Source: a virus (taxonomy: Duplodnaviria; Caudoviricetes). From it: a DNA stretch of 64,000 nt. How positions within the stretch are numbered: the first letter of the stretch is position 1; every line of letters begins with the position of its first letter. Shown here piece by piece: positions 1 through 64,000 of the stretch. Both the position numbers and the translations under genes were made by a program. Under the pieces are notes generated by a model. That model was not told the origin of the DNA. It saw only the letters and a list, made by a program, of their open reading frames with translations, and made no database searches. The DNA lies in IMG/VR virus record IMGVR_UViG_3300029288_000138, positions 19,618-83,617 of that record; one strand, 5' to 3'.

Positions 1-126
1 GTGTATTGATTTTAAAGTATACCCAGAAATATTTGCTAAATTATTTGATGCTGTAAATTATCCAAAGATTAAAATAGATACTAGAAAAGATAACGGTTAA
101 TGGTATGTAAATAATATATATTTCTC

Positions 127-177
127 TTGTTTTCTATTTAATTTTATATTAAATTATAGTGTTATTTAAAATTAAAG
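127..177 (+). promoter_or_regulatory. Early (host sigma70-like) promoter, repeated ~50-bp element; representative copy
   Basis: TTGTTT, 17-18 nt spacer, TATATT/TAAATT, then ATTAAATTATAG(A/T)GTTATTTAAAATTAAAG. Near-identical copies start at about 127, 1619, 3771, 9325, 11705, 23094, 35373, 37332, 39249, 41522, 41743 and 63621; weaker copies at about 27686, 29107 and 31757. Each precedes a + strand gene or RNA. Confidence 0.85.
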
Positions 178-199
178 AACAAAAACAAAGGGGCTAAAA

Positions 200-430
200 A
201 TGAAAGTATCAATTAAACACAAGCAGACTTTAACCGCTGATTTGCCGAATGGGACTGAAGTTGTATCAAATACACACGGTTGGGTAACTTGGTTGCATAA
301 AGGTAAATACATTATACATATATGTACATGTCGTGTAAAAGACTTTGAATGCCAAAATAATACATTTGAAATAAGACTGTTCCCATCAGAAGCAATTGCT
401 ATAGCAAAAAGTTTGCTCAATTTTAAGTAA
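200..430 (+). CDS. hypothetical protein
   Basis: ORF directly after early promoter; upstream GGGG; TAA stop. Confidence 0.7.
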   Translation: MKVSIKHKQTLTADLPNGTEVVSNTHGWVTWLHKGKYIIHICTCRVKDFECQNNTFEIRLFPSEAIAIAKSLLNFK

Positions 431-443
431 CTAATATTTTACA

Positions 444-836
444 ATGATACTAAATAAAGAACTTTTGAAAGAAAAAATATCAGTTCTTAATACTATAATA
501 GTGTGGGAGTGGATTTCAAAAAAACCGGACGGAACAGAAAAGGATGATTATTTCAGTAATATTAATCTACAAAAAGTACCACCATTTCTTTGTTATTTGT
601 GCGAATATAAAATTAATATAACTAAAAATACGTGTCCGGTATTCGGAATTTGTTCATTAGAACATAATTGTATTGTAGTTCCATCTGTATATAAAAATTG
701 GATTATAAATAAAACTAATAAAACTGCTAATATTGTTTATATAGAATTAAAAAAATTCTACGAACAAAAATATAATGAACACTTACCAAAAAATATTAAC
801 TGGTTAGTAAAAAAATATCATAGGATGGTAAGATAA
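444..836 (+). CDS. hypothetical protein (Cys-rich centre)
   Basis: Intact ORF in an early operon; CxxC motifs; 4 Trp, all TGG. Confidence 0.7.
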   Translation: MILNKELLKEKISVLNTIIVWEWISKKPDGTEKDDYFSNINLQKVPPFLCYLCEYKINITKNTCPVFGICSLEHNCIVVPSVYKNWIINKTNKTANIVYIELKKFYEQKYNEHLPKNINWLVKKYHRMVR

Positions 837-838
837 AA

Positions 839-1579
839 ATGAAAATAGTAGGAATCGGCGATATACACGGAATGGATATTTGGAAAAAAATTGTTAAGAA
901 AGAATCTAAAGCTGATAAATTTATATTTTTAGGTGATTATTTTGATACTTATCTAGATATATGGCCAATCGATCAATTAAAAAACTTTGAAGAAATAGTT
1001 AAGTTTAAAACCGAAAATAATAATAAAGCGGAATTGCTGTTTGGTAATCATGATTTTCATTATTTACCGTGGATTAATGAACACTATAGTGGGTTTCAAT
1101 CTGAAATGGCATTTAGTTTTTCTGAAAAATTAGTACCTGTATTTAACGAGGGATTACTGAAAATATGCTTTAAATATGATGATTATCTATTCAGTCATGC
1201 AGGATTTACAAAAACATGGTGTAATTATGCTATAAGAAAAGATAGCATTGATGATAGTAATGATATAGAAGCAATCAATAAATTATTAATAGAACAGCCT
1301 GCAGTTTTTAAATTTAGATATGGCGTTCGTGGAGATTGGTATGGGGATGATATAACACAAGGGCCATTATGGGTTAGACCGAGAAGTTTAGGTGGGAATT
1401 CAATTGACGGATACCATCAAGTAATTGGGCATACTATACAAGAACATATTCGATTAGGATTTTCAAAACATGTTTTTATTGATGCACTTTTAGCCGGGGA
1501 ATACTTAGTTATAGAAGATATCGATAATACAAGTGTTATTAAAATTGGAATATTAAAAGATAAAGAAGGGAATGTATAA
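839..1579 (+). CDS. calcineurin-like metallophosphoesterase
   Basis: Motifs GDIHG, LGDYFD, GNHD, SHAG, GHT. Confidence 0.9.
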   Translation: MKIVGIGDIHGMDIWKKIVKKESKADKFIFLGDYFDTYLDIWPIDQLKNFEEIVKFKTENNNKAELLFGNHDFHYLPWINEHYSGFQSEMAFSFSEKLVPVFNEGLLKICFKYDDYLFSHAGFTKTWCNYAIRKDSIDDSNDIEAINKLLIEQPAVFKFRYGVRGDWYGDDITQGPLWVRPRSLGGNSIDGYHQVIGHTIQEHIRLGFSKHVFIDALLAGEYLVIEDIDNTSVIKIGILKDKEGNV

Positions 1580-1693
1580 ATGAAAAAAATTATCATACTG
1601 TAAGTTTAAAAATAATTCTTGTTTTCTATTCATTTTTATATTAAATTATAATGTTATTTGAGTTATTTAAGATATAATGAAAGGAACAACAAA

Positions 1694-1846
1694 ATGCCAT
1701 TAAAAAAATTCCCAATATTCTGGGACGATTTAACAGTAGACACACAAAGACGAATGTGTGAAGCACTCAATACTGATGAGGACTACGAGTCTGATAACAG
1801 TCAATTAGACCCGTTATTTATTATAGAAAGAGAAACAAATGACTAG
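1694..1846 (+). CDS. small hypothetical protein
   Basis: AAGGA RBS before ATG 1694 (the track starts upstream at TTG 1658). Confidence 0.6.
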   Translation: MPLKKFPIFWDDLTVDTQRRMCEALNTDEDYESDNSQLDPLFIIERETND

Positions 1847-2936
1847 GCAATTAGCAACGACACAAAAAGTAATTTCTTTAGAACCAATTCCAGGTGCTGA
1901 TAAAATAGAAGTAGCAACTATTTTAGGTTGGCATCTAGTGGTATTAAAAAATGAATTCAAAGTTGGTGAATTATGTGTATATTGTGAAGTCGATTCACTT
2001 TTACCTATAAAACCAGAATTTGAATTTTTAAGAAAATCTTGTTATTTGCCATCATGGAATGGATTTAGAATTCGTACGATACGACTGAGGGGGCAAGTAT
2101 CGCAAGGCATTGCATTTCCATTAAGTATTTTGCCAAACAAAAAATGGAAAGAAAATGATGATGTTACTGATGTTCTTGGTATCATAAAATATGATCCTCA
2201 GGCTCGAGAAGAAGAGAAGTTATTAAATAGACGAAAACACAATGCCTTTCATAAATTTCTGATGTCATTTAGATTTATTAGATATATCTACAAGAAATTT
2301 GGTGGAAAAAAAACATCATCTTGGCCCGGATTTATTAGCAAAACTGATGAGGAATGTGTACAAAAACTTGGTGAATTGATGCCAAAATTAGTTGGGAAAA
2401 AATTGTATTATTCGGAAAAACTAGATGGGCAATCCGGTACGTATGCTTATTATAAGAGAAAATTTTATGTTTGTTCAAGAAATATATGGCTAAGTATTAA
2501 AAATGATAGTAATTATTGGAAAATATCCGATAAATATAATATATTAAGTATTCTTAAAAATGAATATAAACAGAATACTTTGAACTTAGGAATACAAGGA
2601 GAAATTGTAGGACCGGGAATACAAGGAAATAAATATGAATTACCAGAAATTGATTTATTCGTATTTAATATATATGATATAAACCAACAAACTTATTTTA
2701 ATGAATTAGAAATAGAATTGTTTTGTAAGAAATACGGACTAAAAATGGTTCCAGTACTTGGATTTTTTATGCTTGATAATATCCCAATTACTGATTATTT
2801 CGTTGAATTATCCAGAGGTAAATCTATTTTAGATTTGGCTATTCTGAGAGAAGGAATTGTAATTAGGACTACTGCAGATAAATCAATATCATTTAAAGCA
2901 ATTAATCCTGATTTCTTAGAAAAATATAAAGAATAA
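1839..2936 (+). CDS. RNA ligase, Rnl2 family (DRB0094-like, N-terminal OB-like domain)
   Basis: Nucleotidyltransferase motifs SEKLDGQS, QGEIVG, FVF, REGIV, SFKAIN; N-terminus I.PIPGADKIEVA. Confidence 0.9.
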   Translation: MTRQLATTQKVISLEPIPGADKIEVATILGWHLVVLKNEFKVGELCVYCEVDSLLPIKPEFEFLRKSCYLPSWNGFRIRTIRLRGQVSQGIAFPLSILPNKKWKENDDVTDVLGIIKYDPQAREEEKLLNRRKHNAFHKFLMSFRFIRYIYKKFGGKKTSSWPGFISKTDEECVQKLGELMPKLVGKKLYYSEKLDGQSGTYAYYKRKFYVCSRNIWLSIKNDSNYWKISDKYNILSILKNEYKQNTLNLGIQGEIVGPGIQGNKYELPEIDLFVFNIYDINQQTYFNELEIELFCKKYGLKMVPVLGFFMLDNIPITDYFVELSRGKSILDLAILREGIVIRTTADKSISFKAINPDFLEKYKE

Positions 2937-2948
2937 AGGAGAATTAAA

Positions 2949-3293
2949 ATGAGAGATAAAACAAGAAACGAAATTGAGGAAATGATTGAAAGTTATATAG
3001 AAGATCATATCAACGCAAAACACCGTCAAAATCCAATTGGATGTGTGTATATGGGGGTAATCCGAAAGCTATTTTGGTCCGATTCTTATTGTCACCCGCA
3101 AGATGAACGAGTAACCACAAAGCAATGGGTTGATTTTTATAAAAAAGATGATGAGGCCAATGGATATATTAAAATCAATGGGGTGTGGTTCAGAAAAGAA
3201 GATGTTATTATATATGAAACCTATTATGAAACCCAATATCAAGAAAAACGTAAAAAAATCGAAAAAAGATTATCTATGCCAAGCAAAGATTAA
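2949..3293 (+). CDS. hypothetical protein
   Basis: GGAG RBS, intact ORF. Confidence 0.7.
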   Translation: MRDKTRNEIEEMIESYIEDHINAKHRQNPIGCVYMGVIRKLFWSDSYCHPQDERVTTKQWVDFYKKDDEANGYIKINGVWFRKEDVIIYETYYETQYQEKRKKIEKRLSMPSKD

Positions 3294-3330
3294 AGAAATA
3301 ATGAAACATCAATAAAGAATAAAAGGAGAA

Positions 3331-3732
3331 ATGATGAACGCAGATTTAATTATTTATTGTATTTGTATTATTTTAGCAGGATGGGTCTTTTGGGGACTGG
3401 GATATAATGCGGGTAAAAATTCCCAGCCGATAATTGCAACAGCTGAAAAACAAGAATGTGTTCATTCAGCTGTTTCTGCTTTAACACCCGAAATATTTAG
3501 TGGATATAAAGATGGTGATTATATTGTTTGTTATCCCGATATGGGAAATGGACATAGAATGACATTAAACGAAGAAATCATCAAAACGATTACAGAAAAA
3601 CTAATGGTAGACGCAGAATGCTTGATTAATGCGGATGGTGTTGATGAAGAAGATAGAATTTTAGGCAGAATAGAAGCAGAAACCAATATAATTAGGTTTT
3701 TAAAACGAAATCTTGGAAATGAGCCGGTATAA
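3331..3732 (+). CDS. hypothetical protein with N-terminal transmembrane helix
   Basis: GGAG RBS; hydrophobic N-terminal segment. Confidence 0.7.
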   Translation: MMNADLIIYCICIILAGWVFWGLGYNAGKNSQPIIATAEKQECVHSAVSALTPEIFSGYKDGDYIVCYPDMGNGHRMTLNEEIIKTITEKLMVDAECLINADGVDEEDRILGRIEAETNIIRFLKRNLGNEPV

Positions 3733-3750
3733 CGTCGTCGGTTATACCCC
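3722..3750. repeat. AAC/GTT-cored inverted repeat
   Basis: GGTATAAC-gtcgtcg-GTTATACC, overlapping the TAA stop of the upstream gene. Confidence 0.6.
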
Positions 3751-3843
3751 ATCAATACACAATTTATTTCTTGTTTATATACAATGTATTCATTAAATTA
3801 TATAGTTATTTAAAATTAAAGAACAAAAACAAAGGAGTTAAAA

Positions 3844-4161
3844 ATGGTTACTCTTCGATTTAAGTCATTTGTTACCAATCCAGAAAATGGTCAAGGTACG
3901 GGCTTAACAGACAAACCTAAAACAAAAGGTCTACGAACAACATTAGTTAGTGTTGAGGTTGAAACTGCCAATGGTGTTATAGTTTTATGCGGGGCATCAA
4001 AGCAATCAGCAAAAGATCATGATAAACGAGCACTTGGTCAAAAGTATGCTTTATCAAATGCGTTGAAGCACGACACAGACCTGACATACGATGAACGTAA
4101 ATTGGTTTGGATTGCTTTCTTCAAATTTTCCAGAAAAACAGCAGCATTATGTAAAAAATAA
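3844..4161 (+). CDS. hypothetical protein
   Basis: Early promoter plus GGAG RBS; motif D..RALGQKYAL..AL. Confidence 0.75.
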   Translation: MVTLRFKSFVTNPENGQGTGLTDKPKTKGLRTTLVSVEVETANGVIVLCGASKQSAKDHDKRALGQKYALSNALKHDTDLTYDERKLVWIAFFKFSRKTAALCKK

Positions 4162-4169
4162 ATGAAAGC

Positions 4170-4242
4170 GCCTCAATGGTCTAATCAGGTAGGGCGGAGG
4201 ATTGCAAATCCTTAGATATAGGTTCAAATCCTTTTTGGGGCT
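4170..4242 (+). tRNA. tRNA-Cys(GCA)
   Basis: Acceptor GCCTCAA/TTGGGGC, anticodon loop TTGCAAA, T-loop TTCAAAT, discriminator U. Confidence 0.9.
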
Positions 4243-4271
4243 CATTTAAAAGTTACAAGGAAAGGTGTAGG

Positions 4272-4424
4272 ATGTCTTTCAGAAGAAAGAAAGAAGACGA
4301 GTTTAGAAAAAAGAAAAAATTTAAAAAACTCAAATTAAAATTCAAAAACGAAGAAGAAGAACAAAAATACAAAAATTGGAAATATGAAAAATTTCCAAAG
4401 ATTAATACAAATGATGAGGAATAA
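4272..4424 (+). CDS. small Lys-rich hypothetical protein
   Basis: 50-aa ORF MSFRRKKEDEFRKKKKF..., TAA abuts the next ATG. Confidence 0.55.
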   Translation: MSFRRKKEDEFRKKKKFKKLKLKFKNEEEEQKYKNWKYEKFPKINTNDEE

Positions 4425-4823
4425 ATGCCAATTCAGTCTACTGGTATATTTCTAATTAATAAAAATGATAAAATATTACTAGTGCATCCCTCTGGTTGGT
4501 ATAATAAAAGTGCTCCGTATTATATGCCGAAAGAAACAATAGAACCCGGTGATACTATTCTATCATCTTGTCAAAGAGTTATAACAGAAGAATTGGGACT
4601 AAATTTAAATTCTGTTTTAATCCAATCTAATTTTACTAGTGTGCAACAGCCAAATAAACTGGTTTATTGTTTTTATGGGATATATTATGGAAATAAAAAT
4701 AGTATCAAATTGGATTGGGAAAATGATAAATATGTATGGGTAGACTTTGAAACCGCAAAGAAAATCATTCGAGTCGAATACATTAAAGCAATTGAACAAT
4801 TACAATATTTGTTATTAAAATAA
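4425..4823 (+). CDS. NUDIX hydrolase (degenerate Nudix box)
   Basis: ILLVHP...PKETIEPGDT....CQRVITEELG. Confidence 0.75.
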   Translation: MPIQSTGIFLINKNDKILLVHPSGWYNKSAPYYMPKETIEPGDTILSSCQRVITEELGLNLNSVLIQSNFTSVQQPNKLVYCFYGIYYGNKNSIKLDWENDKYVWVDFETAKKIIRVEYIKAIEQLQYLLLK

Positions 4824-4833
4824 GGAACCAATT

Positions 4834-5166
4834 ATGTTAGTATGCACAATATACAAGCATGAAGCATCTGAAGTTAAAGAGTGGATCGAAAAAGAATATA
4901 AGTTTGATCGAATTAAAGAGTTATTTATTAAAAAATATAAACGAAATCTACCATTTGAAACTGAGTATGAATTAATAGAAGTGGTAGAAAGGAAATTAAA
5001 AATAAAATTGCAATTACCAGAAGAATCACCAACCCAAAAACAAGATTGGGAATTTCTATGGCATAGATTTGGGTTAAATAAACGATGCATAAAATGTAGT
5101 AAAAAATGTAAGCAACACGCAGGATGCGTTGTAGAATATTGCCCATTATTTGTTAAAAAGATTTAA
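4834..5166 (+). CDS. hypothetical protein with C-terminal Cys motif
   Basis: Intact ORF; C..C...CKQH......YCP. Confidence 0.7.
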   Translation: MLVCTIYKHEASEVKEWIEKEYKFDRIKELFIKKYKRNLPFETEYELIEVVERKLKIKLQLPEESPTQKQDWEFLWHRFGLNKRCIKCSKKCKQHAGCVVEYCPLFVKKI

Positions 5167-6098
5167 TGATAAAAAATCCAGAACGATTAAAAGAAATATT
5201 AATACAAAAACTAGGTCAGTGTAAAACTTTAAATAGCGGTGAAATTGAATTTTTCTGCCCATTTTGCTTTCACAAAAAGAAAAAGTTAAAAGTTAATACT
5301 ATGACTGGTCACTGACATTGTTTTGTTTGTGGAGTTGGGTCTTTAGGAATATTAGATTTATTTAAAAAGACCAAATCTAGTAATAGTATAATCAAAGAAG
5401 TATTTGATTTAATTGATAATAATAAAGTATACATTAAATCAAATATAATAGAAAATAACAATAATAACATAGTATTACCAAATGAATTTATCCCACTGCA
5501 TAAATTACGGCTTAGTATTGAATATAAAAATGCAATTCAATATTTAAATAAAAGGCATATAACCCAGGAAAAAATTAATAGATATAATATAGGATATTGT
5601 GAAACTGGAAAATACGCATATAGAATAATATTGCCCAGTTACAATGCTAATGGAGTATTAAATTATTTTACTGCTAGAGCATATTATGATAATATGTTTG
5701 AAAAATATAAAAATCCAGGATATTCAAAAGATACATTTATATTTGAATTGTATATATCATGATTATTTCCGATTATACTAGTTGAAGGAATGATAGATGC
5801 AATTGTAATTGATAGGAATGCTATTCCTATGTTAGGGAAATCAGTTAATAATACGTTAATGTTATCATTAATAAAACATAATGTAAAAGAAGTATATCTA
5901 GCATTGGATGCCGATGCTACTAAGGATATATATAAGATAGCCAAAAAATTAATATCTAATAGCGTCAATGTTAGAGCGGTTATATTACCAAAAAATCAAG
6001 ACCCAGCAACAATTGGTCAATCTGAATTTTTTAACTGCATGAATAATAGTATTCTTTTAGATAAGTGTAATCTATTAAAGTTTAAAATGAAATCATAG
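5166..6098 (+). CDS. DNA primase (zinc finger plus TOPRIM); TGA read as Trp
   Basis: CPFCFH...TGH*HCFVC (TGA 5313) and FELYIS*LFPIILVEG (TGA 5760) fall at typical Trp positions; TOPRIM ALDADA; same frame as track ORF 5790-6098. Confidence 0.9.
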
Positions 6099-6109
6099 GA
6101 GAATAGGTA

Positions 6110-9100
6110 TTGGGAATTATACGATTGAGTGATACTGCAGTAATTAATAGAATAGTGCATTCTGCAGACATACATATTAGGAATGTAGAGCGACACAATG
6201 AATATAAAAAAATTATAAAAAAATGATTAAAATCTTTATCTATACAAAATGTAGATTTGATATGTATTGTTGGAGATACACTTCATTCTAAAACAGTGCT
6301 TTCTCCAGAATCAATAAACATTGTATATGAGTTATTAACTAAATTATCTAAAATATCCCCAGTTATAATTTCATTAGGCAATCACGATGTAAATTTAACA
6401 AACCCAAATAGAATGGATGCTTTATCCCCGATTATAAAAATGGCAAATATTCAAAATGTGCATTTGCTAAATACTTCAAATATATATCGTTACGGCAATA
6501 TAGATTTTTATAATGTTTCAATTAGAAAAAAAGATTTAAATATTGTTGAAAATGTATATGATAATAATCAAACTAACATTGCATTATATCACGGAGTAAT
6601 AAAAAGTTCTAGAAATGATTTTGGGTATGTTTTTGAAAGTGAAATTTCTAGCGAAATATTTGAAAAATTTGATATCGCAATGTTAGGGGATATCCATCGT
6701 CGGCAGGAAATAAATAGCAAAAAAATACAATATTGCGGTTCATTAATTCAACAAAATTATGGAGAAGATACAGAAAAAGGATATGTTATTTGGGATATAT
6801 CTGATAAAAATGATATAAAAAGCGAATTTGTTAAAATAACCAATGACAATGCCTTTTATACAATAACTACAAACAAAGGCAAATTACCTGATTTAAATAT
6901 TACTGAAAAAAATCCTAGAATCAGACTATTTTTAGATAGAGATGCATTAAATAATGCAAATGAAATTATTCATCAAATAAAACAAACTTTAAACCCGTTA
7001 GAACTTACATCTCATGTTAAAGATGAAACAGAAAAAAGTAATATTACTAGAAAATATGAAGTACAAAGTTTTTATGATACAGGAGTTCAAAATGGATTGA
7101 TAGAAAGATTTTTGAAAGATAAGTATTCAACTATTAGTAATGAAGAATTAAATAATATATTCAATTTAAATTTTGAAATGGAAAATATATTAAGAGATGG
7201 TGGGTACTATGTTATGCCAAATTATGGTAGTAATTGAAGTGTAGAAAAATTAGAATTTGATAATATGCTTATTTATGGTGAAGGAAATAGTGTAAACTTT
7301 AATAATCTACCCGGTATAACTGGAATATTTGGTGCTAATAATACTGGTAAGAGTGCATTTTTTGATATACTGATGTTTGCTTTGTTTGGTCAAACAACTA
7401 AAAATTTAGTGTTAGAAAAAATCGTTAATGACAAAAAGAACAATGCAACTGCAATGACTCTTATATACTTAGATATAATTGGCTGTAAATATGCTATAGA
7501 AAGAATAATAGGTACAAAGTATTTTAAAAAATACGGCAGAAGATCGGTTATAACTAGCACGTTAAATTTTTATGTTGTTGATAATAATGGTGAAAAAATA
7601 TTGCAAAATGATGATGACAAAAATAAAACGGAAAGAAAAATAAGAACAATGATAGGCACCCCAGAAGATTTTATATCAACTACTATGTTAGTGCAAAATG
7701 ATGGAACTCCATTTATTAGTAATAGAGATACAAAAAGAAAATCTTCATTAAGCAGATTATTAGGATTAGAACCACTAGAGCAAAAATATGATAGAGCAAA
7801 TACTATGGCAAGAAAAATTAGTATTATTTTAGAAGATTTGTTATCTAAAGATTATAAATCGGAATTGGCTCAGTTATTGATAAAAATTAATAGTGCTAAT
7901 AATATTAAAGAAAATCTTTCAATTGATTTAAGTAATCTAAATAAAAAACTAGAAGATATTGAAAATGAAATAGAAGAATATAGAAATAGCTTAAATAATA
8001 TAAAATTGTTTGATTTAAATTTAGATAAAATCAATATCGAATTAAATAATCATACTACTTCATTGGGATTGAAAGAAACAGAATTAAAAGAGGCTAATAG
8101 TATATTTACTAGTTTAAAGGAACAATATATAAATTTGGATACTGAATTATCTAAATATGATTATATCGAACTGGAAAAAAATAATACTGAATATGTACAA
8201 TTAAATAAGCAACTAACAGAAATTAAAAACGATATTGAAAAATTAACTATTACAGTTAAACAAAAATTACAGCAATTAAATATACTAAAGAATGAACCAT
8301 GGCATGAATATGAAGAGGTTTGCAGAACTTGCTCATTTTTAAAAGATGCATTCAAAAGTAAAGACGAATTATATATTCACTCTAAAGAATCTGATGAGTT
8401 ACTAGCATCAAGAAATAATATAGAAAATAGTATGGCAAAATTGCTTCCAGAAGTTACTAAATTCAAAACATACAATAACACTTTCACTGATAAAAACAGT
8501 ATTTTTGAGAAAATGAAAATTACCAAATTGAAAATATCTGAGATAAGCAATGAAGCTGAATTGATAAAAACAAGAATAAATATATGTAATAATAATATCA
8601 ATGAATATAACAATAATAAAGAATCTATTGATAAAAATACAGAAATACAAAAAAATATAGAATCTATTAAGAAAATAAAAGAATCATATAAAAGTAATAT
8701 AGCAGAAGTATCAAATAGTTTAATTAATATATTAGGAGATATAAAATTATTGGATAACAGAAAAGAACAGGTTGTATCTGAAATAGAAAAAATACAGGAA
8801 TTAGAAACTAAGCATAATACTTACAGATACTATTTAGAGGCTATTCATAGAGACAATATTCCCTATCAAATTATATCTCAAATGTTGCCGCATATAAATC
8901 ACGAAATAACTCATATACTAGAAACAACTGTAGATTTTAGTATTGATATTAGATCCGGAGAAGATAAAATAGAAATAATTATTGTTAGACCAAATGGAGA
9001 GGAAAGACCCATAGAGGCCGAAGGCGGAATGGTAAATGTTATTTCTGGTATAGCAATTAGAGCAGCATTGAATTTTGTTTCTGTATTACCGAAACCAGAC

Positions 9101-9295
9101 TTCTTTGCTATAGATGAAGGATTTTCGGCCTTTGATGAAAACATATTATCTTCTGTATACAATTTAATAGACTTTTTAAAGAGCAAATTTAAGAATGTAT
9201 TTATGATAACTCATATCAATAGTTTAAAAGATGGGGTTGATAATATTATAGAAATAAAGCCAGAACGAGGTGGCTCTATAGTTAATGTTTGTTAA
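6110..9295 (+). CDS. Fused Mre11/SbcD-Rad50/SbcC recombination nuclease-ATPase (T4 gp47-gp46-like); TGA read as Trp
   Basis: HSADIH, VGD, GNHD, LGDIH phosphoesterase motifs. Reads through TGA 6224 and TGA 7235 (N*SVEKLEFDNMLIYGEG) into Walker A GANNTGKS, coiled coil with CxxC hook, Walker B IDEG. Confidence 0.85.
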
Positions 9296-9387
9296 AAAAT
9301 ATTATTGTTTTATAAAGAATTATCTTGTTTTTCAATCATTTTAATATTAAATTATAGGGTTAATTAAAATAAAGAAGGAAAAAGAAA

Positions 9388-9756
9388 ATGAAAATCCTAA
9401 AAATTAAGAAAACTTTTGAAACAGCAGAAGAAGTTTATGCTAGTTCCGAATTTCATAAGATTTGGGAGGGTTTTAATGAAAACAAACCATTCATTCGATA
9501 TAAAAACGAGTTTACATTTTATAAAGCTTTTGTAACAGCCGGGCAATATGAGGATGATATTTGGATGTGGTATAAGTGCCTAGATGGTATGGTTTTTCTG
9601 CGAAAAATTTCGGTCTGTTCCTGTTTGGATAACGCAGATTTTCGCTTAGTTTTAATCAATGAAGAAAAAAATGAAATCGTATTGACAGATATGTTCTTCA
9701 AAAAATCCGTAAATCTCTCGAAAAACTTGCCAAAACTTAGAACAACTTTTTGCTAA
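9388..9756 (+). CDS. hypothetical protein
   Basis: Early promoter plus AAGGA RBS. Confidence 0.7.
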   Translation: MKILKIKKTFETAEEVYASSEFHKIWEGFNENKPFIRYKNEFTFYKAFVTAGQYEDDIWMWYKCLDGMVFLRKISVCSCLDNADFRLVLINEEKNEIVLTDMFFKKSVNLSKNLPKLRTTFC

Positions 9757-9761
9757 ACCGA

Positions 9762-11114
9762 ATGAACAACAAAGAACAATCAATCAAAATAATCAAAACT
9801 ATACAATCTAAAGGATTCGAAGCAGTTTGGGCCGGCGGGTGTGTACGAGATACTATTCTAAATCTCGAACCAAATGATTATGATATTGCTACAAATGCTA
9901 CTCCTAATGATATTGAAAGAATTTTTGATAATTCAAAATTCGACTACAAATTCATTATCAATAAACACTGTAATGGAAATAGATTTGGAGTATCATTAAT
10001 TAAAGGCATAGAAGTAGCAACATTCAGAACAGACGGGAAGTATGAGGACGGCCGCAGACCAGAAGGAGTAGAGTTTTGCGATATGGAACATGATGCAGCC
10101 AGGCGGGATTTTACATGCAATGCGTTATACATGGATCCAGTAGAAAATACCATTTATGATTTTGTCAATGGCATCAATGATATCAATAACAAAAAATTAA
10201 AATTCGTTGGTAAAGCAATTGATAGAATCAATGAAGATTATTTAAGGATGCTAAGATTTGTTAGATTCTTAGCAAAATTTGATTTTGATTATGACTACGA
10301 TGATATTGATACCATACAAAACAATGCTGAAAATATTAAAAAATTATCTGGTGAAGTAATATTAATGGAATTGGTCAAAATGGCCGTTTTATTTCCTGAT
10401 AAATTTGCTAAATGCATTGTGTTAATGAAGATGACAAATTTGTTACAATATATTTTTCCTAGTGTTGATAGGCTTGATACTATTGAACAAGATCCAATCA
10501 ATCATCCAGAGGGAGTGGTTTGGGAGCATACTATTCTAACAGTTTCTAAACTACAAAAAGATATTAAATTAGAAACTAAATTTGCTGCTTTATTTCATGA
10601 TACTGGAAAATATCAAACCAAAGGGTTCAATAAAGAAAAGAACAAAATTACATTTTATGGCCACGAAGATTTTAGTGTAGAAAATACCAAAGAAGAATTA
10701 CTGAATTTAAAAGCATCGAATGATTTTATTGACTCGATTGTATCATTAATATCAAATCATATGAGATTTAGATTGGTCAAAGAAATGAAAAAATCTAAAT
10801 TGATTAAATTTTTTGCATTAGATAATTTCAATGAACTAATGAAATTACATAAAGCAGATTGTTTAGGTAGTGATAATGATTTAGAATACTATAATTTCTG
10901 TACAGAAAAAATCAATGAATTAAAAGATGAAAATTCTAATAGTGTTACTTTACCCAAAAGATTAATTAATGGGGATGATTTAATTTCAATTGGTTATATC
11001 CCCGGAAAAATATTCAAAGATATTCTGGATACTGTATTTGATTTGCAATTGGAAGGCAGTATTAATACAAAAGAAGATGCAATACAATTCATACTTGATA
11101 AATATCATCTATAA
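9762..11114 (+). CDS. cca: CCA-adding tRNA nucleotidyltransferase with HD domain
   Basis: GGCVRD....DYDIAT, EVATFR, DAARRDFTCNA, EDYLRMLR; HD region H.EG.VWEHT...FHDTGK. Confidence 0.92.
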   Translation: MNNKEQSIKIIKTIQSKGFEAVWAGGCVRDTILNLEPNDYDIATNATPNDIERIFDNSKFDYKFIINKHCNGNRFGVSLIKGIEVATFRTDGKYEDGRRPEGVEFCDMEHDAARRDFTCNALYMDPVENTIYDFVNGINDINNKKLKFVGKAIDRINEDYLRMLRFVRFLAKFDFDYDYDDIDTIQNNAENIKKLSGEVILMELVKMAVLFPDKFAKCIVLMKMTNLLQYIFPSVDRLDTIEQDPINHPEGVVWEHTILTVSKLQKDIKLETKFAALFHDTGKYQTKGFNKEKNKITFYGHEDFSVENTKEELLNLKASNDFIDSIVSLISNHMRFRLVKEMKKSKLIKFFALDNFNELMKLHKADCLGSDNDLEYYNFCTEKINELKDENSNSVTLPKRLINGDDLISIGYIPGKIFKDILDTVFDLQLEGSINTKEDAIQFILDKYHL

Positions 11115-11138
11115 GAATAGTAATTCTAGATTGAATTA

Positions 11139-11146
11139 TATTTATA
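11139..11146 (+). promoter_or_regulatory. Late-type promoter motif TATTTATA; representative copy
   Basis: TATTTATA or TATTTATT shortly upstream of gene/RNA starts at 11139, 13558, 15713, 22225, 26808, 31006, 34472, 35982, 42802, 50610, 51954, 58705, 61629. These precede structural, lysis and TGA-containing genes. Late timing is an inference by analogy to T4 TATAAATA. Confidence 0.7.
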
Positions 11147-11152
11147 ATTGAG

Positions 11153-11701
11153 ATGATAAAACTATCTAAAATACTAAAAGAATTTAACAATGTATCTGGT
11201 ACACCAGTATTTGAGTTTAATACCCAAATCTACATTCCATTACAAGTAACAAAGATTCCAAGTGTAATTAATAAACCAAATGTAGTCAAAACAGTATTCA
11301 TCGAATTGAATTATTCGTACATATATAACTATGTAAGAAAAGTATTGACAAATATAATCCAAAAGAATTTAAAATCTAGTAATATAAAATTTAATCCATC
11401 TAAAAATATTAGTCCGTGATTATTTCCTTATGCTATAATTAAAAGTGGCGATTGACGGAGTTCTCAATATTTTAATACTGAAGATGTCGAATTACTTAAA
11501 ATGATATTCCCAGATAAGTTTCAATGTATATTATCTGGAAAGGTGTATAAGTATGAAAATGGATATAAAATAGTATATAATTGAAATGATAAATCTAAAT
11601 TTGAACAAAGTCTAAACCAGTTTATAAAGAATAAGTCAGATAGTAAAGTAACAGTCTGAGGTACTTGGAAGGTGAATTTTCCGGAATATTTTACAATTTA
11701 A
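11153..11701 (+). CDS. hypothetical protein, MIKLSKILKE leader; 4 TGA read as Trp
   Basis: Frame stays open past TGA 11417 to TAA 11699-11701. Confidence 0.75.
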
Positions 11702-11763
11702 TTCTTGTTTTCTATTCATTTTTATATTAAATTATAGAGTTATTAAAAATTAAAGGGGGTTAT

Positions 11764-12258
11764 ATGGAAAAGGTTTTTTCAATCTATGGCGTAAAACTTA
11801 ATAACCAAGATCTGCAGAAATCTGCTGATGCGATCAATGCTATAGAATCACAAAAGAAATTGTATGAAGACGATGCTTATTTCTATTTAATCCAAATGGT
11901 TTATGATTTAAGACATAATCAAAAAACATTGTTTCATCCAGTATATCACAATAGAAATTTATCAACAGATATTGAAATTTACCAAGAGGACGACGATTTA
12001 TATATTGGAGTAGATTTTTCAAAAGTAAAATCTAGAAGTAATATTTATTCTAAAAAATATATTAATCAATATCTGGAAATAATAAAAGGTACATTAACTA
12101 TAATTTTAAATAATTTGTGTTTATTATCAAAATTAAATTGTGATTTTTATACGGGATTATATACGGATAACACAGAAGATTTAATTGAATGTTTAAAGGA
12201 GAATAAAGGAAATGATAACAGTTGGTGGAAAGTATACGAACGCCAAGATAATGATTGA
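11764..12258 (+). CDS. hypothetical protein (ends TGA TGA)
   Basis: Early promoter plus GGGG RBS; 3' end overlaps the rtcB start. Confidence 0.65.
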   Translation: MEKVFSIYGVKLNNQDLQKSADAINAIESQKKLYEDDAYFYLIQMVYDLRHNQKTLFHPVYHNRNLSTDIEIYQEDDDLYIGVDFSKVKSRSNIYSKKYINQYLEIIKGTLTIILNNLCLLSKLNCDFYTGLYTDNTEDLIECLKENKGNDNSWWKVYERQDND

Positions 12259-13531
12259 TGATATAGAACCTCAATGTTATTCTCAAATATTATCATTTGT
12301 TAATCACCCGGCATTTACAAATAATATTGCAATAATGCCAGACACTCATGCTGGCAAAGGCAGTGTAATAGGATTTACTATGCCATTAAATCCATATAGA
12401 ATTATACCTAATGTCGTAGGTGTAGATATTTCATGCGGAATTGTAGGCATGTGCTTCGGATTTGATGCCAATTTTAATCTAGATGACTCTGGTAAATATG
12501 CATTTGACACTAAGATTAGAGAATTAATTCCATTTGGCCAGACTGTTCATACTAAATCAGTTATTCATTTTAAAAATGATTTCCCTTGGAAAGAACTAAA
12601 TCAAAATGCTATTGAATTTATCAAGAACTTTTATAATAAATTTAAAATTAGAATAGAACCGCCAAATTATGATTATGACTGGTTTGAAAACAAATGTAAA
12701 CAAATCGGAGTAAAAGTAAAATATGCTATCGATAGCATAGGAACATTAGGCGGCGGGAATCATTTTATTGAAATTGGTAAATCTGAAAAGACTGGTTACT
12801 GGATAACTATTCATAGTGGTTCTAGAAATTTTGGTGCTAGAATATGTCAATATTGGCAAGGAATTGCTGAGAAGAAAATTAAAAATATAAAAATAAATGA
12901 ATTACAAAAAGAAATACTCGATATAAAAAGTAAGTATTCTGGTATAGATATTAATATAGAAATAAACAAAGCCAAAGAAAGGCTTGGATTAAATGATAAA
13001 GTATCTGGTGATCTATTATTTCTAGAAAACGAAGATGCTATCAGTTATTTAGTTGATATGTTATTTACTCAAATGTATGCGGAAGTAAATAGAAATTATA
13101 TGTCATATATACTTTGCAATATCATAAATTCTAGACCAGTAAAAACAATAAAAACTAATCATAATTTTATAGACTTTGAAGACTTTATTATCAGAAAAGG
13201 TGCTATAAAATCATATATTAATGAGGAAATGATAATTCCATTTAATATGGAAGATGGCATATTAATATGCACTGGTAAATCTAACCCAGAATGGAATTAT
13301 TCTGCTCCTCATGGTGCTGGTAGACTATTTTCTAGAAGTGAAGCAAAAAAGAAATTATCATTAGAAGACGCTAAAACTTCAATGGAGAATAGTGGTATTT
13401 TTACTACTGGTATTCCATTAGATGAAGTCAAAGGTGCTTATAAAGATTCAGATGTTATCAAACAAGCAATTGAACCAACTGCTGTTATAATCGACAAAAT
13501 CAACCCAATTCATAATCTAAAGGCTCTATAA
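12212..13531 (+). CDS. rtcB: RtcB RNA 3'-phosphate ligase
   Basis: MPDTHAGKG..IG, VGVDISCG, GTLGGGNHFIE, IHSGSRNFG, HNF, RKGA, SAPHGAGR, AYKD. Confidence 0.95.
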   Translation: MITVGGKYTNAKIMIDDIEPQCYSQILSFVNHPAFTNNIAIMPDTHAGKGSVIGFTMPLNPYRIIPNVVGVDISCGIVGMCFGFDANFNLDDSGKYAFDTKIRELIPFGQTVHTKSVIHFKNDFPWKELNQNAIEFIKNFYNKFKIRIEPPNYDYDWFENKCKQIGVKVKYAIDSIGTLGGGNHFIEIGKSEKTGYWITIHSGSRNFGARICQYWQGIAEKKIKNIKINELQKEILDIKSKYSGIDINIEINKAKERLGLNDKVSGDLLFLENEDAISYLVDMLFTQMYAEVNRNYMSYILCNIINSRPVKTIKTNHNFIDFEDFIIRKGAIKSYINEEMIIPFNMEDGILICTGKSNPEWNYSAPHGAGRLFSRSEAKKKLSLEDAKTSMENSGIFTTGIPLDEVKGAYKDSDVIKQAIEPTAVIIDKINPIHNLKAL

Positions 13532-13595
13532 TATAAATTTTTTCTTCTGTTTTATAATATTTATTAATGATACAATTATATAACAGGAGAAAATT

Positions 13596-14840
13596 ATGGG
13601 GCATTATGTTAGCATACATTCTGGTAGTTCTATAGATGAGGCTACCACAAGAATATACAATGTATCTCCGGGCATTGCTACTGCTAGTAAAGCTATAGTA
13701 TTAGACGAGAATAAAGATGTTTCTGGCATTAGAAATATTACTTGTGCCGGTGGTATACTTTTATCTGGTAGTATTTCTGCATCTAATAGATTAGCAAATT
13801 GAAATAATAATGGTGTATTATCATATACAGATTTATATAACTGAATTACTGGTAGTAATAATCAAATTACTATAACAGATAATGGTACTGGCAATGTTAC
13901 TTTAACTGTACCATTTAGTGCGTCTATTGCAAGTAGATCTGCTGATTTAGAAGTAAAATCAGTAAAACAACAAGTTGTTATAGTCGCCAAAGCGGGCGGC
14001 GAATACACTTTGATCCAATCCGCGATCAACTCAATCACCGACGCGGCCAGCGATAAAATCTATACCGTACTGGTCTATCCGGGCGAGTATGACGAAGTGA
14101 TTACACTGAAAAACTATGTAAACATCGTAGCAGTTGACCCGAAGGCGACGAAGATACTCCGGCAAGTAACGGATAACGGTGCTGAGTGTCATTGCTACCT
14201 GAATATCACCATTGAATCGGCAAGCTGGTATGGGCTGTATACTCGAAGTGCCTCTACGGTGGTAGAGTTGGATGGTAATGTTTTCAGCTCTGGTGGTGAG
14301 GGGGCTGTTTGTGAAGAAGGGACTCAAACCATCAATGGGAATGTTTCAAGTTCTGCAAGTTGGGGGGCTTATTGTAAAAACGGTACTCAAACTATCAACG
14401 GTAATGTTTCCAGCTCTGGTAATGATGGAGCATATTGCGACAGAGGGACTCAAACTATCAACGGTAATGTTTCCAGTACTGCTCATTGTGGTGCTTATTG
14501 TAGACGCGGTACTCAAACCATCAATGGGAATGCTTCAAGTTCTGCAAATACCTTTTGGGGTGCTTATTGTAGCGACGGTACTCAAACTATCAACGGTAAT
14601 ATAACTTCTACTTACAACAATGCAAATGGTCACGGTGTATGTATAGATGGTGGCACCTTCATACAGCGCAATGGCTCTATCTACGTCACTCATGCCGACG
14701 CTAAGGCTATTTATGCCCCTGCTGCCCAAAATGTCTACCTGATGAATGTCTGGAGCAATCGGGAATTACATGCCAATATTACTAATCTTATTACTGGTGG
14801 ATTCACTTATGATGCAGATGTGCCAGATGAGTCTTTGTAA
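13596..14840 (+). CDS. tail fibre/spike-like protein with beta-helix repeats; TGA 13800 and 13839 read as Trp
   Basis: Track ORFs 13596 and 14010 are in one frame with only TGA between them; VAKAGGEYTLIQSAINS pectin-lyase-like start; GTQTINGNVSS repeats. Confidence 0.8.
14318..14600 (+). repeat. Five tandem ~60-bp (20-aa) coding repeats
   Basis: Repeated GG(G/T)ACTCAAAC(C/T)ATCAA(C/T)GG(T/G)AAT...GG(G/T)GCTTATTGT. Confidence 0.85.
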
Positions 14841-14899
14841 CTCCGGCTGAAACGCCCGGTGCCAATTTTTCAGCCGCTCCATCTGAGGGCACAGGTTCT

Positions 14900-15652
14900 T
14901 TGACAACTGATTTACTTGCTGATGAAACCGCAGCAGATTTATATGAATGGGACTTTGGGGATGGTGAAACCGATTCAACTTCCGGGTATTCTGTTTCTCA
15001 TGCCTATACAGAGGTTGGTGATTATCCAATATCATTAACAGTAACAAAATCGGGACAATCTAATGAATCTGTCAGAACTGTTCATGTCTATCCTGTTTTA
15101 GATTATTCCAAAGTAGTTTGTTCTGGAGTAGACCAAAGTCATGAAGAAGGTATGCAAGCTATTATTGAAACAATCTATCCGTCTGCTACTGTTACAATAC
15201 GGATTGAATCTTTTTTAAACAGTATTATTTGGGCGAAGCAAAACGGATATGGGATAATATGCAGAGCAACTACTGGATTATCCGATTACAGAATAGCACA
15301 GTTTGCTTCTTATGCAGAAGGTTTTGATATTATACCTGTTCATGCTCATGGTTCTAATAGTAATATAGAACTAACAGACCCATCTTATATTGATGGAATC
15401 TGGTCAGTAAGAAATAGTACAGGTAGTTGGGGTGCTGGTGTTGAGTTTACTATTCCTACTGTTGTGAATGAATCCAATGCAACTTCAACAATGGCAGGAT
15501 ATGTTTCTAAGTTTATGGATACTTATTCACCAGCCGTAGCGGAATTGAGAACTTTATTCAGAGATTTAGCAAGTAATTCAGGGATACATTTTGATGCAGA
15601 TGGGTATGGAACAGTTGATTGGGTTGCCGTTGAAGCGGCTTTAAATGTTTAA
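14900..15652 (+). CDS. PKD-domain protein with C-terminal degenerate subtilase-like region; start uncertain
   Basis: YEWDFGDG....SVSHAYTEVG.YPISLTVT PKD motif; frame open from 14831. Confidence 0.7.
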   Translation: MTTDLLADETAADLYEWDFGDGETDSTSGYSVSHAYTEVGDYPISLTVTKSGQSNESVRTVHVYPVLDYSKVVCSGVDQSHEEGMQAIIETIYPSATVTIRIESFLNSIIWAKQNGYGIICRATTGLSDYRIAQFASYAEGFDIIPVHAHGSNSNIELTDPSYIDGIWSVRNSTGSWGAGVEFTIPTVVNESNATSTMAGYVSKFMDTYSPAVAELRTLFRDLASNSGIHFDADGYGTVDWVAVEAALNV

Positions 15653-15733
15653 ATTGTTATAATTCATGGGGGGCGAGAATCTTGCACCTTTCTATTTTTA
15701 TACTCAATCTAATATTTATATTAGTATAACAAT

Positions 15734-18700
15734 TTGGAGAAATCATTGGTAATCTTAACAGCATTAAATCGTTTGAACTTAGGCTCTAAACGATACAAAG
15801 TAATAGACGAAAATCCTAATTCTAAATATTTTCAAGTATTTGGTTTAACTGACAAAGTATATGGTATAGGAAAGCATTCATTTATATTATATGGTTCACC
15901 ATACTTAATAAAAGGAACTGATATTATAATTGAAATACTTGATATCGAGGGCCAACCAATAGTTTGTCGCGGGGTTCAAGATGATAAATCATTGCCTGGC
16001 TGACGAGTATGATTTAAAGTAACTAAGGCTCATACATCAGGTATAGCAACTATATCAATAGCGGGAAGTGTTGCTGGACTGGGAGATACTATAGGCGGTA
16101 ACCCAAATGCTATCTGACAAAAAACAATATCAATCAATACAGAATTAGCTAATAATAGCGATATAATTTTTAAAGAGACCCCAAGCTTTACAGTTACTGA
16201 AACTATTAGTACTGACTTAGATAAAGATTTAAAATATAGATCTTATGCAAATTTTTATCTAACTGATATGGAAACATATTCTGGTCAAGTTAATTCGGTC
16301 AATGTATATTGTTTAAGTACCGGATCTATTAGTAGTTCTGTCAATCCGTGAAAATTATTAACAAAGAAATCTATTCCAGCAACTGCCGGAATTAATGATA
16401 ATTCTTATTCATTTAAAACTCAAATTAATACTGAAAGAGAAAGAGACTATATATCATTTTATACTGAGTACTTAAATACTTTAGATGAACCGGCTAAAAC
16501 AGTAAGTGGATATGTGTATACGGCATCAGTCATTGATACTCTATTTGAGGGGGCTCAAGATTATATTTTATCCGGAGCATTTGTTGGAGACGGGTTTGTA
16601 ACAGGATCAATATTCTTAAGCAATACTAGGCACTCTGGTATAAAAATGGCTGGAACTAATTCTGGTTACATATTATCAGTTGGGTATGATGGATTTCTTA
16701 GTGCATCATTAGGATTAACTGGACCTGGATTCTTAATTTATAGTGGTTCTGTTCTACCAAGTAGTGGTGATGGTTATACAGGAGTTGGTATAGAATTAGT
16801 TGCAAACAGTAGTAGTTATTTAAGATACTCTACTAATCCAGATAGATTTGAGGTTGTAACAAAAACAGTTTTTCTAGGAACAACTGGTAGTGCTTTTGTA
16901 TCATGTTCTGATGGTTATTTACAAATATATTCTGCTAATTTTAGAATAGATAAAAATGGCAATGTTTATATATCTGGATCAATATCGGCATCTGAAGGAT
17001 ACATTGGTGGATGACAAATACTATCAGATAGATTGCAATCAACAAATAATAATATGATACTGTCTGGTTCTGGTGTTATTTCTTCATCAAATTTTTATGT
17101 ATCTGAAGCGGGAAATTTAACGGCATCTAATGCTTGATTCAAAGGTATAATCAGTTCATCAGAAGGAAACATAGGCGGGTGGACAATTTCTAATGGTAAA
17201 CTAGTATCTAATAATAATAACATGATGTTATCCTCTTCAGGTGTTATCTCATCTTCATATTTCTATGTTGATGAATTTGGTAATTTGTCTGCGTCTTCTG
17301 GTTGGTTTGTTGGAACAGTGACAGCATCTAGAGTTGTAACAGGTGATGGTATAATATCAAATTGAATATTGAGCCCGGAATATTTGTCTGATGCAAATGA
17401 TAAAATTAAACTACAACCAGCTGGACCATATATTATATCATCTTCTCAATTTCAAGTTGATATTAATGGCGGCCTAACTGCATCCAATGCTATAATAAAA
17501 GGCAACATTCAAGCCGATTCTGGTTATATAGGAAATTGAATATTAGATGCGGGTAGATTATCCGGTTCATATATTACTATGGATGCTACTGATTCTAGAA
17601 TATTTAAAACAGATGATAATAATGATGCCACCGGATACTATATAGATTTTACTCCAGGCGCTGGTGATAAGTATTATGTAAGATTTGGGCCAAATTTTGC
17701 TGTATCTTCATCTGGTATTTTAATAGCATCTGGTGCAATTATCGAAGGTGTATTAACTGCATCAGCTGGTTATATAGGTGGTTGAAAAATAGAAACAGAT
17801 AGATTGATATCCGATGGGTCACCATATGTTACAATGATATCAAATACTACGGAAAATTTGGCAATTTCAGCCGGGGCCGTTTCATATCATCTAACTGGTA
17901 GCGCACCGTTTATAGTAACACATGCGGGTGCTATAACAGGATCACAAGTTTTATTTACTGGTGGCAAAATTGGTGGATGAACAATAGGAAATAATCTTTC
18001 ATCAACTGGTATAACTTTGGTACCAAGTGATGCCATAGAATTAGGAACGGCCACCGCATATGATACTGGCAATGGTATATGATTGGGAAATGATGGAGCT
18101 GCTAGATTTGGTAATGCTGCAGCATCTAGGTTACAATGAAATTTAACTAATATTGAAATATACAATTCAACAAATGAAAAAATAATTTCATTTGGTAACA
18201 CAAATACTATTGCCGGGTGATCGATTACCACTAGCAGCATAAGTAAGAATTCAGTATGTATTGATGCTGAAACTGAAAAAATATATGTTTCTAATTCAGG
18301 GTATGTAGTTGCAATTGGTAAATATGATGGTTCAAATTATGGTATATATGCTAATGATGGTTCTAATACATTATTTGAAATGGGAACAAATGGAAATACT
18401 ATTGCTAATTGAACTATATCCAGTGGTTCATTAAGATCTCCGAGTGATGAAATTATATTAGATTCTACTAATAAAAAAATAGTAGTTGGAAATAATATTG
18501 TAATTGATGGAGCAAATAAATCTATCAGCTCTAATGGATATCAATCTGGTATTAAAGGATTTAATATAACTCCAGAATATGCAGAGTTTGGTAATGTATC
18601 TGTAAGAGGAGAAATTCATTCCGCAGTATTTACAAAGGATATTATCAATGCTGTTAATGGCTATTTAATGATAGCAAATTCATCTATTTTATCAGAATCT

Positions 18701-21700
18701 ATAGATGATGCTCAAACATATATACTAGTTAATGATAATGTTTTTAAAGATAATGATATACTAAGATTTAAAGATGAAACAAACAGTGAATATTTATTAA
18801 TTACTGGTTCTATTAATACTGGTTCGGCTCCATATAAATTTGATGTAACAAGAGATTATGATGGAACTGGGGCAAATGTATGGTCATCTGGTTCTGCTGT
18901 TGTTTCTACTGCTCAATCTGGTAGCGGATATATTTTATTAGATGCTTCTTCTAATTACTCACCTTTTATGGATATTATTATTAGAACTGGATCTGGTTGA
19001 AATGATATAGAAACTAGAGCACGATTGGGAAGTTTAGCTGGCATAACTGATTTAGATGTAGGGCTTTCTGCAGGAAACAATCAATATGGTTTATACTCAG
19101 ATAATGTTTATTTAAGAGGAGGAATAGTTGCCAAGACGGGTTCAATTGGTGGATGGGAAATAACAACGGAAGACATTCATTCATCAGGAAGAACTAATAA
19201 TTCAGGTATTACATTAAGATCAGATTATATTGGATTATCAGGTAGTGGGGCTACTTTATACTTAGGTGCTACAACTGATTATATTAAATGAAATGGTTCT
19301 AATTTATATATAAATTTAAGTAATTTTGAATTATCTTCTAATAATATTGATATATCTTCTATAAATGCCTCAATGTCTTTGGGCGAAGGAAAAATAGTAT
19401 TACAGGGGGATGCAACTAATCCATACATATCAATAAATCAAGCAACTAAAGGATATGATCAAACAGGTGAATTTATTGGATATGATTCTGGTGTTGGTAA
19501 ATTCTCATTAAAAACAGATACTACTAAATACTTTTTATACGATGGAACTGATTTATTTTTTAAGTCTCCTAGATTTGTATTAAATAGCGATACCGGATTC
19601 CTATCTATTTCTGGTTCTATAACAGCGTCGAATGGTATATTTGAAGGATATATGATCGCCGGCGAATCAAAGATTGGTAAAGATGTAGGGGGGGTTGGTT
19701 CTAGTGGATTATATCTCAATGCTACAAATTATGCATATGATACTGGAAATTACAGATGGGGTGATGCTACAAATTACTTTTCATCATCCGGCAAATTGGT
19801 TAGTACTAATTTTGAATTGTCAGGGAGCACGACTTTAAGAATTGGAACAGACAAAATTGCACTAGGTACGAATGCTGATGAAATAACTTTATCTGCAGGA
19901 ACTGGATTTTATACAAACGTTTCTGGGCATTTTAAGGTTGGATCAACAACTGAATATATTACTTGAGATGGTTCAAATTTAAATATTTTAACGGATAATA
20001 TATTCTTATCAGGTAGTAATGTTCAAATTATTACAGAGAATTTCTTATTAGGAAACAATCAAAATTATATCAGTGGTTCTGATAATGGGTTAACTATACA
20101 AACTAGTAACGCAATCATTAGTGGTAGCAGTGTTATTATTGATACTCCTATATTCTTTTTAGGAGATACTGGTAGTGCATATATATCTGGATCAGATGGA
20201 AAATTAGAAATAAATTCTACTAATTTTACTTTAGATAATGCGGGAAATATTTATATATCTGGTATAATATCAGCATCTGAGGGTAATATAGGCGGGTGAC
20301 AAATATTATCAGATAAATTGCAATCAACAAATAATAACATGATGTTGTCATCCTCTGGTGTTATTTCAGCATCTAATTTTTATATATCTGAAGCTGGTAA
20401 TTTAACAGCAAGTAATGCAAATTTTCAGGGTATTATATCATCATCAGAAGGCAATATTGGCGGATTTACTATAAATTCTACTCAAATAAATGATGAAGGA
20501 AATAATCTAATCCTGAAATCTAATGGCCAAATAACAGCATCAAATGCACAAATATCAGGTAGTATAGTTGCTGATAATTTAACAATAAATAATGATATTC
20601 TACTGGGTCATAATCTAGATGTAGCTGCAGGCGGTTCCATTACTAATGATAATGTTACCATTGATGATTCCGGAATTCAAATCAATAGTGGTTCAATAAC
20701 ATTAGGATCAAATTTCCATGTTGATTTACTAGGAAATTTAACTGCAAGTAATGCTCAATTTTCCGGTAGTATTATAGTACAATCTGGAAAAATTGGGAAA
20801 TGAAATATTGGTAATGATAGTATATATTCTGGTAGTATATATTTAGGGGGTGGTTTATCATGGTACACTTTAGATGCATTTGGTATTACTCTTGATGGTG
20901 GTGAAGTAGTCGATACTGGGTATAATTATTGGATAAGAACAGAGGATAATGATTATCTATTTAACGTCGGTTCTAGTAGTAAGTATATAAACTGAGACGG
21001 AAGCAATTTAAGTTGAAAAGGAAACAATACTGAATTAACTTCCGATGGACAATTTACTGCCAGTCAAGCTAAAATAACAGGTGATATAAATTGCAATAAT
21101 ATTACTGCTAATTCAGGTTCTATAAGTGGATGGGTTCTTAGTGATGATTACTTAACTGGGGTTGGTGGGTCGATCAAAACTGCTGCAAGTGGGCAGAGGG
21201 TGGTAATTAACGGTGCTGATAATACATTAAAATTTTATAAGCAGGGATTGGATAATCCGATAATAATAATAGATGATAATACATTTGGGGGAGAGCCAGG
21301 TATAAAAATACTTTCTGGATCGATTTATATTTATGAAATCTATATAGATAATAATTCATTTATTGGTAGAGGGTATATAAAGACAAAATTAAATTTTATT
21401 GATGATTTGATGGGTCGTGCAATATGGGCTACCATTAGCGATCCATCTGATTACACATATGCTCAGAAAAGAATAGCAGTATATGCGGACGCTAATGTAG
21501 ATAATGAGGCAAATACTTCTATTCCTATAGGAATTTATGGGTCTGCTGTTACAGCAAATAGCGCGATATCAGCTTGGGCAGGATATTTTGATAATGGTGA
21601 TGTCCTTATTAAAAATTATCTCCGTGTTGGTGGTCTTGCAGATAATATTACAGAAGCATTTGGCATAAAGTTTGGTTCAAGTGAAGATACTAATCTTTAT

Positions 21701-22174
21701 CGCTCAGCTGCAAATGTATTGAAGACAGATGATTCTCTGCATGTAGGTACAAATTTAATTGTCACCGGTAGTATTGTAGTTGGTGATTATTTAGTTTCTA
21801 GATGTATTGCCGGTTCAACTGTTAGGAATTCTCATGATGCTGAAACCAATACTGCAGAAGGTTCTTACACAAAATTAAAGACAATCACATTTTCAAATGG
21901 TTTTATAGGTCAGTTTAGGTGTACCTGACAGATGAAGATATTAGTATATGGTACAGGTTATGCAAAGTTATACAAGAATGGTGTCGCCATAGATGGTACT
22001 GAAAATACTACAACCAATACCAGTTATGAAGCGAAAACAGAGGACGTAACTCTTGATTTTGATTCGACCGATACATTGGAATTGTGAGCTTATACTACAG
22101 ATTCTCCTGTCTATGTCAAAGAATTAAGACTCTCATATGATTATAATCCAACAGTGCCTTCTTCGAATAGTTAG
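15734..22174 (+). CDS. Very large (~2146 aa) virion structural/tail protein; more than 20 in-frame TGA read as Trp
   Basis: Eight track ORFs share one frame and are separated by TGA. The repeated motif IGG[W]xI is encoded by TGA or TGG in different copies. TAG stop at 22172-22174. SGS-rich repeats. Confidence 0.85.
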
Positions 22175-22305
22175 TTTACAAAAGTTATTCAAAAAAAAAA
22201 TCTAGTTTTTCTCTTCTTGTAATATATTTATATATGATAAGTAAATTGCTGATTATACATTATAACAGCAATAAATATTCAACCTAACAAACAAGGAGAA
22301 TTACA

Positions 22306-22776
22306 ATGAAAAATTCATTAGTAAAATTTAATCGTTCTAATCCAATTTTTAGAGATGATGTTGTAACAAGATTTGATGACTTTTTTGATTCTGTATTCAA
22401 TCATTTCATAACGCCTTTTGGCCCGATTGCTATTTCTGAAAGCGGGTATCCAAAAGTTAATGTTATCGAAAAGACTGATTCATATGTCATTGAAGCATCA
22501 GTTCCAGGAATGAACAAAAACAATATCAAAATAACTACTAAAGATGGAATAGTAAGAATATCAGGTGAAAGAAGAAATGAGCAAGAGATAAATAAAGAAA
22601 ATTATTTATGCCGAGAATTAAAGTGCTCATCATTCTCTAGAAGTTTCGATTTTGATGGAATTGCTAATTTTGATCAAATTACTAGTAAATTAGAAAATGG
22701 AATACTAATTATCAATGTTCCCAAAAAGAAAGAAATTATTGAAAAAGAAGAATTTAAAGAAATAAAAATAGAATAA
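22306..22776 (+). CDS. Hsp20/alpha-crystallin small heat-shock protein
   Basis: YPKVNVIE....VPG..K..I, SFSRSF, LENGILIINVPK. Confidence 0.9.
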   Translation: MKNSLVKFNRSNPIFRDDVVTRFDDFFDSVFNHFITPFGPIAISESGYPKVNVIEKTDSYVIEASVPGMNKNNIKITTKDGIVRISGERRNEQEINKENYLCRELKCSSFSRSFDFDGIANFDQITSKLENGILIINVPKKKEIIEKEEFKEIKIE

Positions 22777-22790
22777 AGGAAAAATAACAA

Positions 22791-23012
22791 ATGTCAGAAC
22801 AACAATTAGATTTAAAAGAAATAATTAGTGCTATTAATCTTTGTCAACAAGAATCGCAAAAGTATAATACAGTAGCAAATACATTATCTAAATGCGCATT
22901 ACTAGTGCAGAGTTTATTAAAACAAGGTGAAGAACAAGCGGCAATAGAACGCCCGGCGGCACCCGAAAGTAATACAGAACCAAGCAAGGAAAACACTAAA
23001 GCAGAAGCATAA
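22791..23012 (+). CDS. hypothetical protein
   Basis: AAGGA RBS, intact ORF. Confidence 0.6.
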   Translation: MSEQQLDLKEIISAINLCQQESQKYNTVANTLSKCALLVQSLLKQGEEQAAIERPAAPESNTEPSKENTKAEA

Positions 23013-23042
23013 GCAATTAGCAAGATACAGAATTAGTTTTTT

Positions 23043-23085
23043 AAAATGCTCAGTATATATGTGTTGCTGGGCATTTTTTTTTTGT
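23043..23085 (+). terminator. Intrinsic terminator
   Basis: AAAATGCTCAG/CTGGGCATTTT stem followed by a long T run. Confidence 0.8.
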
Positions 23086-23157
23086 TTTTTCTCTTGTTTT
23101 TTAAATAATTTTATATTAAATTATAGCGTTATTTAAAATTAAAGAAAGGAAAAGAAA

Positions 23158-23553
23158 ATGAACGAGCGATTTCAAAAGATTTTTTTAGAAGCCCATCAGG
23201 CGGGAATGGCTGCTGGCAATGGTCATAATCCAACCCCAATGGTAGTTCAGCAGCACACCAATATGCTTAATGATAATAGTCCAGTCGAGCAAGAATGGGC
23301 AGTTCCCGATGGAGTATGCGGGTTTGCTTGGGTGGTATTAAAGCCTGCGAATAATGCCTTTGCAAAGTGGCTGGTTGCAAATGGATATGCCAGAAAAGAT
23401 TCCTATTACGGCGGAGTAAGACTATCGGTGAGTTATTTTAACCAATCGATGGAACGAAAAGAAAAGTATGCTCGGGCATTTGCTGCAGTAATCAATAAAT
23501 ATAATGAAGAATTGAAATTGAAATATGCTTATCCAATGAGCAGGATGGACTAA
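23158..23553 (+). CDS. conserved phage hypothetical protein
   Basis: GVCGFAWV...F.KWL...QSMERKEKYA.AFA; early promoter. Confidence 0.8.
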   Translation: MNERFQKIFLEAHQAGMAAGNGHNPTPMVVQQHTNMLNDNSPVEQEWAVPDGVCGFAWVVLKPANNAFAKWLVANGYARKDSYYGGVRLSVSYFNQSMERKEKYARAFAAVINKYNEELKLKYAYPMSRMD

Positions 23554-23657
23554 ATTAAAATTATTGTTTTATTGATTAGAATTATTTAAATTATGATGCT
23601 TTTTAAAAATTAAAATTAGTTCGCCTTTAACTATTCAATAAGTTATTTAAAAATTGA

Positions 23658-23810
23658 ATTTGGGATGTAAAAACTGACGGCTATGGTGCATACCGCTATC
23701 AACGACCCAGTCTGGCTGCGCTGCCCACCTGAAATATGGTAAAAGTTGGATTTGCATGACTATGACCTTGGATTTTCGACAGAGAAAATCAAGTAGTACC
23801 CATCCTAAAT
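23658..23810 (+). ncRNA. Unassigned structured RNA
   Basis: 10-bp closing stem ATTTGGGATG/CATCCTAAAT; internal hairpins including CTTGGATTTTC/GAAAATCAAG; GC-rich, no ORF. Confidence 0.55.
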
Positions 23811-23821
23811 TATATATGAAA

Positions 23822-23927
23822 GGCTACTGTGGCGAAATGGAAACCGCAAGACCTGAACCCGTACCAGTAGAATATCTACTGGTGTATCTAAAGCGGCAAT
23901 GCAGGTTCGAATCCTGTCAGTAGCCCA
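23822..23927 (+). ncRNA. tRNA-like RNA 1 with non-canonical central domain
   Basis: GGCTACTG/CAGTAGCC acceptor, GCG/CGC D-stem, perfect T-arm GCAGG-TTCGAAT-CCTGT; 53-nt centre with hairpin ACCAGTAG/CTACTGGT and no 7-nt anticodon loop. Confidence 0.75.
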
Positions 23928-23953
23928 TAGTAATTAATAAAAGAGGATTAAAT

Positions 23954-24151
23954 ATGATTTCAGAAGTAATGAAAAAATGTATCGATAGTATGGATTATGA
24001 GAGTATGTTACGTCTTTGGCGATTTGCACCAATTGGGCATCCAATGTTTCAAGGCGAACTGGGACAGTATTATGCAGAAGCGATGAACAGAAAGAGAGAA
24101 GAAGTTTGTAATGAGGAACAAGTTCGGATATCAAAGGAAATAGGTTGGTAA
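23954..24151 (+). CDS. small hypothetical protein
   Basis: GAGGA RBS; LRLWRFAPIGHP.FQGELG.Y. Confidence 0.75.
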   Translation: MISEVMKKCIDSMDYESMLRLWRFAPIGHPMFQGELGQYYAEAMNRKREEVCNEEQVRISKEIGW

Positions 24152-24166
24152 AAATGAGGAGTAAAC

Positions 24167-24385
24167 ATGCAAGTAAATGAATTCAAACACGGAGATAGAG
24201 TAAAATATATTCCAACTCATGCAGAAGGTAATCAAAATCATCCCGATTGTGAAACAGGAATAGTATCATCTGTTAATGATAAATTTGTATTTGTAAAATA
24301 TGATAATGAAATGTGTATAATGGCAACCGGAGATGAACCGTATACTGCTCAGGCAACGAGACCTGAAGACTTGATTTTATTTTAA
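24167..24385 (+). CDS. small hypothetical protein
   Basis: GAGGAG RBS; G.RVKYIP.HA.G...HPDCETGIVSS. Confidence 0.75.
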   Translation: MQVNEFKHGDRVKYIPTHAEGNQNHPDCETGIVSSVNDKFVFVKYDNEMCIMATGDEPYTAQATRPEDLILF

Positions 24386-24404
24386 TCTTTTTGAAAATTT
24401 TAAT

Positions 24405-24477
24405 GTAGATGTAGCTAAATTGGTATAGCAGTTGGCTGTTAACCAACGGGATAAAAGTTCAAATCTTTTCGTCTACG
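24405..24477 (+). tRNA. tRNA-Asn(GTT)
   Basis: Cloverleaf; GTTGG-CTGTTAA-CCAAC. Confidence 0.9.
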
Positions 24478-24512
24478 CATAATTATTGTTATTTGACATA
24501 GTGATAAAGAAT

Positions 24513-24592
24513 GCATTGGTAGCCCGATTGGCAAGGGGGCGGACTGTAAATCCGTTTAATCATCAAAGTAAGTTCGAATCTTCTCCAATGCA
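24513..24592 (+). tRNA. tRNA-Tyr(GTA)
   Basis: GCATTGG/CCAATGC acceptor; GCGGA-CTGTAAA-TCCGT. Confidence 0.9.
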
Positions 24593-24597
24593 CTACT

Positions 24598-24670
24598 GAG
24601 TCTTTAGCTAAATTGGTAAAGCAATCAGCCCTTACCTGATAGATTGTATGTTCAAGTCATATAAGACTCA
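24598..24670 (+). tRNA. tRNA-Lys(CTT), atypical loop with C33
   Basis: GAGTCTT/AAGACTC acceptor; ATCAG-CCCTTAC-CTGAT. Confidence 0.7.
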
Positions 24671-24679
24671 CTATAAATA

Positions 24680-24758
24680 GGGCCTTTAACTCAGTTGGTT
24701 TTAGAGTGCTGAGCTCATAACTCAGGAGTCACCTGTTCAAATCAGGTAAGGCCCACCA
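24680..24758 (+). tRNA. tRNA(CAT), Met or Ile2, with encoded CCA
   Basis: GGGCCTT/AAGGCCC-A-CCA; CTGAG-CTCATAA-CTCAG. Confidence 0.88.
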
Positions 24759-24825
24759 AAAAATATTGGTTAAAATATAACGCCTTGGTAGAAAATTAAA
24801 ATTTAACTAAATATAAAAAGTATTC

Positions 24826-24898
24826 GACCTTGTCATCTAATTGGTTAGGATATAAGACTTTCAATCTTATAATACAAGATCGTATCTTGTCCGGGTTA
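24826..24898 (+). tRNA. tRNA-Glu(TTC), divergent
   Basis: TAAGA-CTTTCAA-TCTTA; T-arm ACAAG-ATCGTAT-CTTGT; one acceptor mismatch. Confidence 0.7.
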
Positions 24899-24931
24899 CT
24901 AAAATTTACTAATAGCATAAGGAGAAATAAC

Positions 24932-25450
24932 ATGGAAATTATTAATGCAATCATAGACAAAATTAAATGTAATTTTAATCCAGAATATCCAAGTATATAT
25001 AGAAATTTACGGTATTTTTTCAATTCATTACTGGGTAGATATTCTTGGTATAATTCGTGGGGAATGCCATCATATATTGCAGAGAGAATGTTACCATTAC
25101 TATATAATGTAAGAAAACAATGTCATTCATATCCCGGAATGTTAAGTAGCTTTGAAGAATGGCAAAATATTTTAGATGATATAATATTTGCATTAGAATA
25201 TTATATCTGTAATGAGCATCAATTTAATCCATTACGATATAGAAAATTGAAAAAGCAATTTACAAAAAAATATGGCTGGCATACTACAAAAAATGAAAAT
25301 TTTAAAAGAAAACCCTGTAGAGATATTATACAAGGATATTTCAATAATTTTCCATATAAATGTAATTATGATTTGCAGATCAAATTTGAAGAAAGAATGC
25401 AGAGGGGGTTTGAATTAATGGGTAAATATTTTACATATCTATATGATTAA
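24932..25450 (+). CDS. conserved phage hypothetical protein
   Basis: AGGAG RBS before ATG 24932; EEWQNILDDIIFALE...GFELMGKYFTYLYD. Confidence 0.8.
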   Translation: MEIINAIIDKIKCNFNPEYPSIYRNLRYFFNSLLGRYSWYNSWGMPSYIAERMLPLLYNVRKQCHSYPGMLSSFEEWQNILDDIIFALEYYICNEHQFNPLRYRKLKKQFTKKYGWHTTKNENFKRKPCRDIIQGYFNNFPYKCNYDLQIKFEERMQRGFELMGKYFTYLYD

Positions 25451-25463
25451 TAAACATTTAATT

Positions 25464-25537
25464 CTGGGTGTAATTTAATTGGTTAAACTCCGTGCCTTGG
25501 AAGCACGTTTATGCCTGTTCAAATCAGGCTGCCCAGA
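25464..25537 (+). tRNA. tRNA-Pro(TGG)
   Basis: CGTGC-CTTGGAA-GCACG; T-arm GCCTG-TTCAAAT-CAGGC. Confidence 0.88.
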
Positions 25538-25585
25538 CACTTTATTTTTTCTTGTTTTATTGATTAATTATATAATAAATTTATT

Positions 25586-25661
25586 GGGGCTGGGGAATGC
25601 TTGGGGTGTTCGCCTCGCTTGCACCGAGGATATCAGGTCAGTTCAAATCCGACTAGCTCCA
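25586..25661 (+). tRNA. tRNA-Ala(TGC)
   Basis: GGGGCTG/TAGCTCC acceptor with G3:U70; CCTCG-CTTGCAC-CGAGG. Confidence 0.85.
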
Positions 25662-25680
25662 CAATATAGGAGATATACAT

Positions 25681-25884
25681 ATGAACAAAATACAAAATAA
25701 ATACAAACTCATTGTTGCTCTATTCATATCATATGTAATAGAATCTATTGCATTAATTTTAATTGGAAAGAAGATGCTAAGTACTACTGGATTATACTTA
25801 TTAGCATGGATTCAATGGGGGCTAAATATTATAATTTCTTTTCTATCTTACATTTGGATAGATTCATTGGATAGAAAAAAGTAA
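25681..25884 (+). CDS. small membrane protein
   Basis: AGGAG RBS; two hydrophobic segments. Confidence 0.65.
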   Translation: MNKIQNKYKLIVALFISYVIESIALILIGKKMLSTTGLYLLAWIQWGLNIIISFLSYIWIDSLDRKK

Positions 25885-25889
25885 ATAAT

Positions 25890-25978
25890 GGAGGAATCGC
25901 TCAACTGGTGGAGCAGCTGACTTGAAATCAGCCAGGCTATTAACAATAGTCTTGGGGGTTCGAATCCTCTTTCCTCCG
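25890..25978 (+). tRNA. tRNA-Ser (anticodon TGA)
   Basis: GGAGGAA/TTCCTCC acceptor; GCTGA-CTTGAAA-TCAGC; long variable arm. Confidence 0.92.
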
Positions 25979-26039
25979 CAAAAATTCATTACAAATAAGA
26001 TATAATACTGAACAAAGAAAAAAAGAAGAGGACTCATTA

Positions 26040-26459
26040 ATGTTAAATTTTAAAGTATTCTCTAGACAAAATATAGAACAATATCAAAGTAAAAATTCTT
26101 GGTGCTTAATTTCTATACGAGACCCTGGTAGTAATATTGTTTCTATAAATACAGATAATCTGATATCTTCTATTTACTTGGATTTTTATGATTTAGATCA
26201 GTCAATTCCGGGCATGAAAAATTGCAAAATGATCGATAAATTCGATGCAATCAAAATTATAGAAATGGTCGAAGAATTTAAACATGTATGTAATACTTTT
26301 TGTATAAATTGTGAAGCCGGAGAAAGTAGAAGTTCCGGAGTAGCAGCGGCATTATCTAAAATATACAATAAAAATGATGATGTGTATTTTCAATCATATT
26401 GCCCAAATAGACTTGTATATAGAACAATTTTATCAGTAGCATTTGATATGGATTTATGA
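26040..26459 (+). CDS. predicted protein-tyrosine-phosphatase-like protein (ends TGA)
   Basis: P-loop-like NCEAGESRSSGVA; C-terminal PNRLVY. Confidence 0.75.
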   Translation: MLNFKVFSRQNIEQYQSKNSWCLISIRDPGSNIVSINTDNLISSIYLDFYDLDQSIPGMKNCKMIDKFDAIKIIEMVEEFKHVCNTFCINCEAGESRSSGVAAALSKIYNKNDDVYFQSYCPNRLVYRTILSVAFDMDL

Positions 26460-26464
26460 GAATA

Positions 26465-26537
26465 GGGCTCTTATTCTAACTGGATAAAATGCAAGGCTAC
26501 GACCCTTGAGATGCAAGTTCAAATCTTGTAGAGCCCT
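26465..26537 (+). tRNA. tRNA-Arg(ACG)
   Basis: GGGCTCT/AGAGCCC; CAAGG-CTACGAC-CCTTG. Confidence 0.9.
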
Positions 26538-26546
26538 CTTATTTAA

Positions 26547-26619
26547 CCGGGTATAGTTCAATTGGTAGAACGCCAGCCTTCCAAGTTGGTTGTTAAGAGT
26601 TCAAGTCTCTTTGCCCGGT
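26547..26619 (+). tRNA. tRNA-Gly(TCC)
   Basis: CCGGGTA/TGCCCGG; loop CTTCCAA; discriminator U. Confidence 0.88.
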
Positions 26620-26621
26620 CT

Positions 26622-26692
26622 GTGACTGTAGTTTAATGGTAAAACGCATGGCTGTGGCCCATGTCATACGGATTCGATTTCCGTCAGTCACC
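26622..26692 (+). tRNA. tRNA-His(GTG)
   Basis: GTGACTG/CAGTCAC-C73; loop CTGTGGC; base -1 is T, not G. Confidence 0.9.
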
Positions 26693-26709
26693 AATAATAT
26701 TATGTATTA

Positions 26710-26781
26710 TGGGCAATAGTTTAATGGTAAAATCCCGGTCTCCAAAACCGATAGATGAGAGTTCAAATCTTTCTTGCCCGG
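26710..26781 (+). tRNA. tRNA-Trp(CCA)
   Basis: CGGT-CTCCAAA-ACCG; discriminator G. Confidence 0.9.
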
Positions 26782-26859
26782 CAATAAATTTTTTCTTCTA
26801 GGCGCTATATTTATTTATGGATAAATAAAAAGATATAACTATAACTAGGAGAAAATAAA

Positions 26860-27318
26860 ATGCCAGAAATGAAACCGGCCAGTGGAGTAAAATTTAATAC
26901 ACCTCACTATGATGAAATACAGCAAATATTAAATTATTTACAAAAAGTAACTGGAGCTCAATATACTAATTGCTATTCAGATGTATCAAAAGTATATAGA
27001 GCAAAATTAAAACAAAATACAGTATTATTAAGTGCACCGACTGCATCAGAAATTGTTAACACTATAGGTGCTACTGTTACTTGGATAGCTATAGATACTG
27101 GTTCTTATGTAGCATCAGCATCATCTGAGATTTTTTCAACGGGATCTTTGAGCTGCTGGGCACATTTAGGTTCACCAATGTCTCACAGTTTAGAAGCAAA
27201 TGTTTATATTACACCATCTGGTAGTAAAGGTGACCAATGTGTGTTAAAAGTATATGACACCGGCTCAGTATTAACAGACGGGTTTGATAACTTGTTTGTA
27301 GAAATCAAAATTGCATAA
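26860..27318 (+). CDS. hypothetical protein, probably virion-associated
   Basis: Late motif at 26808 plus GGAG RBS; motif YRAKLKQ...APTA..I.NTIG. Confidence 0.7.
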   Translation: MPEMKPASGVKFNTPHYDEIQQILNYLQKVTGAQYTNCYSDVSKVYRAKLKQNTVLLSAPTASEIVNTIGATVTWIAIDTGSYVASASSEIFSTGSLSCWAHLGSPMSHSLEANVYITPSGSKGDQCVLKVYDTGSVLTDGFDNLFVEIKIA

Positions 27319-27438
27319 TTAAACCAAAATTTTTGTTTTGTTATAAAGTATTTTTCTATATAGTCTAGTAATGGACTTATAGAATTACTTTGTTTGTACA
27401 TATGCTCCTATAATTCAATAAGTTGAAATTTCATAAAA

Positions 27439-27511
27439 GCCACAGTAGTTTAATTGGGAAAACGACTGACTTGTAATCAGTAGAGAGTGGGTTCGATTCC
27501 AACCTGTGGCT
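27439..27511 (+). tRNA. tRNA-Thr(TGT)
   Basis: GCCACAG/CTGTGGC; ACTGA-CTTGTAA-TCAGT. Confidence 0.9.
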
Positions 27512-27525
27512 CTAATCTTTATTAT

Positions 27526-27596
27526 ACCTCAGTAGTTCAATGGTAGAATGGGTGACTGATATTCATCTGATAGTAGTTCAATTCTATTCTGGGGTA
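27526..27596 (+). tRNA. tRNA-Ile(GAT)
   Basis: ACCTCAG/CTGGGGT; GGTGA-CTGATAT-TCATC. Confidence 0.82.
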
Positions 27597-27601
27597 CTAT
27601 T

Positions 27602-27673
27602 GCCTTTGTAATTCAATTGAAAGAATGATTGATCCGTAATCAATTTATACTAGTTTGAGTCTAGTCAAAGGCT
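27602..27673 (+). tRNA. tRNA-Thr(CGT), atypical loop with C33
   Basis: GCCTTTG/CAAAGGC; ATTGA-TCCGTAA-TCAAT. Confidence 0.75.
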
Positions 27674-27811
27674 CAAAGATTTTTCTTGTTTATATGTAAT
27701 ATATTCATTAAATTATTTTGAAAATTGAAAATATGTATTTTATCAATAATTATATATATCTAATTGAAAAAGACTAAGTAATCAAAGAGAAAATAAAAGG
27801 AAAAATAAACA

Positions 27812-28282
27812 TTGAGAGGGTTTGCTTGTATTGGATTAGATAATCCAAAATTTATTGGAAATATAGGGGGCGTTTTACGAGCCTGCAATAATTATAATGC
27901 TTCTTTAATTGTAATTTCGGGTCAAAGATTTAAAAAGCAATGTACAGATACTACAAAGGCATATCGTCGTATCCCGCTTTTGCAAGTAGAAAATCTTAAA
28001 GATGCAATTCCTTATGATTGTGTTCCCGTTGCAGTGGATTTAATAGAAGGCGCGAGGTCGTTACCAGAATATACTCATCCGGAAAGGGCGTTTTATATTT
28101 TTGGTGCTGAAGATGCTACTCTTGGAGAAAGAATACTTTCTTGGTGCAGGGATATAGTTTATATTCCAACCAACAGATGTATAAATTTAGCAGCAACCGT
28201 TAATGTTGTGCTATATGATAGACTTGCAAAACAACTCAATATGAAAGGGGAGAAATATGAAAGCAAAAGATTATTTGAATAA
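27812..28282 (+). CDS. SpoU/TrmH-family RNA 2'-O-methyltransferase
   Basis: LDNPK..GNIGGVLRAC; IFGAEDATL; IPTNRCINLAATVNVVLYD (SPOUT motifs). Confidence 0.88.
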   Translation: MRGFACIGLDNPKFIGNIGGVLRACNNYNASLIVISGQRFKKQCTDTTKAYRRIPLLQVENLKDAIPYDCVPVAVDLIEGARSLPEYTHPERAFYIFGAEDATLGERILSWCRDIVYIPTNRCINLAATVNVVLYDRLAKQLNMKGEKYESKRLFE

Positions 28283-28454
28283 AAAATTAGTTCCAGATCC
28301 AATTAAAGGTAAGCCAATTGTTTGTCCATGTTGTGGGAAATTTATTGGTTACGATAAGGACTTTATGTTTATGGTAATTCAAAGACCAGGAATTGTCTGC
28401 CCAGATTGTGATGAAATTGTTATTCCTTGTAGTAACATAACCAATATAATATAA
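28257..28454 (+). CDS. small zinc-ribbon protein
   Basis: CPCCG ... CPDCD. Confidence 0.7.
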   Translation: MKAKDYLNKKLVPDPIKGKPIVCPCCGKFIGYDKDFMFMVIQRPGIVCPDCDEIVIPCSNITNII

Positions 28455-28467
28455 CAATCAATTATTT

Positions 28468-28540
28468 GTGCCCATAGTGAAACGGATTATCACAGTGGCC
28501 TTCTAAGCCTCTAGTCCAAGTTCAAATCTTGGTGGGCATA
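28468..28540 (+). tRNA. tRNA-Arg(TCT)
   Basis: GTGCCCA/TGGGCAT; loop CTTCTAA. Confidence 0.88.
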
Positions 28541-28568
28541 CGCATACATTTACAACAAGGAGTATATT

Positions 28569-28829
28569 ATGAATTCAGAGTCAAAAGACCATAAAGAATT
28601 TACCGAAGAGGAATGTAATTTGATCTTAAATGCATTACTATTTTCTGCGAATGAAGATATGTGCGCAAATTTTAGTGATAATGATAATAGCAATATGATG
28701 TCATTAGCATCAAAAATAGAAAAAATCTATCCTGATATGTTACCTGATTTAATCTATGCCGTTAGATATAAACATAATACTAGTAACATGAAGATACTGA
28801 AAAAACTCAAAGTAAATATTGAACAGTAG
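28569..28829 (+). CDS. hypothetical protein
   Basis: AGGAG RBS. Confidence 0.65.
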   Translation: MNSESKDHKEFTEEECNLILNALLFSANEDMCANFSDNDNSNMMSLASKIEKIYPDMLPDLIYAVRYKHNTSNMKILKKLKVNIEQ

Positions 28830-28913
28830 CCCCGATGGCGGAATGGTATACTGCAACAGACTTAAAATCTGTCGTCCTTTATGGGCATGTAAGTTCAAAT
28901 CTTACTCGGGGTA
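28829..28913 (+). tRNA. tRNA-Leu(TAA)
   Basis: GCCCCGA/TCGGGGT; ACAGA-CTTAAAA-TCTGT; variable arm. Confidence 0.92.
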
Positions 28914-28925
28914 CACTGATAGTAT

Positions 28926-29009
28926 GCATCTATAGACGAATTGGCATAGTCAACAGGCTTAGACCCTGTGCCTGTTATAGGCGTGGTGGTTCAACTCCAC
29001 TTAGATGCA
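28926..29009 (+). tRNA. tRNA-Leu(TAG)
   Basis: GCATCTA/TAGATGC; ACAGG-CTTAGAC-CCTGT; variable arm. Confidence 0.9.
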
Positions 29010-29020
29010 CTTTTGAAATT

Positions 29021-29093
29021 GGATTCGTGGTCTAATGGCAAGGGCACTAGATTGTCGATCTAGACGATGCCAGTTCAAATCTGGTCGAATCCG
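29021..29093 (+). tRNA. tRNA-Asp(GTC)
   Basis: GGATTCG/CGAATCC; CTAGA-TTGTCGA-TCTAG. Confidence 0.9.
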
Positions 29094-29162
29094 CTAAAAA
29101 TAGTTCTTTGATTTTATAGTATTTTTAATTAAATTTAGAGGGTTAAATAAAAAGGAAACTGA

Positions 29163-29786
29163 ATGAATTCTATAACATTCCAAAATAAAATAGAAGGATT
29201 TAATAACAAAATAACATTTTCAGAAGATGCCGATAGAATTGTTTCTGTTATTGTATATAGTAGTGCAAAATTTTACAAAGAATTTAAAAATATAAAATTA
29301 AAGCATTTATTGAAAATTATTACATCTGGATATATTGAAGATACTGGAAATTTATACACTGATATTTTATTTTCTAAATCTGATACAGATAAATTAATAA
29401 ACTGGTTAATTGAAACTAGAGCATTTAAAGAAAATAAAAAGAGAATTATGCCAGTCGCCATAGAATATGAAGGAGAAATTATTGGATATTCTATGAATTG
29501 CGCCTGTTTTAGTCCAAGTCATTGTATACGATTTCACAAAAAAGATAGATTTGATATGCATGAAAATATCAATTACTTATTTTCTTTTGAAGCTAATTTG
29601 GAATGGGTATATTATGATGATTCTAATAATCGAAATGATATTGAGATTTTTGACAGGATTAGAATTATAGCAAAAAGATTTGCTGATACTATTCTAGAAA
29701 GACCAGTAACATTTTCATCCGAATTTATGTTTAATTACCATACAAATCAAGTTGTAGATTTTGTTAATATTTTAAATGGATTTTAA
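29163..29786 (+). CDS. hypothetical protein
   Basis: Weak early promoter plus AGGA RBS; intact ORF. Confidence 0.7.
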   Translation: MNSITFQNKIEGFNNKITFSEDADRIVSVIVYSSAKFYKEFKNIKLKHLLKIITSGYIEDTGNLYTDILFSKSDTDKLINWLIETRAFKENKKRIMPVAIEYEGEIIGYSMNCACFSPSHCIRFHKKDRFDMHENINYLFSFEANLEWVYYDDSNNRNDIEIFDRIRIIAKRFADTILERPVTFSSEFMFNYHTNQVVDFVNILNGF

Positions 29787-29817
29787 ATAAACAATAAGTT
29801 AAAAACAGGAGGCAAAT

Positions 29818-30513
29818 ATGCCATATAAAAAAGATAATGTATTCACGAAATTTATACGAAAACTTAGGCGACATGGATATGTCAGTGGAACCACATTGTC
29901 ATCTTCAGTACTATATTATGATTTTGGGGGTGGGGGACTCGCTTCTACCAATAGTAATGATCCAAATTCTTTACAACATAAAGATACTAGAGAAGCAAAA
30001 AAACCAGTAGAAATATATAATGAAATCATTTCGGAATCCCCAATACTTGATTTAACAAACTTAGATGAAAAAATAAAAATTGTATATAAACGATTACAAG
30101 CACTGGAAGAATTAGGAATGCATCCAACGGATGAAAATACCGCATTGCAATATTTAAGAGCCAGAAAAAAGTTTAAAGAATATTCAGAATTAAAGTGGGC
30201 GGCCACCAATCAAGATTTGATTAATAAACTTTGTGCAAAATATAAAGTAAAGCAAGTAACATTTAATTTGTATTACAAAAGTGTCCCGAATGAAGGAATA
30301 GATGAAATTGAAAAATTTGCAGAAATATTTAAAAAAATAATCAGAAAAGAAGATATTACAAATATGTTACATTTGATTATTGATGATGGCGGCGAAGAAA
30401 CGAAGAAAGACCCGATTCTTCTTGCAAAATCACCATTTGGAAATTATTTTTATATTCTTGGTGCGTGGGATAAAGAAGTAGAAATAGTTGATAAATTAGT
30501 ATATAATGCTTAA
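29818..30513 (+). CDS. conserved phage hypothetical protein
   Basis: GGAGG RBS; C-terminal KKDPILLAKSPFG...ILGAWDKE. Confidence 0.8.
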   Translation: MPYKKDNVFTKFIRKLRRHGYVSGTTLSSSVLYYDFGGGGLASTNSNDPNSLQHKDTREAKKPVEIYNEIISESPILDLTNLDEKIKIVYKRLQALEELGMHPTDENTALQYLRARKKFKEYSELKWAATNQDLINKLCAKYKVKQVTFNLYYKSVPNEGIDEIEKFAEIFKKIIRKEDITNMLHLIIDDGGEETKKDPILLAKSPFGNYFYILGAWDKEVEIVDKLVYNA

Positions 30514-30560
30514 AAACACTAATATATAGAAAAAATAATTGGTTTTGGAGGAAACATATA

Positions 30561-30698
30561 ATGCAAAACATCGAGAAATTTAGATATTTTTGTTATATCA
30601 TATGAGTATTATTAGAACCAATCATGTTATATTTTTTAATTAAATATTGTATAACAATTACAAAGTTATTAAATTTAATACTAATAAAATTACAGTAA
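30561..30698 (+). CDS. small hydrophobic ORF; TGA 30603 read as Trp
   Basis: GGAGG RBS; 45 codons to TAA. Confidence 0.4.
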
Positions 30699-30710
30699 AA
30701 GGAGAATGAA

Positions 30711-31004
30711 ATGCCAGAAAAAATTAAATTATACAGAGGAATAGATGCTTGGAGTGCAGTACATCTATTGGGTTGCTATTTTCTAATGACTTTGGGATTG
30801 CAATGACATGAAACAGTAACATTAGGAATTTTATGAGAAGGAATAGATTACATTTATTCATGTTATTCTGATAAGTTACCAACGTGGGTATCTTTAATAT
30901 TTGATCCGAGAGGCGCAGATATAATGGATATAGTAATGGATTCAATTGGAATTCTACTATTCATTGGACTTAGATATTTTGGTATTTATATGTTTTTTGC
31001 ATAA
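30711..31004 (+). CDS. small membrane protein; 2 TGA read as Trp
   Basis: AGGAG RBS; D.WS.VH...GIL*EGID...D...DI.MD.IG pattern; absent from the track. Confidence 0.7.
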
Positions 31005-31017
31005 ATATTTATATAAT

Positions 31018-31320
31018 AGGTGGGTATCTCAACTGGTAGAGACACGGTCTTTAACTAAGGAGCTTTATATTGGAAACAGTATAAATGAAAGAGAATGATA
31101 TCGGTGAACCCTGTAAAATGGCAATACCGAGGGAATAGATTTTTTAATCTAGCCCGTAGAGAGCAGATAATTCTCAACCTAAGTTATATTTTTGTAATAT
31201 GGTTAAGATGTGCTCCAGACTACAAACAACTTTTAGTTGGTGGTGAAAATCATAGTAGTATGCAAAACCGTATCGGGCCTCCAAAGCCTGGGCATGCGGG
31301 TTCAACTCCTGCCCCACCTG
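31018..31320 (+). tRNA. Intron-containing Trp-type tRNA with UCA anticodon (opal decoder) plus a second CCA anticodon-like arm
   Basis: Acceptor AGGTGGG/CCCACCT-G73; D-arm TCTC/GAGA; exons join as ACGGT-CTT|CAAA-ACCGT; then AT-CGGGC-CTCCAAA-GCCTG-GGCAT; T-arm GCGGG-TTCAACT-CCTGC. Confidence 0.85.
31052..31262 (+). mobile_element. Self-splicing group I intron (211 nt, IC3/tRNA-Leu(UAA)-like, no ORF)
   Basis: P1 CUU paired with GAG guide (U.G at the splice site); P2 TTTATATTG-GAAA-CAGTATAAA; P3 GAGAAT/ATTCTC; P4-P5 TCGGTGAACC..GGCAATACCGA; P6 GGG/CCC; P7 GAGCA/TGCTC; P8 AACC/GGTT; P9 region ACTAC/GTAGT with GAAA loop; terminal G 31262. Confidence 0.9.
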
Positions 31321-31346
31321 CGAGTAATTAATAAAAGGAGTTATGT

Positions 31347-31577
31347 ATGAAAGAATTTTTAAATCATATAGTTGATGTAAAAATAGACAATGAATTAAAT
31401 CGAGGTTTAGTTATAGCAACTCACGAATTTAAAGAAATGCAAGATACAGAATCACCAGATGATATGCCAAGTTTTTTAGATAAAGTTAAAGTTACTGTTT
31501 ATTTTCCGTTATATAAAAGATGTATGAAATTAGATTCAAATCAAATAATTAATGTTAGAGAAGAATTTCAATTATAA
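31347..31577 (+). CDS. hypothetical protein
   Basis: AGGAG RBS. Confidence 0.7.
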   Translation: MKEFLNHIVDVKIDNELNRGLVIATHEFKEMQDTESPDDMPSFLDKVKVTVYFPLYKRCMKLDSNQIINVREEFQL

Positions 31578-31582
31578 AATAT

Positions 31583-31654
31583 TCCCCGATCGTATAATTG
31601 GCAGTACACTAGGCCTTGGACCTGGTTATAGTGGTTCGAATCCATTTCGGGGAG
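31583..31654 (+). tRNA. tRNA-Gln(TTG), atypical loop with C33
   Basis: TCCCCGA/TCGGGGA-G; CTAGG-CCTTGGA-CCTGG. Confidence 0.82.
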
Positions 31655-31665
31655 CATAATATTTA

Positions 31666-31739
31666 GCCTTGATAGTTTAATCTGGCAGAACATCTGGCTT
31701 ACATCCAGAAGATTGAAAGTTCAAATCTTTCTCAAGGTA
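31666..31739 (+). tRNA. tRNA-Val(TAC)
   Basis: GCCTTGA/TCAAGGT; TCTGG-CTTACAT-CCAGA. Confidence 0.9.
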
Positions 31740-31814
31740 CCAATAAAAAATAGTATTTGTTTTATATCTGTTTTTTCATTAAATTATATTGTTATTTAAT
31801 TATAGAGGGTTACA

Positions 31815-31985
31815 ATGAAAGATGAAGAAATAATGGCATTGGTTGAACAAGAAGCAAATGAGTTTCGAGTTCAACATGATATGTGTATTCTTATTCCAGA
31901 CCATTTGTTAATAATGGCTATTCTGACTGGGGTAAAAATGGGAATGGATTTGTTTAACAAAGAAATTAAAAAACTCAATGAATAA
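31815..31985 (+). CDS. small hypothetical protein
   Basis: GAGGG RBS; 56 aa. Confidence 0.55.
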   Translation: MKDEEIMALVEQEANEFRVQHDMCILIPDHLLIMAILTGVKMGMDLFNKEIKKLNE

Positions 31986-32799
31986 ATTAGAATATGAAAC
32001 AAATTTAATCAAAGATCTGAATAAAGAATTATTCTCGGAAATAATTCCTAAACATTCGGAGAAATTACAGTTTGATTTACTCAAGCATAGTGCAATTCTA
32101 TCATATCGAGGTTCTTTAACTAACGGCACTTATATACCAGATTCAATTGATGACATTGATATAATTGGTATAATTATTCCCCCAATTGAATATGTCCTTG
32201 GCAATAAACAATTTGGTAGTAGAGATACTATAGAAATAAAAGATGGGAAATGGGATATTGTTTTATATTCAATCAAAAAATTCTTTAATCTATTAGTAAA
32301 AAATAATCCAAACATTGTTAGTGTATTATGGTTACCTGAAAGATTTGATATTCATATAAATGAAATTGGCATTGAAATTATAAAACACAGAGAAGAATTC
32401 ATTAATAAAAACATATACAATTCTTTTCTGGGCTATGCTAATGATCAATTAAATAGGATGACTAAATTTACTTTTGAAGGATACATGGGCGAAAAAAGAA
32501 AGCAACTAGTTAACAAATATGGATTTGATTGTAAGAATGCATCACACCTAATTCGATTACTAAAAATGGCATTAGAAGTAATTGTAACTAAGAAATTTAT
32601 TGTTTATCGAGAAAACGATGCCGATGAACTAGTAGCAATAAAAAGAGGTGATTGGTCAATTGAAAAAGTAAAAAAATATGCTAATGATTTATTTGCTAGT
32701 ATTGAATTACTTCGGGGAAGTACACAATTACCAGATGAAAATTATGACGCTGCAAATAAGTTACTAATAGAATTATCAAAAAAGTTTTATAGGATATAA
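31978..32799 (+). CDS. DNA polymerase beta-superfamily nucleotidyltransferase
   Basis: YRGSLTNGTY.PDS.DDIDIIGI; KNNPNIV; GFDCKNASHLIRLL. Confidence 0.85.
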   Translation: MNKLEYETNLIKDLNKELFSEIIPKHSEKLQFDLLKHSAILSYRGSLTNGTYIPDSIDDIDIIGIIIPPIEYVLGNKQFGSRDTIEIKDGKWDIVLYSIKKFFNLLVKNNPNIVSVLWLPERFDIHINEIGIEIIKHREEFINKNIYNSFLGYANDQLNRMTKFTFEGYMGEKRKQLVNKYGFDCKNASHLIRLLKMALEVIVTKKFIVYRENDADELVAIKRGDWSIEKVKKYANDLFASIELLRGSTQLPDENYDAANKLLIELSKKFYRI

Positions 32800-32803
32800 A
32801 TTT

Positions 32804-33247
32804 ATGATGAAAATTATATTTAAAATTTGTCAAATACTTATTGGCGTTTTAACTCCACTGGCTTTATTTGTTTTAACATATCAACCACTATTAGAAAAGT
32901 GTAAACCAGGATTTGTATGCCCAAAATATGTTCTTATTTTTTACAGTATTTATATATGGGCTCTAATATTAGTATATATTATGAATTTGATATTAGTTGC
33001 TGCAGAAGATATAACTAGAAATGATCATTTATTTATATCAATTATTGTAACTAAATTAATTGATAATATTACTATAATGATAACATGCATTGGGTTTGTA
33101 GTAGTATTGTGGTTATTAGATAGGAAATATGAATCTATTTTAATGATATCTGGAGTAGTTTCAAATTATCTAATAATAACTACCAGAATTTCTTACAATA
33201 AGAAATTCAAACAAGAAATTGAGAAAAAAATTAGTAAAATAAAGTAA
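32804..33247 (+). CDS. membrane protein
   Basis: Four hydrophobic segments. Confidence 0.65.
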   Translation: MMKIIFKICQILIGVLTPLALFVLTYQPLLEKCKPGFVCPKYVLIFYSIYIWALILVYIMNLILVAAEDITRNDHLFISIIVTKLIDNITIMITCIGFVVVLWLLDRKYESILMISGVVSNYLIITTRISYNKKFKQEIEKKISKIK

Positions 33248-33257
33248 GGAGTTAAAA

Positions 33258-33611
33258 ATGATAGAATTTGAACTTGAATTACTAGATAAATTTTATTGGA
33301 ATATTGATAGATATTACCCATATAGTAGTGTATATCTGGTAGATCGTATTCTCGAATTCGACGGATTAACAAATAATAATGATACAATTAATTTTATACA
33401 TTCTGTTAGAGACAATATCGATCAAAGGTTAATTAATAGCATCGTTAAAAGGTCATCTGACAATAAATCAGTTGTTCGATTTACTAATGAAAAAACTAAA
33501 AACAAACATATATTTATGTGTTTTTATGATAATAGTCTATATATCGGAGCATCTATTAAAAAACGAGATTCTGGTATATTTTATGATTTGATAAATAAAC
33601 TGGTAAAATAG
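33258..33611 (+). CDS. hypothetical protein
   Basis: AGGAG RBS. Confidence 0.7.
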   Translation: MIEFELELLDKFYWNIDRYYPYSSVYLVDRILEFDGLTNNNDTINFIHSVRDNIDQRLINSIVKRSSDNKSVVRFTNEKTKNKHIFMCFYDNSLYIGASIKKRDSGIFYDLINKLVK

Positions 33612-33626
33612 TAACAGGAGTTAGAT

Positions 33627-34130
33627 ATGATAAAATATAGTATATTTGCTGGCAAGTTTAATCCGCCCCATTATGGTCATTGTTTTGCTATTGATAAAGC
33701 ATTAGTAGTTAATCCGGAGAATATAATACTAATTTGCCCTTACATAGATAATAGCATGTCAGAGGAACAATATAATAATGTGTTAACTATGAGTAAATTA
33801 TTTTTTGTTAATCTATATTTAGAAGACTCGTATAAAATAATAAACTATAGATATTCACAATTTGCCGACTTATTAGAATATTTAACAATAACTTTAAAAC
33901 AAGCATCATTCAATATAATCATTGATAATAATACTAAATTATCAGAATGGAAAAAATATAATAGAATAATTGATGAAAATACATTTACAATTATAAAAAG
34001 AGATCTGAATATTAATGGTTCAATGATTAGGTCTTTATGTGAGAATAAAGAATATGATGGTGCAACTAAACATACATCAGAAGAAGTAATAGAATACGTA
34101 AAAACCAACAATCTATATCAAAGGAGTTAG
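33627..34130 (+). CDS. NadD-like HxGH nucleotidyltransferase
   Basis: FAGKFNPPHYGH; LSEWKKY..I; INGSMIR; TSEEVIEYVKTNNLY. Confidence 0.75.
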   Translation: MIKYSIFAGKFNPPHYGHCFAIDKALVVNPENIILICPYIDNSMSEEQYNNVLTMSKLFFVNLYLEDSYKIINYRYSQFADLLEYLTITLKQASFNIIIDNNTKLSEWKKYNRIIDENTFTIIKRDLNINGSMIRSLCENKEYDGATKHTSEEVIEYVKTNNLYQRS

Positions 34131-34132
34131 TT

Positions 34133-34432
34133 ATGGAAAAAATACTAGTAAAGAAAAGAATTTCAATATGGAGTCTGAGGGATCAACAATTGAATTTACA
34201 ACAATTGCAAGACAAAATAAAATCTTTACAATCTAGAGGTTGGTCTGAAATAACATTCAATATAAACTGGGAACGAGAATTTACTTTTTATGGAAAAAGA
34301 TTAGAAAGAGATAAAGAATTCAAAACTAGAATGAATAAACTAAAAATGAAATTAAAAAAATTAGGTGAAAAAATTAAAAAAGATAAAGAAGAATATATCA
34401 AATTATCAATACAAATATCTGACTCTGAATAA
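34133..34432 (+). CDS. hypothetical coiled-coil protein
   Basis: GGAG RBS. Confidence 0.65.
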   Translation: MEKILVKKRISIWSLRDQQLNLQQLQDKIKSLQSRGWSEITFNINWEREFTFYGKRLERDKEFKTRMNKLKMKLKKLGEKIKKDKEEYIKLSIQISDSE

Positions 34433-34600
34433 AAAAAATAAGTTTTTCTCTATTTTTTTACCATTTTTTTATATTTATATATGTAAAACTCAAATCAATT
34501 AGTGAAGTGCTATCTTAAAACAGCATTTGAGTATATAGTCTATATAAATTCATTAGTTGATTGCGGGAAATAAAAATATAACCCAAAAAGGAGAATCATT

Positions 34601-35365
34601 ATGAAAAAGAATGACGTTAGTGTTTCATTGGCAATTAATGGTAATTTGCTAAAAGAAAAAGTTATTAATAGTATTCCAACATTTCATCTATTAGATGACA
34701 CAGAATTTGCATTAGTTATAGACAATATGTCTAGAACCAAATATGCAGTGGATGTAATAATAGATGGAAAAAATCAATCTCATAGATTAATACTAAGAGA
34801 AGGTGAACATGTTAATCTAGAAAGATGGTTTGAGGATAATAGGAAATTCAAATTTGTTACATATGATGCTTTAAAGAATAATCCAGGTATTGCTAATAAT
34901 GGAAACATTACTTTAAAGTTTTATAAAGAACGAGTAGATCAACCTGTAATTACTTATACTCGATGAACTCCACAATATTATACTAATACTGGAACTATAT
35001 ATCCATTGTCTTGGCCATCAACTGGTGATTTCGTTTCATGCGCCACCGCTGGCAACAAAACGCGTTGTGTTGCCAGCAACACAACGGGTGGTTCTATTCA
35101 ATTAGTTAATAATGCACTATCAGCTGATACTATAAAAACAGGCAAAACTGAAATGGGCAATATTTCTAATCAAGAATTCAATACAGATTATTTTTCTACT
35201 TTTGAATATTTCCCTTCATTTGAAATTAACATGAAATTATTACCAGCAGAGGTTGCTCATTACGAATATAAAACAACTAATGATACAAGAGTATACTGCT
35301 CAGAATGCGGTAGAAAAATAAAAAATGGTTGAAAATATTGTGCTGGTTGCGGAAAAAAAGTATAA
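34601..35365 (+). CDS. hypothetical protein with C-terminal double zinc ribbon; TGA 34964 and 35330 read as Trp
   Basis: Two track ORFs in one frame; YCSECGRKIKNG*KYCAGCGKK has Trp at the usual position. Confidence 0.85.
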
Positions 35366-35443
35366 ATTTATCTTGTTTTCTATTCAGTATTATATTAAAT
35401 TATAGAGTTATTTAAAATTAATTAGTTATTTGAAAATAGAAAT

Positions 35444-35510
35444 GGGAGGTGGCGAGAATCGTATGGTTCATGTTTGTTCATTAATCAGGCCTACGACGTT
35501 AGTCACCCCC
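35444..35510 (+). ncRNA. Structured RNA A of ncRNA cluster
   Basis: GGGAGGTGGC/GTCACCCCC closing stem; inner TCGTA/TACGA. Confidence 0.5.
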
Positions 35511-35531
35511 TAGGTTTTTTGAAAATTTTGT

Positions 35532-35640
35532 CTCTCATATCAAATAGTATATGAGGAAACAGCATTGTCAAAAAAGCGAATGAGTACACCCGCAAGGCCT
35601 CTGGAGTCGCCAAGCGTCTTTAAGTCTTGCGGGAAAGATT
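35532..35640 (+). ncRNA. Structured RNA B of ncRNA cluster
   Basis: CTCATAT/ATATGAG and CCCGCAAG/CTTGCGGG stems. Confidence 0.5.
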
Positions 35641-35655
35641 TTTGAAAATTGAATA

Positions 35656-35768
35656 TGCTCGGCGGAATAGATACTTGTATACGGGTTACTATTTCAGAAC
35701 TCACAAGTCTACTGCATAAGTTGAGATAGATTTATCTTAGACAAGTCGATGGGTGGTCGATCCGAGCA
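35656..35768 (+). ncRNA. Structured RNA C of ncRNA cluster
   Basis: TGCTCGG/CCGAGCA closing stem; ACTTGT/ACAAGT. Confidence 0.5.
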
Positions 35769-35773
35769 GAAAA

Positions 35774-35892
35774 GGCTACTGTGGCGGAATAAATAGCATG
35801 CTTGGCAGACGCACGGCAAGATGTGTGGTGGGAAGCCAGATTAACCTTTAACATACATACATCATACGGGTTGAAATCCCGTCAGTAGCCCA
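35774..35892 (+). ncRNA. tRNA-like RNA 2 (same ends as 23822-23927)
   Basis: Starts GGCTACTGTGGCG, ends GTCAGTAGCCCA; T-arm ACGGG-TTGAAAT-CCCGT; enlarged D-loop; central GATGTGTG/CATACATC stem and no canonical anticodon loop. Confidence 0.75.
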
Positions 35893-35917
35893 AAGTTTTT
35901 TAATGAAATTGTTATAT

Positions 35918-35964
35918 AGGTCACAGAGTTTATTTTTTCCCTTCTTTTCTCTGTGACCTTTTTT
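35918..35964 (+). terminator. Intrinsic terminator closing the ncRNA cluster
   Basis: AGGTCACAGAG/CTCTGTGACCT followed by T run. Confidence 0.75.
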
Positions 35965-35996
35965 ATTTTACCAAACTAAAATATTTATATTTGTAT

Positions 35997-36509
35997 ATGA
36001 TAAAATTCAAAAAAATAGTACTAGAACTATCGTTAAAAGATAGAGCAGAAGATATAGCTCAAATAGTTCATAGTGGTCAAAATAGACGTTCGTCTGGTGC
36101 ACCATACATAATTCATCCTGTTAGAGTTCAATTACTAGCAAAACGATTTGGATTGGGAAACGATGAACAATTGATTGCAATATTACATGATACATATGAA
36201 GATAGTAATAACAAATCTTTGGTAATTGCAAATATTAACAATAAATTTGGTAATGAAATTGCTAAAAATGTTATTGCATTGTCACACGAACGAGGTACAG
36301 ATTATACTAATTATGTATATGAATTATCCAAAAAATACCCAAAAGCATTCAATGTTAAACTATTGGATATGTACGATAATTTAATTGATAATCCGTCAAG
36401 TTCGCAAAAAATAAAATATTCTGAAACATTACTATTTTTAATAAATCATGGAGTAAGAATAAATAATGGTATAAAAAACGATTTAATGAAAATCATAGGG
36501 AGAAAATAA
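35997..36509 (+). CDS. HD-domain RelA/SpoT-like (p)ppGpp hydrolase (small alarmone hydrolase)
   Basis: HSGQNRR..GAPYIIHPVRV; AILHDTYED; VKLLDMYDNL. Confidence 0.88.
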   Translation: MIKFKKIVLELSLKDRAEDIAQIVHSGQNRRSSGAPYIIHPVRVQLLAKRFGLGNDEQLIAILHDTYEDSNNKSLVIANINNKFGNEIAKNVIALSHERGTDYTNYVYELSKKYPKAFNVKLLDMYDNLIDNPSSSQKIKYSETLLFLINHGVRINNGIKNDLMKIIGRK

Positions 36510-36510
36510 A

Positions 36511-36750
36511 ATGGTAAAATTAAAAGATTTAACAGAAGAACAAAAAATTAGAAAAGTTATAAGAAATATGATAAAAGAAGTAATTGATTTTGATCCTACT
36601 GGCTCTTGAAAAAAATTAGATGATTCTGGTGAAGAAATTAAAAGTATAAATAAACCAGAAGAACTAGCGGAATTGCAAGCAGATGAAGATGCTAAGAATA
36701 AAGTATCAAAAGTAAAAGTAGAAAAGTCTGAAACAGAAAAGAAAGTATAA
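36511..36750 (+). CDS. small protein, MVKLKDLTEE leader; TGA 36607 read as Trp
   Basis: IDFDPTGS*KKLDD; absent from the track. Confidence 0.75.
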
Positions 36751-37328
36751 TGCGAAAAATAGTTATATATCCTGGTAGATTTCAACCGCCTCATATCGGA
36801 CACTTAAAAACTTATAATCTACTATGTAAACATTTTGGGAAAGATAATGTTTATATCTGTACTGCGAACAAGATTAAATATCCAGAAAGCATATTTGATT
36901 TTGAAACTAGAAAATACTTACTAACTAGAATTCTAAAAATATCTCAATCAAACATAATACAAGTAAGTAGTCCATATACACCAGAGCAATTTTTTAAAGG
37001 TTCGGGTATAACACCAGATGAAGTAATACTATTTGCTGCTTTAGGTAATAAGGATAAAGATAGAATCAAATTGAATGTTACATTAAAAAATGGAAATCTA
37101 GGTTATTATATTAGTCCACCGAAAGGCAAAGAAGTCTATTACAATGCGAATAAGCACGGTTATATTCTATTCTATAAAGATATTATGAGTGCTGTTAATC
37201 TAAGAAAAGCATTATTAGATATGAATATTGGTAATGATGTAAAAGTTAAATTATGGAATGAAATGACTGGTTTAGATGAAAAAGAATTAAATTTTGTTAT
37301 GCAAAAAGTTAATGAAACTTTAAAATAA
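36750..37328 (+). CDS. HIGH-motif cytidylyltransferase-like protein
   Basis: IYPGRFQPPHIGHLKTY. Confidence 0.8.
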   Translation: MRKIVIYPGRFQPPHIGHLKTYNLLCKHFGKDNVYICTANKIKYPESIFDFETRKYLLTRILKISQSNIIQVSSPYTPEQFFKGSGITPDEVILFAALGNKDKDRIKLNVTLKNGNLGYYISPPKGKEVYYNANKHGYILFYKDIMSAVNLRKALLDMNIGNDVKVKLWNEMTGLDEKELNFVMQKVNETLK

Positions 37329-37396
37329 TTCTTGTTTTCTATTCATTTTTATATTAAATTATAGAGTTATTTAAAAGTAAAGATAGGTTTTATAAT

Positions 37397-37597
37397 ATGC
37401 CCAATACTATAGAAACTTATACTAACATGATAATTGATTTGATTCCTTTTGCAGAAACAAAAGAATCTAGGGATTCATTAAATCAATTAATTGAAATATT
37501 TAAAAATAAATTTAAAAAAGAACCGAATTTAATTAAATATACCTTTGAAATATCTAAAGCAATATATAAATTTAAATCTAATTTTTATGAATTTTAA
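37397..37597 (+). CDS. hypothetical protein
   Basis: Follows early promoter at 37332. Confidence 0.6.
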   Translation: MPNTIETYTNMIIDLIPFAETKESRDSLNQLIEIFKNKFKKEPNLIKYTFEISKAIYKFKSNFYEF

Positions 37598-37620
37598 AAC
37601 AAAATAAAGGCTAAAACAAA

Positions 37621-38709
37621 ATGGGCGGAGCATACGGTCATATAAATCATCCTTACGAAAATTTAGATTTAACTTTCGGTGATCTAAAAAAGATCATACA
37701 GAAAGCATTATGCGCAAAGTTAAAAAATGCTAAAGAAAAAATGGATGGCATAAATTGTTTTGTTAGTTTTATAGATAATAAAATTGTGTATTCTAGAAAC
37801 AAAGGCAATCTAATAAACAATGGCATTTCTAGTACAGAATTAATTGAACTGTTTGATAAAAATAAAATAGAAAAATTAACCAGAAGTATTAAATTATTTA
37901 CAGATGAAATAGAGTTAATATTTAAGAATACACCTAAGATTTGTAATATCTTTTGCAATGGTAAATATTGGTTAAACGTTGAAATTTTAAATACTAATAA
38001 TATTAATGTAATAGACTATGAAAACAATTATATAGTAATTCATGATATATTAAAAGTAGAAAACGGGAAATTAATATGTACTAATAATAATAAAAAGCGT
38101 CAATGTATGAAATCTATCAAATCATATCAACCTATATATGAATATTATAAACCAATTGATATTGATAGAAAAATAAAATTGAATAAAATTACTGATAATA
38201 GTTTTTTATTGAGATTAAATAATGAAATGCAGAATTACGATTTAACTAACAAGAATACAATAAAAGACTATTGGGATAGAAAAGTAGACTGGTATGTAAA
38301 TAGATATAAAGTAACACCAGATACTATATTTTTGGATATGAGTAAATCGGAAATAAAAAAGTTTATTCTATATCCTCTATACAAATTGTTTATTGACTTG
38401 GGCGATATAGTAATTAGTAATGCAACTAATTATTTGTCAACTGATAGTAAGCACGACTTTACTGGTAGGATTGTTAATAAAATAGATAAACTTAACCCAG
38501 AAATCAATCCAGATCTATTATCTGAAAAATTAAAAGAAAAATTTAATACATATAAACATGAATTAATTAGTAGTAATATATTTAATAATAATCCCAATTT
38601 TAATCCAATAGAAGGGATTGTATTTGAATATAAAAATAAAAAGTATAAATTAACTGGTTTATTTTCAATAATAAATCAAATTTTAGGAATTAATCGATAT
38701 GCCAGATAA
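37621..38709 (+). CDS. conserved huge-phage protein (ATP-grasp/ligase-like motifs)
   Basis: MGGAYGHINHPYE; EKMDGIN; IEGIVFEY....YKLTGLFS.INQILG. Confidence 0.75.
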   Translation: MGGAYGHINHPYENLDLTFGDLKKIIQKALCAKLKNAKEKMDGINCFVSFIDNKIVYSRNKGNLINNGISSTELIELFDKNKIEKLTRSIKLFTDEIELIFKNTPKICNIFCNGKYWLNVEILNTNNINVIDYENNYIVIHDILKVENGKLICTNNNKKRQCMKSIKSYQPIYEYYKPIDIDRKIKLNKITDNSFLLRLNNEMQNYDLTNKNTIKDYWDRKVDWYVNRYKVTPDTIFLDMSKSEIKKFILYPLYKLFIDLGDIVISNATNYLSTDSKHDFTGRIVNKIDKLNPEINPDLLSEKLKEKFNTYKHELISSNIFNNNPNFNPIEGIVFEYKNKKYKLTGLFSIINQILGINRYAR

Positions 38710-39019
38710 AATAAAATTACGAAATATTATCAAAGAAGAATATGGTTCTATCTATCAATTAGATAACCCATATGATCCAGAGGTATTAATTCGAGGCTTT
38801 GGTCGGATGAGATGGAGTCAATTAAAAAAGCATATAGAAAATAAAATTGAGGATGAAATTATAACTATGGCCAAAAGAGGTGATTATTCGGCGCTATCAT
38901 CATACTTGTTTGCTCCTCATAACTCATTCAAATTATTCGTAGATGCAGCTAATGATATAAATAAAGAATTAAATAGCCCTACTATAAAACGGAAAATCAC
39001 CCTATTGAAAGGAAAATAG
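38699..39019 (+). CDS. hypothetical protein, KIKLRNIIKEE leader
   Basis: Intact ORF overlapping the upstream stop. Confidence 0.7.
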   Translation: MPDKIKLRNIIKEEYGSIYQLDNPYDPEVLIRGFGRMRWSQLKKHIENKIEDEIITMAKRGDYSALSSYLFAPHNSFKLFVDAANDINKELNSPTIKRKITLLKGK

Positions 39020-39021
39020 TA

Positions 39022-39231
39022 ATGGCAATAAAATTAAAAAAACTATTAGAAGAAGATATTAATATTCCAGTAAATATTGGTGATACAATACTAGTTGGTA
39101 AATTTAGAAATAAACCAATTGTTATTAAAACCATTGAATATGATGAACAAGGGTTACCAATAATCAATGGCAGAAAGGGCGTTTCATTTAAAATAAAAGA
39201 AAGAAAATTACCAATTAACATTTTTCAATAA
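39022..39231 (+). CDS. small conserved protein
   Basis: MAIKLKKLLEE leader; IGDTILVGKFRNKPIVIK.I..DEQG.P.ING. Confidence 0.75.
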   Translation: MAIKLKKLLEEDINIPVNIGDTILVGKFRNKPIVIKTIEYDEQGLPIINGRKGVSFKIKERKLPINIFQ

Positions 39232-39305
39232 AATTTTCTATTTTTCTCTTGTTTTTTAGATATTGATTCATTAAATTATATTGTTATTTAAATATAGAAA
39301 TAGAT

Positions 39306-39444
39306 TTGATGGACAAAAAGAGTTCCTATAATACAACTTGCTAAGTAAATTTACTCTTCGTCCATCAATATTTATAATCTAATTAGGCAAAAGAAGTTCC
39401 TATATTTTTTTACTGCAATAAAAGACACTACTTCTCGCCTAATT
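39306..39444 (+). promoter_or_regulatory. Tandem pair of homologous hairpins in the 5' leader
   Basis: TTGATGGAC-AAAAAGAGTTCCTATA...TACTCTTC-GTCCATCAA (39306-39368) and AATTAGGC-AAAAGAAGTTCCTATA...TACTTCTC-GCCTAATT (39381-39444). Confidence 0.7.
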
Positions 39445-39466
39445 TAATTTTTATGGGGGAAACAAA

Positions 39467-41491
39467 ATGTTATCATCAATTAAACTTTTCAATTCAGTAA
39501 TTATCAAAGAACATCAAAAAGAACTAAATCCATCAGATTTAAAATTTGCTAATATCTTTAAAGAAACTTATAAGTATGGATTTATATTTAGTCCTGAAGT
39601 TGTATCTGAATATTCATTTAATGACTTAAAACAAATAACCGCTGAAATGATCAGTGTTGGTATATTCAAAAGTTCAGAACAAATGAATAAAACATTTCAG
39701 ACTTGGACTAAAATGAGAGATTCTGATATTGAAACTCTTGTTATTGAACAATTAATTCATTATATGACAACCTATGGGTTTGAAGAACTAGGAATTTATA
39801 GTGAAGACACTGTTTATTTTCCTACAAAAGATTTGGATATACCTGATATTGATGTTGAGAAATTTAATTTCACTGTTATTAAAGGTATCACTGAAATAGA
39901 ACTAGCAAAAAGAACTCTAAAATTTGTTAATTCCGGAATTGCATTAAAGGAAGAAACAATAAAAGATGTTTTCGATGTTATTTCGACCCTGCATACTAAC
40001 AGTATAATTTCAAACGAAGAGATTGAAACAGTTAAGAATAAAGAATTAAAAATAAAAGTGTATGAACACTTAAATATTGTTCCAAAGAATGCATCAGAAT
40101 TTTTAAGAGTAATTATTAATAAAGCAACTGGAAATGCACTATTAATCAAATCTAAATCAGTTATTGAGCAATTAAAAAAATTAGGAAATGATGATGTATT
40201 TAAATATTTTAGTTTATATAAACTATTGTATAAAGATTTTAATGCATTATCAAAATCATTTTTTAGATTTAAACCATTGTTTTTAGCATTAAAAAGAACT
40301 ATTTTTGATTATAAAACAAAAGAAATCAATAAAATCATTAATAAAATTAGAAAAGATGCTAATTTCTTACATACACCAATGTCAGTCGATTTTTTAAATT
40401 CTATTACAGAAAAACTCAAAAGCGGTGAAGAAATTAATGAACAAGAATTAATGAAAACCCTAGATCGTGTAAATGTATTTAGAAAAGTTAAATTACTAAA
40501 CGCACTGGATTTTAGATCACAAGATGTTAAATCTATTCTATATAGAATAAGAAATAGCAAAGCTTTTGTTACAGATTTTGAATCTAATTATCTAGAAAAT
40601 AAAAGTGTTCAATTAGAATATAATAAAATTAAAAACATCATTCTATCTTCAATCGCAAAAACAGTTGAAAAAAACCTTAGTGGAAAAAAAGTATACATTC
40701 CTGATAACATTTTTTATGCGATTCCCAATTCTGAAAAGCAATTTGTAGGAAATTTTCCAAACGGAACTTATATTAAAATTGAAAAAGATGATTTGCTATT
40801 TGGGGTACATTGGTTTGACTTATCTTCTTCTAATAGTGACGATCGATTACGTAATCGATTGCAATCAGATTATAATAAAAGAATTGATTTAGATTTATCA
40901 ATGTTAACTATTGCAGGCGAGAAATTGGGTTGGGATGGTGGATATAGAACAAATGACAGAACAATTTTATTTTCCGGCGATAATACTTCTGCTCCAAGAC
41001 CTAACGGAGCCAGTGAAATGTTTTATATGAATAATATAAATAATGAAGAGTTTCTTGTATATTTAAATTATTTTAATACCAATGCCAGTCTAGATAATAA
41101 AGTTCCATATACATTATTTATTGGTAAAGAAAAAGTCAACAAAGCCTTTGACAGACAGTATATGATTAATCCTAACAATATTATATGTCAACTTCCGTGT
41201 CAAATAAGTTCTGGGCAAAAACAAACTATAATTGGATTTATATCAATCAATAAAAATGAATCTAGATTTTATATAACAAATTATTCACTTGGAAATAATA
41301 AAACCGTTAGAAATAATAAGTATAGTAAAAAAGCAAATGAGTTTTTATCGGCATATTATAAATCTAATACATATCTAGATGATGTATTAGCAATTGCTAA
41401 AATTAACATAGTTAATGATGCAAAAGATGCTGATATAGATTTATCAGTAAATAATATCAGTAAAGATACATTTTTATCAATTTTCATGTAA
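39467..41491 (+). CDS. large conserved protein with C-terminal TerD-like domain
   Basis: EQLIHYMTTYG; FFRFKPLFLALK; GVHW...RIDLDLS...IGWDG.Y....FSGDNTSAP.PNGASE. Confidence 0.75.
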   Translation: MLSSIKLFNSVIIKEHQKELNPSDLKFANIFKETYKYGFIFSPEVVSEYSFNDLKQITAEMISVGIFKSSEQMNKTFQTWTKMRDSDIETLVIEQLIHYMTTYGFEELGIYSEDTVYFPTKDLDIPDIDVEKFNFTVIKGITEIELAKRTLKFVNSGIALKEETIKDVFDVISTLHTNSIISNEEIETVKNKELKIKVYEHLNIVPKNASEFLRVIINKATGNALLIKSKSVIEQLKKLGNDDVFKYFSLYKLLYKDFNALSKSFFRFKPLFLALKRTIFDYKTKEINKIINKIRKDANFLHTPMSVDFLNSITEKLKSGEEINEQELMKTLDRVNVFRKVKLLNALDFRSQDVKSILYRIRNSKAFVTDFESNYLENKSVQLEYNKIKNIILSSIAKTVEKNLSGKKVYIPDNIFYAIPNSEKQFVGNFPNGTYIKIEKDDLLFGVHWFDLSSSNSDDRLRNRLQSDYNKRIDLDLSMLTIAGEKLGWDGGYRTNDRTILFSGDNTSAPRPNGASEMFYMNNINNEEFLVYLNYFNTNASLDNKVPYTLFIGKEKVNKAFDRQYMINPNNIICQLPCQISSGQKQTIIGFISINKNESRFYITNYSLGNNKTVRNNKYSKKANEFLSAYYKSNTYLDDVLAIAKINIVNDAKDADIDLSVNNISKDTFLSIFM

Positions 41492-41574
41492 AATTATTTT
41501 TAATTACTATATAGATTTCTCTTGTTTTCTATTCATTTTAATATTAAATTATAGAGTTATTTAAAATAAAGATT

Positions 41575-41722
41575 AAAAAATGATAAAGCTTAAAGGCTAC
41601 CTATCAATTACAATGCTATTCTAGACAAGGTATTGTAATATGGTGTTGCTTGAGCTCGGCAATAGAAAAGCCTGAAACCGAAGGGCTCACGTTTGGGGAC
41701 TAGAAATAGTCCCCATTTTTTT
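41575..41722 (+). ncRNA. Stand-alone small RNA (own promoter and terminator, no ORF)
   Basis: Promoter 41522; stems AGGCT/AGCCT, TTACAATGC/GTATTGTAA, TGTTGC/GCAATA; terminator TGGGGACTA/TAGTCCCCA-T7 at 41694-41722. Confidence 0.6.
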
Positions 41723-41834
41723 GATATTTTTTATTTTTTCTCTTGCTTTCTATAGAATTTAATATTAAATTATAGAGTTATTTAAAATTAAAGAAAGGAG
41801 AGTAAAAAAATGCGGGCGCAAAATAGAAAAACCA

Positions 41835-41880
41835 ATAACAAGTCAACGGCGGAAGCCGTTGACTCCGGTGCTGGGTTATA
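41835..41880. repeat. AAC/GTT-bounded palindromic element
   Basis: ATAAC-A-AGTCAACGGC-GGAA-GCCGTTGACT-...-GTTAT. Confidence 0.6.
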
Positions 41881-41892
41881 CCGGACGAAAGG

Positions 41893-42216
41893 ATGTGCAA
41901 AATGAGGGTGGACGCCGGAGTTAGCCATTTAAATGATTCTGACTATTTCCAAATGTCAGACAGGTGCTATATTATTGATAAAATGATTCAGGAAATTCTA
42001 GAAACACACCCGGTATATTTTGGTGATGAAAGAATCAGAAAAGTAATCCAAAATTCCGCTGAAAACCTAAGAACAGGTTTTCAGCTAGCCGATGGGATTG
42101 GCTTTACGCTCCAAGAATCAAAAAAAAAACCCCCAACCAGACAACCGCTCAAGGCGTTAAATCAACGCAAGGGTTATGTCGTATTTGCAACAAATTTCTA
42201 TCTTGGTTTGGCCTGA
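41893..42216 (+). CDS. hypothetical protein (ends TGA TGA); GC-rich
   Basis: GAAAGGA RBS; start may be ATG 41902. Confidence 0.55.
   Translation: MCKMRVDAGVSHLNDSDYFQMSDRCYIIDKMIQEILETHPVYFGDERIRKVIQNSAENLRTGFQLADGIGFTLQESKKKPPTRQPLKALNQRKGYVVFATNFYLGLA
42138..42178. repeat. Dispersed hairpin element, copy 1 (copy 2 at 63841-63880)
   Basis: CAGACAAC-CGCTC-AAG-GCGTT-aaatc-AACGC-AA-GGGTT. Confidence 0.65.
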
Positions 42217-42234
42217 TGAAAATCAGCAGAGCAA

Positions 42235-42640
42235 GAAATATAGGAATAGAAATTCATCGGACGTATGTATTAGCAGTTCTTGATGGAGTGAATAGAGATT
42301 TCGGCGCGCTGAATAAGCCCTCGGCTCTAGCGGCAAAGTTATTAGGGTAACTTATCCGACGCGGATTAGGCGTTTCAAATGCGAGTGTGCTAAGTTTAGC
42401 AAAACCAAAAAATACTTTATGTTTGAAAATCCGGTTTTAGATGCAATCGCGAAAGACGAATTAATAACCAAATGAAATCTGTGGTAGAGTTCATAATACA
42501 TGTGACGGGGAATGCCCTGTTTATAAATTGAATAGAAGTAACCACCTAAATAGCATGTTATACAGATGTAATTGCTATGGGGATGGAAATGCAATGCTTA
42601 AATTTATTAGAAATTCTACAAATAAATAACTAAATCCCAC
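42235..42640 (+). ncRNA. Candidate large structured RNA
   Basis: ~400 nt, GC-enriched, no convincing ORF even with TGA read-through; many hairpins (ATCCG/CGGAT, GCTAA/TTAGC, AAAACC/GGTTTT); followed by a terminator. Confidence 0.45.
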
Positions 42641-42650
42641 ATAATTATAA

Positions 42651-42677
42651 AAAGAAGTGATATATCACTTCTTTTTT
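42651..42677 (+). terminator. Intrinsic terminator (possibly bidirectional)
   Basis: AAAGAAGTGA-TATA-TCACTTCTTTTTT. Confidence 0.8.
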
Positions 42678-42816
42678 CATGTTTAAACAATCTAATTAGT
42701 TTTTCAAAAATTTTATAATTACAAATTCGATTAGAACAAGTCTGACTTGTATAAGATGGATCAACTAAAATAAGTTTTTCTTTATTTTTTATCATTTTTT
42801 ATATTTATATATAGAT

Positions 42817-43209
42817 ATGATTAAACTAAGCAACATATTAACAGAATCTTTGACAAAACAAATGATAGTAAATATCGCCAATGAATTATTTAAATATTAC
42901 AATGCAAATCAACTAGAATTAAAATTTACTAATGATAAAACTTTGTTAGGAAACTTTGATTTTGATAATAATATAGTTTATGTTAACCCGAATTATAATA
43001 AAGAAGAAATTACTATTACTATATTGCATGAAATAAAGCACCTTTTACAAAAGAAATCAATAGGCAAGTCTAAATTTATTCACAATTGTGAAATAGAATT
43101 GAGTAACGGTAAAGATCAAAAAAGTGTTTCATATGAAATAGAAGCAGAAAAATGAGCAAATTCTGAATATAACAAGATTTGAAAAAATAAACTTTTTGGA
43201 GAGAAATAA
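42817..43209 (+). CDS. HEXXH metallopeptidase-like protein; 2 TGA read as Trp
   Basis: MIKLSNILTE leader; TILHEIKH; YEIEAEK*A. Confidence 0.8.
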
Positions 43210-43968
43210 ATGTTGTTTTCTGGAAAAATATTAAAACAAGGCGATGCCGGTGTAGAAATAGAAGAGTTGCAAATACGACTGGCCGGGTTTGGTGGTACAA
43301 TATGAAGTGGAAATTTTGGCCCAAATACAAAAAAACAAGTTATGCAATTTCAAAAAGATTATATTGGGGATGGTGTTCCTAGTGGTGTAGTTGATTTAAA
43401 AACTTTAAGGAATATTATTACATTTACAGAAGAATTTAATATTGATTTTAATAAATTAAAATGCCCGTGTGGAAAATGTAATGGGTTTGGTCTTGGAAAA
43501 TATAAAAACGTGTATATTCCATCTAAGCCAAAAATAGAGGCATATTATATGTATGAATATCCTGGAATACATAAGGCTATTTTATATGCTTATAAGGCAT
43601 GTATGTTTTATGCTAAAAAATATGGGTTTCCATTACCAGTAATTAATTGTGGATATAGATGTAGTGCAAATAATATTCAAAATAAAAGAAGCAGTACAAA
43701 TCATTGTGGTAAAGCAATAGATATAGACTTACCAATGGTAAAGAAAACAGAAAAAGATAATCAAATAGATACGGATAGATGCAATACTTTCAGAACTAAA
43801 ATGATAGAATTTGGAAATTTCCAAATTGGTTGATCTAATAGTAATCAAAAATCATTAGAACCCGAAAATATTGCCCCAACTTGGATTCATATGGATATTA
43901 GAAATTATGAAAGTAAATATTTATTAGATAGATTCTTTGTTAAATCAAATGATGAATTAAATAAATAG
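43210..43968 (+). CDS. Endolysin: peptidoglycan-binding domain plus M15-like zinc peptidase; TGA 43303 and 43831 read as Trp
   Basis: ELQIRLAGFGGTI*SGNFGPNT; GYRC....STNHCGKAIDID; FQIG*S....SLEP..IAPTWIHMDIR. Confidence 0.9.
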
Positions 43969-43976
43969 CAAAAAAT

Positions 43977-44711
43977 ATGTTCTCAAAAATACTTAAATGA
44001 CTTATCAAAAATCCAATAGTACTAGTTATTATCGGAGTCATGGCCCTTTTAGTAATTGTCAATGCTAAAATAAATGCATTAAACAATGATATTGAATATT
44101 GAAGAAACCAAGCCGCTTTAACAGATACTATTACAGTAATTGATTCCACTATCAATATTAAGCTGGCTCAAACTGTCAGAGAAATAGAGTCTGAAAATAA
44201 AAAATTAAATAAATTACTCAAAGAAGAAAAAGATAAAATTAAAGCCCAAGTTGAAATCAATGCACTATTATTAGATAGCATCAACAATTTAAACACATCA
44301 GCTGGTAGTATAGTAATAGTAAATAACGATAGTGTTAGAACTAGATTATTCAAATATAACGCCAACGCTTTTAAATTGAGTGGATATTTTGAAATAGATA
44401 ACCCGTATAGAATATCATTTGATACATTGAGTGCTACAACAGATTTAGAAATAAATTTTACAGAAAACAAATATGGTACATGAAAAGTATATGTTGACTC
44501 TAAAAATAAAAATTTAAAATTAAATTCAATTGAACCAAAGATTGTTCCATATAATAAAACTTTTTGAGAAAAAATAGAAATAATTGTTGGAGCATATGTT
44601 GGAAAAAATAATGTTGGTATAGTCAGTGATATTATGTATTCTAAGTATGGTGCAATAATTGGTTATAGTAATAACGGATTACTAATTGGCGGAAGCTATA
44701 GAATCAAATAA
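43977..44711 (+). CDS. spanin-like protein (N-terminal TM, coiled coil, beta-rich C-terminus); 4 TGA read as Trp
   Basis: Frame open to TAA 44709 with only TGA interruptions; directly follows the endolysin; absent from the track. Confidence 0.7.
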
Positions 44712-44714
44712 ACA

Positions 44715-45089
44715 ATGATAACACTAAAAAGAATAATAACTGAGGATACTATTGCAAATATAGTACAATCTATTAGAATTGTACTAGAAATAGATAGAAC
44801 TACTCATGCTAAAGAACGGCAAAGTAGACACGGCTTTGGAGAAGATGAATATATATCAGATGAAGAAATTGTTGTTACTGCAAAGAAAGCCATTGAAAGT
44901 ATAGGAAAAATGTTATTATTCAATTACATAGATATTGGTGATACTATTTGTATAAAGAACAATAGAACCAATCTAAATTTAGTTGGACAATTAAAACGAG
45001 ACGGCGATAAAATTGATTTAGTTATAATTACAGTAATGAGAAAAAAAGACTTTAAAGTATCACCTGAAACAAAACGTATAGAAGTATAG
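44715..45089 (+). CDS. hypothetical protein, MITLKRIITE leader
   Basis: TTHAKERQSRH; ITVMRKKDFK. Confidence 0.75.
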   Translation: MITLKRIITEDTIANIVQSIRIVLEIDRTTHAKERQSRHGFGEDEYISDEEIVVTAKKAIESIGKMLLFNYIDIGDTICIKNNRTNLNLVGQLKRDGDKIDLVIITVMRKKDFKVSPETKRIEV

Positions 45090-45101
45090 AAGGTAGGCAG
45101 C

Positions 45102-45461
45102 ATGTCACAAAATACAGTTGGCAGGTTAATTAACAATTTATCAAAAGAAAAAAAGATATATTCATTTGGTTCAGAAACTACTGATAAATATTGAATATCA
45201 GAATACCCGATCGGAAGAAAATGATTCGATGGCCGGGATTGATGAATAAGAACAGATGAAAACGAATCTGGTAGAATAAAATTAAAAAATGATGATGAAT
45301 TATTAAAACCAGTAATTCCTCTATTTTGTCCAAAATGTAAAAGAATAATAAAACGAAAAGAAGATGAAGCCGCAGTTGTATTAAGAGGGCATTGTTATAT
45401 CTGTGAATTAGATGACAGTGCTGAGAAAGAATTTAATAAACAATTTGAAAAAAATAACTAA
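45102..45461 (+). CDS. hypothetical protein with CxxC...CxxC; 4 TGA read as Trp
   Basis: PIGRK*FDGRD**IR; PLFCPKCK; HCYICE; immediately upstream of the terminase. Confidence 0.75.
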
Positions 45462-47057
45462 ATGACTGATAAAGAACTCATAAAACAAGAAATAATAAAG
45501 TGCTCATCTGATTACACGTATTGTTTAAAGAAATACGGTAAAATAGTAATACCAGGTAAAAGCAAGGTACCATTTGAACTATGAGATTTTCAGCAAAAAA
45601 CGTTAGATCTATTCCAGGCAAATAAAAATATTATCATATTAAAAGGTAGACAGTTAGGACTATCAACACTAGTTGCTGGATTTATTGCTTGTGAATTGAT
45701 ATTCAAAGAACACTATCAAGCCTTAACTATAGCAACTAAAATGGGAACTGCCATTAATATAATTCGTAAGGTTAAAACATTTATAGGCGGATTTCCACCG
45801 TGAATGAAAACTGCTTTAAATGCCAATCCAATTACAGATAATGCTCAATCAGTTGAATTGTCAAATGGCAGCTTTGCAAAATCAGAAGGAAGATCAGAAG
45901 ATGTTGGTAGATCAGAAGGCTTATCACTATTAGTGTGCGATGAAGCAGCATTCATTAGAAATATGGATGATATATGAGCCGGTGCATCAGAAACATTATC
46001 TACTACAGGTGGCAAAACAATAATTTTGAGCACACCTTGTGGCGTGGGAAATTGATTTCACAAAATGTACACAGATGCAGAAGAAGGAAAAACCGGATTT
46101 TTATTTTTAAAAATTCCTTGATATATGCATCCAGATAGAGATCTTAAATGAAAAGACGAAAGATTAAGAGCATTAAAATATGATATTAGAAAATTTGCTC
46201 AAGAGCACGACTGTTCATTTGAATCCTCTGGTAAAACTATTATACCTGGTACTAAAATAAAAGAGATTTCTGACAAAACTAGAGACCCGTTAGAGGTAAT
46301 AGGTAGTGAAAAAAATATGTGAGTATGAAAATGACCACAAGAAAAACATACATATATTGTATCCGCTGATTCGGCTACTGCGGGTGGAGAAGATTATAGT
46401 GCATTTCATGTACTAGATTTAGAGACGTGTGAGCAAGTAGCAGAATACCAAGGCCATATATCCCCAGCTGATTTCGGAGATATGTTGGTTAGTATTGCAT
46501 CTAGATATAATGAAGCATTATTAGTAATTGAAAATAATTCACTGGGCATAGCCACAATTCAGCCAGCTATAGATAAAGAGTATAAAAACTTATTATGAAC
46601 TTTAAAGGGTGGATTAGAATATATTGATCCAATCAAAAATCCATATATGATGGATAATAGAACTACTACCCCCGGCTTTGCAACTACTAGAAAAACTAGA
46701 CCTCTAATGATACAAAAGTTAGAAGATTATTTGGGTGATGATTCCTTAATTATTCACTCAAAACGATTTGTTAATGAATTATGAACATTTGTATATGAGG
46801 GCGGTAAAGCTCAAGCAATGGGTTCATATCATGATGACTTAATTATGGCAATGTGTATTGCATTATGAACTAGAGATACTGTTTTGAAATTAAAATCAAT
46901 AAATGATTCGTTTGATAAAAGAAGAAATGATTGAATGTTTCAGCAGCAATATAGCAGTTCAGAGGCGTTGTATACAAATACAAAGTTATTTAATGACCCA
47001 TATAAAATTAATACGGGGTGATTTGATGAAGATATTAGATGATTAATAGAAAAATAA
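45462..47057 (+). CDS. terL: Terminase large subunit; 15 in-frame TGA (hand count) read as Trp
   Basis: PFEL*DFQ, ILKGRQLGLST, GRSEGLSLLVCDEAAF, STPCGVGN*FH, nuclease SADSATAGGEDYS, IENNSLG, YHDDLIMA; entirely absent from the code-11 track. Confidence 0.93.
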
Positions 47058-47072
47058 ACATAAGAGGAAATA

Positions 47073-50000
47073 ATGGCAACTGATAACAAATTATTTTTTA
47101 GTAATTTAAAAAAATTATTTAGTACTGGAACTATAGTCAGACAGATTGGTAAAAAACAACTGGTTGTAAAGGATTTAGATTCTAGACAAGCTAATTTATC
47201 AAGAAGACTATATGACAGATATAATAGATTATTCCATTCTCAATATACCACAAAATCATACTTATCAGGCTGGAGACCCGGTCAAACAGTCGATCGAAGA
47301 ATGAGGTACTTTGATTATGAATGTATTGCAGGTAACACTATCATTAGTACTCCGGCTGGTAATTTTACTATAGAAGAACTGTCAAAAATATATCCTGACA
47401 AATATACAAAATTTATCGTTTACTCATATGATACAAAAAATCAAAAAATAGTATTTGGTACAGCCCATTCCGCTAGAAAAACAAAAACAGATATGACATA
47501 TAAAGTAAAACTGTCTAAAAATAAAGAGATAATTGCAACTGCGGATCACCCAATTTTAATGAAAAACGAGGAATATAAAACTATAGGAGAATTAAAAGTA
47601 AATGATGAAGTAATGTCATTCGATAAGAATGTTTATCAATATAAAGTTGTTAGCGTAAAACCACATAAAGTTATTGATGTATATGATATATCAGTAAACG
47701 AATATCATAACTTTGCTACTGATTCTATATTTGTTCATAATTGTATGGATGCTGATCCGTTATGTTCTTCAGTTTTGGATGTTTATGCGGAAGAAGCAGG
47801 TTTGGAGGACGAAAGCGGAGAATTATTAAACATCACTTCTGATAATGAAAATATTACTGAAATATTGCATAATTTATTTTATGATATCATCAATTTAGAA
47901 TTCAATTTCTTTCCATGAGTTAGAAACTTATGTAAATACGGCGATATGTTCTTAGCCTTGGAAATTTCTCCAGAGTATGGTGTAATAAATGTATATCCAT
48001 TTTCTGTATATGAAATAGAAAGAGAAGAAGGAGTCGATGAAAAAAATCCAAATGCAGTCAGATTTATTTTAATGGGAAATAGACAAGAGAGTTTGGAAAA
48101 TTATGAAGTAATACATTTTAGATTATTATCAGATACAATCTTACTTCCGTACGGTCGTTCAATATTAGAACCAGGCAGAAGAATTTGAAAACAATTGCAA
48201 TTGATGGAAGATGCAATGTTAATCTATAGGATAATGAGAGCACCAGAACGAAGAATATTTTATATTAACGTTGGAAATTTGGCAGCTAATGACATAGATA
48301 ATTTTATGCAAAAGGCTATATCTAAAGTAAAGAAAACTCCAGTAATAGATTCAAGTACAGGTGAATTTAATTTACGATATAATGTTATGCCTGTGAAATG
48401 AGATACAAAGATTCCTTTATTAGATGGAAGAAGTATTACTATAAAACAATTATCAGAAGAATATAATAGTGGAAAAGAAAATTGAGTATATTCAATTGAC
48501 AGAGAAAACAATAATAAAATAGTACCAGGAAAAGTAACTTGGTGCGGCTTAACAAGACCAGACGCCAAACTAATACGAGTAACTTTAGATGATGATGGGT
48601 ATGTTGATATGACACCAGACCATCCAGTAATGTTAAGAGATGGCAATTATATTGAAGCACAACAGTTAAAAGTTAATGATTCAATTATGCCATTTTATAC
48701 AAAACTGAGTATAGAGCCGGGCATCAAAAATTATGAAAAAATATACGATCCATCAAATAATGAATATGAATTTACTCATAGAATTGTATCAAGGGAATTA
48801 AATATTGATAATTATAATAATACAAAAAATATAGTTCACCATCAAAATTTTGTTCGTTTGGATAATTCCCCGGGGAATTTAAATTGCAGTATGAATGCAG
48901 CAGACCATATTAGATATCACGTTAATAATGCAAAGGGGCGAAAAAAACCAGAACATTCAAAATGAATGAAAGAAAATTATATTCCTTATATAAGAACGCC
49001 AGAACAATGCGAAAATATATCTAAACGTATGACCGGCAAAAATAATCCTAATTATGGTAAATCAGTATCCGCGTATACAAGATCTAAACTATCAGCATCA
49101 ATTAAAAAAACAAAAAGAAGTGAAACGTTTAAGAAAAAATATAATGAAATATTTACAGCAGAATATAGAAAATTAATAGGTGAAAAAAGTACAATTAACA
49201 ATAAAGAAAGATGGGCAAACGAAAAATTTAGAAATCATATATGTTTCGCAATGAAAGATAAATTCGATGATTACTTATTTAATAAAATGATTCAGTATAT
49301 AACAATTAATCCAGATACAAATTTAGATAATCTTACAACACTAATGAATAGTAATCCAGAATTGTACGGTCATTATATTGAAATAAATATGAATCGTATG
49401 AAGCCAAAACAATTTCAAAAACATGTATTACAAAGAAGCATTAGAAAAAGATTGGGATTAACTTATAGAGAATTTAAGAAAGAAATTCAGAATAATCAGA
49501 TATTAAATCATAAAGTAAAATCTATAGAAAATATAGAAAATTCTGATGCGTATTGTATGACTGTAGACAAATATCATAACTTTGCTACTGATACATATAA
49601 TAGTAATACCAGATCTGGTATATTTGTTAAGAATAGTATTGCGGAAGATTTTTTCTTTCCTGTTCGCGGGGGAGAAGATAATCCAACAAAAGTTGAAACA
49701 CTACCGGGCGGACAGAATACTGGAGACATAGAGGATGTTACGTATCTTCTTAGCAAACTTTTTTCCGCTTTCAAAGTCCCAAAATCATTTCTTCAGTACG
49801 AAAGCGACGTTTCTGCAAAGTCGACACTCGCAATCGAGGACATTCGTTTCTCTCGTTCAGTTGAGAGAGTTCAAAAAATTATCGAAGCTGAATTGACTAA
49901 GATAGCAATTATACATCTATATAGTCAAGGATTCAGAAATGAGGATTTAATCAATTTTGATTTAAAATTAACTAGATCATCTACTCTAAGAGAACAGCAA

Positions 50001-50555
50001 AAACTAGATTTGCTCGATAAAAAAGTATCAATGACAAAATCTTGCAGAGAGTCTGAGAGTCTTAGTATGAAATGAATATATGAGACCGTTTGGGAATTTT
50101 CTGAAGATGAAATAAAAGATATCGAAGATGAAATTATTAATGATAAAAAGACTATGTTTAGAATGGCTCAGATACAGGATGGTGGGAATGACCCAGCAAT
50201 TACAAATAAAGTCGTTGATACTAGTAATACCGCTTCAGATAATAATTCAGCATCTAGTGGTTCTAAAGAAGATACTTCAACTAAAAGTGCTGATAAAGAA
50301 GTAGGATTCGATTGAAATGATGAAAAAGATAGTAATAAAGAAGAAAGAAATAGTAATGTTGGATTTGATAATAAACGAGTAACTGGTTATGCTCCGACCA
50401 TATCTGCTGCATATTTATCCAATATAGCAAAGAAATTTAATATAACAGATAAAAATATTCGTACTAGTAATGGCATGAATTTATTATCTGAAGGGTATGG
50501 AGAAAAATTGATAGATAAAATAGATGGAATACTAGAAAACTCAAAATTATTATAA
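47073..50555 (+). CDS. Portal protein (T4 gp20-like) with two inteins; TGA read as Trp
   Basis: DYE|..|CMDADPLCSSVLDVYAEE; FP*VRNLCKYGD; RRI*KQLQLMEDAMLIYRIMRAPERRIFY; EDFFFPVRGG...ETLPGG; FKVPKSFL; EDIRFSRSVERVQ. Confidence 0.92.
47322..47741 (+). mobile_element. Mini-intein (140 aa, class 1)
   Basis: C1 IAGNT; block B ATADHP; block F VYDISV..YHNF; C-terminal VHN/C. Confidence 0.92.
48390..49634 (+). mobile_element. Atypical intein (415 aa) with HNH/NUMOD-type homing endonuclease
   Basis: Begins PVK*DTKIPLLDG; TPDHP; THRIVS...VHHQNFVRLDNSPGNL; AYCMTV..YHNF; ends FVKN/S; excision restores RYNVM-SIAEDFFFPVRGG. Confidence 0.88.
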
Positions 50556-50621
50556 ATAATCAATAATTTTTGATAAAAATCCATAATAAAAAATAATATT
50601 CAGTTTTTATATTTATATATA

Positions 50622-51920
50622 ATGAAGACAATTAAATTACCATATACAACATCTGAAGGTTTATCTTCTATACTTAAACAATATTCCAATGTTGTAAGGT
50701 ATAGCTATAATCGTTTTTTAGATGGTAAAACAGAAAAAGATATTAGAGAATTATCTAAATCATTAAATTCAATTGATTTGCTTAATTCTTGGTTAATTCA
50801 ATGTGGCATAAAGGATGGTAAAGCAATACAAACAAGATTTAAAAATAAAAATGTTATTTTCGGGGGTAAGCATAATCTAATTAAACTGTTAAAGAACGAA
50901 ATTACTAAAGAAGAATATCAACTTAAAAGACTTAGCCCAATAAATATTCAAGGTGAAAAATTGAAACAAGGGAATCGTTCTTTTATACTAGATATAATTG
51001 AAAACAATCAAATTATTTTTAAATTAAATAGAAATCAGCATATAAAATTTAAATTACCAAATTTAAGAAACAATATAAAGAAAGAAATGTTTAAGCTTCA
51101 ACAACTTAATGAAGTTAAATCAAACCAAAACGGATATACATATTCAGTTAGATTTGATTTAAACAATATTTATATTTCATTTGAAGAATTTAACGATAAA
51201 TTGATTAAGTTAAATGAAAATAGGTATTTAGGTATAGACTTGAATCCTGATACTATTGGTGTTTCTGTTTTAGAAAATGATAAAATTCTTCATACACAAG
51301 AATTTAGTTTAACCCTAATATTTAATAAAATTTTATCCGAAAAATTAAGTTCTAAATCAGACAGAATGAAATACTTTCAAAATAAGTTAAAATTTGAAAC
51401 GCTTGAAATTTCAAAATCAATATCTTTAATTGCTAAACATTTTAGTTGTATGTCAGTTTTCATAGAAGATTTGCATTTTAAAAGTTCATCAAATATAAAA
51501 ATATCAAACAGAAAAAATAAGAATCTTTGAAAAAGAAAACTGTTCATTAATAACTTAACTAAAAGATTAAACATTTTAAGGATTCAATTATATTCAGTTA
51601 ATCCCGCTTACAGTAGTTTCATTGGAAATTTAATGTACAATTATACAGATGCAATTAATGCTTCAATTGAAATTGCTCGTAGAGGATATGAATATAGAAT
51701 AAAGAAAAACAAGACAGGATTTTATCCAAATCTATTGGTAAAACACCAATGGAAGGAAATGGCTGCCAATTTTACAGATTGGAAAAAATTCTTTTTTGAA
51801 ATAAAAAACTTGAAATTGAAATATCGAGTTTCTTTAGATGAAATTAAATATTCATTTATAGTTTTTCAGCAAAATTCAAGCCATAAAAGCATGGTATTAA
51901 ATTATGTTTTTTATGATTAA
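50622..51920 (+). mobile_element. tnpB: TnpB-like RuvC nuclease (IS200/IS605/IS607 OrfB family), no transposase adjacent; TGA 51528 read as Trp
   Basis: YSNVVRYSYNRF; YLGIDLNP; FIEDL; KNL*KRKLF; VNPAYSSFIGN; DAINASIEIARR. Confidence 0.8.
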
Positions 51921-51976
51921 TTATTGAATTTTATATTTTATAAAACTTTTTTATATTTATAATAGGAGAAAGAAAA

Positions 51977-52864
51977 ATGATTAATAGTATTAAGGCAAAA
52001 AAGTTACAACATAATAAAATAAAAAATACTGGAATATTATTTGAATTATTAACTAGGCAAATGGTTATGGATGTTCTCAGTAAAAAACCAGCAAAAGACA
52101 TTATATCAAGAAATATATTGACTGAATTCTTTTCAGTAGGTAGTGAATTGAATAAAGAATATGAAATATATAATGCTATAACTAACCTAAGAAGTAAAGA
52201 TAAACAACATATACGGGAAGTAATACACGAATCAATTGGTTATACAAAAAATATTGATTTAAACAAACTTAGAGCAGAAAAATATAAATTGATAAAAAAG
52301 ATATCTGAGAATTTTGATACTAATACTTTCTTTAAAACTAACATACCTAATTTTAAAGTATTAGCCTCAATATACAAATTGTTAATGATTAATGAAGAAA
52401 AAAATGTTATTCCCGCTCCAGGCGAAATATCTATTATTACAGAAAATGTTGTGAATTTTGTTGCTAATTTTTCACCAAAGGCTGAAGAACAATTCAAATT
52501 GAAAAGTGATGATAAGTATATTAGAGATAAACTGGCATACAAACTTATGGTTGAAAAATTCAATGATAAGTATGATTCATTAAAAGATGAACAAAAAGAT
52601 ATACTAAGAATTTATATAAAGAATAATACCAGTTCTGATATTTTAAAGGAAAAATTAATAAATACTTTTAATAATGCCAAAAAAATATTGACTGAAAATA
52701 TAAGCAAAATAGATGATGATGCATTAAAAGTAAAAGTTAATTATGTAATAAAGAATATTGATAAAATAAATTCTACTATTAACAGTGGTAAAATAATCAG
52801 AAATAATATTATCAATAATTCATTGCTATATACTGAATTGGCAGATAATTTAAAACAATTATAA
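51977..52864 (+). CDS. conserved head-region protein
   Basis: HNKIKNTGILFELLTRQ; YKLMVEKFNDKY..L...QK.IL; late motif plus GGAG. Confidence 0.8.
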   Translation: MINSIKAKKLQHNKIKNTGILFELLTRQMVMDVLSKKPAKDIISRNILTEFFSVGSELNKEYEIYNAITNLRSKDKQHIREVIHESIGYTKNIDLNKLRAEKYKLIKKISENFDTNTFFKTNIPNFKVLASIYKLLMINEEKNVIPAPGEISIITENVVNFVANFSPKAEEQFKLKSDDKYIRDKLAYKLMVEKFNDKYDSLKDEQKDILRIYIKNNTSSDILKEKLINTFNNAKKILTENISKIDDDALKVKVNYVIKNIDKINSTINSGKIIRNNIINNSLLYTELADNLKQL

Positions 52865-52879
52865 TAAGGAATATACAAA

Positions 52880-53119
52880 ATGAAAAAGAGTGAATTAAGA
52901 CAGATGATTAAAGAAGAGATAAATAGATTAAGTGAGTTAAAAAAGATAGTGCAAGAGGATCACTATTCAACATCTCAAATGGATACTGTTGAAAAAACAC
53001 ATGATTGAAAATATAAAATAGGAGTTAAATTTTTTGGAACTGCAGCAAAATCAAATATTATTACAATAGATAAAAATACATTTGATGCAATTAGAAAAAT
53101 TATGGTACTAAATAAATAA
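52880..53119 (+). CDS. MKKSELRQMIKEE-leader protein; 1 TGA read as Trp
   Basis: Frame open to TAA 53117; absent from the track. Confidence 0.75.
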
Positions 53120-53176
53120 ACTATCAGAAAGAATGAAACATGCAAAAACTAATTCTCTCATAACATAAAATAAAAT

Positions 53177-53458
53177 ATGAAACTAAAAAAATCACAATTA
53201 AAAGAAATAATCAGAAGAAAGATTAATGAAATGTCTACTACAGCATCTGTGCCGGGATATAATTCTAAAAATTTCTTAGATCCAAATGCAGATCCAAAAT
53301 CATTTGATATTGATTATTCAGGATTACAAGGTACTGGTAAAGACAGAGAAACCAGAAAAACACCTCTTAAAGAAAAGGAATTGGGTGCAGGTATGAAAAT
53401 CATTAATGACATACTAGAAGAGGTAGTAAAGGAACTCAATGAAACCAATAAAAACTAA
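53177..53458 (+). CDS. hypothetical protein, KKSQLKEIIRR leader
   Basis: EMSTTASVPGY. Confidence 0.75.
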   Translation: MKLKKSQLKEIIRRKINEMSTTASVPGYNSKNFLDPNADPKSFDIDYSGLQGTGKDRETRKTPLKEKELGAGMKIINDILEEVVKELNETNKN

Positions 53459-53732
53459 ATCATCATACGATTACAGAAAAAAATTATACGAATACACAGT
53501 AGTAGACTCTACTGAAGAACAATTGAAACCGCATCAATTAATTGGGCACCGTATACGAAATGTTGTTAATGAATTAAAAAATATTGATCGTATATTAGAT
53601 CATGCTTTAAGAATAAAACAAGAAAGTAATACTACAACTGATGATTATTGGATAAGAACAAAGAGATCATTAATTAAACTTGAAGGAATGCTTAATGGAA
53701 TGAAAAATAAATTAAAAAATATTAGGAGCTAA
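53439..53732 (+). CDS. hypothetical coiled-coil protein
   Basis: QLKPHQLIG..IR.V..EL; YWIRT. Confidence 0.75.
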   Translation: MKPIKTKSSYDYRKKLYEYTVVDSTEEQLKPHQLIGHRIRNVVNELKNIDRILDHALRIKQESNTTTDDYWIRTKRSLIKLEGMLNGMKNKLKNIRS

Positions 53733-53733
53733 A

Positions 53734-54402
53734 ATGAAAAAAAGTGAATTAAGACAGATGATTAAAGAAGAGTTAGGGACTAGGACTAATATTCAAATGA
53801 ATCAAGGAATAAGAAAAATATTATTTGCATTTTTTACAAAGTATAAATATCCAAAAGATACTTTAGTACACGCTTTAGCCAAAAAATATAATATTAAACC
53901 AGACGAATTAGAACAAGAAGTATATTCAATATTAACTGATCTATTGGCATTTGGTAAATGAAATGAAAGAAAAGATAAAAACGTAAAAGTTGATCCAGAA
54001 CAATTAAAAATGGGAATGAAAGTAGAAATGGAACATACAAATTGCCAATTGATTGCTAGAAAAATCTCGCTCGATCATTTAAGCGAATTGTCAGATTATT
54101 ATAGCAGGCTTAGGCAAATGGAAGATGCTGCAAAGAAGAAATTACAAACGGAAGAAATAAAAGGTTGAAAGCACGCTGCAGCGGATTTAGCAAAATGGCG
54201 ATCTGAAAAAGGAAAAAATATAAGATTAGTAAGTCTAAAAAAGGATGGAACTGAAAGTAAATTGCATGATGCGAGTCATCAATTTAGAAATATAAATGAT
54301 GCATATATATTTTTTAATAGAGTTGTAGACCTTAATCCAACACAACAAATAAAATATAATTTATATATCAATAATAAATTTGAAAAAATATTAGAAAAAT
54401 AA
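53734..54402 (+). CDS. MKKSELRQMIKEE-leader protein with DUF5661-like domain; 2 TGA read as Trp
   Basis: QLKMGMKVEMEHT....ARKISLDHLSELSDYYSRL lies past TGA 53959. Confidence 0.8.
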
Positions 54403-54406
54403 TACT

Positions 54407-54787
54407 ATGCCAGCAAAATCCAGAGCCCAACAAAGATACTTCGGTCTAGTACATGCAGTACAAAAAGGAGAAGTACCAGATAGTAAAGTATCAAAAGCAG
54501 TCAAAGATACGGCAAAATCTATGGATACAAAAGATGTAAAAGACTTTGCAAATACTGATACAAAAGGATTACCAGAAAAAGTAAAAAAAGAATGTAAAAA
54601 AATAAAATTAAAAGAAATATTAGATGAATTAGCATATTCCGGAAATATCGGATTTGTAGAAATGTTCAAATTCTGAGATATTGCTAATGATAATGATAAA
54701 AAGAAAATGTTGTATTATTTGAATAAAAATGATGAAAGATCTGCCTGAGACTTATTAAAAAAAGTAACAGGTGTGAATTTAAAATAA
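54407..54787 (+). CDS. DUF3008-like protein; 2 TGA read as Trp
   Basis: MPAKSRAQQRYFGLV...DVKDFA.T..KGLPEK; GNIGFVEMFKF*; SA*DLLKKVTGV. Confidence 0.8.
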
Positions 54788-54797
54788 GGAAGAAAAA

Positions 54798-55094
54798 ATG
54801 AAAAAATCACAATTAAGGCAAATAATTAGAGAAGAAATCATACGAGAAGTAAAACTCGAATTTAATAAATATCCACTAAAAATGGATGATGAAGAATATC
54901 TAGCAATGATAAAAGAATTAGAAGAATATTGAAAAAAATCTGGAAATAATAAACTTAAATTTAGAAATATAGTTATGAATGCATATAAAAATGGTGAGAT
55001 TAGTTATACAGAAGAAATAAAAAAAGTAATTGATCATTTTCTAAGCCCATCTGGCATAGCCTCAAGAATATTAAAAAAGAGAATACAGTACTAA
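54798..55094 (+). CDS. MKKSQLRQIIREE-leader protein; 1 TGA read as Trp
   Basis: Frame open to TAA 55092. Confidence 0.75.
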
Positions 55095-55135
55095 AAAATT
55101 GAAATTAAAAGATATAACATCGGAGAAAAATAAAT

Positions 55136-55747
55136 ATGGATAATAATAGTAGAGTAATATCAGATTTTATAGGATACTTAAATATTACTCCTAAAATGTT
55201 AGCAGAGGCCGAAAAGACTGCTGATGGAAAAGTATTAATTCAAGGTGTATTACAAAGAGCCAATGCTTTGAATCAAAACAAAAGAATATATTCTCGAGAA
55301 CTATTACTCAGGGAAGCCAATAAATTTCAAAAGAAAATAGATGAGAAATTATCGGGTGGTGAATTAGATCATCCAGATAGTCCGATTGTAAATTTAAAAA
55401 ATGTATCACACGCCGTTAGAAAAATGTGATGGGACGGTGATAATCTAAACGGAGTAATAGAAGTAATACCAACTCCTTCAGGTAACATTGTTAAAGACTT
55501 GATTAGAAGCGATATACAATTGGGCGTAAGTTCTAGAGGAATTGGTACTACTAAGCAAGGTAATGATGATAGCGAAATAGTGCAAGAAGATTTTGAATTG
55601 TTAACTTTTGATATTGTATCTCAACCAAGTACTCAAGGCGCATATTTAAATCCAATGAATGAAAATGTTGATCCTAAAGTAAAAGATAAAAGAGATAAAT
55701 ATAACAAAATTAATGAAATAATCAATTACATAATTAGTAATATATAA
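55136..55747 (+). CDS. Prohead core protease (T4 gp21-like); TGA 55427 read as Trp
   Basis: QRANALNQNKRIY; GELDHPD....L.NVSH; KM*WDGD; LGVSSRGIG; FDIVSQPSTQGAY. Confidence 0.93.
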
Positions 55748-55766
55748 AAAATAAAGGATAATAACT

Positions 55767-56171
55767 ATGAAACAATTTAAAAAACTATATGAAGAAATAA
55801 TTCATCAAGAACCAATCAATGAAGAAGAATTGATTAATAACATAAGTGGGTTCAATACTTTGGGCGAATGCCTGTATAAGGAAGATAACGAATTTTCTTC
55901 TTCAGTTAAAAAAATATCTGAATTGGCTAAAAAGGCTTCTAGACATATTATTGAATCTGAGCAAGATTGGTTTAGCCGCGTGCAACTTAAAAAGGATGCT
56001 AAAGTATTAGAAAATGTTGCAAGAGAATTAGATGAAGTTTCTACTCAAATGAATGAATTAAAACAAAGATCTACTGCATTATTTGAAGATTGTGGGCATA
56101 TGTTAAATAGATATTATGATATTAAAGAATGCAATAAGAATAAACCAGAATTAAGCAAAAGACAATACTAA
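55767..56171 (+). CDS. conserved head-region protein
   Basis: DWFSRV..K.D; LFEDCGHMLNRYYDI. Confidence 0.75.
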   Translation: MKQFKKLYEEIIHQEPINEEELINNISGFNTLGECLYKEDNEFSSSVKKISELAKKASRHIIESEQDWFSRVQLKKDAKVLENVARELDEVSTQMNELKQRSTALFEDCGHMLNRYYDIKECNKNKPELSKRQY

Positions 56172-56172
56172 T

Positions 56173-56694
56173 ATGCCAATACGTACAATAGTTAGTTTAG
56201 TACAAATGCTAAACGAAATACAATCAGAAGAAGAACTAGAAAAAGAGATTTCTAGTTGAAAGACTTTGCAAGAAATGATTAATACAAAGCAATCTGAAAT
56301 TCAATCTGTACTAGATGAATTGAAAAAAATGAATGATGAAAATAGCAGTAGATTCAAAGAAGTAGAGAAATTTATGATTAGATTTAATATCAAGTCTAAG
56401 AAAGTTAACAATTGAATTGCTGAGATAAAAACTGAACTAAAATATAAAGTAGTCAGGCCAGATTATAAAGAATTATGAGAATCTGCAATGACTAAAGTTA
56501 ATGAAGCAACAAAGAGTGTATTACAGAATTTATTGAACATTCAAAAGGATATAAAAAGTAAAGAAGTGAAGAATCAATTAACTATCGAAGGACTTGGTAG
56601 TATAGTTAAAAATTTGTTCAATAATATAAAAAATTGAATACTTAGTATAAATAAATTTGATAAAGTAACAGATAATTTACCGAAAGTGAGATAA
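56173..56694 (+). CDS. coiled-coil protein; 4 TGA read as Trp
   Basis: Frame open to TAA 56692; absent from the track. Confidence 0.7.
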
Positions 56695-56696
56695 AA

Positions 56697-56921
56697 ATGA
56701 AAGACGAAGAACAGTCTATAGGTAGATGCATTGGATTAGCAATTGATAAAAATATGGATATAGAAAAAGCCATAATGAAATTCAAGAAAAAAGTTAAAGA
56801 TTCTAAATTGATGTTAGTATTAAAAGAAAATTCATATTATCAAAAGCCTTCTGAAAAGAAACGGAAAAAACAGAATAGGTGAAAATTAGATATAAATAAA
56901 ATAAATAGAGATGGAGTATAA
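56697..56921 (+). CDS. rpsU: Ribosomal protein bS21 homolog; TGA 56880 read as Trp
   Basis: DIEKAIMKFKKKVKDSKLMLVLKENSYYQKPSEKKRKK. Confidence 0.85.
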
Positions 56922-56923
56922 TG

Positions 56924-57154
56924 ATGAAAAAGAGTGTATTAAGGCAAATAATTGGTGAAGAAATTAGTCTTTTAAAAGAAAATGAGTATGAGAAGAAAAA
57001 ATTGGTGGACTGTTTATCCAAAAAAGGATTTAATCCAAAGGATGCAAAAAATATGGTTGAAAAGCATTATGATTATGTTATGAGAGTTTATAAAAATCAA
57101 GGATTAACAATAGCAAAAATAGCAAATATAATATCATCTTTATGAGCGAAATAA
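56924..57154 (+). CDS. MKKSVLRQIIGEE-leader protein; 1 TGA read as Trp
   Basis: Ends SSL*AK-TAA. Confidence 0.75.
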
Positions 57155-57173
57155 ATAAAAAGGAAATACAATA

Positions 57174-57479
57174 ATGAAAAAAAGTATATTAAGACAGATT
57201 ATAAAAGAAGAGATATTGAAAGAATTTTCAACTACAAAAGAATATGTTGTTATTGGTAATGCGGGGCGCGGCCGGCAAAATTTATGACCAAACAGTACTA
57301 ACCCAAAATTATATACAAAAATCGAAGCTGAAAGTATAGTAAAAAAACAAAATGATACAAATAAATTGTATTCATCTTCAATATATTTTCATATACAAAA
57401 TCTGAGGGATGCAGAAAAATATATTTCACCCGGGCAACCGGCTTGAACTGGAATACAAAAATTATTATCAAACAATTAA
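57174..57479 (+). CDS. MKKSILRQIIKEE-leader protein; 2 TGA read as Trp
   Basis: Frame open to TAA 57477. Confidence 0.75.
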
Positions 57480-57515
57480 AAGCAGTATATAGTAAACAAT
57501 GAGGAGAATAATAAA

Positions 57516-57800
57516 ATGAAAAAGAGTGTATTAAGACAGATTATTAAAGAAGAAATAACAAAAATATTGCTTTTCGAAGTTACTAGTGGGGATAGAGTAA
57601 AAATTGTGTATAAACGTGATTGAGATAGAACACACGGATTGGGGCAATATTTTCATAATAAAACAGGTACTATAATTTCTATAGAAAAAGACGGAAGAAC
57701 AAATATGTTTAGAGTAAGACTTGATAGTCCTGTAATGTTGCCAGTAGTTGGTAAAGTTACTGATGATTTATGAGCAGCAGAGTATCTTAGAAAAATATAA
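57516..57800 (+). CDS. MKKSVLRQIIKEE-leader protein (KOW/SH3-like); 2 TGA read as Trp
   Basis: GAGGAG RBS; GDRVKI...KTGTII.....FRVRLD. Confidence 0.75.
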
Positions 57801-57825
57801 TTTCCACAAGTATAAAGGAGATCTA

Positions 57826-58053
57826 ATGAAAAAATCACAACTAAAAGAAATAATTAAAGAAGAGTACAACAAAATCATTAATGAAATGGGTGATCTTACT
57901 ACATACGAGTTGGAGTTGGGAAATAATACTAAATTTTCATTCAATAAAAATACAGATAAAATATTTTTAGAACAGCACAGAAATAGTATTATGATGCATA
58001 GAAATGAATTTAAAAGAATGGTATATTTTGCCGAAAAAAATGGGTTGATATAA
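57826..58053 (+). CDS. MKKSQLKEIIKEE-leader protein
   Basis: AGGAG RBS before ATG 57826. Confidence 0.75.
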   Translation: MKKSQLKEIIKEEYNKIINEMGDLTTYELELGNNTKFSFNKNTDKIFLEQHRNSIMMHRNEFKRMVYFAEKNGLI

Positions 58054-58054
58054 A

Positions 58055-58345
58055 ATGAAAAAAAGTGAATTAAGACAGATAATTAAAGAAGAAATTCAAG
58101 TTATATTAAACGAAGATATAGTATCAATAACAGATATAAACAAATTATCACATGGCAAAATAAAAAACATAAGAAAATTTATTGATAATGTTTTTTCCGG
58201 TGAATATCGTCAGAAATATGGCCTAGAAACAGATTCAAATTCTAGATACTTTGAGTTAGTACACAGGCATAGATATTCTGATTTACAAGCTCAAGCGGAT
58301 ATATTTGCTGATAAAATTGGAACAAATAAAATAAAGGAATTATAG
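58055..58345 (+). CDS. MKKSELRQIIKEE-leader protein
   Basis: Track ORF. Confidence 0.75.
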   Translation: MKKSELRQIIKEEIQVILNEDIVSITDINKLSHGKIKNIRKFIDNVFSGEYRQKYGLETDSNSRYFELVHRHRYSDLQAQADIFADKIGTNKIKEL

Positions 58346-58350
58346 TAACA

Positions 58351-58653
58351 ATGAAAAAATCAGTACTTAGACAGATAATAAAAGAAGAAATAAAAATATT
58401 GAAAGAAACTGATTGAGAAATGGGGTATAGAAATTTTCAAGGCAGTAATCAATATCATCCAAGAGAAAATCATATAGCATCTTTAGAACAATTAAAACAT
58501 TTGTTATCTAAAGGGCGAGACATATTTTATACGGGAAAAAGAATTGGTAATGTTTTCTATAATACGTATAAGTCCAATGGTAATATTACCGTTAGATTAG
58601 AACATACAACCAAAGATTTAGTTATAAATATCAAAGATATAAGCTTTAGATAA
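58351..58653 (+). CDS. MKKSVLRQIIKEE-leader protein; TGA 58414 read as Trp
   Basis: In frame with track ORF 58420. Confidence 0.75.
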
Positions 58654-58829
58654 AAAATTATATAAAAAATATTGCTAAAACCAATGTTTTTTAAGAATTG
58701 TATATATTTATTTTTATATAAAAAATCGAACAATACTACTTTACATATACATTTAAGTAGTTATCCAAATAAATAAGTTTATTAAATCGACTAATCGATT
58801 TAGATGTAAGTCTAAAATGGAGAATCATA

Positions 58830-59888
58830 ATGACGAAAAAAACAAAAAATAGCAATATGCTACAAGAAGCTATTGTTGATGCGAACACATTAAAGGAAAT
58901 GGCTATAGAGAATGCTAAAGAATATTTAGCAGAAACATTTAGCCCTCGCATCCAAAACATTCTAAGAACCAAATTACAGAATGAAGAAGATAAACCTGAT
59001 GATGATGAAACGCTGTTAGATCCAAATGTCCCGGCAAATGATAACGCTGCAGATGTTGCTAATGCTCAACCAGAGGCAGTACCTACAGAATTACCTGATG
59101 AAATAGAGGACGAAAAAGAAAAAGAAGGCGCTATAGCATCCGAAGAAGTTAATCCTGAAGATGATGTTGACGGAGTTCAAACCAATTTGAATAATGATGA
59201 AGATGAAGATGACAAGGAAATTGACATTGAATCAGTCTTAAGAGAATTGGAAGACGATGAACCAGAAGAAGAAGTACCCGTTGAACCAGAACAAGGTCCA
59301 GAAGGTGCACCTGAAACTGCTCCTGCAATGGATAGTGTTCCGGCAGAGGATGATGACGAGGATTTAGATATAGAACTAGAAGACGATGAAAAGGATCTAG
59401 AACCTAAAAATCCAGACGAAGTTGCTCCGGAAGAACTTCCAGTTGCTCCAGACGAAACTCCAGTACTAGTGCCAGACGAAGAAGATGAAAAACTAAAAGA
59501 AGAAAACGTTAGACTGACTACAGAATTAAATGAATATAAAAAAGCATTTATTACTTTGAGAAATAATATGAACGAAGTGAATTTGTTAAATGCTAAATTA
59601 TTATATTCCCAAAAAATCACTAAGTCACCTACTGTTACTGAATCTCAAAAGAACATTGTAATCAATGCAATGGATAGAGCAAATAGTATAAGGGAAGTAA
59701 AATTGACCTTTGCAAATTTAGTTGAATCATTTGGTTTAAATAAAGCAAAAACCCGTAAGAAAAGTATTAATGAAGGCGCAAGTGGTGCACAGAGAGGACT
59801 ATCTAAATCAATATTAAATGAAGCAGTTAGTTCAATCGAAAGAATACAAAAACTTAGTGGAATTCGCGTAAAAGCAAAAACAAAATAA
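58830..59888 (+). CDS. Prohead scaffolding/core protein
   Basis: LLQEAI.DA..LKE.AIENAK..L.E.F.P; acidic middle; LNEVNLLNAKLLY...F.RA.SIREVKL; directly upstream of MCP. Confidence 0.88.
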   Translation: MTKKTKNSNMLQEAIVDANTLKEMAIENAKEYLAETFSPRIQNILRTKLQNEEDKPDDDETLLDPNVPANDNAADVANAQPEAVPTELPDEIEDEKEKEGAIASEEVNPEDDVDGVQTNLNNDEDEDDKEIDIESVLRELEDDEPEEEVPVEPEQGPEGAPETAPAMDSVPAEDDDEDLDIELEDDEKDLEPKNPDEVAPEELPVAPDETPVLVPDEEDEKLKEENVRLTTELNEYKKAFITLRNNMNEVNLLNAKLLYSQKITKSPTVTESQKNIVINAMDRANSIREVKLTFANLVESFGLNKAKTRKKSINEGASGAQRGLSKSILNEAVSSIERIQKLSGIRVKAKTK

Positions 59889-59929
59889 CTTTTTTTATAA
59901 AAAAGTAACCTTAAATTAGGAGAACGAAA

Positions 59930-61519
59930 GTGTTAGTAAATGTAGAAAAATTGATGACTCAATATCGTCAATTAAATAGATATGAAGAAGGCAAGAAATT
60001 GGTTTCAAAATGGGAACCGACTGGCCTTCTAGAAGGAATTGATGATGAATTTAAGAAACATGGTATGGCTTTATTGCTTGAAAACCAAGCAAAAAGGTTA
60101 ATTGATGAATCTTCTAAAACATCAACTGCCTCAAGTACAGAAGGTTGGTCAGATGTTGCCCTACCTCTAGTACGTAGAACTTTTGCAAAGATTGTTGCAC
60201 AAGACTTAATGTCAGTACAACCGATGAGTATGCCATCGGGCCTAGTGTTCTGGCTATATTTTGATTATGGTACCAGCAAACCAACCAATTTAGGTATATT
60301 CACTTCTGGTACAAGTGTTTATGGTAATGTATCTTCAAGTGCAGTAACTGGCGAAGACATGGGCCCATTATATGCTTGGGATTATACTTTCACAAAGAAT
60401 TATATTTCAGCATCTACTGTTGTTCCTACCACGTTAACCAGTGCATCTTGGGCGGATTTTAACTATAATGATACTATTTCAGCATCATTATCAGCATATC
60501 CAAAAGAATACAAAAAATTCAAAATTGCGTGGTCTGGCTTAAGTGGTGCAGATAAAGAAGCTGCAAAAGCAATTACTTTAATATCTGGTTCAGTATATAA
60601 TACAATATACAGAAAATATACCACAGCAGACGATACGTATGTATATGTAATTGTGTCTAGTTCAGACGCACACTCTGAAACTATTCCGACCGTTGAATAT
60701 CTGAAACAAACCACTCAGGACAATAGAGGTGATTTTGAATCAGGTCAAACAGGAGTTGGAGCAATTCCTGAAATCAATATTAGAATGGAATCAGAAGCTA
60801 TTACGGCAACAACCAGAAAGTTAAAAGCAATTTGGACACCTGAAATAGCTCAGGACTTGAATGCATATCATAGTGTCGATGCTGAAGCAGAATTAACCAA
60901 TGTATTATCAGAATACATAGCAATGGAAATTGATATGGAATTAATCGATATGCTTTGGCAAGATGCTTTAGTCAAAGACTTCTGGTCTACTAAAGTTGGC
61001 AATTTCTTAGATTCATCAACAGGTGCACCAATCTCAGGAGCCCCAGTATTTTATGGTACTGAAATGGAATGGTATCAAACTTTAATAAAGAAAATTACTA
61101 AAGTGTCGAACGAAATCCATAAAAGAACCTTAAGAGGCGGAGCTAATTGGATAGTTGTTGGAACAACTGTTGCAACCATCCTAGAATCAATGAAACCTGG
61201 CTTTGTTGATGACTCTGCAGATATCGAATCAACCGAATATGCAATGGGTCTACAAAGAATTGGTACGTTGAATAATAGATGGAAAGTCTATAAGAATCCA
61301 TATTTTAGAGACGATGCAATCTTGTTAGGATTTAGAGGAAATAGTTTCTTGGAAACTGGCGCAGTATACGCCCCATATATTCCATTAATTCAAACACCTC
61401 TAGTATATGATCCAGATGACTTTACCCCGCGTAAAGGCATAATGACACGATATAGTAAGAAAATGTTACGTCCTGAATTTTATGGTAAAATTATAGTAAG
61501 AGACTTAAACTTAGTGTAA
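59930..61519 (+). CDS. Major capsid protein (T4 gp23-like)
   Basis: KWEPTGLLEG; LLENQAK; LVSVQPMSMPSGLVF; TRKLKAIWTPEIAQDLNAYH.VDAEAELT; YAPYIPL; PRKGIMTRY; 12 Trp, all TGG. Confidence 0.95.
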   Translation: MLVNVEKLMTQYRQLNRYEEGKKLVSKWEPTGLLEGIDDEFKKHGMALLLENQAKRLIDESSKTSTASSTEGWSDVALPLVRRTFAKIVAQDLMSVQPMSMPSGLVFWLYFDYGTSKPTNLGIFTSGTSVYGNVSSSAVTGEDMGPLYAWDYTFTKNYISASTVVPTTLTSASWADFNYNDTISASLSAYPKEYKKFKIAWSGLSGADKEAAKAITLISGSVYNTIYRKYTTADDTYVYVIVSSSDAHSETIPTVEYLKQTTQDNRGDFESGQTGVGAIPEINIRMESEAITATTRKLKAIWTPEIAQDLNAYHSVDAEAELTNVLSEYIAMEIDMELIDMLWQDALVKDFWSTKVGNFLDSSTGAPISGAPVFYGTEMEWYQTLIKKITKVSNEIHKRTLRGGANWIVVGTTVATILESMKPGFVDDSADIESTEYAMGLQRIGTLNNRWKVYKNPYFRDDAILLGFRGNSFLETGAVYAPYIPLIQTPLVYDPDDFTPRKGIMTRYSKKMLRPEFYGKIIVRDLNLV

Positions 61520-61556
61520 TTTTAAATAGTTAACATAATAGTTTATATATAATTAG

Positions 61557-61587
61557 AGCCCTTTAGAAATAAAGGGCTTTTTTTTTT
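61557..61587 (+). terminator. Intrinsic terminator after MCP
   Basis: AGCCCTTTA-GAAA-TAAAGGGCT followed by T run. Confidence 0.88.
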
Positions 61588-61658
61588 AGTTTTTATAAAT
61601 TTTTTCTATTTTTTATAAATTTGAAATATATTTATAATAAATAGCACAGGAGTCTAAA

Positions 61659-63608
61659 ATGGACAAAAAAAGAACTTGTTTAGAATGTAATATGGAATTA
61701 ACGAGTACTAGTAAATATTTTATCAAACACATTAAAATAGAACATAACTTATCATATGAAGATTATATTTTAAAACATTATTATAATAACGTCGTTCCAA
61801 CTTGTAACTGCGGGTGCGGCACCAAACTACAATTTTGCAAAATATGCGACGGGCCTTGATACCCAGAATACACTACAAATCATAGAAAAAGAGGTAAAAA
61901 ATTATCTAACTCTGCCAAACAAAATATAAAAAACGGAACAATTGCTGCCACAATTAAAAAATATGGAGTAACATCTTACTTTAAAACTGAAGAATTTAAA
62001 ATCAAAAATAAACAAACTAGATTACTAAAATATGAAAATGAAAATTATAATAACATAGAAAAAAATAAACAAACTAAACTAGAGAAATATGGGAACAAAA
62101 ATTATCACAATTGAAATAAAGCAAAGCAAACAAACCTTGCAAGATATGGTGTAGAATATCCAATGCAGTGCAAAGAAATTCTTTTAACTAGAGACTTAAA
62201 TAACATAAAAAAATATGGATTCAAAAATCATATGCAAAATACTGAATTCAAAACAAAATATTTAGAGAGTAGAAGAATAAAAACGGGGTATATTTCCAAT
62301 CTACTAGATCCGGAATTTAGAAAAAAATATAATAATAATACATCTAAAATAGAAAAGATAGTTTCTGATAAAATAGGAGGTAAAAATAAATTTATACTTG
62401 ATAATCATGAATTTGATATATTAGTTGATAACGATATAATAGAAATTGACGGCAACTTTTATCACCCAAATAAATTAGAAAATTTATCATTCACTCAGAT
62501 TAACAATCTAATTAATGATTATACTAAAGAGCAAATAATAAAAAAACACCCAGAATATAATTTTTATAGAATATATACCTCTATACTGCATAATAATATA
62601 GAAAATATAACAAAAGAATTTATAATTAACAATTCCAATCATAGCAAGAATTATGATATTGCATACAATCAAGTAATAATTGAAAAAGAATATTTTCAGA
62701 AATACAAGGAATTAAAAAGCAAAGATAAACTAGAATCTTACATTCCTCTACTAATCAAATTTATCAGAACGTTTCAACCTAATTTTCCATATCCTGAGTC
62801 AAAAGAATCTATTGAATATGTAATAAAATACATTTCAACAATACCCATTAATTCTGATAAATACTGAAAAAATAATCATTATTCTTCAATAGGCAATGAT
62901 TATCTAAAATCTAAATTTAAATCATACTGGCAATCATCTTTTAAAAATAATTTGAGTCCATATGATGCATTCTATGATAATGAAATTTTGTATAGATTAC
63001 TAAAATACAGAATAGGTATCAATGATAGTAATGAAGTATTTGATTTCTCATTGAAACAAATTCTCAAAGGATTATCTGCTCTAAGATATACTATATCTTT
63101 TTTTAAGCCTACTATTGCAGCATCAATCTATAAAACTTTTTTGAATACTGATACTCCAACTGTATTAGATCCATGTGCTGGTTTTGGTGGCCGATTATTG
63201 GGATTTAAATCTATGTTTCCGAATGGAACATATATTGGCATTGAACCGAGAAAAGAAACATATTCAGAACTATTAGAATTATCAAAAAACTTTAGCAACG
63301 TTGAAATAATCAATAGTAAAATTGAAGATTATAATGATAAATATAACTTTGATATGGTATTTACATCAATCCCATTTTATAATATAGAAAAATATACAGA
63401 AGATAACTTATATCAGTCATGAACAGACTGGGTTGCCCATTTTATAACAAGCATTAAAAAATATAATAACTTGTTTTTAATTATACCAGACATAGATCAA
63501 TATATAAATTTATTTAAAACATACAAAAACAAATATATAATTGAATACAATACATCACATTTCAATAAAAATAATCAAATTAAAAAAGAATTAATTTTAA
63601 ATATATAA
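61659..63608 (+). CDS. Multidomain protein: Zn finger, KYG repeats, Vsr/DUF559-like endonuclease and C-terminal DNA methyltransferase; 4 TGA read as Trp
   Basis: Three track ORFs in one frame; CxCGCG; SKIEK...FDILV...IEIDGNFYH; VLDPCAGFGGRLLG; DMVFTSIPFY. Confidence 0.8.
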
Positions 63609-63770
63609 CAAAGTTTTCTCTTGTTTTTCATTTAATTTTATATTAAATTATAGAGTTATTTAAAATTAAAGATGATCCAGAAATGAGCAATAAACCAAAA
63701 AATCTAAAAACTGGCAACAACTATAAGCGTCGATTCCATGCTATGGTTAGGCTTTAGAAAGGAAAATGAT

Positions 63771-64000
63771 ATGGCAAAGTGTTTAAGGTGTGGTGCTGGG
63801 AATGAATGGATTCAAGGCAAAGTAAGAAACGAGACAGATTCAGACAACAGCCCAAAGCGTCAGGTGGACGCAAGGGGTAACCATTTAAAAGACCTTATCG
63901 GCGCTCTTGACCAATATATAATTAATCCTTATATTATTCTTGAGATGAACGGAAAAACACAAAAAGGAGATGAGAAAATGAATGAGTACAAAGTGACTAT
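63771..64000 (+). CDS. hypothetical protein, truncated by window end
   Basis: GAAAGGA RBS; MAKCLRCGAGNEWIQG...; open to the end. Confidence 0.5.
   Translation, partial: MAKCLRCGAGNEWIQGKVRNETDSDNSPKRQVDARGNHLKDLIGALDQYIINPYIILEMNGKTQKGDEKMNEYKVT
63841..63880. repeat. Dispersed hairpin element, copy 2
   Basis: CAGACAAC-AGCCC-AAA-GCGTC-aggtg-GACGC-AA-GGGGT. Confidence 0.65.

Follow-up and report, generated by a model that had tools for sequence, protein, structure and literature searches.

The 64,000-nucleotide stretch analysed here (the window) belongs to a contig that makes up an about 42% complete part of a T4-like phage with a GC content of 29%. T4-like markers on the contig are the gp23 capsid, the gp20 portal and the gp17 terminase. 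The lineage is environmental, its relatives coming from a landfill scaffold and from aquatic metagenomes. Two motifs recur along the window, an early promoter (TCTTGTTT-N16-TTAAATTATAG), which resembles a host sigma-70 site, and a short, AT-rich "late" motif (ATATTTATA). The main genes and blocks are given below with counts of TGA and TGG codons in the reading frames; w in a peptide motif stands for TGA.

126-5166, + strand: early block 1, with early promoters at 126, 1618 and 3770; 10 genes and a tRNA-Cys, the genes including a Metallophos phosphoesterase, an Rnl2-like RNA ligase and NUDIX; 0 TGA, 31 TGG
5166-6098, + strand: DnaG-type primase; 2 TGA (GHwHC in the zinc finger, ISwLF), 0 TGG
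6110-9295, + strand: fused SbcD-SbcC (Mre11/Rad50-like), 1061 aa; 2 TGA, 2 TGG
9324-11114, + strand: early block 2, with an early promoter, a 122-aa gene and a CCA-adding enzyme; 0 TGA, 5 TGG
11138-11701, + strand: ATATTTATA motif, then a 182-aa gene; 4 TGA, 1 TGG
11704-13531, + strand: early block 3, with an early promoter, a 164-aa gene and RtcB (0 TGA, 5 TGG)
13596-22174, + strand: three tail-fibre-like genes, as in the next three lines
13596-14840, + strand: tail-fibre-like gene; 2 TGA, 4 TGG
14900-15652, + strand: PKD-domain gene, late or structural; 0 TGA, 5 TGG
15734-22174, + strand: giant tail gene, 2146 aa; 23 TGA, 10 TGG
23093-30513, + strand: early block 4, with promoters at 23093 and 27685, 18 tRNA genes, a SpoU methylase and small genes; no internal TGA
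26710-26782, + strand: tRNA-Trp(CCA) in the early tRNA array, with a C27/A43 mismatch, a 4-bp anticodon stem and a U11-A24 pair
30711-31004, + strand: hydrophobic 97-aa gene, directly upstream of tRNA(UCA); 2 TGA, 2 TGG
31018-31320, + strand: split tRNA(UCA) gene, with a ATATTTATA motif just before it (31005-31013)
31756-34432, + strand: early block 5, with a promoter variant; RlaP-type nucleotidyltransferase, cytidylyltransferase-like and other genes; 0 TGA, 10 TGG
34471-35365, + strand: ATATTTATA motif, then a 254-aa gene; 2 TGA, one of them in a C-terminal zinc ribbon (GwKYC)
37331-41491, + strand: early block 6, with promoters at 37331 and 39248 and five genes; 0 TGA, 7 TGG
41742-42219, + strand: early promoter, then a 107-aa gene (from 41893) that ends at a tandem TGATGA
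42801-58653, + strand: main recoded block, preceded by a terminator (42649-42676) and a ATATTTATA motif; M78-like peptidase, PG-binding endolysin-like gene, terminase, portal with intein, TnpB-like gene, prohead protease, bS21 and small genes
45462-47057, + strand: large terminase subunit; 15 TGA, 0 TGG
58830-59888, + strand: 352-aa gene adjoining the capsid gene; no Trp codon of either kind
59930-61519, + strand: major capsid protein (Gp23 family); 0 TGA, 12 TGG
61659-63608, + strand: DUF7487 gene behind a ATATTTATA motif; 4 TGA, 2 TGG
63620-63651, + strand: early promoter copy after the DUF7487 gene

In this phage TGA is a sense codon meaning tryptophan. The preliminary description had counted 15 TGA codons in the terminase by hand, and 15 were found; eight of them fall on columns nearly invariant for W (117 or more of 120 homologues), and at 11 of them the five closest homologues mostly have W. 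TGA codons of the portal, protease and bS21 genes also align with W in relatives, and every motif that had been pointed out is present: GHwHC and ISwLF in the primase, FPwVR and RIwKQ in the portal, MwWDG in the protease and GwKYC in the zinc ribbon. The giant tail gene does alternate the two codons within its IGG-W-x-I repeat, with TGA at residues 427, 684, 749 and 1522 and TGG at 483 and 1141. Against a strain of ~98% identity, three TGA/TGG swaps occurred among 35 Trp codons. The SbcD-SbcC fusion is one TGA-free open reading frame in the relative L082, and the TGA at 7235 is therefore read through.

Coding density, calculated with one ORF-picking rule for code 11 and for TGA read-through, rose from 70.9% to 89.7% overall when TGA was read through. 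The increase was confined to recoded blocks, among them the packaging and head block at 42817-58653 (58.7% to 97.7%) and the tail block at 13596-22174 (60.4% to 98.4%), and the early blocks at 126-5166 and 31978-34432 were unchanged. A TAG read-through control added no coding density, and TAG recoding was rejected.

Other meanings of the codon were also considered. The terminase columns at TGA hold mostly W; two of them are Gly in most distant homologues, and in the five closest homologues one of these two is W and the other varies (D, P or G). Code 25, in which TGA means Gly and which is used by Absconditabacteria/Gracilibacteria phages, was rejected, since no more than these 2 of the 15 terminase columns are Gly in distant homologues. 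Selenocysteine was rejected as well: the 137 TGA codons occupy Trp or aromatic positions, not rare Cys/Sec sites. The tRNA(UCA) is not a tRNA-Sec either: with 7 bp in its acceptor stem and 4 bp in its D stem it departs from the 8/5 acceptor/T-arm form, and the match to the Rfam tRNA-Sec model scores 22.5 bits, the cut-off being 47.

The census of Trp codons covered 102 genes with 137 TGA and 171 TGG, leaving out spurious ORFs that overlap tRNAs or a promoter (23654-23923, 25479-25700, 28835-29035, 31095-31331 and 31757-31957). TGA was used by 43 of the 83 Trp-containing genes and was missing from the other 40, a heterogeneity beyond that of 5000 binomial simulations (G = 251 versus a simulated maximum of 159), and a runs test along the genes gave p = 6e-5. 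Genes behind the early promoter hold 13 TGA and 108 TGG and the other genes 124 TGA and 63 TGG (Fisher p = 2e-23), so that the bias of early genes towards TGG is significant. Five of these 13 TGA codons stand at gene ends and are apparent stops (in two TGATGA and one TGA-GAA-TAG); without these five, p falls to 7e-27. Genes with and without TGA have the same GC content and the same density of out-of-frame TGA, and the avoidance of TGA is thus specific to the reading frame. The 41 early-promoter genes tested have about 100 TGG together and no internal TGA. The earlier statement that TGA never lies inside early genes stands for internal codons and has to be modified for three early genes with TGA at the extreme 3' end, and the figure of over 30 TGG in early genes was too low, the TGA-free early genes of the window having about 80.

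The early promoter motif has 16 matches, all on the + strand, where 1.03 are expected, a number reached in none of 100 shuffles. At least eight alternations of TGA-free and TGA-using blocks on this one contig coincide with it. A generic sigma-70 scan gave no signal (134 matches versus 133 expected), and the late motif is not significant by count alone (15 matches versus 10.8 expected). The primase, SbcCD and the genes at 13596 and 30711 use TGA with no exact late-motif match in front of them. The start of the primase overlaps the stop of the last gene of early block 1, and no promoter motif precedes it; primase and SbcCD carry TGA and yet appear to be part of an early transcription unit.

The three early genes with in-frame TGA have it confined to their last 2-15 codons, for which the chance is about 1e-4. 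The 164-aa gene of early block 3 ends at a tandem TGATGA (12256-12261), as does the 107-aa gene at 41893 (42214-42219), and the gene at 26040 in early block 4 ends with TGA-GAA-TAG (26457-26465). Beyond the TGATGA at 12256 the sequence differs from L207 by three substitutions; each leaves the protein unchanged in the RtcB frame and alters it in the frame of the extension. The terminal TGA codons of these three genes are probably true stops. If TGA does serve as a stop in early genes, twice in tandem, one genome gives the codon both meanings.

TGA had been assigned to structural genes in general. This is correct for the giant tail, portal and protease genes and too broad as a rule, because the capsid gene uses none among its 12 Trp codons (p = 4e-7); the PKD-domain gene has 0 TGA and 5 TGG. 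Pooled capsid genes of recoded relatives contain 3 TGA and 31 TGG, versus 150 TGA and 61 TGG in their late neighbours. The capsid avoidance of TGA recurs in the relative L086, and the capsid gene of one relative has 3 TGA. That the virion's most abundant protein is encoded without TGA suggests incomplete suppression.

The partition recurs in the relatives L082 and L207. In L082, which comes from a different sample and metagenome and shares 45% identity in the terminase, 11 genes with 0 TGA and 29 TGG are followed by a terminator and TATATTTATATAA, and then by genes with 59 TGA and 8 TGG. In L207, one contig carries recoded baseplate genes and, after them, a copy of this early promoter and an RtcB gene free of TGA; the L207 blocks are ordered differently from those of the present phage. 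L207, from landfill, was deposited by a landfill study, the only paper found to mention any of the sample accessions. A chimeric assembly was rejected on finding the same junctions in the independent assemblies L089, L207 and L082. Sister phages of similar GC content keep the standard code with TGG only, and in one of them TGA serves as a stop.

The phage carries its own tRNA whose anticodon would be UCA after removal of a group I intron. The intron elements are located as follows.

31052-31262, + strand: group I intron, 211 nt, between anticodon-loop positions 34 and 35
31064-31085, + strand: P2, with a GAAA loop
31091-31096 with 31170-31175, + strand: P3
31101-31106 with 31125-31130, + strand: P4
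31131-31155, + strand: P6
31159-31164 with 31212-31216, + strand: P7, with a bulged A
about 31176-31204, + strand: P8
31262, + strand: terminal G

The gene was missed by default ARAGORN and by Rfam because the 211-nt intron splits its anticodon loop, and intron-aware ARAGORN reported a tRNA with a 211-nt intron at 31018-31321. The splice junction was placed by the U/G and terminal-G rule and by requiring an anticodon loop of 7 nt; the junction that ARAGORN itself chose is shifted by one base and would give the anticodon GCA. The predicted spliced product is a 93-nt Trp-like tRNA with anticodon UCA, a long variable arm and an intact cloverleaf, and it scores as tRNA(tca). It carries A1-U72, G2-C71, G3-C70 and G73, the identity set shared with E. 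coli tRNA-Trp, and charging with Trp is presumed. The insert is homologous to inserts of roughly 190 nt that interrupt capsid genes in Pelagibacter phage HTVC120P and in phage KM23C739. The canonical group I order P3-P4-P6-P7-P3'-P8-P7' was located in the three homologous sequences, across which P3 covaries fully and P7 shows two compensatory changes. CCAGACTAC (31215-31223) was rejected as P7/R, since homology with the pelagiphage inserts puts it in P9, the true P7 being GAGAGC/GCTCC. The Rfam Intron_gpI model gave no match within 31035-31275, either at the gathering threshold or at E-values up to 10, and a pattern scan of IMG/VR for further intron-split tRNAs sharing this anticodon stem gave chance matches only. 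From the early promoter at 27685 to tRNA(UCA) no terminator was found on the + strand, and the tRNA may therefore also be made early.

We consider it likely that this is a T4-like phage of a wall-bearing, standard-code host, with early genes kept free of TGA and an intron-split tRNA(UCA) that turns TGA to Trp for the remaining genes. Early-promoter genes would be written for unmodified host translation, with no internal TGA and perhaps even with TGA as a stop; they encode enzymes of RNA repair and tRNA maturation together with a large array of tRNAs. The Trp-like tRNA would gain its UCA anticodon only once the 211-nt intron self-splices, and the mature, Trp-charged tRNA would have TGA read as Trp. 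Genes with TGA could then be completed, namely those for primase, SbcCD, resolvase, baseplate, tail fibres, lysis, terminase, portal and protease, and the code would thus change in time during infection. Suppression would compete with host RF2, and such competition would explain both the avoidance of TGA in the capsid gene, whose product should be needed in the largest amount, and the double TGA ending two early genes. We suggest, tentatively, that RNA self-splicing could gate the change of code: the one cognate reader of UGA would be made as an inactive precursor whose anticodon forms on intron excision; splicing and the early tRNA-maturation and repair enzymes of the phage might then set the timing and extent of the switch.

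A host using code 11 is probable on the grounds of the peptidoglycan-targeting lysis genes, the standard-code sister phages, the apparent early TGA stops, the capsid avoidance and the presence of a phage suppressor. The contig has a PG_binding_1 endolysin-like gene, and Amidase_2 is present in relatives, which implies a host with a cell wall; the known code-4 bacteria are wall-less or tiny endosymbionts. Genome scans with bS21 and Hsp20 for hints of the host found nothing. It is unlikely that the host itself reads TGA as Trp, with the phage sharing its code 4 and the TGA-free early genes reflecting something other than translatability. A GC content of 29% favours TGG-to-TGA drift, TGA occurs in 43 of 83 Trp-containing genes, replication genes included, and RF-1, PCRF and TrpRS/class-Ib synthetase domains are absent from all six frames of the 42%-complete contig; most cultured code-4 phages, moreover, infect Mycoplasma or Spiroplasma (PMC11210395). 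Such a host would, however, leave unexplained that no internal TGA occurs among about 100 Trp codons of early-promoter genes, and likewise in L082, that three early genes appear to end at TGA, that capsid genes avoid it, that the phage has its own tRNA(UCA) and that sister phages of similar GC keep the standard code, and the lysis genes that target peptidoglycan clash with wall-less Mollicutes. A native code-4 Mollicutes phage was rejected on the 40 Trp-containing genes without TGA, the PG-binding endolysin-like gene and the Amidase_2 of relatives.

If the host does use code 11, the main reader of TGA could still be the tRNA-Trp(CCA) at 26710, by near-cognate pairing, or a suppressor encoded in the 58% of the genome that the contig lacks; both are quite unlikely. 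A shortened anticodon stem, as in Blastocrithidia tRNA-Trp, and the Hirsh G24A change each raise UGA reading, and the CCA tRNA, which sits within the early array, has the C27/A43 mismatch and U11-A24; the contig, too, is incomplete. On the other hand, U11-A24 is common among tRNAs generally, a UGA reader made early would remove the reason for TGA-free early genes, and a cognate UCA tRNA with an intact cloverleaf is present. Phage genomes are mosaics, the block order differs from that of L207, and the capsid gene, having no TGA, may have been imported recently, which would fit a partition that is purely historical, its TGA-free modules recently acquired from standard-code phages with no regulatory meaning. 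This is very unlikely, given that at least eight alternations on one contig coincide with one promoter motif, that GC content and out-of-frame TGA density are identical in both classes, that the same split is found in a relative at 45% terminase identity and that the capsid avoidance recurs in L086.

The preliminary description had remarked that recoded phages with a late-gene bias are known, and block-wise stop-codon recoding has indeed been published (Yutin 2021; Borges 2021; Mgcod), to which the present phage adds an unusual suppressor. Like known code-4 recoded phages, it reads TGA as Trp, concentrates recoding in structural and lysis genes, has close standard-code relatives and has a suppressor tRNA as the proposed switch; in known code-4 phage genomes suppressors are detectable in only 35%. 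Unlike those phages, it is T4-like with environmental relatives, its primase, SbcCD and resolvase are also recoded, its suppressor is split by a group I intron, and no RF1 or TrpRS is seen on the 42%-complete contig. A term search of the paper on known code-4 phages found neither capsid avoidance of TGA nor tandem TGA stops.

The crAss-like phages show block-wise dual coding (Yutin et al. 2021, PMC7886860; Mgcod, bioRxiv 10.1101/2022.06.29.495998), with standard-code blocks beside TGA- or TAG-reassigned blocks and recoding mostly of late genes, as here; introns and inteins are frequent in their core genes, and they pose the same "missing" suppressor tRNA puzzle. Differences are another phage order and a Shine-Dalgarno-using host, and that the present intron lies within the suppressor tRNA itself and not in protein genes. 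Group I introns in the anticodon loop are known from cyanobacterial tRNA-Leu(UAA) and Azoarcus tRNA-Ile, and the present intron resembles them in its insertion after U34, a CUU/GAG P1 helix with a U/G pair, a length of about 200-250 nt, the lack of an ORF, a GNRA-capped P2, a bulged A in P7 and the terminal G. It is unlike them in that its host tRNA is a phage opal suppressor, that the Rfam group I model misses it and that its nearest sequence relatives are inserts in podophage capsid genes. Theta (HDV-like) ribozymes are reported to adjoin tRNAs in recoded gut phages (bioRxiv 10.1101/2023.06.13.544163); these, too, are self-processing RNAs with a link to how the tRNAs of alternative-code phages, including suppressors, mature, the difference being that they lie beside tRNAs and the present element is a splicing intron inside the anticodon loop.

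New here are the intron-split tRNA(UCA), a late capsid gene with TGG only, and TGA in primase and SbcCD without a recognisable late motif. Block-wise TGA recoding is extended from gut phages to a T4-like environmental lineage. Code-11 gene callers fragment about a third of the genome, and phages of this clade are therefore mis-annotated in public collections. The intron-hidden suppressor is a candidate answer to the "missing suppressor" problem (Yutin 2021; Borges 2021; Cook 2024); if this is true, suppressors hidden by introns would explain the apparent lack of an opal suppressor tRNA in most code-4 phage genomes.

Reading TGA through as a sense codon raised the coding density of the whole window from 70.9% under code 11 to 89.7%, one simple ORF-picking rule being used for all codes. 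The increase was confined to certain blocks. Density rose from 58.7% to 97.7% at 42817-58653 and from 60.4% to 98.4% at 13596-22174, and was unchanged at 126-5166 and 31978-34432; reading through TAG instead gave no gain. All credible genes of the window lie on the + strand. Those with T4-type head and packaging functions, as assigned by Pfam and PHROGs, are listed below together with bS21:

45462-47057, + strand, Terminase_6N (T4-type packaging)
47073-50555, + strand, Portal_T4 with an intein (T4-type head/packaging)
55136-55747, + strand, prohead protease S77 (T4-type head)
56697-56921, + strand, bS21, with one TGA, at a conserved W
59930-61519, + strand, Gp23 capsid (T4-type head)

The terminase gene contains 15 in-frame TGA and no TGG codons. 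Eight of the 15 TGA columns hold W in at least 117 of 120 aligned homologues; at most of the others the distant homologues have Y or F and the five closest have W, and Gly dominates at two columns in the distant set only. TGA codons of the portal, protease and bS21 genes also align with W in relatives, and TGA and TGG both occur in the IGG-W-x-I repeat of a 2146-aa tail protein. In L090, a near-identical copy of the phage from another sample (97-99% identity), three TGA/TGG exchanges occur among 35 Trp codons, in both directions. Judged from these alignments, the repeat and the strain exchanges, TGA encodes Trp, as the preliminary description had proposed from motifs that are all present; the same evidence rules out Gly or Sec.

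The record (83,617 bp, linear, 29% GC), of which the window covers bases 19618-83617, has no terminal repeat, and CheckV estimated its completeness at 42%. Pfam and PHROGs further identified a DnaG primase, a fused SbcD-SbcC and an endolysin-like protein with a PG-binding domain, as well as, in the part of the record that precedes the window, a baseplate wedge and a RuvC-like resolvase. The bS21 gene is also found in recoded and standard-code relatives (L086, L089, L090 and the sister phage L209). The portal intein (Intein_splicing, residues about 448-839) carries a NUMOD3 endonuclease motif and holds three of the seven TGA codons of its gene. Between the portal and head genes, gene 50622-51920 (432 aa; one TGA, three TGG) was called TnpB-like in the preliminary description and has a precomputed Pfam entry, SSO2105_N; our Pfam and PHROGs scans gave no match. 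Two otherwise identical copies of the phage, from other samples, differ by insertions: L089 has 277 bp with an 87-aa ORF (window 58664-58666 versus L089:8458-8733), and L090 has an extra NUMOD3 endonuclease gene and a 594-aa ROS_MUCR-domain gene (L090:2835-3632 and 8792-10576). The phage is also rich in genes for RNA repair and tRNA maturation: an Rnl2-like ligase, Metallophos, NUDIX, a CCA-adding enzyme, RtcB, RlaP, SpoU, an HD protein and two cytidylyltransferase-like genes. They are located as follows, in TGA-free early units except for the last group, which lies behind a late-type motif:

839-2936, 4425-4823, 9750-13531, 27812-28282, 31978-34130 and 35991-37328, + strand, RNA-repair/tRNA-maturation genes

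The use of TGA is strongly partitioned. With five ORFs excluded for overlap with tRNAs or a promoter, 102 genes contain 137 TGA and 171 TGG codons. Heterogeneity between genes far exceeds the binomial expectation (G = 251; simulations averaged 107 and never exceeded 159), and genes with and without TGA form clusters (runs test p = 6e-5). The two classes do not differ in GC content, Trp frequency or density of out-of-frame TGA, and the difference in TGA use is therefore specific to the reading frame. A 32-nt early motif, CTTGTTT-N16-TTAAATTAT, occurs in 16 copies at up to 2 mismatches, all on the + strand (1.03 expected; 16 reached in none of 100 shuffles). Its -35 carries TTG and its -10 is AT-rich and extended; it may represent a promoter of the kind recognised by host sigma-70. 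One copy, at 35372, precedes about 520 nt without an ORF (35373-35964). When genes were classed by the nearest upstream motif, early or ATATTTATA-type, the 46 early genes had 13 TGA and 108 TGG, and the remaining 56 had 124 TGA and 63 TGG (Fisher p = 2e-23). Five of the 13 early-class TGA are terminal, and eight are internal, in the primase, in SbcCD and in the genes at 13596 and 30711. These four are the promoter-distal genes of early units, and none is preceded by an exact match to the late motif. The proposal that TGA is never found inside early genes thus holds for genes adjoining the early promoter, and a visible promoter does not account for every code boundary.

Within early genes TGA appears to keep its role as a stop, so that one genome would give it both meanings. 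The genes at 11764 and 41893 end in TGATGA and that at 26040 in TGA-GAA-TAG; in all three, TGA occurs only in the last 2-15 codons, with a chance of about 1e-4 if these were ordinary Trp codons. A homologue of the 11764 gene on a landfill viral scaffold (L207; 84% identity) keeps TGATGA. Downstream of it, all three substitutions are silent in the RtcB frame, which overlaps here, and would change the amino acid in the putative extension frame, a small but consistent sample that argues against a coding extension.

Default ARAGORN and the Rfam tRNA model found 22 tRNAs, including Trp(CCA), and none with a UCA anticodon; a further tRNA-like element at 23823-23925 scored 35.7 bits with the Rfam model and was not called by ARAGORN. 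The tRNA-Trp(CCA) at 26710-26782 has a C27/A43 mismatch that shortens its anticodon stem to 4 bp, and it also has a U11-A24 pair; each of these has been tied elsewhere to UGA reading by CCA tRNAs. Intron-aware ARAGORN detected a tRNA at 31018-31320 with a 211-nt insert in its anticodon loop. Using blastn, the insert was found to be related to unannotated gaps of about 190 nt in the capsid genes of two phages, each annotated as two CDS:

L205:655-851 (MH598807.1, about 19613-19809), Pelagibacter phage HTVC120P, capsid-gene gap with group I intron fold
L206:666-851 (KT997847.1), uncultured phage KM23C739, capsid-gene gap with group I intron fold

Removal of either gap rejoins the capsid fragments in frame (for HTVC120P, by hand from CDS coordinates and aligned sequence), and both look like unannotated introns. 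All three inserts have a canonical group I layout: a GNRA-capped P2, P3, P4, P6, P7 with a bulged A, P3', P8, P7', P9 and a terminal G. P3 differs in each with pairing kept (GAGAAT/ATTCTC, CACTTC/GGAGTG, GATGTC/GGCATC), and P7 shows two compensatory changes; the Rfam group I model did not match the 211-nt insert. Group I rules (a cut after a U paired with G, an end on G) give a 7-nt loop, CUUCAAA, and a predicted spliced product that ARAGORN calls tRNA(tca), of 93 nt with a 7-bp acceptor stem and a long variable arm. The spliced anticodon is likely UCA. ARAGORN's own junction, one base off, would yield GCA; it breaks the terminal-G rule, and a Cys tRNA is already present at 4170. In A1-U72, G2-C71, G3-C70, G73, the D loop and the anticodon stem, the product resembles E. 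coli tRNA-Trp. The main identity element for TrpRS is the CCA anticodon. The variable arm (31263-31320; a 5-bp stem with loop CUCCAAA) resembles a Trp CCA anticodon arm and, we speculate, might serve as a handle for TrpRS.

Immediately before this tRNA and many recoded genes there is a ATATTTATA-type motif that resembles the T4 late consensus TATAAATA; at 42649-42809 it follows a terminator. In L082, a relative from another sample with 45% terminase identity, TGG-only genes give way to TGA genes exactly at a terminator plus TATATTTATATAA. The motif count is not significant (15 versus 10.8 expected), only strand bias (13 + versus 2 -) and position standing out, and no + strand terminator was found between the early promoter at 27685 and tRNA(UCA). 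A code switch during infection is therefore something we reasonably infer and not a result, as is the host code. What the preliminary description observed, the TGA code and its partition, is thus confirmed, and its interpretation is supported in part. In several recoded genes (42801-42819, 50609-50624, 11138-11155) only 4-7 nt, with no Shine-Dalgarno site, separate the end of the motif from the start codon; if it is a promoter, their mRNAs would be leaderless or nearly so.

Some late or structural genes lack TGA. The capsid gene has no TGA and 12 TGG (p = 4e-7, given the late-class TGA fraction) and a PKD-domain protein gene none and five; a 352-aa gene next to the capsid gene lacks any Trp codon. 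In the recoded relative L086 the capsid gene has no TGA and 10 TGG (head-module neighbours, 18 and 8), and in L208, another, three and nine (adjacent gene, seven and none). When pooled, the capsid genes have 3 TGA and 31 TGG, and their late neighbours 150 and 61 (p = 3e-12). Most simply, decoding of TGA would be costly or incomplete, and the gene expected to need most product would avoid it for that reason; this would fit a cell still containing RF2.

Known code-4 bacteria are either Mollicutes, which have no cell wall, or tiny endosymbionts. Indirect evidence favours a walled host that uses the standard code: the PG-binding endolysin-like gene here and Amidase_2 in relatives, the exclusive use of TGG in more distant relatives of similar GC, the TGA that ends bS21 in L209, the apparent early TGA stops, the capsid avoidance and the suppressor tRNA carried by the phage. 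One close relative was recovered from a landfill metagenome (PMC12607003), and other homologues are from aquatic data sets.

Block-wise dual coding is known from crAss-like phages (Yutin et al., 2021, PMC7886860). TGA-recoded phages of standard-code hosts, with recoded structural and lysis genes, were described by Borges et al. (bioRxiv 10.1101/2021.08.26.457843), who detected a suppressor in only 35% of the code-4 genomes; Sup-TCA tRNAs occur in 15% of table-4 phages (Cook et al., 2024), and Mgcod was purpose-built for such block-wise dual coding. In contrast to these phages, the present lineage is T4-like and environmental. Some of its replication genes are recoded (DnaB and SbcCD are TGA-free in L082), an intron interrupts its suppressor, TGA is avoided in capsid genes, and a tandem TGA closes two early genes. 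In a full-text literature search, no description of a group I intron within a phage suppressor tRNA came up, the nearest precedent being theta ribozymes beside phage tRNAs. The phage thus adds one case to a known phenomenon, block-wise TGA recoding, and it is likely, taken as a whole, that it reads TGA as Trp in a partitioned manner, by means of a self-spliced suppressor, in a standard-code host.

Follow-up and report, generated by a model that had tools for sequence, protein, structure and literature searches.

What does a phage make from a gene that keeps the acceptor, D and T arms of a tRNA and carries an unrelated structure in place of the anticodon arm? The question is raised by a 106-nt element, here termed e1, in a 64,000-nt stretch of phage DNA (the window; positions 19,618 to 83,617 of IMG/VR record IMGVR_UViG_3300029288_000138), which also holds a paralogue, e2. 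The source record is 83.6 kb long and was estimated to cover ∼42% of the genome. The phage is T4-like, with a gp23-type capsid protein and a gp20-type portal, and its capsid protein is 47–49% identical to those of the nearest cultured relatives. It has 22 ordinary tRNA genes, phenylalanine being the sole amino acid without one, and an unusual RNA-end repair set composed of RtcB, a CCA-adding enzyme, an RNA ligase, RlaP and a SpoU methylase, the gene for the last lying within the tRNA array. Homing endonuclease motifs and introns are also present in the genome, and neither a Ro60 (TROVE) nor a Thg1 gene was found in the 83.6-kb record, that is, in ∼42% of the genome.

The preliminary description had read e1 as an 8-bp end-to-end stem followed by CA, a Leu-like D arm and a perfect T arm, and each of these was found again at the same positions. 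The stem is formed by GGCTACTG (23822-23829) and CAGTAGCC (23918-23925), then CA; U8-G9 stands after the 5′ acceptor strand and before the D arm, and the D arm has a GCG/CGC stem with A14, A15, G18 and G19 in its loop. The elbow is retained: G18-G19 lies opposite the UUCGAAU loop, and A15 opposite U48. The Rfam tRNA model (RF00005) matched 23823-23925 at 35.7 bits (gathering score 29), aligning the acceptor, D and T arms and leaving 38 nt unaligned in place of the 17-nt anticodon arm. ARAGORN in its default mode called no tRNA in e1, nor in e2, and e1 has no 5-bp anticodon stem with a 7-nt loop and U33, the loop of its central hairpin being merely 3–5 nt.

For the 53 nt that separate the D arm from the T arm, the preliminary description gave one long hairpin in place of an anticodon arm. 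The hairpin is present, and can be read in the sequence as ACCAGTAG-AATAT-CTACTGGT, but it does not make up the whole interval, which consists of an 11-nt linker, a bulged arm of 38 nt (4 bp, a 9-nt bulge, 9 bp and a 3-nt loop) and a 4-nt linker. This interval (23848-23900) folds better than its shuffles (z = −3.6). When e1 is made to form the acceptor, D and T helices, its fold has −35.0 kcal/mol, whereas the unconstrained minimum is −37.4 kcal/mol; a rival helix, CCGC-A-AGA/TCT-AAA-GCGG, which displaces the D stem, gives a near-equal −34.4 kcal/mol. The core helix of the central arm, CUACUG/CAGUAG, repeats 6 bp of e1's own acceptor helix and could be the mark of a sequence-specific partner; a strand-swapped fold that exchanges the two repeats is disfavoured, at −17.7 kcal/mol. 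A complementarity search within the window found no antisense target for the single-stranded linker. An assembly artefact is excluded for the e1 region, since four further independent assemblies, made from different samples, agree with it base for base over 321 nt; for the same reason they provide no covariation. A 55-aa ORF (23756-23923) that overlaps e1 was rejected as the content of the region: no ribosome-binding site was seen before its ATG, and the RNA accounts for the region.

The second element has the ends of e1 and a different middle. Exact counts and a failed alignment of the two middles confirmed that the first 13 and the last 12 nt are identical (25 of 25 positions) and the centres unrelated. 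Each of these words occurs exactly twice in the window (the 13-nt start at 23822 and 35774, the 12-nt end at 23916 and 35881), whereas two ordinary tRNAs, of the 21 that Rfam aligned, have at most 4–5 nt in common at either end. Between the two T arms 5 of 17 positions have changed, among them a compensatory pair (A:U to G:C) and a further replacement of G.U by A:U, and both elements have a perfect acceptor stem and a perfect T stem. Under neutral decay, 25 unchanged end positions beside a T-arm divergence of 29% would have a probability of ∼2e-4 by our own estimate, and we conclude that the ends are held by selection or gene conversion. Besides the known tRNAs, e1 and e2 are alone in the whole 83.6-kb record in combining a perfect 7-bp acceptor with a 5-bp T arm, the same scan having given one artefact, a match across the adjacent Gln and Val genes. 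In e2 the D loop has 19 extra nt in the alignment to the covariance model R1 described below, and the D stem is without mismatch in both elements. Since G replaces C56 in its T loop and the D loop is enlarged, the elbow of e2 may be altered; the element is not matched by RF00005. The view that the suppressor tRNA of the phage follows the same design found no support: 31018-31320 is a decoding tRNA with an ∼210-nt intervening sequence in its anticodon loop and a long variable arm, and the loop would read CUUCAAA once the intervening sequence is removed.

Table 1. Features of the e1 and e2 units, in window coordinates.
Feature	Position	Strand	Remark
Promoter-like TTGTTT-N17-TAAATT ahead of the e1 unit	23564..23592	+	230 nt upstream of e1
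Non-coding stretch with a closing stem of ∼10 bp	23658..23810	+	Directly upstream of e1
e1, tRNA-shaped RNA 1	23822..23927	+	106 nt with base −1 and CA tail
e1 acceptor helix, 5′ strand (G-1 plus G1-G7)	23822..23829	+	Pairs with 23918-23925; identical in e2
e1 leucine-type D arm	23832..23847	+	D-arm alignment by Rfam and the R1 model
e1 single-stranded linker, 11 nt, with CUGAA	23848..23858	+	Constrained fold
e1 bulged 13-bp arm where the anticodon arm would be	23859..23896	+	
e1 T arm GCAGG-TTCGAAT-CCTGT	23901..23917	+	Perfect stem
e1 3′ acceptor strand: C73 (pairs with G-1), C74, A; full CCA unencoded	23918..23927	+	
Promoter-like TTGTTT-N17-TAAATT ahead of the e2 unit	35373-35401		400 nt upstream of e2
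e2, paralogue of e1: same ends, enlarged D loop, unrelated middle	35774..35892	+	119 nt
Terminator-like hairpin and T run after e2	35918..35966	+	Read in sequence

Both elements lie in what appear to be transcribed units. The promoter-like motif that precedes each of them (Table 1) occurs 16 times in the window, where 0.73 copies are expected, and 15 of these copies are on the + strand. Downstream of e1 follow two small ORFs and then the tRNA array, with no terminator between; none was found after e1. The 3′ signature of e1 and e2 is that of the phage tRNA genes, in which the sequences diverge after N73-C74: 20 of the 21 Rfam-aligned ordinary tRNA genes have C74, and the Val and Met genes alone encode the full CCA. 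From these putative transcription signals we infer that e1 and e2 are expressed.

Relatives of this particular copy proved scarce. The preliminary description had asked for conserved homologues; frames of the e1 type do occur in many phages, as described below, but outside the identical assemblies the searches returned nothing homologous to the middle of e1 itself, so its central arm allows no covariation test. Patterns made from the exact ends of e1 returned nothing in viral or metagenome contigs, and in a BLAST search of 50,697 phage records e1 matched only tRNAs of Vibrio and Pectobacterium phages, over their T arm and 3′ acceptor strand. Neither the e2 cluster nor the sequence that precedes e1 gave a BLAST match. 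No close relatives of the upstream 131-aa ORF, of RlaP or of Hsp20 were found in viral contigs or a large protein set; the 65-aa and 131-aa proteins have relatives at 50–66% identity in many phages, with different adjoining genes and no e1-like RNA adjoining. Contigs that encode an identical 65-aa protein have an e1 region that is base-for-base identical, and relatives of the capsid protein (≤67% identity) are on short contigs that end before the tRNA region. The nearest complete genomes, scanned with the Rfam tRNA model, gave no element comparable to e1. A few odd long Rfam tRNA matches were seen in LR756508. The 8-bp stem of e1 is present in no tRNA among the genomes of 185,579 species. Many Clostridia have the 7-bp stem GCTACTG/CAGTAGC in a tRNA-Thr, mostly Thr(CGU), and the examples listed have T73 and are without G-1; we take this match as a weak hint of the host, and not as evidence of mimicry.

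A search with the frame alone was more productive. The pattern GTGGCGRAAT-N58-88-GGTTSRAATCC, which joins a D-arm word to a T-loop word, matched more than 116 uncultured phage contigs in IMG/VR, and in 104 of the 118 matches listed the acceptor forms 6–7 of 7 pairs in register, with lengths of 97–126 nt. The constant frame in the matches listed consists of a 7-bp acceptor, U8-G9, a Leu-type D arm, a CAU-type run and the T arm, and ends in A73 in 96/104 and C74 in 101/104 members. Inserts of ∼55–85 nt replace the anticodon arm and are unrelated between members; after removal of near-duplicates, 80 distinct middles remained among the matches listed, and for none of the family sequences tested among them did ARAGORN call a tRNA. 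The acceptor stems covary, for example AGTCAGG, GGATAAG, GGTATCG and ACTACCG. The family turns out to be large and modular, with one constant Leu-type frame and many unrelated middles, and Rfam has no family for such Leu-type tRNA shell RNAs (T5 RNA1-like). Only 33/104 members (among the matches listed) have an ordinary tRNA within 2 kb, which speaks against the reading favoured below. The middles have a median fold z of −0.5 against shuffles, 14% being below −2, and such weak structure fits a ‘spacer’ as well as a ‘cargo’.

We built the covariance model R1 from 60 family members, with nothing from the phage of e1 and e2. In the window it ranked e1 first (53.1 bits, E 3.9e-11) and e2 second (41.4 bits, E 3e-8), scores that are partly circular because the retrieval words came from e1 and e2; on the ordinary tRNAs of the phage it gave 36.3 bits for tRNA-Leu(UAA) and 26.4 bits for tRNA-Ser. 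RNA1 of phage T5 lies outside the retrieval pattern and is nevertheless matched by R1, at 42.6 bits, between e1 and e2, and it therefore serves as an independent check on the family. The preliminary description had argued for a selected scaffold rather than decay, and the family speaks for this view, as the frame recurs with unrelated middles in more than 100 phage contigs, its acceptors covary, and R1 recognises e1 and e2. The nearest ordinary model is the type II bacterial tRNA-Leu, with which e1 and the family share U8, G9, the D stem G10-C11-G12/C23-G24-C25, A14, A15, G18-G19, the T loop and U48 facing A15. Unlike tRNA-Leu, they are without an anticodon arm and a Leu anticodon and have base −1 paired to 73; A73 is shared by tRNA-Leu and the family majority, whereas e1 and e2 have C73.

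RNA1 of phage T5 (AY543070, 30501-30644) is annotated as a ‘tRNA-like stable RNA with unknown functions’. Like e1 it comes from a tRNA region, has an acceptor helix and a T arm together with a Leu-type D arm (CGGAAUUGGUAGACG), and carries a long insert that replaces the anticodon arm. It differs from e1 in acceptor sequence and middle, and in the R1 alignment it has a non-standard closing pair and an end other than G-1:C73; a direct BLAST comparison found no similarity between the two. Moreover, T5 RNA1 is annotated as a stable RNA, whereas e1 is known here from sequence. By frame and R1 score, e1 and e2 are new members, with a histidine-type end, of a T5 RNA1-like class of phage tRNA-shaped RNAs.

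Such RNAs have companions in other phages. The T5 species RNA1 and RNA2 and the T4 species RNAC and RNAD have been annotated since about the 1970s–80s. RNAC (species 1, 139 nt) and RNAD (species 2, 119 nt) of T4, like RNA1 and RNA2 of T5, are annotated as stable RNAs of the tRNA region with roles unassigned (PMC3014915; PMC9697503). T4 RNAC has a canonical T arm, with an acceptor-like 3′ strand after it, and across T-even phages the T arm and end helix are its most conserved parts and the stem of its internal hairpin covaries. It is unlike e1 in having a 46-nt 5′ extension outside the tRNA-like module and in being without a Leu-type D arm, and R1 matched it at 23.8 bits over its 3′ 92 nt. The regions of e1 and e2 have no BLAST similarity to T-even phages. 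An AGUAG/CUACU hairpin common to e1 and T4 RNAC was set aside as chance, because the stem covaries in the RNAC family.

Other tRNA-like RNAs are more distant. YrlA and the bacterial and phage Y RNAs, which are bound by Ro60 and often occur with RtcB, resemble e1 in being non-decoding, in having a tRNA-like elbow and in belonging to an RtcB-encoding genome. Chen et al. in 2014 reportedly described YrlA as ending in the Ro-binding stem, with its acceptor stem capped by a loop, a topology opposite to that of e1, whose ends form the acceptor helix. We rejected e1 as a Y RNA on this topology, on the lack of an Rfam Y RNA match at the gathering score and on the lack of a TROVE gene in the record, which spans ∼42% of the genome. 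We also rejected it as a tmRNA, since pair 3:70 is T:A and not G3:U70 and ARAGORN made no tmRNA call. In the engineered tRNA scaffold, mascRNA and the viral tRNA-like RNAs of MHV68, the top half of a tRNA allows processing and confers stability, and either another structure takes the place of the anticodon arm or the element punctuates a longer transcript. Their design principle is like that of e1, but they are artificial or eukaryotic and without homology to it.

The end of the acceptor helix separates e1 and e2 from most of the family. In the first family set the −1:73 pair is T:A in 78/104 and paired in 85/104 members, bases −2 and 74 are unpaired, and G stands at −1 in 1/104, the same member having C73 (all among the matches listed). 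The T:A majority by itself proves little because T-1 is also common 5′ of the ordinary tRNAs of the phage, and it is the switch to G:C that carries the argument. In a second retrieval, for which family members were picked for C73 and C74, G-1 was present in 11/11 C73 members with a well-paired acceptor, across 7 different acceptor sequences, and the 5′ flank was AAG in 9/11 of these, likewise in e1 and e2. The elements e1 and e2 themselves have G-1:C73, then C74 and A. The strict switch of the −1:73 pair from T:A to G:C implies that base −1 is part of a functional 8-bp helix in the family. What is new here is this covariation across the family and the placing of e1 and e2 in its G-1:C73 subclass.

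Among ordinary tRNAs a G-1:C73 end is the hallmark of tRNA-His. Like tRNA-His, e1 and e2 have an encoded G-1 that pairs with C73, so that the acceptor helix reaches 8 bp and stacks on the 5-bp T stem; unlike it, they have no GUG anticodon and their D arm is Leu-type. In the tRNA-His gene of the phage itself (26622-26692), base −1 is T. HisRS charges minihelices and microhelices that bear G-1:C73, and Escherichia coli tRNA-Leu without its anticodon and variable arms can be charged if A73 and the D/T-loop contacts are kept; A73 is the main LeuRS determinant, and its change to C73 abolishes leucylation of the minimal tRNA-Leu (PMC9976931). Most family members thus appear to keep the complete anticodon-independent LeuRS identity set, and e1 and e2 appear to have swapped it for a histidine-type end. 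Since the latter end in G-1:C73 and not A73, they would be substrates of HisRS rather than LeuRS, if they are aminoacylated at all. A bolder proposal would make the whole family aminoacylatable, anticodon-independent tRNA mimics, LeuRS-type in the A73 majority and charged by HisRS in the G-1:C73 subclass, so that phages make charged non-decoding RNAs which feed, sequester or mislead a host aminoacyl-tRNA reader or the synthetases; we regard it as speculative and improbable.

The reading that we favour, at a probability of about 0.55 and thus somewhat better than even, is that e1 and e2 are genes for a non-decoding tRNA-shaped RNA, of a phage family that keeps the Leu-type top half of a tRNA, and that the variable arm is the working part. 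Most likely, e1 would be an early-transcribed, tRNA-processed and stable non-decoding RNA. The early-type promoter at 23564 would drive e1 within a precursor that reaches the two small ORFs and the tRNA array. Because the acceptor/T-arm minihelix and the D/T-loop elbow are kept, the tRNA maturation enzymes would be expected to excise e1: RNase P would act at the 5′ end, and the 3′ end would be trimmed and its CCA completed, the latter by the phage-encoded CCA-adding enzyme. The RNA would then accumulate as a stable L-shaped molecule, and its fast-changing middle arm, shown on the tRNA frame, would bind a host or phage factor, probably as part of a phage–host conflict over tRNA. A frame that supplies maturation and stability, with a variable arm that does the work, is the most economical reading, and among the roles guessed at in the preliminary description, that of a processed, stable carrier of a cargo RNA fits the family pattern best; a decoy or a RelA/T-box-type mimic, also proposed there, would be a possible role that the analysis neither favoured nor contradicted.

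The constant frame, rather than the arm, might instead be the working part. RNase P would leave G-1 in place, the CCA would be completed, and HisRS would bind and possibly charge e1 and e2, or another reader of acceptor ends would be occupied (a nucleotidyltransferase toxin, an acceptor-stem nuclease or EF-Tu), the RNA acting as a sink or decoy. The G-1:C73 pair of e1, e2 and all 11 well-paired C73 members argues for this, together with the charging of G-1:C73 minihelices by HisRS and of minimal tRNA-Leu unless A73 becomes C73 (PMC9976931). It is also consistent with e1 and e2 having kept the exact acceptor sequence, beyond its pairing, with the 6-bp repeat of that helix in the e1 hairpin and with the heavy investment of the phage in tRNA-end repair. 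However, the many acceptor sequences across the family mean that no single sequence-specific partner can serve the whole family, the elbow of e2 may be altered by the G for C56 and the enlarged D loop, and the hypervariable middles are left without a reason. We consider such an acceptor-end mimic possible, though unlikely.

A further alternative places the function outside the element: e1 and e2 would be RNase P and 3′-processing signals that free their neighbours, giving the upstream stretch its 3′ end and the downstream mRNA its 5′ end, with the tRNA-shaped piece as a by-product. The tRNA-like mascRNA is such a processing signal for MALAT1. The arrangement of the locus suits this proposal, as a non-coding stretch with its own closing stem precedes e2 (35654-35770) as well as e1 (23658-23810), both elements begin 5–11 nt after these stretches, the same promoter motif stands ahead of both, and the end of e1 is followed after 12 nt by the ribosome-binding site of the 65-aa ORF. 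Moreover, the part common to e1 and e2 is the minihelix that RNase P requires. But the fold of the stretch before e1 is no better than that of its shuffles (z −0.7 to −0.8), and it has no match in Rfam or, by BLAST, in phage records. An ordinary tRNA would suffice for punctuation, which leaves the hypervariable inserts of 55–85 nt, the kept Leu-type D arm and the −1:73 covariation unexplained, and we hold the proposal to be distinctly unlikely.

It is quite improbable that e1 and e2 are functionless remnants of tRNA genes whose anticodon region was broken by insertions, such as the scars of homing-type cassettes. The frame is clearly tRNA-derived, and the homing endonuclease motifs and introns of the phage could be cited in favour, but no inserted gene or inner tRNA was found within e1, and decay would have to spare all 25 end positions beside T arms diverged by 29% (∼2e-4), the perfect acceptor helices of both copies, the 6–7 of 7 acceptor pairs in 104/118 family matches listed and a −1:73 pair that covaries. 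Very improbable indeed is an intron-bearing tRNA-Phe restored to decoding by removal of an intervening piece and RtcB ligation: the preliminary description had named such an intron as a way back to an ordinary tRNA, and phenylalanine alone is missing from the 22 tRNAs, CUGAA follows the D arm of e1 and RtcB is encoded, but the sole solution, a tRNA-Phe(GAA) with a 14-nt intron called by ARAGORN when introns are allowed, is contrived, as it splits the anticodon between bases 35 and 36, leaves an anticodon stem of 3 Watson-Crick pairs flanked by mismatches, puts the T of CTGAA at position 32 and not 33 (standard numbering) and has no counterpart in e2 or in the more than 100 family members tested (ARAGORN), while a tRNA-Phe may lie elsewhere because the record is ∼42% of the genome.

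The element e1 ties an uncultured T4-like phage to the class of stable RNAs that includes RNA1 and RNA2 of T5 and RNAC and RNAD of T4. The family itself is little described, although T5 RNA1 has long been known. Should the middles be displayed ‘cargo’, phages would have in this family a natural equivalent of the engineered tRNA scaffold, and the family could then be a reservoir of small RNAs for phage–host conflicts.

The 8-bp acceptor helix of the two tRNA-shaped RNAs that lack an anticodon arm (e1 and its paralogue e2) ends in an encoded G-1:C73 pair, unlike the phage's own tRNA-His(GUG) gene (26621-26695), which has the discriminator C73 but T rather than G at position -1, and we found no Thg1-family gene in the 83.6-kb record. 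Of the 21 ordinary tRNA genes that the Rfam model aligned (24405-31742), 20 encode C74 and only those for Val and Met encode the full CCA. The phage also carries a dense RNA-repair and tRNA toolkit of six genes, which are listed in the table with some of the other features described here.

Features in the window and in a Vibrio phage (window positions unless another record is named)
Feature	Position	Details
RNA ligase	1839-2936	
CCA-adding enzyme	9750-11114	phage's own
RtcB	12212-13531	
SpoU methylase	27812-28282	within the tRNA array
RlaP nucleotidyltransferase	31978-32799	
HD phosphohydrolase	35991-36509	directly after e2
Intron-bearing tRNA	31018-31320	acceptor AGGTGGG/CCCACCT; anticodon stem ACGGT/ACCGT
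ORF-free fold	35532-35640	z -4.2
ORF-free fold	35654-35770	z -2.7; four-way junction, 7-bp closing stem
TTGTTT-N17-TAAATT (examples of 16 copies)	127, 1619, 11705, 23094, 23564, 35373, 37332, 41522	
Annotated 'tRNA-OTHER', 76 nt	1454-1529 of L001 (Vibrio phage 1.285.O, MG592655)	also in related Vibrio phages

Copies of the promoter-like motif TTGTTT-N17-TAAATT are far more frequent in the window than expected (16 against 0.73), and all but one of them (15/16) are on the + strand. Between the copy at 35373 and e2 lie three further folds without an ORF (35444-35770), none of which was matched in Rfam or by phage BLAST. Within e2 itself, the enlarged D loop contains a perfect 8-nt palindrome, AGCATGCT (35795-35802), and because this palindrome is too short for self-folding, two e2 molecules could pair with each other through it.

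The covariance model built from 60 similarly shaped RNAs of other uncultured phages gave 30.7 bits for the 'tRNA-OTHER' of Vibrio phage 1.285.O. In this gene the acceptor helix spans 8 bp (GGTTACTG/CAGTAACC), the T arm matches that of e1 exactly and the anticodon stem is poor. Two matches of the same model in the window were weak (9015-9132, 18.7 bits; 17955-18013, 17.6 bits), and the first of them sits within a 676-aa ORF (7265-9295) and is probably due to chance. In the 484-kb uncultured phage LR756508, a 116-nt stretch (437352-437467; 103-218 of L024) combines good D and T arms with a long middle, lacks clear pairing of the acceptor strands and scores 25.4 bits with the Rfam tRNA model. A total of 748 phage records contain T4 RNAC, a small stable RNA of the T4 tRNA cluster (T-even phages; 1405-1550 of L145, and L148-L150), the majority of them at ≥95% identity; in its divergent members the hairpin preceding the T arm keeps an invariant CGUCAA loop on a stem that covaries.

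The intron-bearing tRNA was called by ARAGORN with introns allowed; its intervening sequence is ∼210 nt long and ends in G, and the match of this tRNA to the Rfam tRNA-Sec model is weak and partial (22.5 bits). Removal of the intervening sequence would leave the loop CUUCAAA with the anticodon UCA. Its 24-nt variable arm itself resembles a CCA anticodon hairpin.

In many Clostridia, tRNA-Thr carries the 7-bp acceptor GCTACTG/CAGTAGC followed by TGGC: among matches in genome contigs (L025-L144, mostly Clostridia MAGs), 119 of 120 were tRNA-Thr, and 114 of those 119 were Thr(CGU). This shared acceptor sequence may point to the host range of the phage, though only weakly.

Follow-up and report, generated by a model that had tools for sequence, protein, structure and literature searches.

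It was already known that the anticodon loops of tRNA genes can harbor group I introns, that recoded phages can carry suppressor tRNAs, and that the tRNA genes of Lak megaphages contain introns that lack an explanation. In Williams 2020 (bioRxiv 10.1101/2020.01.27.920355), which lists 21 bacterial settings, the IC3 intron of tRNA-Leu(UAA) is designated "Leu.3Ug" and written CUU/a...g/AAAA. Uninterrupted suppressor tRNAs have been found in recoded phages with tRNAscan-SE (Borges et al., bioRxiv 10.1101/2021.08.26.457843; Yutin et al. 2021, PMC7886860), and some recoded phages have no detectable suppressor (Yutin et al. 2021, PMC7886860). The Lak megaphage introns, detected in tRNA-Tyr and tRNA-Thr genes by a search with eukaryote settings, were termed "enigmatic" and received no group I assignment (Devoto et al. 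2019, PMC6784885). One screen for phage suppressors put tRNAs longer than 100 nt aside as low confidence. Leaving aside whether UCA is among Williams's settings, the literature searched gave no phage suppressor tRNA described as carrying a group I intron. The statement in the original prediction that such a gene had not been described holds for that literature, but the structure itself is common in public phage contigs (29 in IMG/VR). Here, we analyze a phage locus that is likely a tRNA-Trp-derived opal (UGA) suppressor gene, split between nt 34 and 35 by an IC3-type, ORF-less intron that descends from a mobile element and is tolerated by the gene rather than serving as a timing device.

The locus belongs to an 83.6-kb IMG/VR virus record with 29% G+C and a completeness, estimated for the whole record, of ~42%. 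The window, the 64,000-nucleotide stretch analyzed here, comprises bases 19618 to 83617 of this record. Its genes include those for a T4-type terminase, the portal, and the major head protein, and 22 ordinary tRNA genes are arrayed at 4.2 kb and 24.4 to 31.7 kb (ARAGORN, default settings). When TGA was read as sense (code 4 instead of code 11), the longest ORF grew from 685 to 2149 amino acids. Within the large terminase gene, 8 of the 15 in-frame TGA codons fall on columns that hold Trp in 32/33 or 33/33 homologues, and 1 more falls on a column with Trp in 29/33; the remainder lie mostly on aromatic columns. Since the terminase TGA codons align with Trp columns, TGA means Trp in this phage, and the genome does contain, as originally claimed, TGA codons that need a reader. 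Across 90 ORFs, we counted 141 TGA and 161 TGG codons. Their distribution is patchy, with TGA/TGG counts of 15/0 for the terminase, 7/4 for the portal, 23/10 for a 2146-aa ORF, and 0/12 for the major head protein, and TGA is absent from most small ORFs near the tRNA array.

Several other features of the window were observed. The terminase gene writes all 15 of its Trp codons as TGA and the major head protein gene (59930 to 61519) writes all 12 as TGG; the two codings are mixed gene by gene, virion genes included. The portal gene (47073 to 50555; 1160 amino acids in code 4) contains an intein with HNH/NUMOD3 endonuclease motifs. Genes for RNA repair and tRNA maturation encode an RNA ligase (1839 to 2936), a CCA-adding enzyme (9750 to 11114), an RtcB ligase (12212 to 13531), and an RlaP-type nucleotidyltransferase (31978 to 32799), a set that hints at competition with tRNA nucleases of the host. 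An encoded CCA is absent from most of the tRNA genes in the window. A 103-nt tRNA-like gene at 23823 to 23925 (35.7 bits with the Rfam tRNA model) has good acceptor, D, and T arms around a foreign center of 38 nt that includes an 8-bp hairpin; ARAGORN reports a Phe(GAA) gene with a 14-nt intron here, a call that we do not find convincing, and no ordinary tRNA-Phe was found in the tRNA array.

The exons of the split gene and the features discussed below are listed in Table 1.

Table 1. Features of the split tRNA gene and of related loci (window coordinates)
Feature	Position	Strand	Details
TATTTATA motif, possible promoter-type signal	31006..31013	+	4 nt before tRNA 5' end
5' exon, tRNA nt 1-34	31018..31051	+	Acceptor AGGTGGG, D arm, anticodon stem ACGGT, C32 U33 U34
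Group I intron, IC3-like, 211 nt, ORF-less, terminal G31262	31052..31262	+	Alignment, covariation, U(-1)/terminal-G test
Internal guide GGAG	31059..31062	+	G60-A61-G62 pair with U51-U50-C49 as P1
Catalytic core	31087..31220	+	P3 31091-96/31170-75; P4 31101-06/31125-30; P5; P6/P6a 31131-55; P7 31161-65/31211-15; P8 31176-31204; J8/7 AAGAUG
P9 domain	31219..31259	+	Stem ACUAC/GUAGU around hairpins 31227-39 and 31240-53 (GAAA loop on the latter)
3' exon, tRNA nt 35-73	31263..31320	+	C35 A36 A37 A38, stem ACCGT, long variable arm, T arm, acceptor CCCACCT
Variable-arm hairpin CGGGC/GCCUG, loop CUCCAAA	31274..31290	+	Within 24-nt variable region
tRNA-Trp(CCA)	26710..26782	+	Unpaired C27·A43 (4-bp anticodon stem), U11-A24; possible near-cognate UGA reader
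tRNA nucleotidyltransferase (CCA-adding enzyme), phage-encoded	9750..11114	+	phrog_2244, E = 8e-70
Large terminase	45462..47057	+	Pfam Terminase_6N; 15 in-frame TGA, 0 TGG

The letters and coordinates first reported for the inner exon ends (ACGGT-CTT up to 31051 and CAAA-ACCGT from 31263) proved correct. When the exons were ligated in silico, ARAGORN folded the spliced sequence into a clean UCA cloverleaf, a regular 92-nt tRNA with a long variable arm, a 7-bp acceptor stem, a 4-bp D stem, a 5-bp anticodon stem, a T arm, and a G (G31320) as the discriminator base; the CCA end is not encoded in the 3' exon. The ligated loop on the 5-bp stem reads CUUCAAA with the anticodon UCA, as had been claimed, and the "SeC" label that ARAGORN gives the product reflects the anticodon only. 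A further claim, that this arm is one base from that of the tRNA-Trp gene at 26710, was only partly borne out: the inner 15 nt differ at position 34 only, but the closing pair differs as well (A27-U43 versus C27·A43).

Under the rule that Williams also uses, which asks for U immediately upstream of the 5' splice site and G at the final intron position, 31051/31263 is the sole conforming junction within ±5 nt, and it yields the anticodon UCA. Since the exon is split after nt 34 at this predicted junction, the UCA anticodon would be present only after splicing, in agreement with the original prediction. In addition, uninterrupted phage tRNA genes carry exactly ACGGTCTTCAAAACCGT as their anticodon arm. 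These intronless relatives have a long variable arm in L021, L022, L024, and the L007 group and a short one in L010, L016, L019, and L023. Because they show ACGGTCTTCAAAACCGT as a contiguous loop in tRNAs of the same type, some of which also have the long arm, they support the junction.

Standard tRNA finders miss the gene because the intron splits it. Neither default ARAGORN nor the Rfam tRNA model made a call at 31018 to 31320, and when introns were allowed, ARAGORN found the 211-nt intron but placed it one base early, miscalling the gene as Cys(GCA); both kinds of failure had been anticipated. With introns allowed, ARAGORN detected no second UCA tRNA in the 83.6-kb record, and within that record no other UCA tRNA accounts for read-through, as the prediction required. 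Since the record is ~42% complete, a further UCA tRNA may exist elsewhere in the genome.

To collect homologues of the intron, a degenerate pattern for the P4-P5-P4' strands was used, which retrieved >120 IMG/VR contigs; 29 homologous introns were aligned with that of the window using MAFFT. The P1-P9 pairings were drawn by hand on the window intron and then projected onto this alignment, which keeps collinearity all the way from P1 through the terminal G and has 41 invariant columns, all of them kept by the window intron. Across the 29 homologues, 86.9% of cells were paired in the P1-P9 fold, versus 34 to 38% when the 3' partners were slid by 1 to 3 columns, and 43 of the 65 pairs change on both sides. 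No shuffle (0/500) matched the real fold in any of five measures. The paired fraction was 100% for P4, 99.3% for P7, and 99.1% for P8, while P9 (97.7%) and P9b (100%) also showed changes on both sides; P3 changed on both sides in 6/6 pairs, yet it was paired in 61.9% of cells in the MAFFT alignment.

An independent covariance model of the P3-P8 core, R1, was built from 24 phage introns of the Leu, Met, Asn, and Ser types, with the window intron and all UCA-type introns excluded. R1 matched the window at full length over 31087 to 31220 (83.9 bits, E = 3.2e-18), and there was no other credible match in the 64 kb; a weak match at 63697 to 63845 (12 bits, E = 0.58) is probably noise. Because two of its members, L093 and L115, pass the Rfam Intron_gpI cut-off (62.6 and 58.5 bits), the training set is tied to the curated Rfam family. 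That family's own model (RF00028) found no intron in the window at its gathering threshold: against a cut-off of 50 bits, the window intron scored 12.7 bits (E = 2.4, reporting at E ≤ 10), this match was lost on a short stretch, and a separate genome search gave none at E ≤ 10. The Infernal comparison thus failed with the Rfam model but succeeded with the family model (E = 3e-18). The low Rfam score is probably due to compensated departures in P7, which is GAGCA/UGCUC in the window and GACUA/UAGUC in the family, and in P6, which is GGG/CCC rather than CC/GG. Covariation and the independent covariance model strongly support the original proposal of a complete 211-nt group I fold from P1 to P9 with a terminal G, and indicate that this fold is real. 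The intron has a P3-P8 core with a covarying P3/P7 pseudoknot, a U·G in P1, and a G as its last base, and we infer that it splices.

P1 itself is only 3 to 4 bp long. The U31051·G31060 wobble lies at the 5' splice site, and the homologous column is U·G in 21 of 28 aligned introns; the register, exon C49-U50-U51 with guide G62-A61-G60, is common to the Leu introns. A stronger local helix than P1 exists (U48-U52 with A57-A61); with it, the wobble would fall one base further upstream, after U31050. We rejected this register given its 6-nt loop and given that it is not the homologous one. We likewise rejected ACUAC/GUAGU as P7, since the family comparison identifies this helix as P9. Next to the guide triplet, G31059 can pair with C31263 (C35) in P10, so the guide does have a G opposite C35, as predicted.

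The contigs retrieved with the P4-P5 pattern contained ~46 split tRNA genes, mostly Leu(UAA) genes of the form CUU/...G/AAAA, plus Met, Asn, and Ser genes. Consistent with the statement that tRNA-Leu(UAA) introns also insert after U34, the phage Leu(UAA) copies align over their full length with the window intron. In IMG/VR, >120 viral contigs (L050 to L173) have an IC3 P4-P5 core, with four cores in L112 alone, and phage tRNA group I introns are far commoner than the literature examined suggests.

A second IMG/VR search, with a pattern spanning the intron end and the 3' exon, identified 29 contigs, mostly of 100 to 175 kb and from at least 12 samples, that carry the same split gene. All 29 read GGTCTT/intron/CAAAACCGT. 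Intron length ranges from 183 to 707 nt, and 19 distinct sequences are represented. Two phage contigs with the split UCA tRNA also carry a tmRNA gene (L107, 7986 to 8409 on the minus strand, 73.7 bits; L176, 4160 to 4600 on the plus strand, 61.9 bits). The base 5' of the guide GAG is G in 7/7 introns of the Trp(UCA) clade, in which the 3' exon starts with C, and U in 26/27 Leu(UAA) introns, in which it starts with A. Through P10, this match between guide and 3' exon lends additional weight to the predicted junction. In the core tree, the window intron groups with five other Trp(UCA) introns (support of 0.995; core identity to L176 and L107 of 80%), and three other Trp(UCA) introns are placed elsewhere. 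We leave the order of events undrawn because this tree comprises 127 columns and is midpoint-rooted. We read the pattern as that of a mobile lineage that appears to have moved from, or to share ancestry with, the Leu(UAA) site, with the guide adapted to a change of one loop position.

The split gene also has close counterparts that lack the intron. The exons of L192 (183-nt intron) and L024 (no intron) are 95% identical, and those of L176 and L107 are 92 to 93% identical to the intronless L021. At the intronless loci L007, L011, and L024, ORFs are longer with TGA as sense, a modest signal given that these are short stretches near tRNA arrays. At the other extreme, the long introns of L107 and L188 encode a PF11645 PD-(D/E)XK endonuclease in the P1 loop. 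Gain or loss of the intron was seen only in other lineages of the UCA tRNA family and not in the window phage's own. A blastn search with the 303-nt gene gave no match among GenBank phages, exact 31-mer and 26-mer queries from the 3' exon gave none in IMG/VR or the JGI metagenomes, and no close sister of the window phage was found by these searches. Related loci were also sought through the neighboring 273-aa ORF, which gave none, and through the capsid protein, which gave 5 contigs, with the tRNA in 0/5. The pattern ACGGTCTT-N(185-215)-GCAAAACCGT gave 25 matches, all of which were rejected as chance occurrences in coding DNA.

These observations suggest the following course for the precursor. 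It would fold P1 from the exon CUU and the guide GAG, with U34·G as the wobble; guanosine would attack after U31051, the terminal G31262 would dock, and the exons would be joined with the help of the C35-G31059 pair in P10. The product would be the 92-nt tRNA with the loop CUUCAAA, to which CCA would be added. The phage encodes a CCA-adding enzyme of its own that could supply the end missing from the spliced tRNA. Charged with Trp, the tRNA would then read the 141 in-frame TGA codons counted in the phage.

Outside the anticodon, the spliced tRNA carries G73 and the pairs A1-U72, G2-C71, and G3-C70, as in E. coli tRNA-Trp, and is Trp-like by its discriminator and first three acceptor pairs. In bacteria, Trp identity involves G73 and the first 3 bp, A-U, G-C, and G-C (PMC2965240, citing Himeno 1991). 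The spliced tRNA would thus be expected, from its sequence, to be charged with Trp; its long variable arm and G73 could attract SerRS as well.

The variable region of this tRNA contains an additional hairpin, the loop of which, CUCCAAA, is a copy of the Trp CCA anticodon loop. This extra arm is shared by intron-bearing and intronless genes, 13 distinct phage tRNA(UCA) genes in all (examples are the window gene, L021, L024, L107, and L174 to L192). In these genes, UCCA is invariant and the stems covary (CGGGC/GCCUG, GGGU/ACCC, GGAG/CUCC, CGGGG/CCCCG, GUAGGG/CCCUAC, CUGG/CCAG, CCGC/GCGG, and others). In E. coli, the identity of tRNA-Trp depends chiefly on CCA and G73 (PMC2965240). Since UCCA is invariant and since CCA and G73 are identity elements, it is reasonable to suppose that the CCA-loop copy keeps recognition by TrpRS. 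We tentatively raise the possibility that the extra arm is no relic but a working copy of the CCA loop, recognized by the host TrpRS or another anticodon-reading factor, while holding this to be rather doubtful. If true, one arm (UCA) would serve decoding and the other (CCA) identity, which would be a new way of changing the anticodon while the amino acid identity stays, in a gene that depends on a ribozyme. In the literature searched, no Trp tRNA was described as having such an arm. As a hypothesis for how a suppressor retains Trp identity, the conserved CCA-loop arm of these UCA tRNAs is open to testing and could be of use in engineered UGA decoding.

The original prediction went further, proposing that the intron gates the code switch and makes it sensitive to Mg2+/GTP, folding time, or phage proteins. 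On this view, the intron would be kept because the speed of self-splicing determines when UGA can be read and, with it, when late genes are translated. Several observations are in keeping with such a switch: the anticodon arises only through splicing, UCA tRNAs of diverged phages have retained an intron lineage of their own, and TGA codons are distributed unevenly with respect to a putative promoter. The motif TTG(T/C)TT-N17-TAAATT has 16 copies on the plus strand of the record, all intergenic, and likely represents an early promoter class. The ORF that follows lacks TGA in 13/16 cases, and the terminase, portal, and 2146-aa ORF are TGA rich. (Examples of the motif lie at window positions 127, 1619, 3771, 9325, 23094, 27686, and 31757.)

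Nevertheless, we consider a ribozyme-gated switch unlikely. Near-identical tRNA genes exist without the intron, several of them on contigs that also have longer ORFs with TGA as sense; the same intron family occupies ordinary phage Leu, Met, Asn, and Ser tRNA genes; and tRNA introns of the IC3 type splice in seconds to minutes in vitro. Because sister introns carry homing endonucleases, persistence of the intron is explained without a benefit to the phage. The tRNA-Trp(CCA) encoded at 26710, with its 4-bp stem, is a second possible UGA reader and could leak UGA reading regardless of splicing. Timing could also be set by transcription instead of splicing, since the TATTTATA motif lies just upstream of the gene. 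Of its 21 plus-strand copies, 12 fall within the intergenic 10% of the record, and it precedes several TGA-rich ORFs; in several places it is too near the start codon for a simple promoter. A scan for generic sigma-70 promoters and terminators around the gene yielded nothing above chance. A timed switch would be striking if true and is unsupported in this analysis. We infer instead that the intron is the descendant of a mobile element that the gene tolerates; splicing would be obligatory for function but probably not rate-setting. A secondary regulatory effect would be compatible with this passenger role.

It is also possible to regard the split gene as auxiliary or decaying, with UGA read mainly by the tRNA-Trp(CCA) at 26710 or by a UCA tRNA encoded beyond the recovered portion of the genome. 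The G24A change is that of the classical Hirsh UGA suppressor, and the U11-A24 pair of this tRNA-Trp(CCA) is of the Hirsh type. tRNAs that share its 4-bp anticodon stem read UGA in E. coli (PMC13092985). A second, weaker UGA-reading route through this tRNA is thus plausible, and the 42% completeness of the record leaves room for another UCA tRNA. That such a reader has displaced the split gene nevertheless seems improbable: neither the core nor the exons show decay, with the family-invariant positions and all helices intact; 141 TGA codons, including all 15 terminase Trp codons, argue for an efficient cognate reader; and the same split gene is kept in 29 other phage contigs.

A different product is very improbable and was rejected on the intron-end rule, stem lengths, and intronless relatives: a tRNA-Cys(GCA) spliced at 31050/31262, which is what ARAGORN calls with introns allowed, would end the intron in U rather than G and would duplicate a normal tRNA-Cys already present at 4170; a tRNA-Trp(CCA) that uses the CCA hairpin as its genuine anticodon arm, with the UCA arm and intron as an insertion, looks normal once the UCA arm is removed (5-nt variable loop), but the short-variable-loop intronless relatives L010, L016, L019, and L023 have the UCA arm as their sole anticodon arm; and a tRNA-Sec is hinted at by a weak Rfam match (RF01852) but conflicts with acceptor/T stems of 7/5 rather than 8/5 or 9/4, the match being 22.5 bits against a cut-off of 47 and in a different register that uses intron bases as the acceptor stem.

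With the split UGA suppressor as the preferred reading, the locus can be set beside the known systems. It shares the UCA anticodon and long variable arm with tRNA-Sec, in contrast to which it has 7/5 stems and a Trp-type acceptor, and its TGA codons align with Trp rather than with Sec or Cys. The 4-bp-stem tRNAs that read UGA in E. coli address the same problem, the reading of UGA as Trp, and the phage tRNA-Trp(CCA) at 26710 shares their short stem, whereas the split gene would supply a cognate UCA tRNA whose anticodon stem has the usual 5 bp. As in Lak, introns occur in phage tRNA genes of alternative-code phages and are present or absent between close relatives; unlike those of Lak, the intron here has a demonstrable group I fold and lies in the suppressor itself. 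Like the suppressors of Borges and Yutin, the gene would provide a phage tRNA that reads a reassigned stop concentrated in structural and late genes. In contrast to them, it is split by an intron and would look like one of Yutin's cases without a suppressor. An anticodon intron hides such a gene from ARAGORN, tRNAscan-type models, and Rfam, and reports of recoded phages often include no suppressor tRNA to match; because the intron hides these genes, surveys of code change would undercount suppressors.

The intron itself has two close parallels. The group I intron of the Synechocystis tRNA-fMet gene carries a PD-(D/E)XK homing endonuclease, I-Ssp6803I, an enzyme type also found in the P1 loop of the sister introns L107 and L188, whereas the window intron has no ORF. 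With the cyanobacterial and plastid tRNA-Leu(UAA) IC3 intron, it shares the insertion point, the guide GAG paired with CUU, and the P1-P9 core. It differs in that its host gene is a phage Trp-type UCA suppressor, in that the guide base 5' of GAG is G (matching C35) instead of U, and in that P7 is GAGCA/UGCUC rather than GACUA/UAGUC and P6 is inverted. A mobile intron lineage of the tRNA-Leu type thus seems to have been retargeted by one base, from CUU/AAAA to CUU/CAAA, with its guide changed to match.

Follow-up and report, generated by a model that had tools for sequence, protein, structure and literature searches.

The window analyzed here is a 64,000-nucleotide stretch of an 83.6-kb IMG/VR virus record (29% G+C, estimated completeness 42%). 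The tRNA array of this record comprises 22 genes according to ARAGORN, and within the array lies a tRNA gene with two tandem anticodon-type arms, the positions of which are given in Table 1. Run with default settings, ARAGORN misses this gene. Its first anticodon arm, with the anticodon UCA, is split by a 211-nt insert and is formed only once the insert has been removed. A further call, a 104-nt "tRNA-Phe(gaa)" that contains a 14-nt insert, is made at 23823-23926 of the window once ARAGORN is allowed to consider introns.

Table 1. Positions of the two-armed tRNA gene, its parts and two related genes, in window coordinates
Feature	Position	Strand	Sequence or remark
Two-armed tRNA gene	31018-31320	+	Between tRNA-Asp and tRNA-Gln of the tRNA array
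Exon 1	31018-31051	+	AGGTGGG TA TCTC-AACTGGTA-GAGA C ACGGT CTT
Acceptor stem, 5' strand (exon 1)	31018-31024	+	AGGTGGG; perfect pairing with 31313-31319
D arm, preceded by U8 A9 (exon 1)	31027-31042	+	TCTC-AACTGGTA-GAGA; 4-bp D stem
C26 (exon 1)	31043	+	
UCA arm, 5' half (exon 1)	31044-31051	+	ACGGT + CTT
Intervening sequence	31052-31262	+	211 nt; no ORF; ends in G; between U34 and C35 of the UCA anticodon loop
Exon 2	31263-31320	+	CAAA ACCGT/AT/CGGGC CTCCAAA GCCTG/GGCAT/GCGGG TTCAACT CCTGC/CCCACCT/G
UCA arm, 3' half	31263-31271	+	CAAA + ACCGT; spliced loop CUUCAAA, anticodon UCA
Linker between the two arms	31272-31273	+	AU; 0-7 nt in relatives
Second arm	31274-31290	+	CGGGC/CUCCAAA/GCCUG; loop 31279-31285 is the tRNA-Trp anticodon loop; CCA at 31281-31283
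Variable-loop-like linker before the T arm	31291-31295	+	GGCAU, 5 nt; 2-5 nt in relatives, usually NGGU
T arm	31296-31312	+	GCGGG-TTCAACT-CCTGC; 100% paired across the homologue alignment
Acceptor stem, 3' strand, and discriminator	31313-31320	+	CCCACCT + G73 (31320); CCA end not encoded
Ordinary tRNA-Trp(CCA)	26710-26782	+	Separate gene, same phage
Large terminase gene (TerL)	45462-47057	+	15 in-frame TGA, no TGG

Structure and identity of the two-armed tRNA

The spliced RNA is predicted to fold at minimum free energy (-33.7 kcal/mol) as a five-arm cloverleaf, which agrees with the first-pass annotation of this DNA, where a UCA arm and a CCA arm had been read in tandem from the letters of a single tRNA. 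The mature two-armed RNA would measure ~92 nt, or 95 nt with the CCA end, and the joined exons are reported by ARAGORN as a tRNA-SeC(tca) of 95 nt. When the CCA arm is removed in silico, the same program returns a 76-nt tRNA(tca); when the UCA arm is deleted instead, it returns a 76-nt tRNA-Trp(cca) that keeps G73, just as that annotation had stated. The body is likewise of the Trp type that had been claimed for it, in that one tRNA gene combines A1-U72 and G73 with two tandem anticodon-type arms.

Within the acceptor the Trp identity set of PMC9976931 is present, namely A1-U72, G-C pairs at 2-71, 3-70 and 5-68, and G73. The identity nucleotides C34 C35 A36 are absent from the decoding arm. 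UCA is the triplet of the arm that N26 connects to the D stem, and the CCA triplet is confined to the second arm.

The intervening sequence in the UCA loop

When the conserved 3' end of the insert served as query against viral contigs, 46 loci were returned. Homologous inserts of 183-707 nt occupy the same site in about 45 phage loci. Among the intron-scan loci, the 5' exon ends in GGTCTT wherever it was located and is followed by a variable base, and G is the last base of the insert. Alleles without the intron read GGTCTT-CAAAACC, which corresponds to the joined exons, and two loci with and without a 606-nt insert (L034 and L078, respectively) differ by a single D-loop base. Because homologues and intron-less alleles were compared in this way, the splice borders are fixed.

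The insert resembles a group I intron in that U is the last base of the 5' exon, G the last base of the insert, and the excision site is precise. For five short introns, a consensus fold could be drawn whose conserved helices contain 27 covarying pairs and which also has R/S-like elements (CCAGACUAC ... AUAGURGUA). The Rfam model Intron_gpI (RF00028) had no match in the region, even at E-values up to 10. Judged by these sequence comparisons, the 211-nt insert is a mobile intron, probably of the group I type, that occupies position 34/35. Since this intron interrupts the anticodon loop between U34 and C35, the UCA decoder exists only after splicing. The interruption also accounts for the behavior of the general Rfam tRNA model (RF00005, cut-off 29), which did not match the unspliced window gene; intron-less homologues score 60-61 bits with it.

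Longer inserts carry ORFs with in-frame TGA codons. One such ORF encodes a PD-(D/E)XK endonuclease of family PF11645 (L004, 9880-10347) and another a weak HNH/EndoVII-like protein (L005, 1454-1975), both with in-frame TGA, so translation of the intron ORFs would depend on the very tRNA that they interrupt. Family PF11645 includes I-Ssp6803I of the tRNA-fMet intron.

Reading of UGA as tryptophan

When TGA is treated as a sense codon, ORF coverage is 0.86 instead of 0.68, and the structural regions then contain ORFs of 1,062-2,149 codons. The TGA codons at TerL residues 172, 220, 230 and 469 align with Trp of T4 gp17. A UGA-to-Trp decoder, the need for which had been presumed in the first-pass annotation, is therefore required by the codon usage of TerL, by the four aligned positions and by the opened ORFs. 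In-frame TGA at conserved Trp positions and a complementary UCA anticodon together characterize the two-armed gene as a suppressor tRNA gene, and no other tRNA(UCA) was found in the 83.6-kb record. Because the phage has a separate tRNA-Trp(CCA), the two-armed tRNA is not needed for UGG.

In-frame TGA is almost lacking from the stretch at 22-43 kb, where most of the tRNA genes are located, although one ORF (34601-35365) has two. The Portal_T4 gene (window 47073-50555) contains an intein with a NUMOD3 endonuclease motif and has seven in-frame TGA codons.

With two anticodons in one molecule, dual decoding has to be considered, in which the hairpins would swap place under the D stem and one charged tRNA would read both UGA and UGG. 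Removal of either arm leaves a normal 76-nt cloverleaf, the 5 nt after the CCA arm of the window gene form a normal variable loop like that of an intact tRNA-Trp, and dual reading would be harmless here, where UGA and UGG both specify Trp. However, the separate tRNA-Trp(CCA) is already present, and U34 of UCA can already wobble to UGG, a capacity established in organisms with code 4. The D stem is linked to the UCA arm by N26 alone, which favors the UCA arm as the stacked, decoding arm, and we know of no ribosomal tRNA that bears a hairpin at the 26/27 hinge. Such a two-headed decoder seems to us quite unlikely. As to the two conformers that had been suggested earlier, the predicted pairing implies no secondary-structure switch; the base pairs are the same in both, and the conformers would differ in which hairpin stacks under the D stem.

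Among the other carriers of two-armed genes, G012 and G079 are clearly TGA-recoded and G034 is weakly so. Of the 148 kb of G012, 140 kb were read, and these contain no UGA reader apart from an intron-split two-armed gene. The T4-like TerL of the window has no homologue in the other carriers, which indicates that the tRNA design is spread over unrelated phages. Many related large phages encode a tmRNA beside the tRNA array (L064, L068, L069, L070, L077, L078 and L097). ARAGORN also reports oversized "tRNA-Trp(cca)" genes of 86 nt (L178, 5905-5990) and 84 nt (G079:C1:25326-25409), which may be further non-canonical or two-armed genes in the other register; G079 has a tRNA(cta) as well.

Conservation of the second arm

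Searches with the locus returned no matches, either by blastn against 50,697 phage records or by an exact 32-mer scan of viral contigs, and the neighboring nucleotidyltransferase, used as an anchor, led to no related loci. A Trp-like two-armed tRNA was missing from the prokaryotes searched, one genome each of 185,579 species. The pattern scans demanded a particular UCA stem and T loop. Within the window, the heptamer CTCCAAA occurs at chance frequency (8 found, 8.06 expected).

An alignment of 59 distinct homologous 3' halves from phage homologues was used for covariation analysis. In line with what the first-pass annotation asked of homologues, both the helix and the CCA loop of the second arm are conserved. 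The loop nucleotides T-C-C-A are invariant (59/59), and the stem shows compensatory changes at all five pairs, with 91% of cells paired. Covariation in the stem amounts to 0.657 vs 0.169 in shuffles, none of 500 shuffles reaches that value, and slid controls stay at or below 0.14; the support for this helix equals that of the T arm. A chance hairpin was rejected as a reading of the second arm because the stem covaries and the loop UCCA is invariant among the 59 homologues.

The arm recurs in samples that did not select for it. In an intron-anchored sample with no requirement on arm 2, 22 of 25 distinct 3' exons have a hairpin with the loop N-U-C-C-A-N-N, and the arm is missing in the other three. 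For a second sample, which comprises 77 distinct genes, the UCA arm and the T loop were the sole anchors, and a CCA loop was not demanded. Every non-Sec long-arm tRNA(UCA) with a 7-bp acceptor and G73 in this sample has UCCA in the extra-arm loop (40/40, with L094 assigned by eye after the script had mis-registered its hairpin). The sample further includes ~20 true tRNA-Sec genes (ending ...CCGCCA), none with UCCA, and ~18 genes with a short variable loop and no second arm. The two-armed genes span several clearly different D-arm types and tRNA bodies, the linkers on the two sides of the second arm vary (0-7 nt and 1-6 nt), and its loop, 7 nt in the window gene, has 6-9 nt in relatives. Taken together, the comparisons mark the second arm as no chance structure; it is, by its pattern of substitution, a selected helix with a fixed loop.

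Intron-bearing relatives without a second arm are of three types (L039; L042, L052, L057 and L060; L059). Two of these three types have odd T loops, TGCAAGC and ATCGTCA.

The place of the second arm raises the issue of class II identity. A base-paired extra arm does lie between positions 45 and 48 (a 5-7 bp helix with covariation), but the body is Trp-type and not of the Ser, Leu, Tyr or Sec acceptor families, and TerL TGA aligns with Trp. A class II tRNA charged by SerRS, either tRNA-Sec or a tRNA-Ser-like opal suppressor, would share the long extra arm, G73 and the UCA anticodon, and would suit the ARAGORN label tRNA-SeC. Against this, the acceptor and T stems are 7/5 and the D stem has 4 bp, vs 8/5 (a 13-bp branch) and a 6-bp D stem in bacterial tRNA-Sec. 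The Rfam tRNA-Sec model (RF01852) gives 22.5 bits vs a cut-off of 47, and does so on a mis-registered stretch only, whereas intron-less relatives reach ~60 bits on the general tRNA model. The A1-U72 pair is Trp-like, TGA aligns with conserved Trp, and the true tRNA-Sec genes of the same sample lack UCCA. Identity as tRNA-Sec or tRNA-Ser was rejected on the score below cut-off, the 7/5 arms and the 4-bp D stem, and we assign charging by SerRS a negligible probability.

A parallel amber family

A corresponding design was found for UAG. It consists of a tRNA(CUA) whose acceptor is of the Gln type (U1-A72, G73) and whose extra-arm loop CU(C/U)UGA(A/C), for instance CUCUGAC or CUUUGAA, holds the Gln anticodon. 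About 17 distinct metagenomic sequences (L330-L367, e.g., L336, L333, L349 and L364) belong to this family, and their stems covary; the amber scan demanded a YUYUGA loop, so loop conservation is built into this sample. One viral locus (L309, 2672-2768, minus strand) scores 42 bits with the Rfam tRNA model and adjoins a normal tRNA-Gln(CUG). Three matches of the amber scan (L245, L246 and L288) were ordinary tRNA-Gln genes and were discarded.

Origin of the two arms

Most relatives have the acceptor AGGGGCT/AGCCCCT with G73, and most members share the D arm GUGU-AAUGGUA-GCAC, the linker NGGU and the T arm GUGGG-UUCGAAU-CCUAC. Judged against the tRNA-Trp of B. subtilis, this body is presumably that of a Firmicute-type tRNA-Trp. 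An ordinary tRNA-Trp(CCA) lies within ~0.5 kb in 8 of 14 intron-less loci examined, and several are directly adjacent. By sequence, the CCA arm, NGGU and the T arm together represent the original 3' portion of a tRNA-Trp, and the UCA arm has the appearance of an anticodon arm that was duplicated and inserted after N26. With its 2-nt 5' linker and 5-nt 3' linker around the CCA arm, the window gene is naturally drawn as a tRNA-Trp with an inserted UCA arm. In most relatives, the second arm can be drawn equally well as a flexibly tethered class II variable arm.

An origin by duplication would also be compatible with a neutral relic, in which the tRNA-Trp anticodon arm was duplicated in tandem, one copy changed to UCA and the other was left without function. 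The match of the body, the NGGU linker and the T arm to Firmicute-type tRNA-Trp makes the duplication plausible, and the arm is dispensable in some relatives. Nevertheless, a functionless hairpin would lose its loop sequence, whereas here the stems have been fully turned over with compensation and UCCA has stayed invariant in 59 sequences and on several unrelated bodies. The same design also arose for Gln. We therefore hold a neutral relic to be very unlikely.

Distribution of phage TrpRS

The first-pass annotation had supposed that no new synthetase would be needed, and the two-armed records fit this supposition. A phage trpS (PF00579, TIGR00233) was found in 0 of 65, of which 18 are at least 90% complete. 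Among records with a one-armed tRNA(UCA), 3 of 23 carry a trpS equivalog. An exact calculation on 0/65 vs 3/23 gives ~0.016, a contrast that is suggestive only, because the records are related to one another and hence not independent. When phage TrpRS served as the anchor of a scan, all tRNA(UCA) genes nearby proved to be 75-76 nt long. At L157 (1350-2481), a 76-nt tRNA(tca) lies 70 nt upstream of a trpS equivalog, and at L158 (1336-3814) trpS is followed by a Lon protease gene.

The one-armed records also lack trpS in 20 of 23 cases. This, together with the three intron-bearing relatives that have no second arm, argues that the arm is not the sole route to charging. Nor is it indispensable, as those three relatives and 17 other tRNA(UCA) genes do without it.

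Proposed function of the second arm

We propose that the two-armed gene encodes a phage UGA-to-Trp suppressor and that its CCA arm would be an identity handle for the host TrpRS that secures charging with Trp, a reading to which we give a probability of about 0.58. Splicing of the intron would yield the UCA anticodon loop and with it the decoder. The first arm would then stack under the D stem and read UGA on the ribosome. The second arm would occupy the place of a class II long variable arm and, as a copy of the tRNA-Trp anticodon stem-loop (N-U-C-C-A-A-N), would present to the host TrpRS the CCA identity nucleotides that have been lost at position 34 of the decoding anticodon. It could reach the enzyme either as a flexible arm or through an exchange of the stacked position between both hairpins.

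GlnRS and TrpRS both recognize the anticodon. This, and the ability of synthetases to bind stand-alone anticodon-like hairpins, is why the second arm is read as an identity handle, and it is the host TrpRS that would read it because the phage has none. The invariant UCCA on covarying stems, its presence in 40/40 genes, the trpS distribution and the CUA/Gln family all fit charging by the host enzyme, and the lack of Trp-like two-armed genes in the sampled prokaryote genomes points the same way. Drawn as a variable arm, the second arm has its loop away from the usual contact between TrpRS and the anticodon, so unusual docking or a rearrangement would be needed. The variation in linker length speaks against one rigid geometry and suggests a flexible tether. 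It is from comparison that we infer both the role of the arm in charging and the way in which TrpRS would reach it. Tryptophan identity in E. coli and B. subtilis depends mainly on the anticodon, G73 and the 1-72 pair (PMC9976931). Weighing against a need for the second arm, a tRNA-Trp(UCA) is tryptophanylated in E. coli according to literature cited in Borges et al. (10.1101/2021.08.26.457843).

Another protein that reads the tRNA-Trp anticodon loop could have selected the same feature. The second arm would then serve as a handle or decoy for a modification enzyme, for a host anticodon nuclease that it soaks up, or for a tRNA-Trp sensor. Any loop-specific protein would select for the whole loop N-U-C-C-A-A-N, which is conserved along with a G-C-rich stem; the MiaA context A36-A37-A38 is present in both loops; and large tRNA sets with a tmRNA are typical of phages that counter host attack on translation. 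Yet the ordinary tRNA-Trp(CCA) nearby in most carriers already offers the same loop. Furthermore, the Gln counterpart tracks the reassigned amino acid, as charging predicts, and the arm is missing exactly where a phage trpS is present. A reader other than TrpRS is in our view unlikely.

A different fate would be removal of one arm after transcription, which would leave an ordinary one-armed tRNA(UCA) or tRNA-Trp(CCA). The gene already undergoes one excision at the RNA level, but at neither arm is there a second intron-like element, a bulge-helix-bulge motif or a conserved flanking signal, and genes without the intron keep both arms. Conservation of a 17-nt hairpin would also be unexplained if it were discarded. 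We judge such processing to be highly improbable.

The identity handle may be one instance of a general trick among stop-recoding phages, for which we would offer even odds. A suppressor tRNA would carry a portable copy of the cognate anticodon stem-loop (CCA for UGA-to-Trp, CUG or UUG for UAG-to-Gln) and would be charged by the unmodified host synthetase despite a decoding anticodon that this enzyme would otherwise refuse, so that decoding and identity are split, with a possible exchange of arms. If the proposal is true, the second anticodon arm is a one-molecule answer without a new synthetase and a new way of separating tRNA identity from decoding. In the window, the decoder is additionally gated by the splicing of a mobile intron. 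For synthetic biology, the corresponding design rule would be that an identity hairpin grafted into the variable arm makes any anticodon chargeable.

Relation to known systems

Phage suppressor tRNAs, long variable arms and tRNA group I introns are already known. In our literature search, with some of the sources available only in part, no published description of a variable arm that copies the cognate anticodon loop was found.

Group I introns are known from bacterial tRNA anticodon loops, including those of cyanobacterial tRNA-Leu(UAA), tRNA-fMet and Azoarcus tRNA-Ile. The phage inserts are similar in that they follow U34, have a 5' exon ending in U and an intron of ~200 nt ending in G, and optionally carry homing-endonuclease ORFs, including PD-(D/E)XK PF11645. 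They differ in having no Rfam Intron_gpI match and in having a phage suppressor tRNA as the host gene.

In class II tRNAs (Ser, Leu, bacterial Tyr and Sec), the long variable arm is an identity element whose size and orientation matter, and its loop has 3-5 nt of non-conserved sequence. The long arm of tRNA-Tyr is contacted by TyrRS, which is homologous to TrpRS. The two-armed tRNA shares with this class an extra helix between the anticodon arm and the T arm, and also the role in synthetase recognition that is proposed here. Unlike class II arms, its loop of 7 nt (6-9) is sequence-invariant and copies an anticodon loop, and it is built on a class I tRNA-Trp body.

The phage of the window resembles the code-4 phages of Borges et al. 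(10.1101/2021.08.26.457843; Nat Microbiol 2022) in its low GC content, in the concentration of in-frame TGA in structural and late genes, in a tRNA with a UCA anticodon, in a host presumed to use the standard code and in intron endonuclease ORFs that themselves contain TGA. The second anticodon-like arm and the suppressor intron set the present gene apart from the code-4 description in that work. The same work reports that a suppressor was detected in only 35% of code-4 phages, leaves open how host synthetases charge phage suppressors and voices the suspicion of non-canonical tRNAs. Charging of phage suppressors in standard-code hosts is thus an open question of the authors of recoding surveys themselves. 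Many code-4 phages may have seemed to lack a suppressor because genes such as the present one are labeled tRNA-SeC or, if intron-split, are missed.

Phage code-change modules combine a tRNA(UCA) with a phage TrpRS, as described for the Jade phages (Borges et al., 10.1101/2021.08.26.457843) and for the AP1 and HF2 pairs (Seki et al. 2025, PMC12636597). The two-armed tRNA addresses the same problem, namely the attachment of Trp to a tRNA that reads UGA. The modules rely on their own synthetase and on one-armed tRNAs, whereas two-armed tRNAs occur in records without trpS (0/65).

Anticodon-like hairpins that are bound by synthetases have been described in mRNA leaders, including the E. coli thrS operator and the yeast mRNAs for AspRS, MetRS and HisRS (PMC9976931, PMC6542539). 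These hairpins are read by the anticodon-binding domain, and a change of the triplet switches synthetase specificity (PMC9976931, PMC6542539). They share with the phage arm an anticodon stem-loop that stands outside its usual place in a tRNA, which in the phage would likewise be read by a synthetase. The leader hairpins regulate translation of an mRNA, whereas the phage mimic forms part of a tRNA and would act in aminoacylation.

Follow-up and report, generated by a model that had tools for sequence, protein, structure and literature searches.

In the phage DNA analysed here, a window of 64,000 nt, the sequence evidence supports a protein-free unit of four structured RNAs (A to D), bounded by a real promoter on one side and a real terminator on the other. 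The unit is probably the precursor of stable small RNAs that are matured by the tRNA-processing machinery, with units C and D as RNase P-type substrates and with CCA addition as the finishing step. The features of the unit, in window coordinates, are as follows.

35373-35401, + strand: promoter, with a -35 element TTGTTT (35373-35378), a 17-nt spacer, and a -10 element TAAATT (35396-35401), followed by AGAGTTATTTAAAAT
35402-35443, + strand: leader, holding the conserved AGAGTTATTTAAAAT of the promoter family and the first TTTGAAAAT (35429-35437)
35444-35510, + strand: unit A, a 67-nt irregular hairpin, then UAGG and U6
35518-35526, + strand: TTTGAAAAT spacer ahead of unit B
35528-35643, + strand: unit B, hairpins 35533-35556 and 35589-35633 (GC-rich), then AAAGA and U5
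35641-35649, + strand: TTTGAAAAT spacer ahead of unit C
35657-35767, + strand: unit C, an expanded cloverleaf of about 111 nt
35774-35892, + strand: unit D, tRNA-like, about 117 nt, without an anticodon loop
35918-35964, + strand: intrinsic terminator, with an 11-bp stem (35918-35928/35949-35959), a 20-nt loop, and T6

An early promoter had been proposed at 35373 in the preliminary description. As a promoter it was confirmed: it belongs to a set of 15 near-identical + strand copies in the 83.6-kb source contig, and is therefore taken as a real, recurrent signal. Members of the family are nearly identical over about 50 nt (tcTTGTTTTCTATTCATTTTTATATTAAATTATAGAGTTATTTAAAATTAAAGA); the sites include 127, 1619, 9325, 11705, 23094, 37332, 41522, and 63621. 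We infer the early timing from the promoter class, which is sigma-70-like and is found mostly upstream of genes with few or no in-frame TGA codons. The terminator expected at the other end was recovered as a hairpin followed by a T-run. It folds with -17.4 kcal/mol (z = -7.5; as-stable shuffles, 0/200), and it was missed by a simple consensus scan because its loop is long.

The absence of a credible ORF between these two signals, also noted at the outset, was borne out. The region 35366-35990 (625 nt) is the largest + strand gap in the window without ORFs of at least 60 aa (code 4), and the longest ORF on either strand of the region has 54 aa. GC3 of the mini-ORFs in the region was 0.36-0.52, above the range of 0.14-0.24 observed for 14 real genes, and by this measure the mini-ORFs do not look translated. 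The GC content of the RNA unit is 0.38-0.52 in 100-nt windows, compared with about 0.25 in its flanks and about 29% in the whole 64,000 nt. Folding of the whole unit gave z-scores of -4.7 on the + strand and -3.1 on the - strand, and the same four domains returned when all 541 nt were folded at once. The z-scores of the single units were modest (-2.2 to -3.2). Four GC-rich, self-contained folds had been described; A, C, and D stood as such, and B was found to be two hairpins rather than one closed fold.

The window was taken from an IMG/VR viral record of 83.6 kb, estimated at 42% of the genome. All genes are oriented on the + strand. Judged from its marker genes, including the Gp23 major capsid protein, an intein-interrupted Gp20 portal, and a T4-type large terminase, the phage is a distant T4-type myovirus. 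The closest GenBank capsids, those of Flavobacterium phage immuto and Microcystis phage Mel-JY01, are 47-49% identical. Counting TGA as a sense codon increased the coverage by ORFs of at least 100 aa from 0.68 to 0.86 and the longest frame from 685 to 2149 codons. Among 42 in-frame TGA positions in the terminase, the portal, and one other protein, homologues had W at 18, Y or F at 15, and G at 1, indicating that TGA is read as Trp in this phage. TGA is common in structural and packaging genes (15 in the terminase, 23 in a 2146-aa protein) and almost absent from the accessory genes between 22300 and 41500.

The RNA unit is located 3.6 kb downstream of the last (31742) of the 22 tRNA genes called in the window. 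The gene upstream ends at 35365, and the zinc ribbon it encodes is complete only with readthrough of an in-frame TGA. The cassette is flanked by two small cytidylyltransferase-like genes (33627-34127 and 36750-37325) and adjoined by an HD_4 gene (35991-36506). Downstream of the terminator, this HD-domain gene is preceded by TATTTATA (35974-35981), not by the common promoter; its start is likely ATG 35997 rather than TTG 35991.

The closing helix of unit A is GC-rich, with 9 bp and one bulged A, and is followed by a 5x5 internal loop and an inner stem (-24.3 kcal/mol; z = -2.2). In unit B (-34.2 kcal/mol; z = -2.7) the two hairpins are joined by an A-rich single-stranded linker; the predicted layout resembles that of a base-pairing sRNA. 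Runs of five to six U residues occur 4-5 nt past the last helix of A, B, and D. The claim that each of the first three RNAs is preceded by a spacer proved correct. Copies of TTTGAAAAT start at 35429, 35518, and 35641, and each copy is separated by 6-7 nt from the base at which pairing begins in A, B, or C. Over the whole window the motif is not enriched (8 copies vs. 6.9 expected); these three copies are packed within 213 nt. The same motif, or a one-off variant, was also found 6-7 nt before the RNA at 23662 and the tRNA-Asn at 24405, and the tRNA-Asp is directly abutted by the related TTTTGAAATT. From this distribution, TTTGAAAAT appears to be a recurring spacer between RNA genes, as either a processing site or a start signal.

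If TTTGAAAAT were a -10-like start signal, A to D could be separate, individually terminated sRNAs that base pair with host or phage mRNAs. The constant distance between motif and RNA, which is kept at the tRNA-Asn and the 23662 RNA, and the U-runs after A, B, and D are compatible with this, as is the classic sRNA layout of B, in which a 5' hairpin and a hairpin resembling a terminator are joined by an A-rich linker. However, no acceptable -35 element was found 17 nt upstream of the motifs, a distance of 4-5 nt between helix and U-run is poor terminator geometry, and C and D are only 6 nt apart, with neither motif nor U-run between them. Antisense matches of the RNA unit to the phage genome (3 at k = 12 vs. 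4.2 expected) were not in excess over shuffled sequences either. We therefore consider separate sRNAs unlikely; as antisense regulators of phage genes, for which complementarity was no greater than in shuffles, A to D were rejected. A polycistronic precursor, as originally suggested, is plausible; since the U-runs after A, B, and D could terminate transcription, the RNAs need not share one precursor.

By their predicted folds, units C and D are tRNA-like. The 6-bp terminal helix of C, GCUCGG/CCGAGC, closes off three arms at 35664-35695, 35707-35742, and 35745-35761, and the last arm abuts the 3' strand of this helix in the fashion of a T arm. With 6 bp and a 5-nt loop this arm is atypical as a T arm. 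The minimum free energy of C, -33.2 kcal/mol, equals the energy of the cloverleaf-constrained fold, and a z-score of -3.2 was obtained on the slightly longer stretch 35652-35772. Its 5' motif GGCGGAAUAGAUA is common to unit D (shared 13-mer). Both units have GGCGGAAUA(G/A)AUA in common, and both carry a D-arm-like GGCGGAAU resembling that of the phage tRNA-Leu(UAA).

Unit D (z = -2.6 for 35774-35890) begins with an 8-bp acceptor helix and a UG linker; the T arm ACGGG-UUGAAAU-CCCGU stacks on this helix, and the RNA has CA as its 3' tail. A long arm (35820-35863) takes the place of the anticodon arm. The part after the linker can be read in two ways, as a 3-bp D stem with an enlarged 23-nt loop (-33.4 kcal/mol) or as a small hairpin (-37.8 kcal/mol). 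In the first reading the D loop ends in UGGCAGA, as in tRNA-Leu and T5 RNA1. Unit D lacks the canonical C56 of the T loop, and its minimum-energy fold has no D stem.

A paralogue of D was identified at the head of the tRNA island, where it forms part of a second locus of the same type.

23564-23927: second protein-free RNA cassette, with a variant promoter at 23564, a closed fold at 23662-23808, and an RNA at 23822-23927

The closed fold of this cassette, about 150 nt, is preceded by TTTAAAAAT-TGAATTT. On the basis of the promoter variant, the fold, and the tRNA-like RNA, the phage has at least two such cassettes. In the RNA 23822-23927 the acceptor helix (8/8 pairs) and both flanks match those of D exactly. 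Its D arm and T loop are canonical, and its central hairpin differs from that of D; the Rfam tRNA model scores it at 35.7 bits through the acceptor, D, and T arms and skips the middle. Two T-stem pairs differ between the RNAs, one by a compensatory change from A-U to G-C, the other on a single side, from G.U to A-U. Their D loops and central arms are unrelated, and the middle cannot be aligned. The acceptor helix is conserved in sequence, beyond mere pairing, which suggests that it is read by a protein. When 267 kb of reference and related sequence, the T4 and T5 loci among it, was searched with a covariance model of D and 23822-23927, no third member was recovered. The covariation evidence is limited to this one pair of paralogues because no orthologue was found.

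The tRNA resemblance could also be a relic, with C and D, and perhaps A and B, being drifted duplicates of tRNA genes and the unit being transcribed junk. The likeness of GGCGGAAU to the phage tRNA-Leu(UAA) would fit such an origin, as would the T arm and 3' acceptor strand of D, which match the phage tRNA-His at 18 of 25 positions (manual count), and the failure to find homologues. In decayed genes, however, one would not expect every helix to be intact, the acceptor to be identical in two otherwise diverged copies with a compensatory change in the T stem, a full promoter and a strong terminator to be retained, or GC enrichment to be maintained against a background of 29% GC. Decay is accordingly improbable.

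A single large RNA of about 470-550 nt that works as a whole, in the manner of ROOL or GOLLD, is very improbable. ROOL and GOLLD are typically associated with a phage tRNA island. The unit is similar in size to ROOL, and the z-score of the whole is better than that of any single unit; however, each domain closes on itself, the minimum-energy fold shows no long-range pairing except a weak AU helix, which the centroid lacks, and nothing in Rfam matched at E<=10, not even ROOL or GOLLD, for which permissive filters were used. Micropeptides, such as the product of a 23-codon ORF from ATG 35441 inside unit A, are hardly credible: there is a GGAGG-like string at 35445-35450, 12 nt upstream of a second ATG (35463), and ribosome-binding sites are weak in some genes of this phage, but the string is sequestered in the helix that closes unit A, GC3 of the 23-codon ORF is 0.50 compared with 0.14-0.24 in genes, and no ORF of the region exceeds 54 aa.

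For the preferred reading, a precursor processed into stable small RNAs, the following steps are proposed. The host RNA polymerase would start at the 35373 promoter and stop at the 35918-35964 hairpin, giving a precursor of about 550 nt that would be cut into A (~67 nt), B (~105 nt), C (~111 nt), and D (~117 nt). As C and D present a minihelix of acceptor plus T arm, the substrate shape of RNase P, their ends are expected to be set by tRNA-maturation enzymes. Cleavage in the AU-rich UUUGAAAAU linkers would fall to a single-strand endonuclease, and the 3' ends would be completed by the CCA-adding enzyme of the phage itself. This enzyme is part of an RNA repair and maturation set encoded at four loci in the window, including RtcB and RlaP.

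9750-11111: CCA-adding enzyme of the RNA repair/maturation set
12212-13528: RtcB of the RNA repair/maturation set
31978-32796: RlaP of the RNA repair/maturation set
37621-38706: 362-aa protein of the RNA repair/maturation set

The 362-aa protein of this set has a ligase-like K-M-D-G motif and is without a Pfam match.

A possible function of D and its paralogue is suggested by this RNA-repair and tRNA context. Both would be tRNA mimics that have retained the acceptor helix, the T arm, and, in 23822-23927, the canonical D arm; they carry an unrelated arm in the position of the anticodon arm and therefore cannot decode. They may act as ligands or decoys for a tRNA-binding factor, and the reader of the acceptor might be an aminoacyl-tRNA synthetase, a processing or repair enzyme, or a host nuclease that targets tRNA. 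That these RNAs are anticodon-less mimics engaging a protein that recognises the invariant acceptor helix is a tentative proposal. The 8-bp acceptor could be read as a histidine-type identity (G-1:C73) or as a selenocysteine-type 8/5 helix. An anti-defence or host-takeover role was put forward in the preliminary description; the hints of it are contextual ones, namely the RNA-repair genes and the tRNA island. In its specific form, D and 23822-23927 would be chargeable or protein-binding mimics recognised by a specific host factor, and the cassette would be an RNA countermeasure, expressed early, that titrates either a translation factor or a defence nuclease directed against tRNAs, with A to C as three more undescribed RNA classes in cooperation; we regard this as unlikely.

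RNAs A to C had not been recognised initially, and the Rfam search agreed: no family matched the region, either at the gathering threshold or at E<=10. The tRNA model (RF00005; gathering threshold 29 bits) gave no match in 35300-36050 even at E<=10. A homologue search for the unit likewise came up empty in IMG/VR, among GenBank phages, and through the proteins encoded nearby. No homologue of the RNA unit was seen with blastn in 50,697 phage records, and exact and gapped DNA patterns for D in IMG/VR gave nothing or chance matches inside coding sequence. No homologue was found with the promoter pattern in IMG/VR. The HD-domain neighbour has no relative in IMG/VR and retrieved only itself among 5.8 billion proteins. 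Five IMG/VR relatives were reached through the capsid protein, and these were without tRNA genes.

In JGI metagenomes the promoter pattern was found at 7 loci; the phage or its kin occur in metagenomes Ga0172381, Ga0172380, and Ga0265297. One of these, L016 (Ga0172381_10031316), represents the same phage (96-99% identity) and covers only 38575-43562. This strain is missing 245 nt (window 42194-42438) within a 573-nt ORF-free gap; the missing stretch contains a GC-rich island (42249-42415). The other loci share the promoter and have no genes in common with our contig, and thus may come from elsewhere in the same genome or in a related one. Among them, L010 contains an RNA region that may be another part of the genome of this phage or of a close relative.

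Ga0265297_10006217, 2620-3700, - strand: L010 RNA region

In this region an odd tRNA is followed by the promoter, then by structured RNA poor in ORFs (about 600 nt; z = -3.1) that includes a UUUUUUGAAAU spacer, and last by a bona fide tmRNA, an arrangement that supports promoter-driven, protein-free RNA units as a habit of the lineage. It yields no orthologue of the RNA unit for covariation analysis. The L010 tRNA is unusual (Rfam, 34.8 bits) and was missed by ARAGORN; the tmRNA (Rfam, 77.6 bits) has the tag GNYNPVYALA. In the window itself, a GC-rich pseudo-ORF at 31040-31332 hides an odd tRNA-like gene with a weak Rfam match to tRNA-Sec (22.5 bits), in which the anticodon loop reads CUCCAAA (CCA, Trp). 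Just upstream of this gene, at 31040-31236, there is a weak match to a group I intron.

Compared with tRNAs, D and 23822-23927 share the acceptor helix, a two-nucleotide linker starting with U, the T arm, and the D-arm motif, and in D the acceptor stacks directly on the T arm (5 bp, 7-nt loop). In contrast to tRNAs, inspection and constrained folds of A to D revealed no 5-bp anticodon arm with a 7-nt loop, U33, and purine 37. Neither D nor 23822-23927 was called by ARAGORN at default settings; D was called only at the 80% threshold, as a poor "tRNA-Pro" with a 21-nt "intron". An intron-split tRNA-Phe was rejected, as the exons cannot join into an anticodon stem, and a suppressor tRNA(UCA) hidden in A to D was also rejected, as no UCA lies in a credible anticodon loop.

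Unit D resembles tmRNA in combining a tRNA-like acceptor/T domain with a non-tRNA insert. It differs in having C3-G70 instead of G3:U70, in the absence of a tag frame with a hydrophobic tail, and in its length of only 117 nt. No tmRNA (RF00023) was detected at the RNA unit by Rfam or by the ARAGORN tmRNA search, and a two-piece or mini tmRNA was rejected. Y RNA (YrlA) was rejected as well: the 83.6-kb contig (~42% of the genome) contains no TROVE (Rsr) gene, and there was no Rfam match.

For decades, small stable RNAs encoded beside tRNA genes have been familiar from phages T4 and T5. The T5 record (NC_005859) contains RNA1 (tRNA-like)-RNAI-RNAIII-tRNAHis, RNA2 (tRNA-like)-RNAIV, RNA2H, and RNA3, and the stable RNAs are annotated there with unknown function. 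Like the RNA unit, these are head-to-tail clusters of 70-170-nt RNAs, each with a terminal helix, and T5, like the phage studied here, carries a large tRNA set. RNA1 and RNA2 of T5 have acceptor, D, and T arms together with a foreign central arm, which is the plan of our tRNA-like units. RNA2 has an 8-bp terminal helix and a 5-bp T arm, as in unit D, and 18 nt of its T arm are identical to the T arm of 23822-23927. Sequence homology was, however, not shown, blastn giving T-arm-sized matches only, and the T5 clusters are interleaved with tRNA genes, whereas the RNA unit lies beyond the last tRNA with a promoter and terminator of its own.

A covariance model of T5 RNA1 was built from seven diverse homologues (74-100% identity). 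With default filters it gave no hit on C, D, or 23822-23927; with filters off, D scored 11.8 bits and 23822-23927 scored 8.6 bits. With this model the tRNA-Cys of this phage and two T5 tRNAs scored 8.6-9.1 bits, and the odd tRNA-like stretch 31232-31332 scored 11.7 bits, which points to generic tRNA-likeness as the source of the signal. The central-arm GGAACAUCC of T5 RNA1, invariant in the seven homologues, is absent from A to D. T5 RNA1 is kept across Demerecviridae down to 74% identity (T5-like phages, L019-L025) with compensatory changes in the acceptor stem (GGAAUA/UGUUCC vs. GAAGUA/UGCUUC); in most Demerecviridae records it is unannotated or overlaid by hypothetical proteins.

In T4, two adjacent stable RNAs, rnaC (species 1) and rnaD (species 2), of 139 and 119 nt, directly follow the tRNA cluster, and rnaC has a canonical T arm next to the 3' terminal strand. 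In the phage studied here, the second cluster (23662-23927) heads the tRNA island, and the RNA unit lies 3.6 kb past the last tRNA gene. The roles of rnaC and rnaD were still called unknown in 2010 and 2022 (PMC3014915, PMC9697503), and both have been reported as late RNAs (PMC9697503), whereas the unit described here stands behind an early-type promoter and contains four RNAs rather than two. Searches of the whole contig with rnaC and rnaD gave best nhmmer E-values of 7.6-99, none in the region of the RNA unit, and blastn-short gave chance words of 9-12 nt only. From these comparisons, the likeness to the stable RNAs of T4 and T5 appears to be one of kind and architecture, without shown homology.

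With these precedents, the cassette is best viewed as a known kind of feature rather than an unprecedented one. What is added is that a very distant T4-like lineage with a rewritten genetic code has such a cassette too, in a free-standing form with its own promoter and terminator and with a paralogous tRNA mimic elsewhere in the genome. The clean boundaries make the four RNAs easy to produce and test. If such cassettes recur in unrelated large phages, they are probably a general part of how these phages handle the tRNA and translation machinery of the host.
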